Assembly: GCA_030265395.1 (NCBI GenBank)
Contig: JARFYF010000001.1
Coordinates: forward strand, 91,996,871-92,060,870
Direction: 5' to 3'
DNA: 64,000 nt
Source: Rhina ancylostomus
Lineage: Eukaryota
Of this stretch, positions 1 through 64,000 are shown piece after piece. The translations under genes were made by a program, and so were the position numbers. Numbering within the stretch: the first letter of the stretch is position 1; every line of letters starts with the position of its first letter. The notes below the pieces were generated by a model. It was not told the origin of the DNA, did no database searches, and saw nothing but the letters and a program-made list of their open reading frames with translations.

Positions 1-230
1 ACGTAGAGGAGAACACATTGTGAACACCGAAAGCAGTACACTAGGTTAGAGGTGCAAGTAAATCACTGCTTTACCTGGAAAGACAGCTTGTGTTCCTGGA
101 TGATGGGAAGGGAAGAGGTGGAAGGACAAGTATTACATCACTTGCAGTTGTTTGGGGAAGTACCATAAGAAGAATGGTGGTTGGTGCAAATGATAGAGTG
201 GACCAGAGTCTAAAAGACAATGATCCATGC
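1..230 (-). mobile_element. Penelope-like retroelement fragment (GIY-YIG region)
   Basis: Reverse strand reads TCTSNLVYCFRCSQCVLLY, the typical Penelope endonuclease N-terminus. Confidence 0.6.
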
Positions 231-1770
231 AAAGGGGAAGATACATCTGGTTGCATTTTTTCTCCACATCCCCCCCCCCCTTTGTTTTCCCTCATTACCT
301 GTGGCCCCTTTCCTTTCCCCTCACCCACCCTTATGACCTACCTACTACCTCCCTCTTATTCCCCACTTCCTTTGTTTCATGGTCTACTATCCTCTCCTAC
401 TAGATTCATCCTTCATCAGTTGTCTCCCAGCTTCTCACATCATTCCCATTCTTTCCCCCTCCCCACCCAAATCCACCTCACCACCTTCCCCAGCACTCCT
501 TGGCTTGCATTAGTTCCTGGTTCAAATCACTCCTTGGCCTTGCAGTTCCACTAACATCTTCAACACCCTCCAGCCCAGGAGTGCATGGGACCTGGAAATT
601 GTAGTGCTCCTAAATATCTGCTGCCTTTGATCTTGTAGGTTGGAAAAAAAGGTGCTGCCAAAGCCTGCATGAGCAGTGATGGCAAAGCTCTTAAGACAGG
701 AAACAAATGTTGCACTCGTGACTGGGAAAGAGTGAAATTTTAAAGTGATGAACATAATCCCAATCAAGCTGAATACTCTGTTCTAGATGGCATCTACCTC
801 TAGTAGTATTGAAGGTACATTTTCAAGGAAGTACACAATATCCTATCACACGCCAGATAGTAGAGAGGCTTTTAGGAATCAGGTTTTAGTTACTCCAAAA
901 TACCTAGCCTCTGACTTGCTCTTGTACCCATGGTCCACAGTGATTTCCTAGAGGCTGATGATACAGAATTCAGTACCACTACTGCCACTGAAGGTCAATG
1001 TGGTTAGATTGTTAGTGAGTGTCACATTTACTTGATATGCATCACCCCAAGCATGTGTTGCTCACATTACATTCAAGATGGGACTTGTTTTAATGCAAGA
1101 TCTGAAAAAGAATGTCTCTAAACAGGTGAGCATTCACCCAGTGCATGAATTAAATGGACTTAAGACACAAAAACCACAACCTTTAACTGAGTAACAAGTG
1201 CTGTTACTGAGTAACAGCTGGCACATACAAGACATACAGACAAGTGTAATTAAATCCTGCTGCATTAATTGAGCTCAGTACACAGTAACTAGCTTGAGCC
1301 CTTGATTCTACAATCCTATAGCTGTAAATCTTAGAAGAGCAAAAGCAAAATACTGCACATCAAATTAAAAGATGAGCATTAACAGGTTTTGCACATCATT
1401 AATTATAAACAAAATTCAACATCATTGTAAATTAAAACCCTAACATAGGAATTTGATGTAGATAGCAATGGGCAGGGGTTGGATGTAGGCCACTCAGACT
1501 CAAGCAACTTCCAGAAAATTTTGCTACAGAACTTTTCAATACATTGAGAGTCACTCAACAGGTGCAATGCATGATCTATGAACCCCACTCTTCCACAGAG
1601 GAAAGTAAAAAATTCAAATTTTCCAGTACTGGCTATCTTGTTTTGGGTTATCCTTGCTTTTGGATCTGACATTGTCCTATATTTTAAAATACCAGTGAGA
1701 AAAATTCCAGTGTCCCCAGTAAAGTTCAGAAACATGAAATGTACAAAATTTTAAGTAACTATGTACATTC

Positions 1771-1776
1771 TTTATT
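1771..1776 (-). terminator. Candidate polyadenylation signal AATAAA, copy A
   Basis: tttatt on the + strand, 250 nt past the stop codon, in a context similar to copy B. Confidence 0.5.
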
Positions 1777-2025
1777 TAAAAGGAGTACATAAGAGAAATG
1801 TAATTTACATCATTACATTTAATACCAAAAGTAAAAAAAGAAACTGGATCCATTGCCAAAAAAATCTAAAGTGAAGTAAATGAGTTATTTAACTCTCAGT
1901 GACAAGTTAAATGAATACAGTTCATTAAATGCAGCTACAGCTTTAACAAATTTAAGATTTGTTTTTCTCAGACAAATTCAATTCTTTACATCACCTTTCA
2001 CTCACTCAAGTCCACATCAACAGGC

Positions 2026-5000
2026 TTAATCTGTACTCTCACCAGAAGGGGATCGTGTACGTGATCTTACATGGTCCCCAGAGGCCATGGAGGAATGACC
2101 TCTCTGCTCCTTAGCAGGAGCAGGTGATCTACTATCAGATCGGGATTTGCTGCGACTCCTACTTCTACTTCTGGAACGACTATAGGACTTACGGCCCCTG
2201 GAACGAGATCTGGAAGAGCTTCGGCTACGAGAATGAGACCTACTACGAGACCTGAAAAAGAAAATGTACATTTGAATGGTCAGAACAAAAATACTATTTT
2301 ACAACAACTCAGTCTAGATACAGGCTTGTAATAAATTTTTTGCTTTAGTTTTATCCAGTTAACATCCAGTCTTCATGTTCCTGAATTGGTATATGCAGGC
2401 TGGTAAAACCAAACTTGAGGTGTTAGCTGCTAAAACCAAAATGTATATATTTAACCACTCTAGCTCAATGATCCTGTTGCCTGTACCAAGTTAGTCAATA
2501 TTTAAAAGCTATTCTATCTTATAAATCTTCTTACTTAATTAAAATCCAACACACACTAGACCAAGGTACTTCAAGTTAACAGAATTAGAGGGTTATACAG
2601 CACAGTAAACAACTATTCAGCTCAGAGGCCATACCAGCTCTAAGCAAGAGCAATCCCAGTTTGTCCCAGTCATTTCATGTGTTTATCCAGTTGCCTTTTG
2701 AACACTACAATGAAATGTGTCTCCACCACTACCCCGGCAATGTGTTCCAGACCTTAACCACTCATCAAGCCAATTTTTTTTTAAACCCCATTTCACTTGT
2801 GATTCTTTTCCCCCACTTTTGTTTTATGGCCCCTATTTCTTNNNNNNNNNNCAATGGGGACTGTCCATCTCCTATCTATACGATTCTAAAATACTTCAGT
2901 TCTCCTCACAATTGCCTCTATTCCAAGAAGAACCACCCAACCATTTCCACTTTCTACATGTGAAGTCCTTCATCCAAGTCATTTTGCTTAATCTTTTCCT
3001 AACCTTGTCCAAATGCCTCACATCTTCAAAGTGTAGCACCCAAAACTAGACATAATAGGCCAGATGCATTTTATAAAAAAAGTTCATCAAGCCTTCTTTG
3101 CATTTGTACTCCATGGCTCTATTCATAAAGTCTAGGATTCCAACTGCTTTTTCAACCTGTTTCTCAACTTGCATGAACAGTTTTATTGCATCATGCACAT
3201 ACGTAGATCTGTTCCTGTGCTCCTTTTTACAACTGTGCCCTTCGGATTATACTACCCTTTCTCATTCTTCCTCAAAATGTAACACTTCACATTTCATCAG
3301 CCTGTTTATATATCAGTGATGTCTAATATCATTCTTTAGGAGACAAGAAACTGCAAATGCTGTAATCTGGTGCAAAAACAAAATGCTGGAGTTCAGTGAG
3401 TTAAGCAGGCAAAGGAATGGTTGATGCTTCAGCTCAAGATCCTAATTCTATCCACAATTTAACTGGTGGAATATATTCTGTATCTTGTTATTCATTAATA
3501 AGATGAAATGTTTTATTACAAGTTTATTATTACTAGTTTGAAAAAATATGTATGGGAGAATTTGCTAAAAGTCATTTCTGTAAATCAGGACATTCGTAAT
3601 CCAGAGAGCCCCTGAATTTCATAAATTTTCATGCCTTTGTACTCAAATCACTGGAAGTTAACTTGCAAAGATATCAGGCAATGAAGGTGAATTGTATGTT
3701 GGCCTTTACTGCAAGAAGATTTGAATGCAGATGTAAAGACATCTTTCTGCACTTGAAATTCTCCTTGGAGACTGTACTTTGAGTATGCGCCACAGATGCT
3801 CTCTCTGTCCAAGGAAGGATATACTTGTGATGGAGAGTGCAACAAAGAATTGTCACATTGATTCCTGGGATCCTATGATTAAGTAGACAGTCTATATTCT
3901 TGTGTTTAGAAGATGACAGGCAATCTCATTAAAATATATTCTCACAGGGATCAACAGAGAAAATTGAGGAATAATATATCCCCTGTCTGAGCTGTCTGGA
4001 GTCAAAGTTCTCAGGTTTTAAATAAGTGGTCTGCAAATCAGAACTCAAATAACATTTCTTCACCCATAGGGTGATGAACTTTTGGAAATCTCTTTCCGAG
4101 GGGCTTGGAGGCTTAAGTCACTGGGTATATTCAAGACAGAACTGAACATTTTTAGCTCTAAATAGGTCAGCTTAATCCAAGGTGCAGAAAATTAGTGAAA
4201 CAATAAATCAGGGATAGTTAGTGAGTTCATCTCTATGTCCTTTTTTGAACATACATTTACAATCTTATAGTCCTCAGACATTACACCAGAAATCTACAAA
4301 TGTTCAGAAAATTATAACCAGATCTCTCGTAATTTCCCCTTTCTTCCCGCATTAGAACTTAAGTGCAGATGCTCTTCTTGTGCTTCCTTTTAATCTTTTT
4401 AAGAATTGATATCTGAGGTTGATATCTACTCTATGCAACCAAGTTGTATTGCAATTACCTGCGTTGTTTACGTTCCTCAACCACTCTGATCTTTCTTCCA
4501 TTGAGCTCTGTGCCAGAGAGCTTCTCAAGAGCATTTTTCACATCACTATAGGAGGCAAACTCAACAATTCTAGAAAAAGAAACAGACTTAAGTTTGTAGT
4601 CACATAGAACACGCTTCACAAGAAATACAATTGTACACCACTTGAGTTCCTCATGTCTGCTCCTCCATTCAATAAGATCATGGTTCATGATTTATCTCAG
4701 CACCACTTTCTTGCATGAACCCCACACCCCTGGATTTCCTTAATTTCCAAATAACTGTCAATCCATCTTGAATATACTCAGCAAGCCCCAATTCTTCACC
4801 CTCTGGGTATCGAAATTTCTTCTCACCTCTGCCTCAAATGGTTGGCAGGTTTTTTTTGAGAAAATGACCCTTTGTTCTATTTGTCCCAACCCAACCAGAG
4901 AAAACAACAATATTATATCCCTTCCCAATTTTGACTTTTCCATCACCACCTGTCTTAGGGGGATAGGTTTGCCACTGACATCCATTANNNCCCAGTTATC

Positions 5001-8000
5001 TTGAACAAACCTTCTCCCACCCCTCTCCCATTTCTGCACTCCCTGTCATTACCTGTTCCGAAGACAGGATTTTCCACACCAGTGCCTCAGACGTCTTTTT
5101 TCTTCATTATGACTTCCCCTTGACCATAACTGACAAGGCCCTCAACTGCATTTACCCTGTCAAACACTTAAGAATGTTGTATGTTTCAATGAGATCACTT
5201 CTTATCAGAGTCACTCACTTATATAATGTTGTGAAATACGTTGCTTTGTAGAGAATATTGGCTGAGTATTCTCCTCATACAACAGAGTCAATCTGGTGAA
5301 TCTCTGCTGCACCCCCTCTACTGAAAATATATTCTTCCTTGTGTAGGGATACAATCTCAGCAAGGGTTTATATATAACCACTTTTACTCTTGCAAAGAAA
5401 TTTTCTTGTATTAACGGCTAACAGATTGCATGCCTACTTGCTTGCTGAACCTGCATATTAACTTTGTGATTTGTATACATGTATCTATCTAAATATCAAC
5501 ACTTTTCAATTCTTCAGCATTTAAAAATACATCACTTTTCTATTCTTCTACCAAAATTGATGATTTCACATTTTCCTGCTGCCATTCATTTCATCTGTCT
5601 ATATCCCCTGAAATTTCTCTCCATCCCACTCACAGCCCAAATTACCACCAGGTTTTGTGTCAAAGTTGGATGTATTACACTTAATTCAATCTAAATCACT
5701 GATGTCAATTGTGCATTTGGGAACATAGCATCAATCCCTTGGCACCCAATTGGTAACAACCTTTTAAAACACAAAAATAATTGTCAATGCCATTTACTCT
5801 TTGTTCAGTTATCTATTATGCAGCATTTTCAAGTCTAACACACAACTTTAACTGGTGCACCTGTATGCTTGCTACAATCAAGAAAATCCAATAGATTTAT
5901 CAAACGTGATCTCCTTTTCATAAATCCATATTCACTTTGCCCAATCCTATAATTATTTTCCCAAGTGCCTTGTGTTACAGACTGTTACAATTAGTGAGGT
6001 TCGATNNNNNNNNNNNNNNNNNNNNNNNNNNNNNNNNNNNNNNNNNNNNNNNNNNNNNNNNNNNNNNNNNNNNNNNNNNNNNNNNNNNNNNNNNNNNNNN
6101 NNNNNAAGTAGTTTTTAAACACTTATACATGTCTCAGTGTGTTTCTGTTGTTGCTGGTACCTAACACTCGTTTTATCTCTTCAATAACAGATTCCAGTAT
6201 CATCAGGCTAACTGGTCTATTCATTCCTTGTTATTGTTCTGTTTCTCCCTCCCTTGATATTTTAGTTCTGAGGAAAGTGCAAGACCACTCAGAATGCTCA
6301 GATGAAACAGGGTAGATGTAAACAGTGTAAACGTTCAGATTTCCTTACAAACATGATAGGAAAATATGACAATCCAGTCATTTATTTCAAAACTATTTTA
6401 AAAGCTTTCTACAACTGATTTTAGGACCACTTACAGTGAAATGTGGAGCAATTTCTTAGTAAATAGTTCACAGATGATTACAAACCAGTTTCTCACAGCA
6501 GCATAGTTTTACAACAGCATTAGCACAGATTTTATAACCCTTTTGCCTCCCCTCCCATTTACAGAAGCTATTTACAGACTGACACTACCCATTCGATGGA
6601 AGCCTTCCCGGTCATCACCCTCCTTTAAAGGCAGACATTGCCACAGGAACAGGCTATGACAAGTTCAAAATATCTTGTAACTCACCCTTCGTTCATCTTG
6701 TGCCTGTGTGCATCTGCAAAGGTAACTTCTCCAGCCTGCCTCATGAAATCTTTCAGATCCTATGCAAGAGCAGATCAGTTAGACAAATCAAAGCTTATTC
6801 ATATAAAATGTCTCTATTTCCATATATCATTGGAAAAGCAAGCAAAAAAAAGACATCCAATTTCAAAATTTGTATTACCTTCCCGTACAATTCCCTAGGC
6901 TATTCAACCAGCCAAATGTAACAAGTGTTCGCAGAGGCACCACCACGACCGAAGACCAGATGGTTCTCTTCACCACCCGCTTGACTGACACTACCCATTC
7001 GATGGAAGCCTTCCCGGTCATCACCCTCCCTTAAAGGCAGACTCTGGCATTGCCATAGGAACAGGGATTGCTACTCTTGCGCTGTGACCACGGACTTCTT
7101 GCCTCACTCCAATCGAGCTTCCAAACAACCCTACCAGCGAATTTCTCCCAATCAAGGACCTCGCATTTACAGCAGGCTCTCAGAACTCTCGACTTTAGGA
7201 CACCTTGTTATCATTTTCAGGGATGCAGCAAGGTAATGGCACTAAACCCAGTGCCCACCAGTGTTGGTCAGGCCACCACAACACAGATTTAGATCAGCAA
7301 CTGATAAAGGTAGGAGCAGATTGGCATTTCAACTAGGCCCAAGAGACCAAGGCACAGCGATTAGGAAAACCAACGGCACTCCACGTCACAAGGCCAACGA
7401 CACGAGAGGCTGGTAAATAAAGGTTTTAACACTTGGTTAAATTTCAAAAAACAAAATCTGAGTGAACACATTTTAGTTAAGGTTAGTAGGCAATCAAAAG
7501 TTATTTGTATTTAAAGAAGTTAAGCTAATCAAGTTAAAAGGAGCAGTACTTAATTTTTGTAGGGCAACTAAAGGTCAACTGATTCTTTAATATACTGTAG
7601 TTCACATCTATTCTATATGGATCACCTTGCTTTTTTTGCAATGAGGCCAAAAAGGGCAGCAAAAGAAAAAGTACAATATGACAATGCCAATTTAGTACAA
7701 AAATAAATTCTATGCCAAAAGTAGATAGAAGTCTCAGTTTTCCCTTCATGATGGTGTACTTAATTGTCTAACCCCAATTTCCTTGTCAAAGGTGCTAACC
7801 TTACTTGAGTTCCCAAGTATAATTCTCCAATTAACCAATGTGCAAGTTTTATTTAAGTGTCAGCAAGCAATTGTGCTGTGGGGTCTAGCGATATCAAAAG
7901 GCAAACCCACTTAACTTTTCACCTTTCCATCAATGTTGTTACTGGGGCTCCTGGCATTTTTTTCCCTCCACCCTCTAGCCTAGCAACATACACTGGCCAA

Positions 8001-10771
8001 GGTCATCCAAATTAATGCAGATCCATTTATCCTGCTCAAAACCACAATACATTAAAGAGCCCTTGGGTCCCTCAAGATTTTCTCAAAGAAATGTTTAAGA
8101 TGGAAAAAAACAGGACCAAATTCCAAAATTATCACAGGTCTCTAAATAAGTTGAAAGTCAGCATCATTGCTTTCAAAGAAAGTTTTATATTGACCTCATA
8201 GCAAAAAAAAAGTTAATGCTCCAACTCAAACCCAGACATTGGCATTAAGTGTAGCACCTTTAACTGCAATTTTTCAATTCATGGGAACACTTGGAAAGTG
8301 ACAACTTTTATCAACCAACTGTTAATGACATGTTTTTATTAAGAGTCATTTTCACAATAAAAAGATTACATATTTAATATGGACATTTCAGGAGTGTCCA
8401 CACATTTGTTTGGTGAAAATTGCTACCTTTATAAATATAGAAACTGATAATCCAGTTTAGGCATGGTAGCAGCTCAAGCTATTGTACTAATGTCACAATT
8501 ACATTCCATGTTTCAACTGCAAGGCAGTGTTTTTTTGGAAGGAACTATACTGACATACATAATGCCAAAATGTTGAGAACATCTTTTTGTTCTCCTACAC
8601 CATGTTACTATGATTTTGTGTAATTCATGCACTGAACAATTATTTGTCAATGTTTCTTTAAATTCAGTTAGAACATGTTGTAACACTTGTTTCTCAAAAA
8701 TCTGGCAGAGACAGTATTACACTGTGTCCTTGCCTGGAAAATGACTCTTAAGTTAACCTTGAAAGCTCTGCTTACAATTCAATAAATGCTAGTTTAATTT
8801 TTCAACTGGTTTAACAAATTACACAAAACTGTGATATAGAATTAGATAATACATGCGACATACCTGCCAGCTAACTCTGGAAGACAGATTTTCAACAATA
8901 ACTCTGTTTTCTGTTCGAACTGGCGGCCCATTTCTAAAATGGATAATATGTTATGTTCTGTACTTTACAGTTATCAACAGGTACTTCTTTCTGGACATAG
9001 TTCAGAAAGAAAAAACAAAAACTTCCTGCTTCTCTGCAATTCCCACTTTAAAACTACTAAACATTTCTCACATTCTTGAGAACATTCAAAACTCAAAGTT
9101 TTTCTATTTTCAGTTGATGAATGTAGGTTTTAGAAGTCTGAGGTTTACCTTGAGAATATTGACCAAGCTTCTCTTCCCACCATACAAAAGATTTGAAATC
9201 ACTGGTTTTAAAAGAAAATATGACAACGCACGAGCATTGATTGGTCTATGAGGCCATAATAATCTTACCCAAGTGAGAGTCTGGAAATTGAATGTCATCA
9301 GTCTACTTGCTATTTAGGCAGCAGTTATCTCGGGCTTCAACCAGAGAGTGTTCAGTTTCTATTTGTCATTTCAATAAGAACCATATGTTTTCAGGCTCCT
9401 ATCCCCGAGGATTGTAAGATAATGGTACGAAGTGTTGCAAGTAAAATTTCATGGATTAAATCCAAGATCTTCCAGTTCCAATGGCTCAGCACCACACTAA
9501 GTTACCTATTTATGGCAAGCAACATCTCTACTTAACTAATGTTAACAAATTAACATGGACTTAATATAAACAACAGGCAAAAAACATTTTGCCACTTACA
9601 ACTTTTGAATGGGAACAGTACAAAAATTGTATAATAAATTAATTTGTCATATTAAACAAACCTAGACACCTCATATGACAAGTTATTTGCTTAATCAATC
9701 TACTAAAACTTCTAAAGAAAGTAAGTTTGCACATTCGCTACATTTCCAAGCTTTTTAAAAACAAAGGTGAATGAACATACCTTCCCGAACTACGTTGATA
9801 GCTTTGGCTAAAGCGACCTTGATATCTTCCTCCTCGTCCTCCCCTATTGCGTGCTCTGGCATGCTCAACTGTCACTCTGCACACAAAATGCTTAATTATG
9901 TAGCTAGAAACATTGAAGAATACCTTATCATTTTAAGGGTGATGGTTAATGAGACTGGAGTGCTTACCTTTCATTGCACAACTCTTTCCCATCCAGTTCA
10001 TAAACTGCATCCTCTGCATCTCTGTAATCTTCAAACTCCTGAGGATAGAACAATAGATTTGTAAGCAATTTTATTAAAAAACTGCAAGTGCTGAGAACCT
10101 ATAATAAAAACAGGAAATGCTATAAACACTCAGCAGGTCAGGCTGCATCTGTAAGAAAAGAAACAGAGTTAACACATCAGGTCAAAGAGGAAGACAAAAA
10201 GTCTTAACACAAAATCTTAAGTGTTTTTCTTTCCACAGATGCAACCTGAACAATGATCATTTACAGCATTTCTGTTTTTATAGCAGATTTATACTTTGTC
10301 TATACAATTTTCATATTCCGATAGTCTGGATCTAAAGCCCTAATTATTGGATAAGTTTCTTACAAATAAGTGATTGGAAAGCCACATCTCCACCTCCAAG
10401 AAATGGATCAAGAGCCTTCACCTACTCATATTAGTTATTCTTAAACCAAAGAAAAAGACAAAAGACTGAAAGGTAGTTTCAGTATGCATCTACAAATTAG
10501 TATTTGTCAAGATTAAATTCTCTGTACTAATTACCCAGTAGTCCCAACAAATTTTTTTAGATAAAACTGGGCAATTGAATGAATTTGATCACTCCACACA
10601 TACTCAAGAAATACAACTAACCTCAGCATTAAAAATAGAGAATCTTACCACAAATCCAAATCCATTCTTCAAATCAATTTCCTTAATTCGTCCATACCCT
10701 CTGAAGAACCTCTCCACGTTTTTTTCAGTGGCATAAGGACTCAGTCTGCCAATAAACACCCGAGCACTCAT
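2026..10771 (-). CDS. SRSF5: SRSF5-like splicing factor, tandem copy A (256 aa; RRM1-linker-RRMH-RS)
   Basis: Spliced join of 10771-10649 (123 nt, [41 protein letters not shown]), 10038-9968 (71, [24 protein letters not shown]), 9876-9781 (96), 8933-8864 (70, [23 protein letters not shown]), 6759-6686 (74, [25 protein letters not shown]), 4569-4459 (111) and 2251-2026 (226, RS domain, TAA). All introns are GT-AG, the frame is open (771 nt), and the SWQDLKD RRMH signature is present. Confidence 0.93.
3640..4230 (+). mobile_element. Degenerate CR1-type LINE 3' fragment
   Basis: atgttggccttt...gagtatgcgccacag...ttcttcacccatagggtgatgaac pattern, repeated at 22170-22560. Confidence 0.55.
4620..5990 (-). 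mobile_element. Degenerate CR1-type LINE 3' fragments in intron 6 of copy A
   Basis: Similar to 35670-37190; ORF remnant [17 protein letters not shown]. Confidence 0.5.
6879..7409 (-). other. Conserved poison (PTC/NMD) cassette exon of SRSF5 copy A, 531 nt
   Basis: Acceptor ttaaaacctttatttaccag|CCTCTCGTG. In frame after exon 5 it reads PLVSLAL-TGA. Donor GGGAAG|GTAATA. Aligns by eye with copies B and C while the flanking introns do not. Confidence 0.8.
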
Positions 10772-11149
10772 CGTTGCTGACCTAGAATGCAACTGTGTAC
10801 AAAAACAAAATCAAACAGGAACCTGCCAAATACTGCACTTCCACTGTAGTTTCGACATAGCAAGAAGTATCACTTGAAAACGCACAGGTTGAACCAAAGC
10901 TCATGATGATCAAACTCTTTCTCAAAGACAGTGGTCTATAGACTTTTATAGGGAGGCCCTGGCAAAAAAAATTGACAAGTAGCCCAAACTGGGATAAAGG
11001 GAGGAGGCCTCAGCACATGAAGCTGAGCAGATGAAGGATTTTACTGCTGTTGGCTGCAAATATTAGGAGGCTCAAGCTTACAGAGAGGGGGCAGGGTGAG
11101 GAATAAGCAAGTTACAATAATTCCCATCCAATTAAAAACAGAAGCAGGA

Positions 11150-11740
11150 TTGCAATACAGGACGACCCCCTTGCCGCACTTGCATGAACAAGCGAGGGTG
11201 GGGGTGGGTGAAGAAGGGGATCATCGGCGCCTGGGACCGCCCGGCCTGCTCACCGGACATCACCGATGGGCGGACCTCCACACAACAACAACAAGAAGCC
11301 GCTAACACAACCCGAGAGCGGGCGGCCCAGCTGGAGGGGAGGGGAGGGGAGGGGAGGGGAGGGGAAAGGACCGAGGCGCCGGTGCCTCCCCAGGACACTA
11401 CCTGCGCCGCTTTCTATATCAGCCGCTCGACACAACAACCTCGGCCCACAGCCCTGCGCGGCTCAAAATGGAGGACGCGCCGCCGGCCTCAACCAATCCC
11501 ACCTCGGCAACTGTGCCGTCACTTACCGGGTGCTTAGCAACGACGTTCACTCCCCCCCCCTCACTCCCTTCCCCTCCCGTCACCATGGCGACAGCTGGCC
11601 CTGGGGCCCGTGTCCGCCTTTGAGCCGTGAGCGGGGGNNNNNNNNNNNNNNNNNNNNNNNNNNNNNNNNNNNNNNNNNCCACCGTCCCTGATCTCCGGGG
11701 CGACTCCCGTATTCGCCACGTCCCCTTGTGCGCCAATCCC
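11150..11740 (-). promoter_or_regulatory. CpG island promoter and non-coding exon 1 of copy A
   Basis: GC/CpG-rich. YY1-like CAAAATGGAG at 11464-11473, CCAAT at 11493-11497, candidate exon-1 donor GCAG|GTAGTG at 11402/11401. Confidence 0.75.
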
Positions 11741-13343
11741 AGTCTGGAGGAAGGCTGCAGCCAACATTCCTACCTATTCCTGTTGTCCAGAACCCTCCTC
11801 CCACCTCAAGAAAATATAAACGGCGTTAAAGCAAATTCCAATTGGCCCATCCAGCTTGCAACCTTTCAGTCGCAATGTTTGTGTCTATTTAGTTGAAACT
11901 ACTGTGACCATTTCGCCTACGATCACTTTCAATGCTTCTAATAAGCTCCAAACGAGTGTTTAGTCCTATACGCAATGCACTCAAAATTAATTGCATAATC
12001 TCCAATTCTAATTTACTATTTACCAGGGCCTCAAAACTATAGAACTTAAAACTTCAGACCTGATGCAGGGTCTCGACCTGACACGTCCCTTTGCCTCCAC
12101 AGATGGCTGCTTGACAAGCTGAGTTCTTCCAGCAATTATTTTTGTTTTGCTTATGAAATTTAAAACCTTGTTGCTTGGACAATATAGTCTGGCTCTTGAA
12201 GTGCCGGGTTGCTCAAAGTGTTTTATGATTCATAGGAGAAGATCATTCCGCCTGCTTTGCCACTGGATAAGATTATAGCTGATGTTTTACCTCGGCACCA
12301 CTCTCCTGTGCTGACCCCATATCTCTTGATTCCTTTAATAGCAGGAAAAAAACAATATTTCTTTTGGAAAAATAACTCGGGGACTGAACCTCCACAGTCC
12401 TCCTGGGTGGAGAATTCCTAAGATTTACACTATCTGGGAGAAGAAATTTTGCCTCATCTGAATGGCTGACCCCTGGTTCTAAGCCAAGGGAAACAATTCC
12501 ACATCTCCTCTGTTAAGCCTTGTGAGAAGTTTGTATGTTTCAATTACAAGACTTCTCAGTCTTCTAAACTCAGGAGAGTATAGGTCAATCTGTTTAATCT
12601 CTCATCATGCAACAAATTTGCCATCCCAGGAATCAATTTGGTAAGCAATGATTTGTTTGTCTTTTTTCATGGTATTGTGCTCCTGCACTGTGGCTTTTAC
12701 TCTTCACATTTTCTACCCTACCTACCTCTGTCCATTGTCCATCTCCTCCCTTGCCTCGGCTCCTCCGCTGCTGAAACTCATCCAAGTTCCCCATCCAGAG
12801 TACATTCTGTGCCCTTAAAACATTCAAAGTTTCTGTCAAGCATTGTTGGACATGGAGGAGCACTGATTCATCAGCTGATGGAGTGCAGCAGGTGGTAATA
12901 AGGATGATTTTGATCCAATAATATGAGACACCTCCCTCTTAGCCTGTATGTAGCTATACAACCACTCTCATTGGTTTGTTGTGCCTGTGAGACAGGGATT
13001 ATGATGGAAGATTGTGACCCATTATATGTAAGAATTGTTTCTGGGAGTATAACAACTACAATTGTTGCTTGACTTCACTGTGGGAAGGCCCCCTTAATTT
13101 AGGTACCAGTCCCTATGCCACAATGTTGAGCAAAGAGCAAGCTCACAGAGAACCCAAATGCAGCAGACTGGTACAGGACTGGAGTCAGGATGCTTCCTCA
13201 GGACCAAACACCAGCAGCAACTGGAAGGAATCTTGCCTCAGAGNNNNNNNNNNNNNNNNNNNNNNNNNNNNNNNNNNNNNNNNNNNNNNNNNNNNNNNNN
13301 NNNNNNNNNNNNNNNNNNNNNNNNNNNNNNNNNNNNNNNNNNN

Positions 13344-14075
13344 TTGAAGGGAAGTAGCTGTTCTTGAACCTGGTGGTGTGGGACTTCAGGCTTCTGTACC
13401 TCCTGCCCAATGGTAGCTGCCAAGAGATGGCCTCGCCCCGATGGTGGGGATCATTGATGATGGATAATGCCTACTACCGATGGTGGGGAGGGATATGCCC
13501 ATGATATGTCAAGCGGAGTCCACTACTCCCTGCAGCTTCTCACATTCCTGTGCATTCAAAGTGCCATATCAAACCATGATGCAAACAGTCAGGATACTTT
13601 CAACAGTACATCTGTAGAGGTTTGTTGGAGTGTTCGGTGACAAACCAAACCTCTTCAACCTCCTAAGAAAATAAAGATGTCGGCAGGCTTTCCTTATGAT
13701 TGCATCTATGTGCTGGATACAGGACAGGTCATCCAATATGTTAACGCACAGGAATTTAAAGCTGCTGACTCTCTCCACCACTAATCCCCCAATGTGGGCT
13801 GGAGCATGGTTGCCCTCCTTCCCCTTCCTGAAGTCAACAGTCAGCCCTTTGGTTTTGCTGACATTGAGCAAGAGGTTGTTTTGTGCTACCATTCAACCAG
13901 GTGCCCTATCTCACTCCAGTAAGCTGACTCATCGCCACCTGTGATTCGTCCAACAGCAGTGGTGCCATCAGTGAAGTTGAAGATGGCATTGGAGCTGTGC
14001 TTAGCCACACAGTCATGTGTGAATAGAGAGTGGAGGTAATCATGCAGTCTTAAGGTGTTGATGATCAGTGAGGAT
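13344..14075 (-). mobile_element. Rex1/Babar-type LINE, C-terminal reverse transcriptase fragment
   Basis: ORF 13569-13892: NNLLLNVSKTKGLTVDFRK...RHLYFLRRLKRFG...YRCTVESILT; 3' part RRYRSLKSHTTRFKNSYFP. Confidence 0.8.
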
Positions 14076-16059
14076 TATTGGAACTTTACTGCAATAGAGT
14101 ACATTCGTCTAGCTGTTTACTAGATGAAGTAGTTATGATACTACTGAGTGGCTTGCTTGACTATTTCAGAGAGCAATTAGGATCTAACTACATCTCTGCA
14201 GGTCTGGAGGCACCTTCAGGTGAGATCAAATAAAGATGGCAAGGATCTCGTCATTGGGCATTGGCAATCAGCTGGGGTTTATGACAATCCGTTAGTTCTT
14301 TTTTGCAATTCCAGATTATTAACTGAATTTAAATTCCACAGTTGCCTCGGTGGGGTTTGAACACACATCTCTGGGTTGTTAGTCAAGGCCTTTGGCTTTC
14401 TAGCACAATGACCACCATGCTCTATAGCTTGAAAGTCAGTGTGCTCTGCAAAGCACATGGACCCCTATCATTACATAGGGAGTATTAACTGGGTTGTAAT
14501 GTGATACAGAATATTACATTTGGTACAGAATAACACATCCAGTCTCTGAGATAAATGTGTTACATAGAAGAACAAAGCCTGAAGTGCGTTAGTGAAGATC
14601 CAGACGTAGCAGTTTTTTGTAACATATGCCCAGCTACAATTTTTCAATAATTTTGCGTACACTTAAGGTTTTCTTTCTGAACAAAAGACAAACATTAAAA
14701 TGCAAACAGATTTTTATAATGTTCTCAAAGACATAAGCAGTTCTACAATGATGAAGGCAATAGGTGAACCCTTAATGATGAAATCCTGCACCTAATTGAG
14801 TCATCTGATATTTAGGAAACTATATTCTTTTTCCTGCAGGCACTCCAGTTTCCTCCCACATTCCAAAGACATACAGATTAGGAAGTTGTGGGCATGATAT
14901 GTTGGCGCTGAAAGAATAGTGTCAATTGTGGGCTGCCCCCAGAACACTATGCAAAAGATGCATTTCACTGTGTGTTTTGATGTACAGTATATGTGACTAA
15001 TAAAGATATCTTATAGTAATGCTTTGCTATATTAGGTAAGAATTTTATGCTGAGATGTGTTCTGAGGAGGGGTCGTTGACCCAAAACGTTGACTGGTTTC
15101 TCTTTCCACAGATGCTGCTTGAGTGTCTGAATTCTCCCAACATTTCTGTTATGTTTTGTGCTCAGCTCTGTGGAGTTGGACTTAAACACAGATGCATGTG
15201 ACTCATAAGCTACTTACAAAACAATCAATGTCACACCAGCACAAAAGTCTTAGTTAACATTGCAAACAACTGCAAACGGCAATAAACTAACATTGGATTT
15301 TTCAGGTCATCGTAACCATGACAATAAACAATATGGCCTATGAGTTACATAGACACATTATGTCAACCTTTATTTTGATAGATGGGATTGCTTAAATCTA
15401 CAATGTATTAATGGTCATGATTAAAACTTTAAACAAAATAATTAATGGCAATGGAACTCCATTCCTGACTGGGCCCCATTCAACTGCTCTCCTAATTTAG
15501 ACAACCCAACAACTTCTAGAATGGTATTGGTCTTGTTGATGTTGTCTACCCAGATTCAAGAAAACCTTCCACAAAGGGATGTACAGAAAGTTACTTGAAA
15601 ACATTATATCATATGTAAAATAATTTCAGTCCCTCCGGATATCTGCTTTTTTTCTTCCCTCTCTCGCTCTCCCTTTCTGATTTTTCACATCTGCCTTTGT
15701 CATCTGTCTCACTGTCTGTTGGTCTGTCTGTTAATCTGTTATCAGTTACTTGTGCTACTCCCAGCAAATAACCATTTATAAACTGGGCATATCAGCAGCA
15801 TCAGAGAAAGTAGGGTAAAAGACTGGCTATGCAAAAATGTTTATATAAATAAATAAATAGATAGATTTTTTTGATGTATATATGGTGAATTGGCAGCAGT
15901 ATCATATTTAGTTCATGCATGGATGAATTATTCATTTCTTATATTGAATTGCCTCCAAATGACACAGTAGAGAGAAATTCAATAGCCAAGGAAGGTTTAT
16001 AGTTGAAACTGATCGGACTTGAGGACATACCAAAGAGCAGTGAATAAATCAGTAGGCTA

Positions 16060-16345
16060 AATTGACATGGCATCACCAAAAAATGCCACATCCCAGCTGA
16101 GTCTTGGACAACCATGGCCCACAGCGATTCAAAGTGGTGAAGGGGTATTTGGGATGGCACTAACAACACTAGTCAATGCATTAGGAGCATGCAAAAGCTC
16201 AGCATTAACAGTAGAAGAATCACACCACTCACAAACTATCCACCTGCCTATCCCAACAAGCTCCTCCTACCCTTTCTGTGGTAAGGTCAGCAGGTGTCAC
16301 CTCGTCCGTCACCTCAGAACCCACAGAACAGGAGCAGAAGCAAGT
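16060..16345 (+). mobile_element. Possible RTE-type LINE 3' end
   Basis: Degenerate C2H2-like end YPFCGKVSRCHLVRHLRTH. Confidence 0.4.
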
Positions 16346-16359
16346 CATCCACAAGTGTG

Positions 16360-16535
16360 ACTTTGGGAGGACAAACCAAGATAAGACTTACACAGTGAAT
16401 GGTGGGGTTCTGAGGTGTGCGGCAGATTAAAGGGACCTGGGAATATTGATCCATAGTTTCTTGAAAGTGGCATCACAGGTAGATAGGGTCATAAAGAGAG
16501 CTTTTGGCACTTTGGCCTTCATAAATCAGGGCACT
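16360..16535 (+). mobile_element. CR1-type LINE fragment running into a gap
   Basis: IHSFLKVASQVDRVIKRAFGTLAFINQG, typical of the CR1 ORF2 C-terminal region. Confidence 0.65.
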
Positions 16536-19500
16536 NNNNNNNNNNNNNNNNNNNNNNNNNNNNNNNNNNNNNNNNNNNNNNNNNNNNNNNNNNNNNNNNN
16601 NNNNNNNNNNNNNNNNNNNNNNNNNNNNNNNNNNNNNNNNNNNNNNNNNNNNNNNNNNNNNNNNNNNNNNNNNNNNNNNNNNNNNNNNNNNNNNNNNNNN
16701 NNNNNNNNNNNNNNNNNNNNNNNNNNNNNNNNNNNNNNNNNNNNNNNNNNNNNNNNNNNNNNNNNNNNNNNNNNNNNNNNNNNNNNNNNNNNNNNNNNNN
16801 NNNNNNNNNNNNNNNNNNNNNNNNNNNNNNNNNNNNNNNNNNNNNNNNNNNNNNNNNNNNNNNNNNNNNNNNNNNNNNNNNNNNNNNNNNNNNNNNNNNN
16901 NNNNNNNNNNNNNNNNNNNNNNNNNNNNNNNNNNNNNNNNNNNNNNNNNNNNNNNNNNNNNNNNNNNNNNNNNNNNNNNNNNNNNNNNNNNNNNNNNNNN
17001 NNNNNNNNNNNNNNNNNNNNNNNNNNNNNNNNNNNNNNNNNNNNNNNNNNNNNNNNNNNNNNNNNNNNNNNNNNNNNNNNNNNNNNNNNNNNNNNNNNNN
17101 NNNNNNNNNNNNNNNNNNNNNNNNNNNNNNNNNNNNNNNNNNNNNNNNNNNNNNNNNNNNNNNNNNNNNNNNNNNNNNNNNNNNNNNNNNNNNNNNNNNN
17201 NNNNNNNNNNNNNNNNNNNNNNNNNNNNNNNNNNNNNNNNNNNNNNNNNNNNNNNNNNNNNNNNNNNNNNNNNNACATCTATTATCTTGGCGTAGTCCTC
17301 AGTGCATTCCTTACCCCAATAACTTTCTCGTTGCCATTTCTCTTGGCAGAAACTTCTTCCCTGCTGCAATTTTTACATCTTTTCCCTTTGATTTTTCAGA
17401 AGAGTTTTCTCATCACGCGTGATGCCCATTCCTTGTCCCATTCTCTGTGCTCTCCTTCTCTCACTCTCTTTCCTGGTGCTTCTCTCAGTGAAATCTTCAC
17501 CTGATTTGTCCTTTCCTGATCCACTACTGTCATCTCTCAACCTTCTCTATCTATCATGTTGTTACCTTCCTCTCCATTGTTTTCCTTGTCCAGTTCTCCC
17601 CTCTATCCTTTGTAATACGCTGTATCCCATACATCTGCCATTCTCAATTTACTTTCATATCATGTTCCTTCTTTCCCACTTCCTCCTCTACTTCTTTTCC
17701 TGACTGCAACCTGGTCCTTATCTATTCATCCCCAAACCTGTGTGCAATACTGGAAGATCAGGCAGAAGAGGGATAGGTTCAGTTTTCTGAGGTGGGAAGG
17801 AGAGGGAGGGGATTGTGAAAGAAGGATGAGGAGAGGCTGAATACAAAACTGGAGAGGAAAGAGAAAAGGGAGGGAAACAAAAAAAGAGGATGATGAACAA
17901 AACAACGGGAAATGATGTATGTTGGCTTCAGTCAGCTAAGTGATGCTTAGTGGGTGGTGGCAAGGGTCCAGTTACCAAAATATTCATCAGTGTTGCAAAA
18001 GGGCTCTGTTCCCATCACTGAGAGGTTATCTGGTTATTCACTGAGAAGTTGACATGGGATCCAGGAATTAGTTGGTGATGGAAGGGGTGGTTTTTCTGAA
18101 CCTTACACTGGTTCTGCTCAATTGTAGCAGTGTTGAGATGAAGGGGGGGGGGTAAACACTTATTTCACAGTCAACCCTTAGTAGGTGGAAGTTAAATGAG
18201 GCTCTGCAATCCATTGTGAGGGTGCTGAGGGAGTATGAATATATGACTAGTTTTGTGGAGGTCACCCTGATTCTTTAAACAGAGTTGAGTTTAATGTCAT
18301 GTACACAAATATGGTGAGGTACAGTACAGTGAAAATCTTGCTTGCAGCAGCATTAAAGGGATGTAGGTACAGACAACACACAGAATATAAATTATGTATA
18401 CATTATACCATACAGTGAAAACTCTGCAAATACAAGACCTTAATGCAAAACAAAACAAAGATACAAANNNNNNNNNNNNNNNNNNNNNNNNNNNNNNNNN
18501 NNNNNNNNNNNNNNNNNNNNNNNNNNNNNNNNNNNNNNNNNNNNNNNNNNNNNNNNNNNNNNNNNNNAAATACAAGACCTTAATGCAAAACAAAACAAAG
18601 ATACAAACAAAGTTAAGTCCATGGTACTGCAAGAGGTGGTCCATAGTGTTCCATTGCTGAGGTAGGGTTAGAGTTGTGCAATAAGCTCAAGAACAGAAAG
18701 GGGGTGAGCTGTTCTTTCTCGATTGGGTGAGAGGCTAACATCAATTTCTGCTGAATATGCACAATGGAGTTGTTATAGCAAATAATGACTCATTGTATTT
18801 TACCTTTCCTGTTCTTTTTGAGTTGGTTTTATGCCATGTGATGGGCTGTAACCACCACAGATATGTTAATAGATTTCTGCTGTGTCTCAATAGTCATCTG
18901 TACTAAATGACAAAATACAGAGTGCCACCTCACCTGCATGTTCAGCCATGATCCATATTTATTGGAGGCCTTGCTTGCTTTCTCCTCAGGGATGGAGGGT
19001 GTAACCAGTTTCTTCAACCTCCTCGTAGTGATGTTGACTTATTTGTACCGCGATTGCTCAGGTGCCATTTCTCATGCTTCAGTGCAAAAGCCACTTGGTG
19101 CCTGTTTTGTTTTGTAGTCTTCGATCCTTCAGTGTTTGCCATATCCCACCAGTATCCCCAGTTCCCTGTGAGCCTATAATTGAATCNNNNNNNNNNNCTG
19201 TACAGCTTTATATTGCCTTTGTGTTTCATGGGCCTCTCCTGAGTTTCTCAGTGTTCTTTGGCAAAGCTTTTTGAGTTCAGACCACACAGTTTGTCCTGTC
19301 AGTTTAACAATCAATTATTCAAGGTTAAGTTTGGGGCTGACCTGTCATATTAAGCCCTTCCCCATTATTCTGAATTAGTCACATAATGTTCATGGAACAA
19401 TAAAAAGCAGGATTCCAATGAAATTCCAGGAAGATTTATAATTTTAGAAACACAATAAGGAAGAGATTTTTCATATGAGGTAAAGAGTATCATAATCTTC

Positions 19501-19998
19501 TATTTCATAACCTCATGAACTTTCCAATAGACACCACTGGGTAGCAGCTCTGTGTAATTTAATCGATCCTTGTTTAGGGATGTTGAGACCTCCTTACAAT
19601 GGCCTGCCAATGCTGTCTAGCTCCAGAAAGCCAGTCTGTTTTTAAGGTTGCATAGTAAAGAAGGAAAAATTCCATTATGCAACATTTCATAATGACCAGA
19701 ATTCATTCTAGCATTCCAGAATATGGATGAATTTTACACAAAAGGGAGATGTAAAGATTACGAAAAAATTACTTCTTTTGTGAATAGCCTACTATTGTAA
19801 AGTACCTTTTATCATTCAGTCATTACTTTGAAATTTTACTAATACACCTCTAGATTGTTTCATAAGCCATATTTTTTTTTACTGAGATCAGAATAATTTT
19901 GATAAGCAAGTCAACTTACTAGTGACCTGTGGAGGTTAACGGCATGATTTCAGCTGTTTGGATTCCTTTGCTTGGCTGCCTTGGCCAATGATAACGTA

Positions 19999-20036
19999 CT
20001 CTCTCTCTCTCTCTCTCTCTCTCCCTCTCTCTCTCT
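19999..20036. repeat. (CT)n microsatellite
   Basis: Directly visible. Confidence 0.9.
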
Positions 20037-21039
20037 GTTGTTACTGAGAGCAGCACGAGAGGTTAGAAGTGTAGCCACAGCAGGCACAAAGGAAAAGCAT
20101 CAGAGACACAGGAAATTCTGCAGATGCTGGAATCTGGGAGCAATATACAAAAAGTGCTGGAAGAACTCAGCAGGTCAGGCAGCATCCATGGAGGGAAATA
20201 AACAGTCAACGTTTCAGGTTGAGACCCTTCAACAGGTTAGAGATTTTTTCTCATTTTCTCATGAGATGTGGACATCACTAGCAGGGCCAGTATTTATTAA
20301 CCTTTCCTAATTTCCCTTGAGAAGGCAGTGATGGGTCACCTTTTTGAACTCCTGCAGTTTATGTGGCAATGACATTTCCACAATAGTAGGGAGTAGGGAC
20401 TTCCAGGATTTATACTCAGTGACAATGAAAGAATGGCAATATATTTCAAAGTCAGAATAGTAATGTGACTGGTTCAGGAACATACAGATGCCCTTGTCCT
20501 TTTAATGGTAGAAGCTGAGGATTTGCTGGGAGCTATCAAGAAATCCAGACAGGCCGTGGTAGGGATAATAGTGTTGATTTTGTCGTACTTTTGGAATTTA
20601 TGTGATAAATCAAAGAATATTAATGAGATTCCAGCTGCAATATCATAGCCATCTCTGGGCATCAGACTTTAGGAAGGATGTCAAACCACAAAATGATTCA
20701 CTGAAATTATCTTTCTGATGAAGGACTTTTGGTTGTATGGAATAAGCAAAGAAGCCAGTGTTTAACAGGTGTGTTCAGAATCATGAAACTGTTTACTGCA
20801 GCAGAAAGATTTGTACCCAGGAGACTCAGGTTTAAGGTAATTGGTGAAGGAGACCAGATGTGACTTCTTTTTAAGTGGCAAATTGTTATGATGAGACTTG
20901 CACCACCTGAAAGGATGTGTGGCAGCAGATTCAATAATAACTTTCAAAATGGAATTGGATAAATGCCCAGAATGGAAAAGATTTGTTCATCTGAGGAGAA
21001 AGGACAGAAGAGCTTCTGTAGGAATTTCTATAGGCCTGT

Positions 21040-22770
21040 GAAAAGAAAAGGACCAATGTGGGTAAACATGTGTCCATTACACCTGGAGGTGGGAGAGTTT
21101 ATAGTCATAAGGAAATGGCAGAGGAACTAAACAAATACTTTGTGTTTTTCTCTTCATAGCAGAAGATACAGGAAAACTCTCAAAATTACTGGATGGAAAC
21201 AAGGAAATAGCAAAAAATTAATATTGGTACAGAAATATTACTGAGATTTAATAAGATGGAAAACTGATAATTCCCAAGGACCCAATGATCTACATTGGAG
21301 AGTTTTGAAAGAAGTGGCATTGGAGTTACTGAATTCTCCAGTTATCAGCTTCCAAAATTCCATGGATTCTTAAGTGGTGGTTCCTAGAGATTGGAGGGTA
21401 GCAGATGTGATCCCACTATATAAGAAAAAAAGGAGAGAGAAAACATGGAACTACTGACTTGTTAGTCTGACATCAGTAATTGGGAAGATGCTGGAATCTA
21501 TAAAGCATGTAATAAAAAGGGAATTAGAAAATGATAATGTGACTTAACAGAGTTAACATGGACTTATGAAAGAGAAATAGTGTTTAACTGATCTAAGGGT
21601 GTTCTTTGAGGTTGTATCTAGTGGAGTAGTTCACCAAAAGTGAATTTGGTCTATTTGAATGTTAAGATGGCATTCAATAAGGTCCCACACAAGAGATTGC
21701 TGAACAAAGTTAGAACCCATAGAATTGGGAGTAATATACTCATGTGGATTGAGAATTGGTTAANNNNNNNNNNAGATGGAAAACAAAGAATAGCAATAAA
21801 TGGGTCCTCTTCTGGTTGGCAGGCTGTGACATATAGGTATTGTAGGGATTGGTGCTTGGGCCCAGATATTCATATTCGATTATCAATGATTTGGCTCAGG
21901 AGATCAAATTTAACATTCCAATATTTGCTGATACTGGGACACAGTGGGAATGTAAGTAGTGATACAGACAAGCTGAGAGAATGCACAGCAATGTGGCAGA
22001 TAGAGCATGATTTGAAAAAAAAATGTTGTTAACCATTTCAGTGCAAAGAGCAGAAATACTGAGCATGTTTTAAATGGAGAGAGACTGGGAAATGTTAATG
22101 TTTAAAAGGGCTTGTAAGAAGGGCTTGAAAGCTAACATGCCAATGCAGCAGGTAAGTAAGAAGGAAAATGGTATGCTGGCCTTTATACAGGAAATTTATG
22201 TAAAGATATCTTAGTACAATTTTATAGGGCCTTGGTGAGAGGACACCTGGAGTATTGTTTACATTTTTAGTCTCCTTATCTAAAAGAGAGGGCATGCAAT
22301 GAAGATTCACCAGACTGGTTCCTGAGGTGCTGGTGTGTCGTATGAAGAAAGATTAAGAAGGCCAGGCCTCTATTCTTTAGAGTTTAAAAGAACGATACAT
22401 ACAAAATTCTTTGAGGGTTCAGCAGGGTGGATATGATGAGAATACTTCGGCTGGCTGAGGAATCTAGATCTAGGGTCAAAGATCAAAACAAGGGGTTGGC
22501 CAATTAGGACTAAATTGAGGAGAGATTTCTTCATTCAAAGGAGGGTAAACATTTGGAATCCTCTACTCTAGATGGGGGATGGGGAGGGGGTGTTCAGTCA
22601 TTGATTACATTCCAAACAGAAATGACAATGTTTCTGGATATTACAGAAATCGAGGGATAGGTGAGGAAAGTGGTGCTGAGGCAGAAGATCAACCATAATA
22701 TTATTGAATAGTGAGACAATATGGAGGAGCTAAATGACCTGCTTCTGCTCCTGATTCTTACGTTTTTGTG
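21040..22770 (+). mobile_element. 5'-truncated degenerate CR1-type LINE (reverse transcriptase to 3' UTR)
   Basis: LVYLNVKMAFNKVPHKRLLNKV...ILMWIENWL..GKQRIAING resembles the CR1 reverse transcriptase motif LDFxKAFDKVPH; many stops and frameshifts. Confidence 0.85.
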
Positions 22771-25700
22771 AGAGTGGGACAAATTGGATACCTCAATTCA
22801 AAGATGTGACTCAGGCATGATTGGTTGAATGCCCTCCAGTGTTATTTAAAATAATAAGACTCTTCTTGTAATATTACTTTTTGGAAAAACAGCAGTTGTT
22901 AACCCTAATAAATATAATGTTTCCTTTGTGCCTGAAAATAAGTGGTATCTGTTTCAAGTCTTTTGTAATACTGAGGCATTATAAGGGGTTAGAGTCACTC
23001 AGGGTGGATTATCAACAATGACCATAATCCTTGGTCAACTCAAGTTTATTATCATGTACCTAAGTACATGTATGCACAGGTGCAATGAAAAGCCTATATG
23101 CAATAACATCACAGGCACATAGCATTGGAGGTGCATCACTCAAAAGAAAAACATAAATTAAACATAAATTATACAAATATTAAAAAGAAGTTTCTGTACT
23201 GATTGTCGTAGGAAAGATACTTAAAATTAACCTCTCTTAAATGATTAATTGATGAAGCATTTAAGGAAAGAAAATATCTACCTGTAAATCCCCTTTTGAA
23301 GGGGTGGCACTCAGAACATTGACAGTCGGAATAAGACATGTTATTGCAGAATAAATATTCCTGTCCCTCTAAACAGGTCAGAGCTGGTTTGTATAATTGA
23401 GCAGGCAGGCTTAGTAGTACAAACAATAATAATAATGATAAAGGAACAAGGTTCCCTTCACTGATGTCACAGGATTGCAGAAGTCTTTGCAGTTATTACA
23501 TCATGGCATTTAAGGCTTGGGTTAGGATAACAACATGCCAAGCAGGAGAATACAGATTGATACAGGAAAGCCCTAATTGAACTGTTATCTCTATATAAGC
23601 AGGCTATGGAATAGCTATGGATGAGAGGGGGAGATGCAGGAAATTAAATCAGAGATGTTTTATTATGATTGGATACTGACTTGGGTTGGTCAAGAAGTGA
23701 TAACTAAATATCTGTACTTCAGCCAAGATGCTTGTCAATGATGCTCACCTTAGAACTGGATGATCCACTTCACATGTAACTATGCCTAGGGTATAATAAT
23801 CATTGTTTACATTGTGATTTTTAAGTCATCCAGGATCTCTGTATTTGGGTGGCTTCTTTACATATGCTCAAATAAACTGGTGAATAAAGGAATTTGTGTC
23901 TAGATATTACTATGGGATGTGAAGGGTGATTGAACTCCCACTGATTACTGTGGAAGCTGACTGAACTCCCACTACACACTCTTGTCTTTTCCAAGGCTAC
24001 CTGTTTATCATACTTGAATAAATTGTGATCCTCAACTTATCCATTTAAACATGGAAAAATTCACTCATGGTGATCGGCCTATTTTGTCTATTAACGTGTT
24101 CAGCTGTTGTACACAATTGTGTAAACAACTTAATGTATTTTGACCCTGGTTGCTGTGAGTCATACGCTTATGACAATCAAATCCTTTATTGAAGGCTGAG
24201 AAATTGCAGAGTTGCATTCAGGAACTTAAATTTGTCCACATTAAGAGGTGCACATTAAACCGGCATATATTGTGTATAAGTGCATATGTGAACAACCTCA
24301 ATGTACAACATGATGTTCATAGTGAGGGAAAGTACAACTTACGCATGAGGAGCACACCAGAAAGTTTGGAACACTTCCTCACATTCAGTAACTTAAGAGG
24401 AAATGGTGATATGTTAGAACCAAACAAAAGACTGGCTGGATCACCCTGGAGCACCGAGACTAGTTCCATGAAAAGCATTGTAGGAAGATTATAACTAAGA
24501 AAATGCTTCGCAGATTTACTACCTGAATTCTGAGTTATATTATAAAGATATTGAGAAGATATAACATACAAGAAGAACAAACTGGGCGTTACATTCCTTG
24601 AAATTTAGTAAAGGAGGCGGTTTGATCTCAAGTATTAAAGGAAACACATAGGAAAATTTCCATTAATTTATATTCAGTCTTTCAGGAATTGTTAATGAAC
24701 ACTTCAATCTGCAAAGTTTGTAAAACTTTTCCCCAAAATGCAAATGATCTAGGTCAGTTATTAATTTAAAATCTGAGACATTTTTGTTAACTAAAGGTAT
24801 TAAACATTATGATAGTATAACACAGAATATTCATGATCTAATTGAATGGTGAATGGGAAGACTTAAAGGACGGAATGACTGATTCCTGTTACCAAAAAAT
24901 TTCATAATACAAGCAGGTGTTTTATCTTTCACTGACCAGAATGCAGAAAACTAGTATTAAAACCATAATCAAGATACTCTTGTAAAATTTTCAGCTACTG
25001 AATTTTATCTTGGTAATGATAAAACCACATTTATTAAATGTAACTACCAGATTAAAAAGCAATAAGCAAAATATGGACAGATGTATGTGAAAATATAACA
25101 TGTATCCTCAATGAAGAAGAAAAATAACTTTCCTAACAAAAACAAAAACATCTGCTGGTTGAGGGTTTGTTTGTTAACACAGTGGAAAGCTGTCAGATTA
25201 ATTCTTTAATGTATTTTCATATATGGTACCCTCAACTATCAGTTTTGGAGTGTTCACAGGGTATACCTCATAGCTTATCCTAGGGGGTATTTAAGACATG
25301 ATTAAATGCTGCAGACACCAAACGTTTCTATTCACCACTAGTGATTTTAAGATAATTTGTAAAAGTACATGAAAATGTTTGAAATAATTTTTGATTCATA
25401 TCAGAACAATGAAGTATACTTTTTCACCCAAACATACTGGCAAATTTACTTATTTTTGTGCTTCACTTCTACTTTCCTGAAAGTTTTGACTTATGNNNNN
25501 NNNNNNNNNNNNNNNNNNNNNNNNNNNNNNNNNNNNNNNNNNNNNNNNNNNNNNNNNNNNNNNNNNNNNNNNNNNNNNNNNNNNNNNNNNNNNNNNNNNN
25601 NNNNNNNNNNNNNNTTTACCTGTACTACATCAATGCACTCTGTACTAACTCAATGTAACTGCACTGTGTAATGAATTGACCTGTATGATCTATTTGTAAG

Positions 25701-27657
25701 ACAAGCTTTTCACTATACCTCAGTACAATTGACAATAATAAACCAATACCAAATACCAATACCCAGTGCTTCACTATCAAAGTGTATGGTTTCCAGTGCA
25801 GAGTTCACCCACAGGGTTGGATTTGATCCATTCGACACAAAGCAAGCCACTTTTAGTCAGAACTGTAATACAACACCTAAGTTTTTCACACTTGCCGGGT
25901 GCAAAAAACCTGAGTCAGATCTGATGTCATATTGAATATCCCTTAAGTGGGAGAAAAGGTAGAACCCTATCATCATGCCTTTTGGAATTCACTCCGAAAG
26001 GCTAATTACAAGCATCAGAGAATATGAAGTTGTATCCCAACACCGTGCCAAGTAGCAAGTGCTATGCTTAATGTGACTTCAGCTGGTACTCAGAAACTTA
26101 ATCTAATCACTGGAGGTAAGGGGAAGGGGGTAAGAGAAAAGCTGCTGTTAACCTTGCATTGATTAAAGCATTAACATTGAAGGATTTACTATTAGGATCC
26201 AATATTTTACTATACTGTATCAGCAGTAGGTGCAATAGACAAATCCCCATTCTGAAACTACTAAATATTCAGATGAAGAAATCCCGCAGAGTGGTCACTG
26301 AATCCGTATTTTGATCTCTAATATAGAACCTTCATCTTTAGCCCCTCATACTGTTCAACAAGAAGACATTCCCTGCCCCTCCAACCACTGCAACTTATTT
26401 TTCACTTCTGTAAATGACCAGTTATCTGTTTCTCTCAACAGATGCTGCCTGGACTGCTGTGCATTTCCAGCATTGTTTTTGCCCTTCAATTCTTTTGTTA
26501 GCTATGCCAGAATATCTGCTAAAATGGCAACACCGAACAAAGTATCTTAAGAATGACTTATTTTCATACAATGAATAAAATGAAGCCTGCTGTCAACTTC
26601 AAGGAGGTGCTAATTTATAAATGAGAGCAGAAAACAGGGAAAATGTATTGAAGCTTGCAAGTCAGAAGGCAAAACTAGAACCAAATTTGGGACAAATCCA
26701 ATGGTCATAAATCAAGGCAACACACAAATTCTGTGCAATCTTTTCATTTTAATTCTTTTCCATCTACATACATACAAACATATCAATGTTATTTCATTAT
26801 AAAAGTTATTAAGTCATAATGATACAACCAATAGTGATGGTTCAGTACAGAGGGAAATTGAAACTGTGTACACTTCCCAAATGATCAGCATGATTGGCCC
26901 CAGCTGCTCAAATACATTATACATCAGTTGAACACAATGGTAGTCAACTCTCATCCAAAGACTATGTCTAGATTCACAGCTGCGTAACCAAAAGTACTTT
27001 CACCCTAGTCATACTACAGCATAAACTACATCTTCCTGGAAGGAAAGAAAAATTATTTAAGATCAGTGACTCAACAGTGGGATTAAATCTTGGGACTTAC
27101 TGCAAATTTACTTCAAATCTAAATTCTCGAATTGCTTTCATGAACTGCCAATGATCTGGCAGAATAAAGTAGAAATGCTGCATTATATAGTGCATGACAT
27201 TAAAAAACACACCCTGCAACTTAACTAGGGAAGATAACTTTATTCTTATTCCATGTTTCCCATAGACATAAAATAGTACAATTCTGAAGATACTGGTAAC
27301 TCTATTGTAAATATTTCAATGCTACCTGGGAAGTCAGACATGTTCATCTGCCGTCTTTATAAGCATTAGGGCCAGGTTATTCATAGCATGTAAATTGCCT
27401 TTGTTGCATAAATGCAAATATTACAGCAAACCAAGGTAGGTATTTAATGTACAAAATGAATGTACATGCAACATTACACATTATTCTTTCTCTGTCTACC
27501 TTAAACACTCAGTGGTACATTGAAGATTTGCTGCAATGGAATTTCTGAAACATATCCAACAATGTGAAAACTATCTAAGGTGATATGTATGGTCAAGGGC
27601 AAAAAACTTCAGAAACAGGTTCACAAAACCAATGTAAATGTACAATTTTGTGGGATA

Positions 27658-27663
27658 TTTATT
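27658..27663 (-). terminator. Candidate polyadenylation signal AATAAA, copy B
   Basis: tttatt on the + strand about 280 nt past the stop codon; a nearby aaatgtacaa motif is shared with copy A. Confidence 0.5.
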
Positions 27664-27945
27664 TGAAGCTATGCACAAGAAAAAACAATTTGTTGAAATC
27701 GAAAGAATAAAACAAATATCAGCTAATGAAATTAATATTGAAAACAAGTAGATTATTTTTTTTCTAAATGAAAGTGAATTGCAATCAAGTCAATAGTTCT
27801 GTGCGTTGAACAACCACACATACTGTGCCTTTAAGTAAATTAAATTTGCAATCCTTTGACAGAAATTCACTGATTCCTACTTGGCTTATTGTACACCAAT
27901 TTTCACTTAGGATAAAAGTCCAATTTATGGAATAACAAACAACAC

Positions 27946-30900
27946 TCATTCAGCACTCTCAGCAGAAGGTGATCTGGATCCGGAATGAGATCGGGATTTT
28001 GACCGAGAACGAGACCGGGATCGAGAATGAGATCTTGCACGCTCTGCTGACTGTGGGGATTTTGCTGGGGAAGGAGACCGGCCTTTCTGCTCCTTAGCAG
28101 GCACAGGTGATCTGCTACGAGAACGTGTTTTACTGCGACTCCTACTCTTTGACCTACTGTAGGACTTCCGGCCTCTGGACCGAGATCGGCTACGTGTTCG
28201 GCTACGAGATCTGGATGAACTGCGACTACGGGATCGGGACCTGCTCCGAGACCTGAAAATACAAAGAAAATGAGAATTGTAGACCTCAAGTATCTTTGTG
28301 CATATATGCATTGAGACAGCAAAGAATTTAATTCTCAAACACGTCCTGAACACATCAGTTCACAAAGCAAGGGCAATCCTCAATTTCCAGTTGCCAGCCA
28401 CTTTAATTGTCTTATCCTACTAATGAATTTGACATATTACTATTCCAAATGAAGCCCAAGAACAGCATCTGATCTTACTACTTGGCACACAGCTGCCTTG
28501 AGGATTCAAGATCCAATTCATCAATATCAAGCAACACCCTTTCTGGCTTGTTGCAGAACTGGACAATTTTGATAAAATGTCCACCTGTAACGTGACCTNN
28601 NNNNNNNNNACCCCCCCCCTAAATAAATGCTACTTGACCATTTGAGTATTTCCAGTATTCTGTTTTATTTCAATCATCTGAAGTGTCTTCTATGTCAGTT
28701 TCACAACTTGATTATCTCTAATTATTCACCCTCTATTTACAACACATTTGGACAGATATCTGCAATCAACAAGCCTTCACCATCTTCTCTCAGCTGTCAT
28801 TTGCAGTCTACCAGGTGTTTCCTCTGAGACATCCCCTTTGTCTCCTCCATTATTCCCCCTTTGCCATATCCTTAAAATATGCTTTCTAACTTCACCTTGT
28901 TCTGATGCAGTCATCAACCTGAAATTTTAGCTCTTCCCCCCAGATTCCAAGAATTTCTAGCTTATTCTGCGGAAACGAAATGGATTGTTCTACTAAATCA
29001 TCCACCCTAAAATTCAAGACATTCTCCATTACCAAAACATGTTACTGTTCAAAGAACATCTTTTTTTAAAAAAAGGTTATTATAAACTAAATACCTCAGA
29101 ATGCTAGTTTTCACCAAAATCTCACAGCACTCTCCAAACTGTCAATCCTAAAAGAACGAAATATGTGCAAACCAAACAGGGCTGTCCCTCGAACACTGGG
29201 ACAGCATTCTCCAACATTTACCTGTATTGTTTACGTTCTTCAATCAGTCGGATCCTCCTTCCATTAAGTTCTGTTCCAGACAACTTGTCAAGTGCATTCT
29301 TCAGGTCACTATAGGATGCAAATTCTACAATCCTGAGAATGAAAAATGAAATAACTGAGGAAAAACTGCTCAGTTCTTCAGTACCACGTACTAGAACACA
29401 TGGGAGCGAACATAACTAAGAAATCAAGTGAAAATTTTGGACTCTTCAAAACTGCCACTTGAAAGTGTCATCATAAGATTTGGCTTTCAATATTTCATAG
29501 TATTATATAAAAAAAGACCCAACCATTAATACAGATCAGCTTAATTCAGCTTTGCAAACAGCACTTTAAAAATCAGTCAAGATATGACTGATAGCTGTAT
29601 CCAGCAGGAAAAAATGCTCAAAACCATACAAAAGGTCATTATAAGATAGCAACTCTGAAGTAATTCTTTGTTCTGCAATGAAAAATCATCAAAATAATTG
29701 ATATACATATAACTATGAATTCTCAACCAAATTCTAAGTGTAAGCTCAGTGGAAAACAAGTTGTTTGCATTATTTTAACATCTTAAGTATGATTAACAGG
29801 CTATGAAAGCCTTTGTTCTATTTTCCAAATTCAATGTTTAATGTACATGATTGTTTTCACCAGTTCTATCAACATTCAACAGACTGCTTCAGTTCAGATC
29901 AGCAGTTTCAAGCTGTTAAGACACCAATTCATTCTTGCAACTTACCCTTCATTGAGTTTGTGTCTGTGTGCATCTGCAAAAGTCACTTCTCCAGCCTGCC
30001 TCATAAAGTCCTTCAGATCCTAAGTAAGATCAGATCAATTAGGTAAAAAGGAGCACATTAAAATACTTGTTCTGTTATTTTCCAATATACAAGATCATTG
30101 GAAAAATTGTTTAAAAACAATTCTAATTTCAAAATTTATATTACCTTCCTGTACAATTCCCTAGGCTATTCACCCAGCCAAATGCAACAATCACTTGCAG
30201 AGGTACCACCACGACTGGAGACCAGATGGTGCTCTTCACCACCCACTTGACCGACGCTATCATTCGATGCGAGCCTTCCCGGACATCGCCCCACCTTAAA
30301 GGCAGACGCTGGCATTGCCATGGGAACAAACACTGCTACTCTTGCGCCGTACCAGGGACTCCTCACCTCACTCCAATCGAGCTTCCAACCAACCCTACTA
30401 GCGAATTTCTCCCATTTCTTTCAACCAAGGACCTCATTTTAGAGTGGGTGCCAAGAACTCTTGACTTTAGGAAGACACCATTTTCGGGGTGCAGCACGGA
30501 ACACTGGCATTAACCAAGTGCCCACCATGTAGGTCAGACCACCACACACAGATCTAGATCACCAAATGACAAACGTAGGAGCGGACTGGCATTTCAACTA
30601 GGCCCAAGAGACCAAGCCAGAGCGATTAGGAAAACCAACGGCACTCCTCGTCACAAGGCCAACGACATAACGAGAGGCTGGTAAATAAAGGTTTTAATAT
30701 TTGGTTAAACTTTGTAAACATTAAGCATAAAAACCAAACAAATGTCATTCTTAAGGCTTTCAAGGTTAACAAACAAGTTAACTGACTGAACTTCCAGAAG
30801 TCAAACTAATAGTACTGCAAATTAAACAGTTCACAAACTCCTCAATGCTATTCTATTAACCTGCACTGAAGGCAGGTATTTAATCAGTTTCCCCACTAAT

Positions 30901-33433
30901 GCTGATAACAATATGCCCAGTACCTGCCTTCTTTGTGGCTAGGGTCTACTTCCCCTCCCCGTCACCTGAGAGGAGCTAGCCTTGTGAGAAATCATGGGCA
31001 TTGACCCATACCTCACTTCAAATATTCCTGTTCCACCTCTTCTCGCAATGAGGCCAACAGGATTAACATCACCTCAGACACTCAGCAAATATTCAAATGT
31101 AATAGGGCTGGAGCTCTGAGAATAATAATTCAGGTCACAATAAGGCCTTCCAAAAAAGTTAGCTTAGAATTTTGTTTTACAAAATGAAAGATTAAAATGT
31201 GCACAATGTAATATCAACAATACAGAGGTTTCAAAAGTTCATACAAGGAATTGCAACAACTTAAGGAAGATAGGTTGTATTTGACCAAGTCACTTTACAG
31301 TAAAGGAACACAGATCTGCAATCTCTAAGGACCAAGTTCGAAATAATATAGATCTGGCAGAACAATGTAATAATTTACTTGCAAATATGACTACCCACAA
31401 TTCTGTGGTCAACTTCAACTAGCTAAGTAATCCATTCCAGAGAGGAAATATCAACATTAATTTTTCCCATCTCCAAAGCCAATTTGGCAGCAGCTAACTG
31501 ATAAATTGCAGTTTTCCCCAAGTTATCTATGTCTATGTAACTATTACTTGATTGATAATTTTTTCTCTTGATTTATTAGCTTAATTTGGTGAAGGAGTGA
31601 GCCCCTAAACTAAGGTGCGCCCTTCACTGTAAAGAGTCTTGACCAACCTTGAAAGCCCTATTCATATTTAATCCCAAAGGAATTACCAGTTTCATTCCAA
31701 TTTACAATTCGTGAGCAGTTTACACCACAAAAGACAATTTACTATTTTACATAACATACCTGCCAACTAACTCGTGAAGAGAGATTTTCAACAATCACTC
31801 GGTTTTCTGTACGAACTGGAGGCCCATTTCTAAAAGAGAATTAATGGAGGTCAGCACATTATCAAAACTGATTGCTGGTGCCCTTGAGTCAAGTTAATTT
31901 AAAGGAAACAATGAACTTCTTAAAAACGAATGAACTGATATTGTTCCCCAGCACAGACTTAGAAACCCTATCATTGCTTCAGTGATTAACTTCTCAAACT
32001 CTCCATGAACTGTAGAAGGGTCTCATGGTCAAGCTTAATGTTTAAAATTCCTAACTATGATAAACTGCTTGCCAGCACAGCCAGCTTCAGAATCCCATAA
32101 GAGAACTCGTGAACGAGCAATCCGATACCCATTTCTATTTAATAAGTGTTCAAAATACACCAGTCCAGCAATGATTCTTGCAGATGAACTTCTCAGCACA
32201 AAAACCCAGAAATGGACACAAGGAAATGAAGAAAAAATTAGTAGAAAAGGTGCCTAAACATTAATCTTACTATCATCTTAAGCTCTGCAGCATGCTAAAC
32301 AATTAAACACTTCCAAAGAGTACAAGTATATATTCAAATATTTGAATGCATCCCAGTATGGTCCAATGGCATTTGGCTCCTGTGCTCTTGCTCTACTTGT
32401 TATTTATTTAAACTATGAAGTTTTCATGGAAGAGCACAACACACTGGACTCACCTTCCCCCTCCTCCACTACTACGGGACCAACGCTGGCTAAAGCGACC
32501 TTGAAACCGTCCCCCTCCACGTCCTCCTCTAGGGCGTGCTCTGGCATGTTCAACTGTAACTCTGAAGATATTATACCATTAGTAGCTATAAGTATCACTG
32601 AGAATAAACACTGAGACACCACAAATGTATTTTTATACCTTTCATTGCACAATTCTTTTCCATCCAGCTCATAAACTGCATCTTCTGCATCTCTGTAATC
32701 TTCAAACTCCTAGAAAGAATTCAGCTTTTTTCTATTAAAGAGCTTATGATATATACTCTCAATAAAATGCAAGCCTTTTCAAGTCACTTCATTATTGCTT
32801 TGACTGTCTCTTGCATCAGATTCTACTCAACCTGAGTGTTTCTGACAATACTTTTGTTTTAGCATTTTTTGATTAATAAGCTTTATGTAATGGTAATTAA
32901 TGCAATCTCTCTCTTCAATCCTTAGTATTGATATTACTTAAGGTATATTTAATTTACTCAATGCAAACATCTTTTATGCAGACTGCCACTAATGTTTTTA
33001 AAGTGAAGTGATATAAATGAGAAAAGATTAGAAAATGGATGAAGACATTACATGTGCATGAGTGAGAAAGAATTACATGGGAGAAAAATAAGGCCTGTGT
33101 TTGGGTCAAATGGATTTTTCGTGTTGAAAATGATTTCATAATGCAAGCTACAGATTAATTTCAGCACTATCAGGTGACTATTGCCTTAATTTTGATAATC
33201 AACACAATGCATGATGCAAAACAGAATAAACAGTGGAATAGATAACAAGATCAATCAAGCTTCTTACAATTTTATTTGAACCTATGCAAATGTACAAAAG
33301 AAAAACTTACCACAAATCCAAATCCATTCTTCAAATCAATTTCCTTAATTCGCCCGTACCCTTTGAAAAATTTCTCTACATTTCTCTCAGTAGCATGAGG
33401 GCTCAGTCTACCGATGAACACTCTGGAACTCAT
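27946..33433 (-). CDS. SRSF5: SRSF5-like splicing factor, tandem copy B (287 aa)
   Basis: Exons 33433-33311 (123, [41 protein letters not shown]), 32709-32639 (71), 32561-32454 (108), 31829-31760 (70), 30019-29946 (74), 29332-29222 (111) and 28252-27946 (307, RS domain, TGA). All introns are GT-AG; 864 nt open frame. Confidence 0.93.
30145..30677 (-). other. Conserved poison cassette exon of SRSF5 copy B, 533 nt
   Basis: Same acceptor as copy A; reads [11 protein letters not shown]; donor AGGAAG|GTAATA. Confidence 0.8.
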
Positions 33434-35174
33434 CCTAAACAATGAACACCTAGAAAAATATGGGAGACAAAAACAAAACTTGATTTCTTCTGTTCAGATT
33501 TAAAACATTTGAACAGCAGTCTCATCATCATTTAACAGCCATTCCTTAAAAGTCATTTAGAAAAATGCCCAGTTTTATTACCGAAGCTTCACCTTCCTTA
33601 CATGGAAAGCACTTCCACAAGTAATAACAATGAAAGAACATTAACTAGTTTCAAATGCATTAGTGTGTACCTCTGCTTTTAAGCTTCACAGGAGTACAAA
33701 GCATAGATTAAGGAAGAGCATTTCTTTTTAAAGATAGTACACTAGTGCCACAATTTACTAGTAGTGAAGTGAAGTGAATGCTCAAGGCAAAGTGGGATGT
33801 TAATGTTTTGCCTGCATGATGTAATTTAGAGTGCTTTTACAGGAACAATCCAGGAAGATAGAGGATTTCAACTTGGCTTTGACATACCAGGTAAATAGTG
33901 GAAAATTTTCGAAAAGTTAGGCAAGTTATTCGTGCAAAAATGTTGTTCATGAAGCTGTTCTGGAGCTGATGCAATTGCCTAACAGCCACTACCACTTTTC
34001 TGGATCAAGAACTATACTAGACAATATACAGTAGAGATTCCTTCACTTGAGTACTTTTTGTTTGTTTTATTGGGTTTTATAATGCTTCAATTGGTCACTT
34101 GCTGCAAAACTGCAAAGTCTCAACCAAAGTGGCATTACAACGGTTTCTGTTTTTAAATTTCCAGTAGATTTCCTTTTGATTTTCCTCAATACCAGTAGTG
34201 CCAATGGATATTTAATCAAAGGTGACCTGATTATTGATGTCAATTCATAGTAATCCCTCATATCACTTTTCTGAAAGCTGAGAGCAGACCAACCAGGTGG
34301 TAACAATGGATTAGATTTATTCTGCTCTGTGAAGAGAACTGTTGTCGAAGTCGCAACTAGTCCTGGAAGACATCAGAACTCCAGCAAGCACCGAGTTCAG
34401 GATTCATAGACTTGGCTGAATCAGAAACTGGTCAGTTTCCCAACCATGCGGTGAAAAGAATTATTTTAAGACTTCATCAACATGGGCAACATTAAGAGAT
34501 GCAGGTGGAGCTAACCAACATTTCTGATAAAAGATGGTTGCACTAGTGGCCAGCACTCTGAACGTGTGCAGCAGACTCCTGTTTAAACAGTCTATGGTCA
34601 TTAAGAAACGTGCATGCCTATACTTATCACCTTTCAGCTTGTTACATCTTCTCTCCCCCCTCCCCAACTACTTCCCCTCCCTCACCTGGACTCGCCTGTC
34701 CAGTGTGTAGTCCTCCCCCTCCCCCCACCTTATTCTGGCTTCTGCCCTCTTCCTTTCTAGTCCTGAAGGACCTCGGCTGGAAACGTTGACTATTTATTTC
34801 CCTCCATGGATGCTGCCTGACCTGCTGAGTTCCTCGAGCACTTATTGTATATTGTGTATTGTTACCATGTATATTGCTTACTCCGTGAGCTTCACCTGAG
34901 CAACGAATTTCATTGCACCCTGGTGTATATGAAAACAATGAATCATTGGTGCATCTCAAGGTTCAGGGGAAGCAGTAAACTGATGCAAGGAGTCCTAGAA
35001 ACTTTAATTACTAGTGCTCATTTTCACTCACAGTCTTCGGTGTGTGGCCAATGCCAGTGTACATTGACAGAAAGGAAAACCGGGAGAGATATAAAATAGG
35101 TTGCAGATACAACATCATTCATTGCACAAAATCAAAATGAACTGCACTGTGTCTGCCAGGTTCTTGCAAGAAAA

Positions 35175-35515
35175 CAGTTTTCCATCTGTTAACCAACATT
35201 CAATCCATGGCTGTATATTATTCCAAGTTCCACATGCTCTTACTTTGTTTAGCAAACTCCTGTACAGGACCTTATGAAGAGCTTTCTGTAAATTCAAATA
35301 CATAACGTCCATTGATTCTCCTTTATCAGTTCTACTAGAAATATTTTCAAGGAACTCCAAATGATTAGTCAAACATAATTTCCCTTCCATAAGATCCTAC
35401 TGAATCTGCCTAATGCTATTACTATTTTCTAAGACCCTTGATATCACATCTTCTATTCTAGATTCCAGCATTTTCCCAACTTCCTATGTCAGGCTAACAG
35501 TTCAGTAGTTCCCTA
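35175..35515 (-). mobile_element. CR1-type LINE reverse transcriptase fragment
   Basis: GKLCLTNHLEFLENISSRTDKGESMDVMYLNLQKALHKV. Confidence 0.8.
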
Positions 35516-35669
35516 GAGATTAAAAACTATTCTCTTTTGTGGCATTGATTGGAGGTCAGGATATTCTCAACAAAAATGTGCATTCAGTCCAGTATGGTGT
35601 AAATCTTGTGCGTTTTTATTATTGTCTGCTTTGCTAGAAGTGAGATGAAATATGTTTAATTTCATAAAA

Positions 35670-37190
35670 ATGTAAGAAGTTGGAAGAGGAATCGGCAATT
35701 TGGCTCCTTGGGCCTGCTCCACAATTCAACAAAGTCATGGCTCATCTTCTACCTCAATGTTATTTTTCTAATCTATCTCCATAGCCCTTGATTCCTCTGA
35801 TACCCAGAAATCCAATCCCAGTTTTGAATGAACTCAATGAACTCCTTAGTCCTCCAGGAAAAAAAAATTCTGAAGATTAACCAGCTGTTGAATGAAGAAA
35901 TTCATCTCAGTTGTAAATGGTCCAGTCCTTATTTTGATAGTGTGACCCTTGGTTTTAGAGACCTCAACCAGGACAAGCATCCTCCCCGTATGCGTCCTGT
36001 TCTGGCCTCTGAGAATTTTGTATATTTCAATGAGGTCACCCCTCATTTTTCTTGATAGGCCAAACCTATCAAACCTAATCAACCTCTCCTCATATGGCAG
36101 ACCCATCATCCCAAGAACCACTCTGATCAATCTTCACTGCACTGCCTTTATAGCAAGTATATCCTTCTTTAGGTAAGGAGACTAAAATTGTATACAATGA
36201 TCTCAGTGTGGTCACTAAGACCCTATATATCATAGAAAGACATCTTTACTCTTGTTCTCAAATCCTCTTGCAAATAAGGCTAACATCTGACTTGGATGCA
36301 TCATGGCTTAGTATGGCAACTGTTCCACCCACAACTGCAAGAAACTGCAGAGTTGTGGACACAGCTCAGCACATCACGGAAACCCGCCTCGTCTCCGTGG
36401 ACTCTGTCTATACTTCTTCCTGCCTCAGTACAGCAGCCAGCATAATCAAAAATCCCAACCACCCTGCTCATTCTCTCTTCTCCCCTCTCCTATCAGGTAG
36501 AAGATATGAAATCTTGCAAGCACATACCACCAGGCTCAAGGACAACTTTTGTCTCGCTGTTATAAGACTACTGAATGGTTCCCTTGTACAATATGATGTA
36601 CTCTTAACCTCACAATCTATATTGTTGTGACCTTGCTTGTTGCACCTTATTGTCTAACTGCACTGCACTTTCTCAGTACTGTAACACTTTATTCTGCACT
36701 CTGTTATTGTTTTTGCCTTGTACTACCTCAATGCACTAGTGTAATGAATTGATCTGTACGGACGGTATGCAAGATAATTTTTTCACTGTACCTCGGTACA
36801 TGTGATAATAATAAACCAATTTTCCAATTTACTGTTTGTTGTCTCAGTAACTGCTGCACCTGTACATCAGCTTTCAATGACTTGTGTGAAAGGACACCCA
36901 ATTCCCTTTGAACATCAACATTTGCCAGTTTTTCACCATTTAAAGAGTACACAACATTTCTGTTCATCTCACTGGTATTTAATCTCACATTTTTCCATAT
37001 CGCACTCCATTTGTTATGCTGTCACCCACTCACTCAGATTGCCTACATTCTCTTCAAGCATCTTTGCACCCTCGTCAGTGCTCACATTCCCACTTAGATT
37101 CATGTCATCAGCAAACTTGGAAATATTATACTTGGCGCCTTCAACCAAATAGTTGGTATGGTTCGTGATGAGATGGAGGTCAAGCAACCA
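35670..37190 (-). mobile_element. CR1-type LINE 3' portion interrupted by a nested Rex1-type insertion
   Basis: GLPYEERL...RGDLIEIYKILRG (35846-36130) and YSLNGEKLANVDVQRELGVL (36728-36988), split by 36290-36820. Confidence 0.75.
36290..36820 (+). mobile_element. Rex1/Babar-type LINE 3' end
   Basis: RVVDTAQHIT...AASIIKNPNHPAHSLFSPLLSGRRY...TTRLKDNF; 3' tail gtgataataataaacc shared with 25615-25750 and 52030-52520. Confidence 0.8.
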
Positions 37191-37819
37191 TCACTGTGGA
37201 CAGCATCGCAGCACAGCTAGTGGAGCTGCTGCCTCAGAGCTCCACTGAGACAGGTTTTGGATTCTGTCTGTGTGGCATTTGCACCTTCTCCCTGCGGCAG
37301 TGCAGGCTTCCTCTGGGTGCACTGGTTTCCTCCCAGGCATACGGATTGTCTATTGCATTTTGCCCCTTGTGTGGAGTGAGTTGTAAAATCTCAGGGGAGC
37401 TGATGGGAATAAAATTGGAATGGTATAAAAATGACTGAAGGGCCTGTTTCTGTCATGGTTCTGGGTTCTGGCCCTCAATTTGGCTCCTTTAATGCCTTGT
37501 TGTCCAGCACATGGATTCCATGCNNNNNNNNNNNNNNNNNNNNNNNNNNNNNNNNNNNNNNNNNNNNNNNNNNNNNNNNNNNNNNNNNNNNNNNNNNNNN
37601 NNNNNNNNNNNNNNNNNNNNNNNNNNNNNNNNNNNNNNNNNNNNNNNNNNNNNNNNNNNNNNNNNNNNNNNNNNNNNNNNNNNNNNNNNNNNNNNNNNNN
37701 NNNNNNNNNNNNNNNNNNNNNNNNNNNNNNNNNNNNNNNNNNNNNNNNNNNNNNNNNNNNNNNNNNNNNNNNNNNNNNNNNNNNNNNNNNNNNNNNNNNN
37801 NNNNNNNNNNNNNNNNNNN

Positions 37820-37960
37820 GCCGCTGAAATGACGCAGTTTAAATAAAAGTCGATCACAAAATGGAGATCGCCAGTTACCCGGCGCTGACGTCACCACGGG
37901 GCGGGGCCCGGTGGCTCAAGTGTGGGGCTACGTCATCCCCGATCGGGCGGGATGGAGTCG
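37820..37960 (-). promoter_or_regulatory. CpG-rich promoter and exon 1 of copy B (partly in the assembly gap)
   Basis: CAAAATGGAG at 37857-37866, full CRE TGACGTCA at 37886-37893, GC box GGGGCGGGG at 37898-37906. 37830-37866 aligns with copy C 50208-50245. Confidence 0.7.
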
Positions 37961-40900
37961 AAGCCTTTGAGGGTCACATAGGACATAACAGTGCAAGTTA
38001 TTCGTGTAGTTCCTTTAATTTCGGCTGGGTGTTGGACGCTCGGAGTTAAAGTCGAGTTCATTGCCATGTGCACCCAGGACGGTGAGGTACAGGTACAATA
38101 AAAACCTTGCTTGCAGCAACTTCATTGGCATGTAGGTACAGACGGCAGACGTAATATAAATAATGCAAGGCAGTAAGGAGAGAAAGTGAGGGTGTGTGTG
38201 TGTGCAAAAACAAGACACAACTAGAGACGTCTATTGGTAGTGTAATACGTGGTCTCTAGTGTTCCATTGCTGAGATAGGGTTAGGGTTATGCAGGTCATT
38301 TCAAGAACCTGGTGGTTGTAGGAAAAGCCTCATCCTGGTGGCGTGGGACTTCAGGCTTCTGTACTTCCTGCCTGACGGCATTGACACAAGAAAATAGGAA
38401 TATCCTCTTAAACCTACACTGCCATTCAACATGATTGTGACTGATCTAAAGTGGCCTTAACCCCTCTGCCACTCCACCATAGTCCACATTTCCTAAAACT
38501 TTTAAAAAGTTCTCCACTTTAAATAGTACCTGATGATCTCACCTCCACAACACTCAGGTGTAGAGAATCCCAGAGATTCACCACCTTCTTCAAGGAGAAA
38601 TTCTTATGAACTTCAGTTTTAAATGACTGCCCCATACTTTGTAATTATACCCTTTTGTTGGTGACTCTCCCACTGATGAAACCATCTTAACAGCTATCCT
38701 GTCAAGCCCCTTAGGAACTTGCATGTTTCAGTAAAATCACCTGTCATTCTTCTAAAGTGCAAAAATACATTCCCAGGCATTGATGCCGTCGTCATGTGTT
38801 CACTTCCCGCCCCCATCCACATGCCTCACAGCATGTCCTCCTTTTCTCTAAATCACTTTGAGTATCTCCTGCACTTCTTACACACTCTCATCCTCCCTCA
38901 CCCCAATCCTAGCAGCACAATTGTCCATGATCTTGGCTCCAAGGCTGGCCACACAACTTCCCACATTCCCAGCCCTACTCCTGGCTGATTACCTGCCCAC
39001 ATACCTACCCATGCTGACCATACAATTGTCTACATTCCCATCCCCACACCTATTCCTACACCTGATGGAAAGCAAAGAAAACTGCCCAATCTGGAATCTG
39101 AAATAGAAATGCTGAAAGAACTCAACAAGTCAAACAGCATTGTAGAAAGTAAAGCTAGTTAACATTTCAGGTCAAACACCTTTCATCATCTGTTAACTGA
39201 TTTCTTTCCACAGATGTTCCTTGACAGGCTGAGTGCTTCCAGCATTTCTGTTTTTCTCCCTAACCCTGATGCTAGCCAAGCCGTAGCCCACATTTTCAGC
39301 CCAACTCCTGGGTGAACAATTGCTCATATTCCCAGAATGTTCCTGGTTACACAACTTCCCACATTCCAATTGCCACTAGTGTAATGGAGCTGTGCAGAAA
39401 ATTATGTTGAGTGGATGGCTAGGACAGTAGCAGATCAGTGTGGCTGTAACGATAGCCATCTTAGTGAAATGAAGTAATAACACAACAATAATTTGTACGT
39501 GATCAACTCTTGCTGTTCTTCTGCAGTCCCCCAGGGTCAAAGGCAACTTGGTTTCACACCAATTCTGTGGGTTCTTAGGTGACTATGAGTCCAAATGTGG
39601 GACCTGGAGACTACCACAGATGGGTAGTTTGGGAAATGGTGTAATTTCCACTAATNNNNNNNNNNNNNNNNNNNNNNNNNNNNNNNNNNNNNNNNNNNNN
39701 NNNNNNNNNNNNNNNNNNNNNNNNNNNNNNNNNNNNNNNNNNNNNNNNNNNNNNNNNNNNNNNNNNNNNNNNNNNNNNNNNNNNNNNNNNNNNNNNNNNN
39801 NNNNNNNNNNNNNNNNNNNNNNNNNNNNNNNNNNNNNNNNNNNNNNNNNNNNNNNNNNNNNNNNNNNNNNNNNNNNNNNNNNNNNNNNNNNNNNNNNNNN
39901 NNNNNNNNNNNNNNNNNNNNNNNNNNNNNNNNNNNNNNNNNNNNNNNNNNNNNNNNNNNNNNNNNNNNNNNNNNNNNNNNNNNNNNNNNNNNNNNNNNNN
40001 NNNNNNNNNNNNNNNNNNNNNNNNNNNNNNNNNNNNNNNNNNNNNNNNNNNNNNNNNNNTGAGAGGAAATACTGGAAGATTCTTGCAATGCTATTAACAT
40101 TGCTTACATTCTTTCAGCCTCCTGCAACTATTCCCAACCAACTACTAGCAACTAACTTTAAGCAATATACCTAGATGTGCTTCAGACAACTGCTTCTTAA
40201 TAGCTGTTGATTCCTGTGGTGGAACAAGATCTCTAAATCCCCACAGAACCAGACCTTTCTTAGTGTTTAACTTATTACTACTTAAAGATGATGCATTGCA
40301 CCATTTTCTTTATCTTCCCATCCTTGCTGGATGTTTGGGTACACCTGAGAGCATGCACCACTACCTGTGGTACAAGTAGAACTTTATCACTCTAACCTAG
40401 AGCTAAACCTATCTAATTGTGAGTATTGCTTCTCTAGTTTTGTATCAAAGTTCCTTTCCAATCTGTCACTCCTCTACATTCTCTATATAGTGTGACAAAA
40501 CCACAACAATACAAATTGCTGATGTCTGGTGGTACTTTGCATAACTTCACTGGACCATAATGAAGAACAATCCATGAAATCAGCAGCAACTGCTTTGACT
40601 TTCAGACCCCAACTTCTTGACTTTGTCCATTTCCATGCTGTGATTCAGCAAATCATGTCGAGATCCTAACATTACTGAAAGATTTACAGGGAATGTTAGG
40701 AGTGATACTTTAAGTTGTCTTTAATTCCACACAACTGCATCCCTTTAAACACTATTTTCATACCTTACAGAAATCTCTGCAACATTGGCTCAACAANNNN
40801 NNNNNNNNNNNNNNNNNNNNNNNNNNNNNNNNNNNNNNNNNNNNNNNNNNNNNNNNNNNNNNNNNNNNNNNNNNNNNNNNNNNNNNNNNNNNNNNNACCA

Positions 40901-42984
40901 TGAGATATCCTATGCTAAAATCATACACAAATAAAAGCTGTTAGCTTTGATCATTCTTAGAAAATCTTGAGATTTTTAAGAGCCTGTAATGTACAGGACT
41001 GTTTCCGAGTCAAGGTCACACATCAGGGTTGGACATTCTTGAATTGCATGGTACCATCATTATCTCATAAATACTTAATTGAGATTCCTAAGTGTATGCT
41101 CAGAAAAAGGAAAAGAATCAAATTTATAAAAGATTTGTTAAAGAGAAATTCTCCATTGGCCAAATCTTTACTCAATTTCTTTCTCATCTCCTTGCATTCA
41201 CTGCACAACTTGCTTCCCTATCTATGTGCCATCAGAAATTTAGCAACCATCCCCACCTTGCCTTCAACCAAGTATTTATACATATTGTAAAACAGTGAGG
41301 CCCCAGTACCGATCTGTGACACACTACCTGTTAAATGATGCCCATCAGAAAAAAACTAATAAATAACTGTTTTCCATTAGCTCACCAATCTACCCACTTC
41401 AATGTTACTTCACTGTCAGTGAATCTTCCAAGTTAATTTTTACATTTCAATTTGAACTTTGTTTCTAAGATAGTTGGAGAAGACAAAGAAACTGCAATAA
41501 CATCTTCATAAACACATTTTCTACTGTAGTAAAATACCCATGGAGAGGGCTGATTTCTACAACCTTCATTCATTTTACTTAAGTCTAGTTCAGTATTTCA
41601 CTCCTGAAAACTCTAAAACAGCAAATACAACAAATCTGGCATAACTGCCAAACATCATACATTTTATCAGTTTCCTTTTCCAAACGAGCAACTTGGGCAA
41701 AAACCTTTCAATGCGAGAGCCATTTTATCTACAAAATCAACATATTACCCATTCCTTAGTGGCACACATCAACCCTTCCTTAACCCTTCCACATTCAGTT
41801 CTCTCCTTCCCTATAAATTTTCAATTCCCTTTCTCCCTCCCCCCACCACTATCTACCCACTCTGACCGTCTTTCTCTTTAAACACACCAGCCACAATCCC
41901 TGCCACTCACTGCCTCCAGCTCCCAGCCATAGTGAGCACATCAGCTGGCCCCATTCTCCACAGTACTCCAAACACTTGATCCCTGCTCCTGGCTATGCTC
42001 CATCGAAACTTCTGCCTGAGTTCCTGGCTATGCCCCAGCATCCACAACTGCCATTACAGGCCTAACAAAGAACATGACTGTTCTAATCTAATGCTCCCGT
42101 TAAAAAAATAAAAGTAACATGCCTGTAGCTCCTTGTACTAAAATCTCATCCTCCCTGATTATAGGCATCTCAAAATTTGAGCACAAAATTTCTGCCACTG
42201 GAGCACAGCTTTAGTAACAAAGCTGAAGGGGAAAAAATATGAATTTACTTTGTGTACTATAATGCAAGTTTGTATCCTTTTTACAGGCCCAGAATTTGAG
42301 AATAAATTTCAATTCAAATATCTTGAGTTTTTTAGTTTCATACTTTCTACATATTATTGGTTAAAAGTAGCCTACTCAATCCAAGTTTTCTGCAACACAA
42401 TTTGATAGGGTGAAGTCAATGATCACTTAGACATCTCCATTTCAGATGACTTGTACAACAAAAACACCAATTAGATTTTAAATTGTTAAATGACAAATCC
42501 ATTAATATAAAGCTCTTGCATGTGCTGATCTAAGTCATGCTTACTGATTTTTTAAAATATTTTAGCTGATGTAGGAGGCTGCAATCACAAAGTATTGTGC
42601 CAGGGCAACCACTCCAAAACATTGTTGGAGAAATTATACTGTATTATTCCGTACACTTATATTAAATTATTTACATTCCCAAATCTAGATCCTCTGCCAT
42701 AACTCAAAACAGAAAAAAAATTCACTCAAATGTTTAAAAAGTAAAAAAACTAAACAATATTTAAGTTGGTGAACCAAATCAAGAGGTACACAAATCATTA
42801 AGTTATTCTTAGCTACTCCATTCCTAAAATATAGACTACCATAAGGAAGGTATGTCATTACCAACTTCATTTTTCTTGTAAAAGAATTAAACAAATGTGA
42901 GAGATGAGAACTTAAGACCATCAGATACCAATGAAATATTCAAGTGGAAAAACTAAATAGTTTCAATGGACTAGGTTTGCAACT

Positions 42985-42990
42985 TTTATT
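42985..42990 (-). terminator. Candidate polyadenylation signal AATAAA, copy C
   Basis: tttatt on the + strand about 310 nt past the stop codon. Confidence 0.5.
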
Positions 42991-43301
42991 TAAAGAAAAA
43001 CAACATAATGTAATGAAATACAATATTTATCCCAGGAAAACTGTGGTTCAATACAAATTTAGATGCATCTTTGAAGTCATTAATTGCACATTTTGGTGGA
43101 ATAAATGGGTATCTTGTGCATACACTTTTTGTTTGGAAGGACTGCATATATAAACAATACAATTCAAACATACTTCCAAGAATTGCAAACACTCTGGTCC
43201 CAAGCAAACAAATTAAGTTCCATATTTCCTTTGACGTGAACTATTTTCTACAACTTTCATTTACTTGGGTAAAAGTCCACTTTTGTAATTACACCCTTAG
43301 C

Positions 43302-48074
<4,773 letters not shown>

Positions 48075-48119
48075 TGTATCTGATGACAATGAGAGAAAAC
48101 AATGTTAGTCACTAGAAGG

Positions 48120-48335
48120 TTGTTTTTATTTTTTTATTATTTTTATTTACAACGTGTCTGTGCCGCCCATTTCAAACCCCAAATTAACCTACCCGTACAT
48201 CTTTAGAATGTGGGAGGAAACCGGAGCACCCGGAGGAAACCCACACAGACGTGGGAGAACGTATAAACTCCTTACAGACTGCAATAGGAATCGAACCCCG
48301 ATCGCTGGTGCTGTAACAGCATTGCACTAACCGCT
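48120..48335 (-). mobile_element. tRNA-derived SINE (same family) in intron 1 of copy C
   Basis: gtgggaggaaaccggagcacccggaggaaacccac...ggaatcgaaccccgatcgctgg. Confidence 0.8.
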
Positions 48336-49739
48336 CGCAAGCCAAATCAGATTTGTTGTGACAATGTCAGTGAACCAAACAATATGCTGCTTTATAATCA
48401 AAGTAGTGTTGTATTTGTATCATTTTTAATAGAAAAAGAAATTGCAAAGATTACACTTTAATTTCCATGAATGTTGAAAAATTGAGAAATTGACATTAAA
48501 ATGATCAAAGTGGCTGATGTGAAACAATCTCTGGTGAGGAAAGCCAATACAAAGTGACGAATAAAATAAGAATTTGCATGTTCAAGTAGGTTCACAGATT
48601 AGTTAAAATGTGACCACTCACAAAAAGTTGTCATGGCTCGATGGAATGAAAAAACAAAACTCAAAGGCATTCAGAGCTAAAGAACCATTGCCATCGATGA
48701 AGTGACTAGACAGTTGTGATCAAATGAGTGGCACAAAAAGCTTGAGAGTTAGTCCTATTCCAGCCTACCCTGTACTCAAAATGTAGAAAGACAGCAGGTA
48801 GTAAACAATGACATTGAGGATACATGTTATTCAAATTGATAGTATGGGAGGGAAGCTTGGGCTGTCACGCAGGGAGCAATGCTGCAGCATATTCCTATTA
48901 CTTGAGGAAACTGAGTCAGGAAGGATTGGATGACAATGGTGCTTAGTACAGTTGATGGGAGTGGTAAATTGAGTTGAAGCCCAAAAAAAAATCAAAGGAG
49001 GAATGTCGGAAATTATAGCCAATAGGCATTGGAAAGGAATGTCAATTACCAACTGAGTACAAAGTTGCTTGGTTCCTAATTAGTAGAGGAATCAGAAGGA
49101 TTTAACTGTTTAGGATGGAAGGGTACACGAGTATCTATGTCAAGTGAGCAACTGGACTACAAAGAATAGCATACCGGACCTCCAATATCCTTTTCGTAAG
49201 ATTTTCGCTGAAAAAAACACAATTGCATGCAAATGCAATGAGGGCCAGGCGGCAATTCACGCACAATCAAGTTACATATCTGTTAGCAGGAGGGACAATC
49301 ATTGGGCATGGTCTGCTGCACCCACAGGAAGGTTTCAGGTGCCAAACTGTTAATCTAATAGTCTGAACAACAAAAATGCCGAAACACATGAACGTAAGCA
49401 CTTGACCCAAAGGGAAAGTAACACAATTACTGCCTCACAGCTTCAGCAATCAGGTTCAATCCTGATCTCCCAATGCTATCTGCGTGGTTTTCACAATCTC
49501 GCTGCGACCGCATGGGTTTCCTCCGCGTGTTTGTTACCTTGCGCACCTCAAAGACGTGCGGGTTGGGAGGTTAATTGGCCCCAATGCATTATCCTCAGTG
49601 TGGGGGTGAGCGTCGGATTAGTGAGGAATGTGAGGAGAATAAAATTGGTCTGGTGCAGGATTATTTTGCTCGATGGTGGGCCGATTGGGTTGGTGTCCAT
49701 GCTGCATGACTTGACTTTTCACTGGGAAACGAGCCAAGT

Positions 49740-50400
49740 CCAGCAACCTTGGGGGCACCGGGCCAGCCCGAAGCTTCACGACGAGCAGCCGCCTCACTGG
49801 TGGGTCCTCAGCGGCAAATAAGCCGCAAAGAGAGATACGGTTAAAACTCTCCCCCACCCCCACTCGCAAAACTAAACGCCACAGGACATCAGAGCAGCGC
49901 CTCCCGTTCCCACATCGACCAGCCCCCGCTTCCCCTCCCAAGGTCAGTCAGCGGTGGGGGAAACACCGTTCGGCCGCGGTCGCCGAGCTCTCAGGTCCCG
50001 GGCCCGGAGGCCGACCTTCCCGCCGGTTTTTAGGCCCACCGATCGGCTTCTCCGTCCGCACCGACAAAACGCCCGACTGCTAAGCCCTTACCAGTCAGCC
50101 CACCTATCCTATCCACTCCACTCCACATTCCCCCCCCCCCCGGTAGCAGCCGGACCCCAGACACCCCCCCCGGACCCGACGTTACCTACTCGGACGCTCC
50201 GTTCAACTGACGCAGACGAAATAAAAACCGATGCACAAAATGGAGCCCGACGCCCTGCGGCGGCCAATCACAGGGCGCGCCGTAGCGTCACCTCCGCTCT
50301 CTGTGTCGCGTCGCCGGCGGTCGGCTGGCGACGGGGAGTGGCGGTGTCCTGCGCTGTGGGCCTGTTCTGCTAGTTCACTCTCCGGACACTCGCTTCCACC
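49740..50400 (-). promoter_or_regulatory. CpG island promoter and non-coding exon 1 of copy C
   Basis: CpG-rich. CAAAATGGAG at 50236-50245, CCAAT at 50264-50268, candidate donor GTAG|GTAAC at 50186/50185. Confidence 0.78.
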
Positions 50401-50649
50401 CTGGGTTTTGAGGTGGATGGTGAAGCCAATGCGGCTAGGGTAGGCTGTTTGTATAGGAGGGGGCCGGTGCACCCTTTCCCGGGACTTCTCAGTGCCATTT
50501 CTCCTCCACTCGGTGTGGTCGTGGTCCAGAGGTTCCCAGGAGTCGGTGGNNNNNNNNNNNNNNNNNNNNNNNNNNNNNNNNNNNNNNNNNNNNNNNNNNN
50601 NNNNNNNNNNNNNNNNNNNNNNNNNNNNNNNNNNNNNNNNNNNNNNNNN

Positions 50650-50932
50650 CAATGCTCAAGACAAGAGGGCATGGCTTTAAGGTTATGGGTGGGAAGTTCA
50701 GGGGAGATGTCAGAGGGAGGTTTTTCCACCCAGAGGGTGGTTGGTGCATGGAATGCGCTGCCTGGGGTGGTGGTGGAGACAGATACATTGGACAGGTTCA
50801 AGAGACTGTTGGATAGGCATCTGGAGGAATGTAGGATACAGGGATATGCAGGAGGAAAGGGTTAGATAGTGAGAGGTGTGGTTTGATGGGTGGCACAACA
50901 TGGTGTGCCGAAGGGCCTGTATTGTTCTATGG
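50650..50932 (+). mobile_element. CR1-type LINE 3' end
   Basis: GFSTQRVVGAWNALPGVVVETDTLDRFKRLLDRHL. Confidence 0.8.
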
Positions 50933-51211
50933 AAGATCAGCAATGCCACGGGGGAAGATGCTGGAGAATGCTAAACAAGGTTAGTGACTTCCTTGACCAA
51001 CAAGGAGGGTGAAGAGAGTCAATTCCTTTGGTGTTTCAGCAACTCATTGGATCAACAGGACCAATTCTACACTTGGATCTTTTCTCTTGCGTACTAATAA
51101 TCTCAAAGGCATTGCACTTCATGGAAGTCATAATGTCATCCAGTCATGACTTTGTAACATCAATTAGGTCCCTCATTCTAAAGCTCATTCCTGACCTAAT
51201 ACCTGCACATT

Positions 51212-51790
51212 AGAACATAGAACACAGAACAGTACAGCACAGGAACAGTCCCTTCAGCCCATGATGTTTTGCCAAATTAATTGAACTCCTAACTAAAGTA
51301 ATTTCTTCTGCCTACACAATCTTTTTAAAAAGATACCAGATATGTCTACTATCTATGCCTCTCAATCTTAAATTTTATCAGGTCTCGGCTCAGACTCTGC
51401 CGCTCTAGAGAAACCCAAGTTTGTCCAACCTCTCCTATAGCACATGACCTCTAATCCAGGTACCATCTGGGTCAACCTGCACCCTCTCCAAAGCCTCCAC
51501 ATCTTTCCTACAATGGGGTGACCAGAACTGAATGCAATGCTCCAGGTGTAACCAAACCAGAGTTTTATAAAGCTGCACGTAACTGCCTGATTCTTGAACT
51601 CAGTGCCTTGATGAATAAAAGCAAGCATTCCATTCACCTTTTTTTTTACCACCCTATCAACTTATGCAGCCACTTTCAGGAAGCTATGAACTTGGACCCC
51701 AAGATCCCCCTGTATGCTGTTACAGTCCTTCCATTAACTATGTACTTTCCCTTTACATTTGATCTCCCAAAGTTCAACAACTCTCACATG
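51212..51790 (-). mobile_element. CR1-type LINE 3' end
   Basis: VKKKVNGMLAFIHQGTEFK...; tail (ttctatg)-like repeat agaacatagaacacagaac. Confidence 0.75.
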
Positions 51791-52029
51791 CACTTGTGTG
51801 GGGACTATTTGTGGCATGCTGGTAATTTAGTCCCCTGCTCTCTCATCCCTTTAAACAAGGTGAGCTGTGGATTAAAGTCAAGGCCACTATACCCACAGAT
51901 TAATTCAAAATTTGCCTACTACTCACCTCTGAGCAACAAGCCACTTTCCCTAGACCAAGCATGGTAAATTTTCCACCCTGTACTAACCAGTTCATCTAGC
52001 ATATTAACTTCCTCAGGCAAGAAGATTAG

Positions 52030-52515
52030 AATTGTTTTTTTATTGTCACTTTTACTGAGTACAGTGAAAAATTTGTCTTGCATACTGTTCATACAGATTA
52101 ATTCATTACACAGTGCATTGAGGTGGTACAGGGTAAAAACAATACAGAATGCAGAGTAAAGTGTCACAGCTACCAAGAAACTGCAGAGCAGGTAGACAGT
52201 AAAGATCAAGGTCATAAAGTAGATTGTGAGGTCAAAAGTCCATTTTATTGTACTAGGGAACCTTTCAATAGTCTTATAATAGTGGGATAGAAACTGTCCT
52301 TGAGCCTGGTGGTATGTGCTTTCAGGTTTTTGTATCTTCTGCCTGATGGGAGAGGGGAGAAGAGAGAATGTCCTGGGTGGGTGGGGTCTTTGATTGTTCT
52401 GGTTACTCTACTGAGGCGCAAGAATTAGAGTCCATGGAGGGGAGACTAGTTTCTGTGACGTGCTGAGTTGTGTCTTGTGGTCACGGGCAGAGCAGTTGCC
52501 GTTCCAAGCCAGTGG
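52030..52515 (-). mobile_element. Rex1/Babar-type LINE 3' end
   Basis: Reverse complement of the family seen at 36290-36820. Confidence 0.75.
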
Positions 52516-55379
52516 GCAAGGTTGGATGTAGGTTCTATTGCAAACATGACCCCAGCCACTTTTTATCTGTATGGTGTACTGCCTGATACTGCTTTCTCTC
52601 TCACCAGTGTGAGTGGAAATTGAAGAAGAGGTTCAAAAATTGGTGATGGTCTAAAAATTCATAAGCTCTTTGTATTTGAATTTTGAGCTGAAAACATAGG
52701 GGCAGAGGATTCAGTTTAATTAGGCTTTAGTGTGGCATGGATGAGTTAAAGATTACCCTTGTTCTCTATCATGTTCCTTGAATTATAGGCAATTTTGTTT
52801 TCAGAGACATGGTTACTGGCTGTCATTGTTGGGTCAAGTTCTGAGATAAGTGAAAATAGAAACCAGGGAAATAATGGAGATGAGTGAATTTAATTACAGT
52901 ATATCATAGTCATACAGCATGGAAACAGGCCCTCTGTACCACTGGTTTGCACCAACCATCAAGCACTTGCTTGCATTAATGTTACACCAAGTACACTACA
53001 CTACCCTTATTTTGTTCCCTCCCACATTCCCATCAACGTCCCCAAATTCTACTACATTACTGCCATTGTGCAGTGACCAACAAACCTACCAACCAGTATA
53101 ATCCCTTTAGGATGTGGGATGAAACCAGAGAAGCTAATGCTAGGTCACTGGAGCTCTGAGGAAGCAGATCTAAGCTGCCTTTGTCAGAGAAGACATATCA
53201 ATAAAGTTGAGGATTGACAGTAACAAATAGAGAGCAAGAGATGAAATTACAAATTCGTGTCAGATTGTGAGGCTGTTAAGGAAGAACATGCCTTTTCTGC
53301 AGATTATCAGGGTAGTAACTGTAGGAGGGTAGAGAAATGTAGATGAAAGTATGCAAGAGTGGTCTGAACAGCAATTGTGACCTTTTGAGTGAGAACACAG
53401 AGAACAAGACCAGCCGAGAGCATGGATGAGGTTGAGAGAGTAGGAGGGTAGTTACATCAGAGCTGAGTGGATTAAAGGATTTTGTGTAAAGAACTGCATG
53501 TATGTTACCAAAAAAATGTGTAAATTCTCTCATACCAGACTATTTCCTCTGCTCCTTTAATCTGAACAGCAAACGTGCAACCAAAACAAGTTCATGATGA
53601 GAATGTATTATTTTCTTGATGCTGTTGATTGAAGCAGATCAATTTAGTGAGCATAGGGCATAGAACTATGAAATTCAACTGATCTCAATCCATTCTGACC
53701 ACTGCATCTTGCAACATACTCCGTCACAGTCTAGACATTCTTTGTTAACAAATGATACTGTAGCAACAACTAAACTGCTCTTCAAGTCCAGAGATTGAAA
53801 GATAGTGTGTAACTTGCACTTATCATGACGTGATACGGGTAAGATTTTAGATGATCTTTTCCAGATTGCTTTATATATAACTGATGTAGACCATAAATTT
53901 CCTTGAATTGTATAATTTTTGCTGAGTGTCATGGTTACTAGCTGTCACATTTGTCCAACTGTGATGCAAGTGAAAATAGGAATTGTGGAATGAAACAGTT
54001 TGACTGGAAGGATTGAAAGTATTGAATTGATAAAGGTTGACAATTCAATATAATTTAACATTGACAGAAATAGAGATGAAACATTTTGTACCCACTGCAC
54101 ACAATTCATTATTTTTCTTAACTTGAATCTTCACAAGACTCGGAAATTCCACACATTCTTTTTAACTACATCCAAAATGCTCTTTCATGTGTAAGATAGC
54201 TTTATTTCCACTCCTAAACTGGATTATAAATAGTTTACTGATCACATTGTTGTTAGCTATTATTTTTCTTTAAATATTTTATTATTAGAAGTTAACAATA
54301 TTCTTCAGGGCCAATCAAGACAGCACAAAGCTAACAAAGACAGGTTCGTACAAATTAACACATTAGGAACAGTAGACCCATTTACTAAGATCTTGTCTGA
54401 TTTAATTGTGTGCTCAACTCCATTTACCCCAGTAATCTTACACCCCCACCCCCGCTTATCAAATATTTATCTTACCACTGTTTTGAACAGATATTCAAAC
54501 ACATTGCTTCCATTGGCCTTTGAGAAAGAGTTCTGAAAACTCACAACCCTATAAGAGAAAAATGTATCGCCTCATCTGTCCTAAATGGTGACCCCTTATT
54601 TTTAGATAGTCACACCTAGTTTTAGATTGTCTCACAAGAGGAAACATTCTCCAAATCCACTTGTCACAACCCTTAGTTTCATTTAAAGTGAACTACTATA
54701 CAAATAGATCTGATCAAGTAGACATCATTTAAAACCAAACAAGATAAGACAATAGTGTAGTAGGAGCAGGGGTAGTCACCTGATCCCTTGAGCCTACTAT
54801 GCCGTTCATTGGGTTGCTGCTAATCTGAGTTTTAACTGTCTTCCTACCCAATCTCCATAACCCTCAATTGTTCTGCATTCTAAAAAATTATATTAGCCTT
54901 GAATATAATGAAAATATTTAAAAAAACAGTAAATGCTGAAAATCAGAAATAAAAAGAGAAAATGCTGGAAGCACTCAACAGGTCAGTCAACACTCGAGAA
55001 GTAGTTAACATTTCAGGTCCCGGATACTTCATCAGAACTGGATAAAATATAACTTAAATAGAATTAATGATTCACAACTCAGAAGAAGTTACTCAAATCA
55101 GATTTGGGTGGTGTGCCCACATTTTGAGAATATGCTGCTTGTTCTAGACTCCCCTATTGAGGGAAATGTCCTTACAGCATCTACCTTTGTCAATTCCCCT
55201 CTGAATCATATACTTTAATGAGATCATCATTGTTTTAAACTCCAACTTGTGCTCTTTTTATTCTTGGATTCTTTTTATTTTAGGAACCCACCTAGTGAAT
55301 GTTTGTTTTCTCATATTTCACATTTTCTTAGAATGTAGGAAACCATTTGACAGAGTCTATACAAAGCAATGCCAAATCC

Positions 55380-55645
55380 CACTAATTTTCTGTAACCTGT
55401 TCCCTCACATGTCCACTAAGACACCTGATTCCCTTACCACTCAGCTAAACTACAGATAATTTGTAGTAGCCAATTAGTGTAACAACCAACGGGTCTTTGG
55501 AACATGGGAGGAAACTGAAGTACTTGGAGAAAACCCACAAGTGCACAGGGGAATATACAAAACCACACAAACATCAGTGGAAGTCAGGATTGAACCCAGA
55601 TAGCTGGAGCTGTGAGGCAGCAGCACTACCTGCTGCTGGCACTCA
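55380..55645 (-). mobile_element. Degenerate V-SINE-like element
   Basis: tgggaggaaactgaagtac..gaaacccac..ggattgaaccc..gctggagctgtgaggcagc core and head. Confidence 0.6.
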
Positions 55646-56789
55646 AAACTGTAAATAACACTCAAAACCCTGCATAATCTATGAAGAATTTCATCTTCTT
55701 GTATTCCATTCGTATTGCTTCACCTTAATTACTTGTTATATTACTTGATAACTTTGCTTCTTGTTTGAGGGCATCCTGATCACTTGGAACACTCAAGTTT
55801 AAATAATATTGTAGTTTTCTATTCTTTCTTCCTTCTAAAGTGGATAACATCATATTACAACACCCCCCCCCCNNNNNNNNNNNNNNNNNNNNNNNNNNNN
55901 NNNNNNNNNNNNNNNNNNNNNNNNNNNNNNNNNNNNNNNNNNNNNNNNNNNNNNNNNNNNNNNNNNNNNNNNACCCCCCCCCATTATGTTCCAGAGAAGT
56001 AGAAGGGCATACAATCTCTTCAAAAATGTTATCTTAGATTGAGAACAGCATCCTATTTCAAATGCTTCATAGGTCACTCACTGTGGAGACATCTCACCCA
56101 CACTCAGCTCTGTTTTTTCGTTGGGATTAAGAAATTGTTATTTGTAATTGAATTTAGAATTTGCTTGTTATTTCCATGTGTCTGTTCCTGATTTTAGTTA
56201 AGTATTTGTTTGGGATAATTATTATTAAAGAGTTACTTTTTAGACTTTCACAGGAAGGCTATGGATTTAAAAACTGCAGTTTTTTATTGGACAAATCATT
56301 CACTTGACACACCTCTTGAATTTTATGTTTCAATTTTATTAACAGAATTTACTTTTTCCCACATTAGCATTCTTCAATAAACAAAAGCTTCTTTAAATCT
56401 ACAAAGTAGGTTTTGGCCAGGGAATAATTAGTCTACAAATCTAATTACTCTCTTGAAGAAATACAAATTGTATATGGTAGTAACATACTGTGATACATTT
56501 TATTTAGCTTCAAAGGAACAAAGTTAAAATCAAAAGAAAGACACCCTTGTCATATTAGCTGCATGATGTGCCAACAGTTTTCTACACATCATTTTGCTGG
56601 TATTATTTTAATGAATCTATCAATTATATATTCCCAAAACTAATTGCAACTTTTAAATCTGGTCTAATACAAAGCAACTTTATATTTCTAGAAGAGCTGA
56701 ACAATGAAAAGCATCTGTAAATTCACAAACAGTCTTAAGTGAAATACGGTAAATGTCAGTTTATGTGCAAACTTAAATGAAGCTAGAGA

Positions 56790-57965
56790 GGAATTTGGCC
56801 GCACAGTCGTGAGTGTATAGTGAGTAAAATAAGGGGCTGAGAATGCAGCCTTGCAGGGCATCTGTGATGAGGATAATTGTGGAGGTGTTATTGTCTATTA
56901 ATTGCAGTCATTTGGTCAGAAAGTCAAGGATCCAGTTGCAGAGGAGAGTGCTGAGTCCTAGATTTAAACGTTTGGAGATGAGTTTGTTTGGGATTATAAT
57001 GCTGAAGGTAGATAAGTAGTCAATAAATAGGAGTCTGACGTAGGTGTTTTTGTTATCTGGAGATGAGTGTAAGGCCAGGGAGATGGCATCCACTGTGGAC
57101 CTTTTTGATGGTAGGCAAATTACAGTGAATTAAAGTTGCCTGGGAGGCTGAAGTTGATGTGTGCCAAGACCAGCCTCTTGAAGCACTTCATGATGATGGA
57201 TATCAGAGCCACCGGACTATTGTCATTAAAGCACGTTACCTTATTTTTCTTTGGCACTGGGATGATAGTGGTCTTCTTACAACAGGTGGGAACCTCTGAT
57301 TGGAGTAGGGAGAAGTGAAAGATGTCTGTGGATTCTCCTGCCAGCTGGTCAGTGCAGGATCTGAGGACATGACAGAGGATTCCATCTGGGCCTGTTGCTC
57401 TCCGCAGGTTCACCAACAGGAAGGCTGATCTGATATCTGCTATAGTGACCATGGGTGTCGGTGAATCAAAGGTTGTCGAGGTGGGTGGTGTCCATTCCTT
57501 GACCTTCTGTTCAAAACAAGCATAAGATGCATTGAGCTCATTAGGGAGGGAGGAATGCATTGCCAGCATTACTACCTGACTTTGCTTTGTAGCTCATTAT
57601 AGCGTGCAAGCCTTGCTACAATTGATGGCTAGTCTGGAACTCTAGCTTGAACTGGTGTTGTCTCTTGGCTTTGCGAATGTCACCCCTAGATTTCTGTTGG
57701 GGTCACCAACTTGAACACCTCAGATCTAGACCAGTGAAGAAGGTATCCCTCAGTTCATCCATGGTTTCCACTTGGGGAACACTCAGATTGACTTCTTTGG
57801 CAGACAGTCCTCTACACACTTAATGATGAGGTCTGTGACGGTGGTGGCATACTCATTTAGGTTAGTCACTGAGTCCTTGAATCTGGACTAGTCCACTGAC
57901 TCAAAGCAGTCACGAAGGAGATCATCTATTTTCTCAGACCAGCATTGTATGACTTTCTGTACCGG
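56790..57965 (-). mobile_element. Rex1/Babar-type LINE ORF2 (reverse transcriptase N-terminal half) fragment
   Basis: RRATGPDGI...CTDQLA...KKTTIIPVPKKNKVTCFND.SPVAL.S.IMKCFKRLV; DAISLALH...YVRLLFIDY. Confidence 0.85.
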
Positions 57966-58799
57966 GATTGCTTTCAGATATCAAATGTTGAGCTTCAGAT
58001 TAATGTCTTTGCATTAGGACTGAATGGAAGTAGATTAAAACAACAGCAGCCCTAAAGTGTTGCATTATGCTAAAATTGAATGAACAGAACCTATCTCTTC
58101 CTTTCTCCTTGTGTACTTGCATTCCCTTAAGTGCCTTTTGTAATACAGCTGCTAACTCGTGTTAAACATTAACTGGAGATATAGGGAAGGAAAATAACGC
58201 TTTTATTCTTGCCATCATATCATGTTTTAAAATAAGTCAATTATATAAATGAAATGAATGAGCATAGCAAACCCAATTTACTTTTTGTTCTTGTTTCAGC
58301 ATGCACAAAGGTGACCTCTTCAGCCTACCTCATTGTCCTTTAAATCCTATTGCAGAAGAACAAGAACAATTTCCACTCATTTAACAACATTCTTTTGTAT
58401 TATGTACAACATCAAGACAAGTAAATTATGATTCAGCAGTTATAAAGTTTTCTGTAGCAGCACTCAACTCTCCTGTTTAGGTGCTTTGTTCATTTTGATG
58501 GAAAATAGGAAACTTAAGTAAAATGAAGTAATTTTTAATAATTCCTAATTGATTTATTAAACTATGCATTTTTATACACTTTTGTAAAGGAATACAAGTT
58601 ACTTGAGGTAACTGTATTCTCTTGATGGGGGAAAAGTGTAAAATTGGCAACCCTTTTTTAAGTTAACCAAGGGTTTCGATCATTAGTTTGTGAAATTTGT
58701 TCTTCAAATCCAAGAGAAAAAGAAACTGTAATTAGGCTTTATTATGGCCCTGGGCTCGTTGCCTTATTTCTTAGCAAAGTCAATCTTTGAAAAATCTGC

Positions 58800-59672
58800 T
58801 TCAGAATCAGAACAAATTTATTATCATTGACTTGTATAACATTTTGTTGTTTTGTGGCAGCAGTACATTGAAAAGACACAAAATTACTATAAATTACATA
58901 AGCAGGAATAATGAGGTGGTGTTCACAGACCATTCAGAAATCTGATAGCAGAGGGGAAGAAGCTGTTTCTGAATCATTGACTGTAGGTCTTCAGGCTCCT
59001 GTAACCTCCTCTCTGACGGTAGTAAGGGGAAGAGGGTGTATCCCACAAGGTGAGGATCCTTCGTGATTGATGCCACCTTCTTGAGTTGCCACTTCTTGAG
59101 GGTGTCCTCAATGGTGGGGAGGGTTGTGACAATGACGGAGCTGGCTGAATCTACAATCTTCTGCGGCCTCTTGTGAACCTGTGCTTTGGAACCTTCACAC
59201 TAGGCTGTGATGCAACCAGTCAGAATGCTCTCCACCATACATCGATAGAAATTTGTAGGAGTCTTTGGTAACATACTGAATCTCCTCAAACTCCTAACAA
59301 AAGTAGAACCACTGGTGTGCCTTCTTCATGATTGCATCAATGTGTTGGCCCTGAATAGATCCTTTGCAATGTTGATGCCCCCTAACTTGGGCATCGCCCT
59401 TTCTACCCACTGACCCCTCAATGATGACTGCTGTGTGTTCTCCCAACTTCCACTCCTGAAGTCCATAATCAATTCCTTGGTCTTGCTGACATTGAGTGCA
59501 TGGTTATTGTTGCAACACCACTCAACCAGCCAATCTATCTCACTCCTCCTTGCCTCCTCATCGCTGTCTGAGATTCCACCAACAACAGTGGTGACATTGG
59601 TGAATTTATAAATGGCATTTGAGCTGTGCTGAGCCACAGAGTCATGAGTGTAGAGAGAATAGAGCAGTTGCT
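58800..59672 (-). mobile_element. Rex1/Babar-type LINE 3' fragment
   Basis: IYKFTNVTTVVGGIS..DEEA.RSEI..LVEWCCNNNHALNVSKTKELIMDFR. Confidence 0.8.
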
Positions 59673-61454
59673 TATCAAGTTACTTGATTTGTTTTCTTTC
59701 AAGGAAATCAAAACCTCAACAGAATTCCTAGACAGTATTTCGCTTTTTTTTATATACTGACCTTCCAAATAACCATTATTTTAATTGTAAACAGAAATCA
59801 CTTGGAGTAAATACAGTCTCTCTCATTAATAAAACAAACTATGCAAAAAATGAATTAATCTTTTAAAAGTTGGTGCTAACTTTTGCACTTTTTTGGAGCT
59901 CCCATTTATAATTGAGCATTATTAACATTATGCATGTCAACCATCACTAAATTAGTCAGGCTATTGCTTCCATGGGCATGACGACTGTACGTAAATAGCA
60001 CACAAATGAAAGAAAGCCAAAAACAAAATCAACTCCAGTAGTTAACAATACAAAGGAAGGAGCATCAATCCTCAAGAAAACAGAGTGGCTGCAAAACAGT
60101 AGGCTTAAAGATATTATTTTACATATTCTTGGGAGGGGAACAATAGTCGTTGACAATTTCTTCACAATTGAAGTGTCAGGTTTACACTAAAGCCAATTGT
60201 GAACATATTAAGTAGAAATGAAACTATGCAAGCAATACTTCAAAGGAAATGAAGTACTGTATACTAAATTCAAAGACAAAATCTAATTTTGAATGATGAG
60301 TTCCCAGAATTGGCAGATTCATTTACTTTTGGTGTTAGTGCAAGACTGTGACACTTTCTAGAAATTACGTTCTAGAAATGACTTTCTAGAAATGAATGTC
60401 ACTTAAGAATGTGCATGTTCTGCAGACATCCTAAAGCAAGTTTCAACTCATTATGTTTTAAACTATATTTCTCTGAGCAATATGGTCAAATAGAGGGATG
60501 AATTTGGAACAGCAAATCAGGCTAATTATCAGGTGGTTCTGTTGGTTTAGGAATCAACATTGGCAGAATATGTAAAGAAATCGCTGTTCTCTCAATAACA
60601 TAATCAGATAATATTCACCCAAATATGCAGGGCCTTAATTTTGTAACCCATTTGATATGTGGCTCTCTGACATTTCAACTTCTGTTGAGTTTTGATCAGC
60701 TCACTGGCTTGAACAATATACCTGTTGATTCAGTGATAAGAATGAAACCAAATGAGCCAAAATGCCATTGCATGTTCTAAAAGGTAATTTGATATTTAGT
60801 GTGGTCAGTTCCATCTTAAACTTGTAGACTAAAAGTATGAAATCAGGTTAGCAATCTTTAAATGGGAATTGTGCAATAACACATGTTCAGAGGAAATATT
60901 AATATAAAGTTCATTTGGTATTCCTATGCATTTCATACAATGAATATGAACTGTTTTATATCAGTCTTGCTTGATCAATCTTGCATGACTAATGGCAGAC
61001 TTATGCAAAGGGTGGAAGAACTGTGAAAGAGACACTCACCACTATTTATATCAAATCATTAGAAAAAAGTTCTTAAGTTCAAAGCAGCACAGAGCCACAT
61101 AAAAAAACAATAAAAACATTTTCATCATCTAAAGCAGCAGATTTAAGTTACAGAAAGTTCAGAATCAAGGAACATTGGGCAAAGCAACTTAACAGGAATC
61201 ATTCTTGGAACATATCAATGTGAATAATAGAGTTGTTACCTAAATAGTAAAGATACTAATGTGGTAAGTGAGGCAAAAGCATTTCTTTTATGTCAAAAAA
61301 TCTGTTCAAGGATAAATTTAAATCAATTTAAGAGTCTCTATGCCCACTTACTAACACACATTCAAAAGCCTACTACAATACATTCAAAGAAGAAAAATAG
61401 CTCAGGTGACATATTGCTATGTGTCACTGTGGAATGTCTGTGTTTGGTCTCACC

Positions 61455-61700
61455 AATGTGACTAGGTGATCGTTTCACAGAACACCTGCACTCTGTCCGT
61501 AACCGCAATCTACATTTCCCCATTGTCAGTCACTTCAACTACCCTCCCACACTATCACAGATAGGTCAATCCTCGGCCTCCTCCACTGCCAGGAAAATTC
61601 CGAGCACAACCCGGAGGAACAGCGCCTCATTTTCCACTTGGAACCTTGCAGCCTAACAGCATGAACATTGAATTCTCCCACTTTAAGTAATTCCCACACC
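61455..61700 (+). mobile_element. Penelope-like element, GIY-YIG C-terminal fragment
   Basis: Pattern RF.EHL.SV...HFN..H....EEQRLIF.L....QPNSMNIEF. Confidence 0.7.
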
Positions 61701-61842
61701 CCTTCCCCTAAAACCTTATCCCACCTCCCAACCATGCTTGAATTAAGCTCATGCATAACATCTTGCATGCAAAATATCAAACAGGGATTTTGCATTGTTT
61801 GTTTACTGAGTCAGGCCTCACGATAAATTGGCGAACATTTAG

Positions 61843-62096
61843 CTCTCATTGCACAGCTCTTTCCCATTCAACTCAAACTACATCATTGGCATCTGTATGA
61901 TCTTCAGATGTACAGAAAGTAATACGTATAATGACTCATCAAACCACAGGCCAAAAATATTTTGCAGTTGCCACAATGCCAAAGCCATTATTTAAGTTGA
62001 TTTCTAAAATGTGTCCATATCCCTCAAAACAACTCTCCACATCCTTCTCTTGGGTACAGGGCCTCAAATGACTAGTGAGTACTTGCCAATTCATTT
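61843..62096 (-). pseudogene. Degenerate SRSF5-like copy D (remnants of exons 2 and 3)
   Basis: 62094-61972 is exactly 123 nt and reads MNWQVLTSHLRPCTQEKDVESCFEGYGHILEINLNNGFGIV, after a tttacag acceptor, with the donor changed to GCAACT. About 61911-61843 reads ..EDHTDANDVV/ELNGKELCNE with a 2-nt frameshift, and both splice sites are lost. Confidence 0.85.
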
Positions 62097-62504
62097 CTGT
62101 AAAGGTGTAGTAGGATCTGCTTAGTTTAAACACAAAACATTAATCTCGCACCAGAATACTGCATTTGTTAAGGAAACAAAGTCACATTTGGAAATTATGT
62201 GCCGGTAAAATAGACTGCTAAATATTTGGATCCAACTGAACTGGGCATTTTTGCCAATATATCAGCGGATTGAGACACATTCCAACAATGAAACAAACAG
62301 ACCCAACCTTAAAAAGAATCCTATTCATATTCAAACCTATCTTTATTCATGATTATCAGAAATGCTTTTCCTGTGATTAGAAACTGTCATAACATTGGAA
62401 ATGAAGATTAGAATGCTCTGTACCAAGTCTTTGCTGAGTCATTTCCAGGTTATGAAAATAAAATAACAAAAATAAAAAACAAATTTTTAAGATTTATAAG
62501 AGCT

Positions 62505-62797
62505 AAGATATCTTTATTAGTCACATGTACATCAAAACACACAGTGAAATACATCTTTTGTGTAGAATGTTCTGGGGCAGCCCGCAAGTGTCACCACACT
62601 TCCGGCGCCAACAGAGCATGCCCACAACTTTCTAACCCGTACGTCTTTGGAATGCGGGAAGAAACTGGAGCACCCGGAGGAAACCCATGCAGTCACAGGG
62701 AGAAAGTACAGACTCCTTACAGACAGCAACCAGAATTAAACCTGGGTCACTGGCGCTGTAATAGCATTACGCTAACCGCTACACTACCGGGCCTGCC
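62505..62797 (-). mobile_element. tRNA-derived V-SINE-like element
   Basis: Same core as 46740 and 48120; the tail matches 14840-15010 on the opposite strand. Confidence 0.8.
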
Positions 62798-64000
62798 TTA
62801 TTTAATGATGAGTCAATGCTGGGGTACATAACCCAAGAACAAGTGGTTTATTATTTTTCATTACTGTAGAAAAATTTGGGAATTTGAGTTTGGAAGTCTA
62901 CAGCAAATAAATAATTGGTAACTAGAAAGGTTCCCATGGAAGGAGCTGTAACACATACATAGCTCATATGGAACCTCCAGTGGTAAAGGTTAGTTACTGC
63001 AATAACAGGGAACTAAACTATCCGGCATTTTACACAAAGGACTAATATTTTGACATTACGGGGGGATTGTAAATCAAACTACCAGAGAACAGACATATTA
63101 AAATTTTATTTTGGCAGAACACTGGTTGCATGGATAAATACTGGAAAACATTAATAAATCCATCCAAGCCAGTTGCATTCTCTGCAATGCACTTCCATGA
63201 CTACTGCTCCTAATCTAAAGTTAATTTCAATTTGAGACATAATCTACAGTTTTGACAATGTTATTTTAAAGAAAATGATGAACTTTCATTGTGCCAGCAT
63301 CAGTTTTGATTTACTCATCATTGGTGGCATTTCACCAGCACCCAAACCAGAATAAAAGGTATTTTATTAATAAAATTATAAGTTAGGTTGGCCTGGAATA
63401 TTGTGTCAGGAAACAGAGATTTCTTGCACATTTAATCAACTTCGAATAGCAGGTTTTAAATTCTATCACTGCTAACAAGATATCTCTCAAACATGCTCCT
63501 TATGATTTAACACAATCCATCCAAGCATTCATGAAAAACAAACAAAAAGGAATTTATGACAGGTACAAATTAAATTTTACCAGGGACTAGGAACCCAACA
63601 AGATTGTTCACAGAATCAGCTGATCATACCCAAACCAGATTGTTACTCAAGGTCTTCAAAGCCACATTTCTGGCAGATCTGCATAACAGGTTGAGTAGAA
63701 CAATTGGATTTCCACACTATCATTTTAATCTAAAACAATCCGGAATGAGCCAATCCTCAGTGAGAGCTTCCTCTATGAAAATAATTTACTTTATGACAAA
63801 CTTATTTTTTTTAAATTTGCATGAAAAGTGACAGTATTAGATGAACTCCTTTTTTCCTCTGCACAATTTTTGGGATGCTGATTTTGTTTTACTGCCTTCA
63901 TGGTTTTCTTCTGCAATTCTTATTTTCCCCACAGTTTTATATTAGTTCCAATTAGTTCTGGCTCTTGGTCAGCCGCACATTTACATTTCTTTTGGTTCAA

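Follow-up and report, generated by a model that had tools for sequence, protein, structure and literature searches.

SRSF5 genes and poison exons in vertebrates

The closest described system is vertebrate SRSF5 (SRp40), which carries a poison cassette exon in intron 5 and is subject to AS-NMD (Lareau and Brenner 2015, PMC4379411). In PMC4379411 and PMC10726014 the included isoform of human SRSF5 is described as degraded by NMD, with inclusion following the level of its own protein; the protein binds around its own poison exon, and inclusion drops upon its removal. An alternative exon is also present in ESTs of chicken, frog and zebrafish SRSF5a (PMC4379411, table S1), hence a paralog with a kept poison exon is not new. 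Both members of the SRSF5/SRSF5a pair, known from chicken, frog (krt5.1) and teleosts (srsf5b/srsf5a), show this exon, and on chicken chromosome 5 they lie about 430 kb apart (PMC4379411, table S1). SRSF4 and SRSF6, of the same subfamily as SRSF5 and likewise regulated by poison exons, lost the SRSF5 gene structure, and their cassette was replaced after duplication (PMC4379411). According to Lareau and Brenner, new SR-gene duplicates are at first cross-regulated and later decouple by a poison-exon swap, the sequence rules of poison-exon conservation being still undissected (PMC4379411). Zebrafish srsf5a/srsf5b double mutants are reported to have no developmental defect (PMC5766196), so SRSF5 dose does not appear obviously critical in fish.

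The SRSF5 table of PMC4379411 has no entries for cartilaginous fish, and no paper on the elasmobranch locus described below, its age or its relic was found in the literature accessible without subscription. RefSeq models of rays and sharks already include two of the paralogs treated below, B and C, together with their poison-tail isoforms, under generic 'SRSF5-like' names that do not tell the paralogs apart. Where mammals have a single SRSF5, the ray locus holds three intact tandem copies. Our main reading, to which we give a probability of roughly 0.65, is that an old SRSF5 triplication, likely common to sharks and rays, left three intact genes which share one NMD feedback loop capping SRSF5 dose, because all three keep the intron-5 poison exon. 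The triplet involves no new mechanism; poison-exon NMD of SRSF5 and its retention in srsf5a are already published. The locus revises the history of SRSF5, cartilaginous fish having the largest vertebrate set found in this analysis.

Structure of the three intact copies

All coordinates are positions in the window, the whole analysed stretch of 64,000 nt of Rhina ancylostomus DNA (Table 1). The sequence-only reading of this window had proposed three intact same-strand SRSF5 genes, each with its own promoter and poison exon, and this picture holds. The genes, here called A, B and C, all lie on the minus strand with open frames and matching coding exon sizes (123/71/(96, 108, 99)/70/74/111/(226, 307, 268) nt). 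GT-AG borders are found in 17 of the 18 coding-region introns, the last intron of C being GC-AG. Each protein has two RRMs and an RS tail (75, 102 and 89 aa with 16, 25 and 23 RS pairs in A, B and C, respectively), and in the alignment the RNP1, RNP2 and pseudo-RRM core motifs are identical across the three. The domain set is that of the SRSF5 subfamily: an RRM, a pseudo-RRM with a helix motif that we take to be of the SWQDLKD type, and an RS domain. The B ortholog has PDB matches to SRSF1 and SRSF6. Exon breaks agree with the tblastn blocks of mouse SRSF5, that is, with SRSF5-type intron positions, whereas the SRSF4/6-type gene on contig C36 has a different layout. Unlike SRSF4 and SRSF6, copies A, B and C have kept both the SRSF5 gene structure and the cassette.

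Each copy has a CpG-rich promoter-like region (CpG o/e 0.75–1.06) with a shared 10-nt motif, which occurs three times in the window, once per region; the first exon of B extends into the N gap 37524–37819. No further copies were found by tblastn and poison-exon blastn within 80 kb on either side, of which 15,243 and 7,010 bases are N. SRSF4/6-type genes sit on other contigs (C36 and C55), and what is probably a sister segment from genome duplication carries an additional SRSF5-like gene.

Table 1. Features of the SRSF5 locus of Rhina ancylostomus (positions in the 64,000-nt window).
Feature	Position	Strand	Remarks
SRSF5 copy A, coding span	2026..10771	-	256 aa; gene model and whale shark ortholog
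Copy A, coding exons	10771-10649, 10038-9968, 9876-9781, 8933-8864, 6759-6686, 4569-4459, 2251-2026	-	
Copy A, poison exon	6879..7409	-	531 nt; stop 24 nt in
Copy A, CpG-rich promoter-like and first-exon region	11200..11750	-	GC 0.67, CpG o/e 0.75; motif at 11473
SRSF5 copy B, coding span	27946..33433	-	287 aa; gene model and Narcine RefSeq protein
Copy B, coding exons	33433-33311, 32709-32639, 32561-32454, 31829-31760, 30019-29946, 29332-29222, 28252-27946	-	
Copy B, poison exon	30145..30677	-	533 nt; stop 27 nt in; ray and shark database isoforms end in its peptide
Copy B, promoter-like region	37820..38000	-	CpG o/e 1.06; motif at 37866
SRSF5 copy C, coding span	43302..48074	-	271 aa; gene model and Mobula RefSeq isoform
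Copy C, coding exons	48074-47952, 47804-47734, 47647-47549, 46396-46327, 44416-44343, 43987-43877, 43569-43302	-	
Copy C, poison exon	44526..45029	-	504 nt; stop 24 nt in; one Mobula isoform ends in its peptide
Copy C, CpG-island promoter-like and first-exon region	49750..50400	-	CpG o/e 0.98; motif at 50245
Relic, most likely a decayed srsf5a ortholog (pseudogene)	58273..62094	-	stops and one frameshift
Relic, remains of coding exons 1 and 2	62094-61972, about 61908-61845	-	
Relic, decayed 74-nt exon	58346-58273	-	

Genomic neighbourhood and integrity of the array

The array is flanked by an alpha-actinin gene and by SLC10A1 and a SMOC-type gene: an actinin EF-hand lies 20 kb upstream, an SBF-family gene whose best PDB matches are the sodium/bile acid cotransporter SLC10A1 lies 30 kb downstream, and 310 kb downstream there is a SPARC_Ca_bdg exon, which we take to belong to a SMOC-type gene (SMOC1 in the human order). 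In the human order SRSF5 likewise lies next to SLC10A1 and SMOC1, and the neighbourhood is that of mammalian SRSF5, the srsf5b type. A Pfam scan covering 150 of the 223 minus-strand ORFs of at least 55 aa in the 80 kb upstream did not show SUSD6, the upstream neighbour expected from the human order; actinin turned up instead.

Several 100-N scaffold gaps separate A, B and C, so their adjacency rests on scaffolding, and haplotypes or separate loci might have been placed side by side by the assembly. Such an artefact is hardly credible. Haplotypes are excluded because dS between the copies is near 1 and their introns are unalignable, the flanking genes are consistent with a single locus, and in another ray the B-type and C-type RefSeq proteins have neighbouring accession numbers and come from records both of length 254,321,047, which we infer to be one and the same record.

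Age of the copies and selection

Pairwise dN/dS among A, B and C in the RRM part is 0.075, 0.075 and 0.052, with dS of 0.83–1.18 (rounded, 0.8–1.2), and bootstrapping puts the 95% upper bounds of dN/dS at 0.136, 0.13 and 0.09; judged from these sequences, the three genes are under strong purifying selection. Introns 2, 4, 6 and 7, the upstream part of intron 5 and the 3' UTRs served as control regions in 18 comparisons between copies and scored near the level of shuffled sequence (top local score 36 versus shuffle maxima of 24–33; 2 of the 18 slightly exceed their own shuffle maximum), so the copies are not an assembly echo.

In all three runs the best tree placed A, B and C with mammalian SRSF5/srsf5b (support 82/83, 88/95 and 82/95). 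Their monophyly has a support of 74/81 and the A+B clade one of 99/99. Grouping of the three with 5a was not rejected (p-AU 0.147) and grouping with shark 5a was borderline rejected (p = 0.047); the assignment of A, B and C to the 5b type (SRSF5 proper) rather than to srsf5a is moderately supported. Copy A is identical to its whale shark ortholog at 178 of 181 positions (tree support 98/94), its outside support being this one gene model; B matches a Narcine RefSeq protein at 279 of 287 positions, and C a Mobula RefSeq isoform at 118 of 121. Sharks have orthologs of A and B as well as one C-type protein; therefore the triplication appears to predate the shark-ray split and is likely common to both groups. 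Together with the low dN/dS, these orthologs bear out the earlier claim of old functional tandem duplicates. Chimaera orthologs were absent among the matches listed (6; best 120 of 765; best 120 of 485), as were full-length C orthologs, whose absence indicates patchy database coverage.

Poison exons of the three copies

All three poison exons sit in intron 5, with in-frame stops 480–507 nt upstream of the poison-exon donor. Each copy thus has what AS-NMD requires at the sequence level, a conserved alternative exon with an in-frame stop well before a later junction. By the 50–55 nt rule, stops placed in this way trigger NMD, and the stop-codon exons likely allow the SRSF5 proteins to limit their own output. 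The acceptor is homologous to the vertebrate one: Pro likewise follows this junction in database SRSF5 isoforms from orangutan, pigeon and coelacanth. Eight elasmobranch-type database proteins terminate in the peptide encoded by the poison exon, seven of the B type, one of the C type and none of the A type.

The poison exons are 82–85% identical between copies, on par with the coding sequences (80–83%), with local scores of 398–618 versus shuffle maxima of 25–31. Gene conversion between tandem neighbours, instead of shared regulation, could also have produced this likeness, and A and B do have in common an identical coding tract of 68 nt (22 codons; permutation p = 0.0003, post hoc and in one of three pairs). 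This explanation is nevertheless quite improbable, as the poison exons differ by many substitutions and indels, their longest stretches of identity being 30–32 nt, the neighbouring exons are 77–95% identical while the adjoining intron sequence does not align, the extra codon of the B poison exon (a 3-nt insertion) is common to sharks and rays, and the acceptor region is likewise kept in the distant gene on C69. It can be added that poison-exon conservation could reflect other regulators such as SRSF3, with no cross-talk between SRSF5 genes (PMC4379411).

The relic upstream of copy C

A decayed copy upstream of the array had been noted in the sequence-only reading as a fourth member of the expansion. 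The relic is real, but its kinship is different: it is most likely the dead older sister gene srsf5a, which corresponds to the second SRSF5-like gene that the sequence-only reading had named separately. It groups with shark srsf5a with support of 99/95, and a grouping with A, B and C is rejected (AU p = 0.009). Its best identities are 0.655–0.672 to shark srsf5a-type proteins versus 0.57–0.59 to A, B and C; of four diagnostic columns it has the srsf5a state in two and the ABC state in none, and the third remnant, the 74-nt exon, carries Val, the srsf5a residue. A search of the genome with shark srsf5a turned up no intact srsf5a among the best candidates. A failed fourth copy would agree with the same strand, the same spacing and the position immediately upstream of C, and the relic tree has just 58 placeable columns and a long branch (0.72); in view of the evidence for srsf5a we nonetheless regard it as unlikely.

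Beyond the three remnants, no poison exon or later exons were recovered by self-blastn or by tblastn with six shark srsf5a proteins; stretches of N at 55873 and 50550 could conceal such exons. No CpG-rich region is present in the 1.4 kb upstream of the relic. Unlike in the chicken, frog and teleost pairs, the ray srsf5a is dead and lies about 8 kb from the promoter of C, and the 5b-type member is triplicated. The loss of srsf5a in the ray lineage looks independent of that in mammals.

Alpha-actinin and SLC10A1 may once have enclosed a pair of srsf5a and SRSF5. Of this pair, SRSF5 would then have given rise to C and an A/B ancestor, and the latter to A and B before the shark-ray split; srsf5a would have died later in this lineage.

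Possible feedback and specialisation

Cross-regulation among A, B and C is something that we purely infer: each ray protein would promote poison-exon inclusion in the transcripts of all three copies, and this cross-inclusion would have offset the added dose that followed duplication and maintained the likeness of the cassettes. A possible, if less probable, course is subfunctionalisation, with the copies dividing tissues, stages or temperature responses by way of their own promoters, or with changed function of the A and B proteins, and the poison exons selected separately with little cross-talk. It agrees with separate promoters that have just short motifs in common, with paralog-specific residues that have stayed the same in whale shark and ray (copy A is 99% identical over 155 RRM columns), with the unequal RS tails and with the B-specific codon found in sharks and rays. 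Against it speak the identical RNA-contact motifs of the three proteins and cassettes without divergence of the kind seen in the SRSF4/6 decoupling model (PMC4379411). Subfunctionalisation and a shared feedback loop could both hold.

A shared dosage loop is preferred here, and a wider version of it is offered only tentatively, all its parts taken jointly. Up to five SRSF5-type genes in sharks (srsf5a, C, B, A and the genome-duplication sister) and four in rays might form a feedback network that has stayed undecoupled for some 300 million years, all of them wired to the intron-5 poison cassette, A and B being members of the loop whose function has changed; the vertebrate 5a/5b pair would then have begun as a tandem duplication, later separated in bony vertebrates. 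If so, the adjoining srsf5a relic would show the tandem origin of this pair.

The combination of saturated introns with cassettes so alike amounts to natural footprinting, in which blocks common to all three copies point to working elements, and the paralog-specific junctions make auto- versus cross-regulation directly testable. Relative to C, 5a and 5b, copies A and B carry fixed differences, e.g., at C positions 15, 18, 46 and 109, and A has several residue changes of its own; these fit specialisation as well as dosage.

Structure of the three SRSF5 genes

When the window was compared with itself, short homologous blocks fell into three collinear sets and a fourth, incomplete one. The SRSF5 triplet is real: models built from minus-strand splice sites confirm three intact same-strand genes, A, B and C, with the coding exon sizes predicted by the sequence-only reading (123/71/x/70/74/111/x nt). 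Their introns are GT-AG in 17 of 18 cases and GC-AG in one, the last intron of copy C carrying a GC donor at window position 43876.

SRSF5-type genes in the window and on another contig of the same genome, C69
Feature	Coordinates	Strand	Description
SRSF5 copy A	10771-2026	minus	256 aa, splice-site model
SRSF5 copy B	33433-27946	minus	287 aa, splice-site model
SRSF5 copy C	48074-43302	minus	271 aa, splice-site model
SRSF5-structured gene	G000:C69:3267200-3257100 (L022, L023, L025)		six open coding exons, RS-rich last exon

The core RNA-binding motifs are identical in the aligned A, B and C proteins. Over the RRM part, pairwise dS is 0.83-1.18 and dN/dS is 0.052-0.075, far from 1 (Nei-Gojobori, own script, 500 bootstraps); A, B and C are old duplicates, as had been proposed, and are under purifying selection. 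Introns other than the one with the poison exon resemble shuffled sequence in their scores, as do the 3' UTRs (top score 36 versus shuffle maxima of 24-33; 18 comparisons). A and B share an identical 68-nt coding tract (A 10690-10649 and 10038-10013; B 33352-33311 and 32709-32684) of 22 codons (p=0.0003, post hoc), spanning an intron that has itself diverged in sequence; the tract hints at old conversion or at synonymous constraint over the RNP1-coding region.

The claim that each copy has its own promoter is borne out as a prediction: upstream of each gene lies a GC/CpG-rich putative promoter region (CpG o/e 0.75 for A, 1.06 for B and 0.98 for C). An identical 10-nt motif resembling a YY1 site occurs three times in the window, only at these putative promoters (11473, 37866, 50245). 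The first exon of B runs into an N gap.

The poison-exon mechanism and the srsf5a paralog are already published, and A/B/C-type genes are already in RefSeq as 'SRSF5-like'. No description of an elasmobranch SRSF5 array was found in the open literature, and subscription papers or genome-paper supplements could mention one; the accessible part of an SR survey of 27 eukaryotes names no cartilaginous fish (PMC3173450).

Age and identity of the triplet

A protein search with one A exon as query returned six of eight candidates; the matches listed comprise a whale shark protein close to A, ray proteins close to B and C, a catshark protein nearest C and one amphibian protein. For the trees 50 proteins were aligned, 10 redundant rows were removed and 155 RRM columns were used. 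A groups with the whale shark protein (support 98/94). A and B are united in a clade that includes proteins from both sharks and rays (99/99); C joins the catshark fragment (95/77). Judging from these groupings, the duplications giving A, B and C are older than the divergence of sharks and rays, which dates to roughly 270-300 million years ago.

In each of the three trees, A, B and C grouped with fish srsf5b and mammalian SRSF5 at a moderate level of support; the alternative grouping with srsf5a, the second SRSF5-like vertebrate gene, was not rejected (p=0.147). The neighbouring genes also fit an identity of the triplet as SRSF5 proper. On the downstream side there is an SLC10A1-like gene at 30 kb, in opposite orientation, and a SMOC-type exon at 310 kb; on the upstream side, the 3' end of an alpha-actinin gene is about 20 kb from the decayed gene described below (L015-L019, G000:C1:92080500 onward). 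In human, ACTN1 is far from SRSF5, which suggests rearrangement between lineages.

The C69 gene is an apparently intact fourth SRSF5-type gene by its sequence, in which the poison acceptor can still be recognised and a stop comes after it. It branches outside both srsf5a and srsf5b, and within 500 kb of it are one actinin exon and one exon of SMOC type, as expected of a whole-genome-duplication sister, which it likely is. No ortholog was recognised among the protein matches listed.

The decayed gene is most likely srsf5a

Upstream of C, a decayed gene is present as described, with remains of three exons within 62094-58273 that carry stops and one frameshift; its assignment as a fourth copy of the triplet was not supported. 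Over 58 columns it is most similar to srsf5a-type proteins of sharks, and in a 33-row tree it falls, on a long branch, within the shark srsf5a clade (99/95). Grouping with A, B and C was rejected in this tree (p-AU 0.009). A genome search with shark srsf5a gave no intact srsf5a-type gene among its best candidates, and batoids account for 0/9 members of three shark srsf5a clusters, a weak hint of wider srsf5a loss in rays.

Lareau and Brenner place chicken SRSF5a on chr5, about 430 kb away from SRSF5, and record ESTs of chicken, frog and zebrafish that show its alternative exon (PMC4379411, in part). The position of the relic adjoining C suggests that the srsf5a/srsf5b pair arose by tandem duplication.

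Poison exons and possible shared feedback

Every intact copy holds the claimed poison exon: a conserved block of 504-533 nt in the intron that separates the 70-nt exon from the 74-nt exon. The block has a clean acceptor and donor and an in-frame stop 24-27 nt into the exon, 480-507 nt ahead of the donor. Between copies the poison exons are 82-85% identical and the CDS 80-83%. SRSF5 orthologs across animals are described with an NMD-triggering exon in the same intron (PMC4379411, in part).

Eight database proteins end in the poison-exon peptide, seven B-type (including skates, stingray, electric ray and two carpet sharks) and one C-type (manta), with no A-type among the eight. RefSeq isoforms of this kind are generally transcript-based. 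A second C-type isoform from Mobula (P0132) has a different terminal peptide following the 70-nt exon, a hint of a second unproductive acceptor in intron 5 of C.

In a human study, SRSF5 binding is strongest around its own poison exon, and SRSF5 degradation lowers inclusion from 10% to 4% (PMC10726014). Each of the three ray proteins could likewise act on all three cassettes, and a pooled dose sensor would result. Lareau and Brenner expect SR duplicates to be cross-regulated at first and to decouple later (PMC4379411, in part), whereas the A, B and C cassettes are still alike though neutral sequence is saturated. Against a dose circuit stand the identical A/B tract, with its hint of some conversion or synonymous constraint, and zebrafish double mutants, which are described without developmental defect (PMC5766196, in part); retention of the copies also fits specialisation, with which the paralog-specific fixed residues of the three proteins are consistent.

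About 80 nt inside the A poison exon (6983-7065) are duplicated at 6577-6653 with 90% identity, in the next intron just beyond the 74-nt exon; this may be a copied regulatory element or a chance local duplication.
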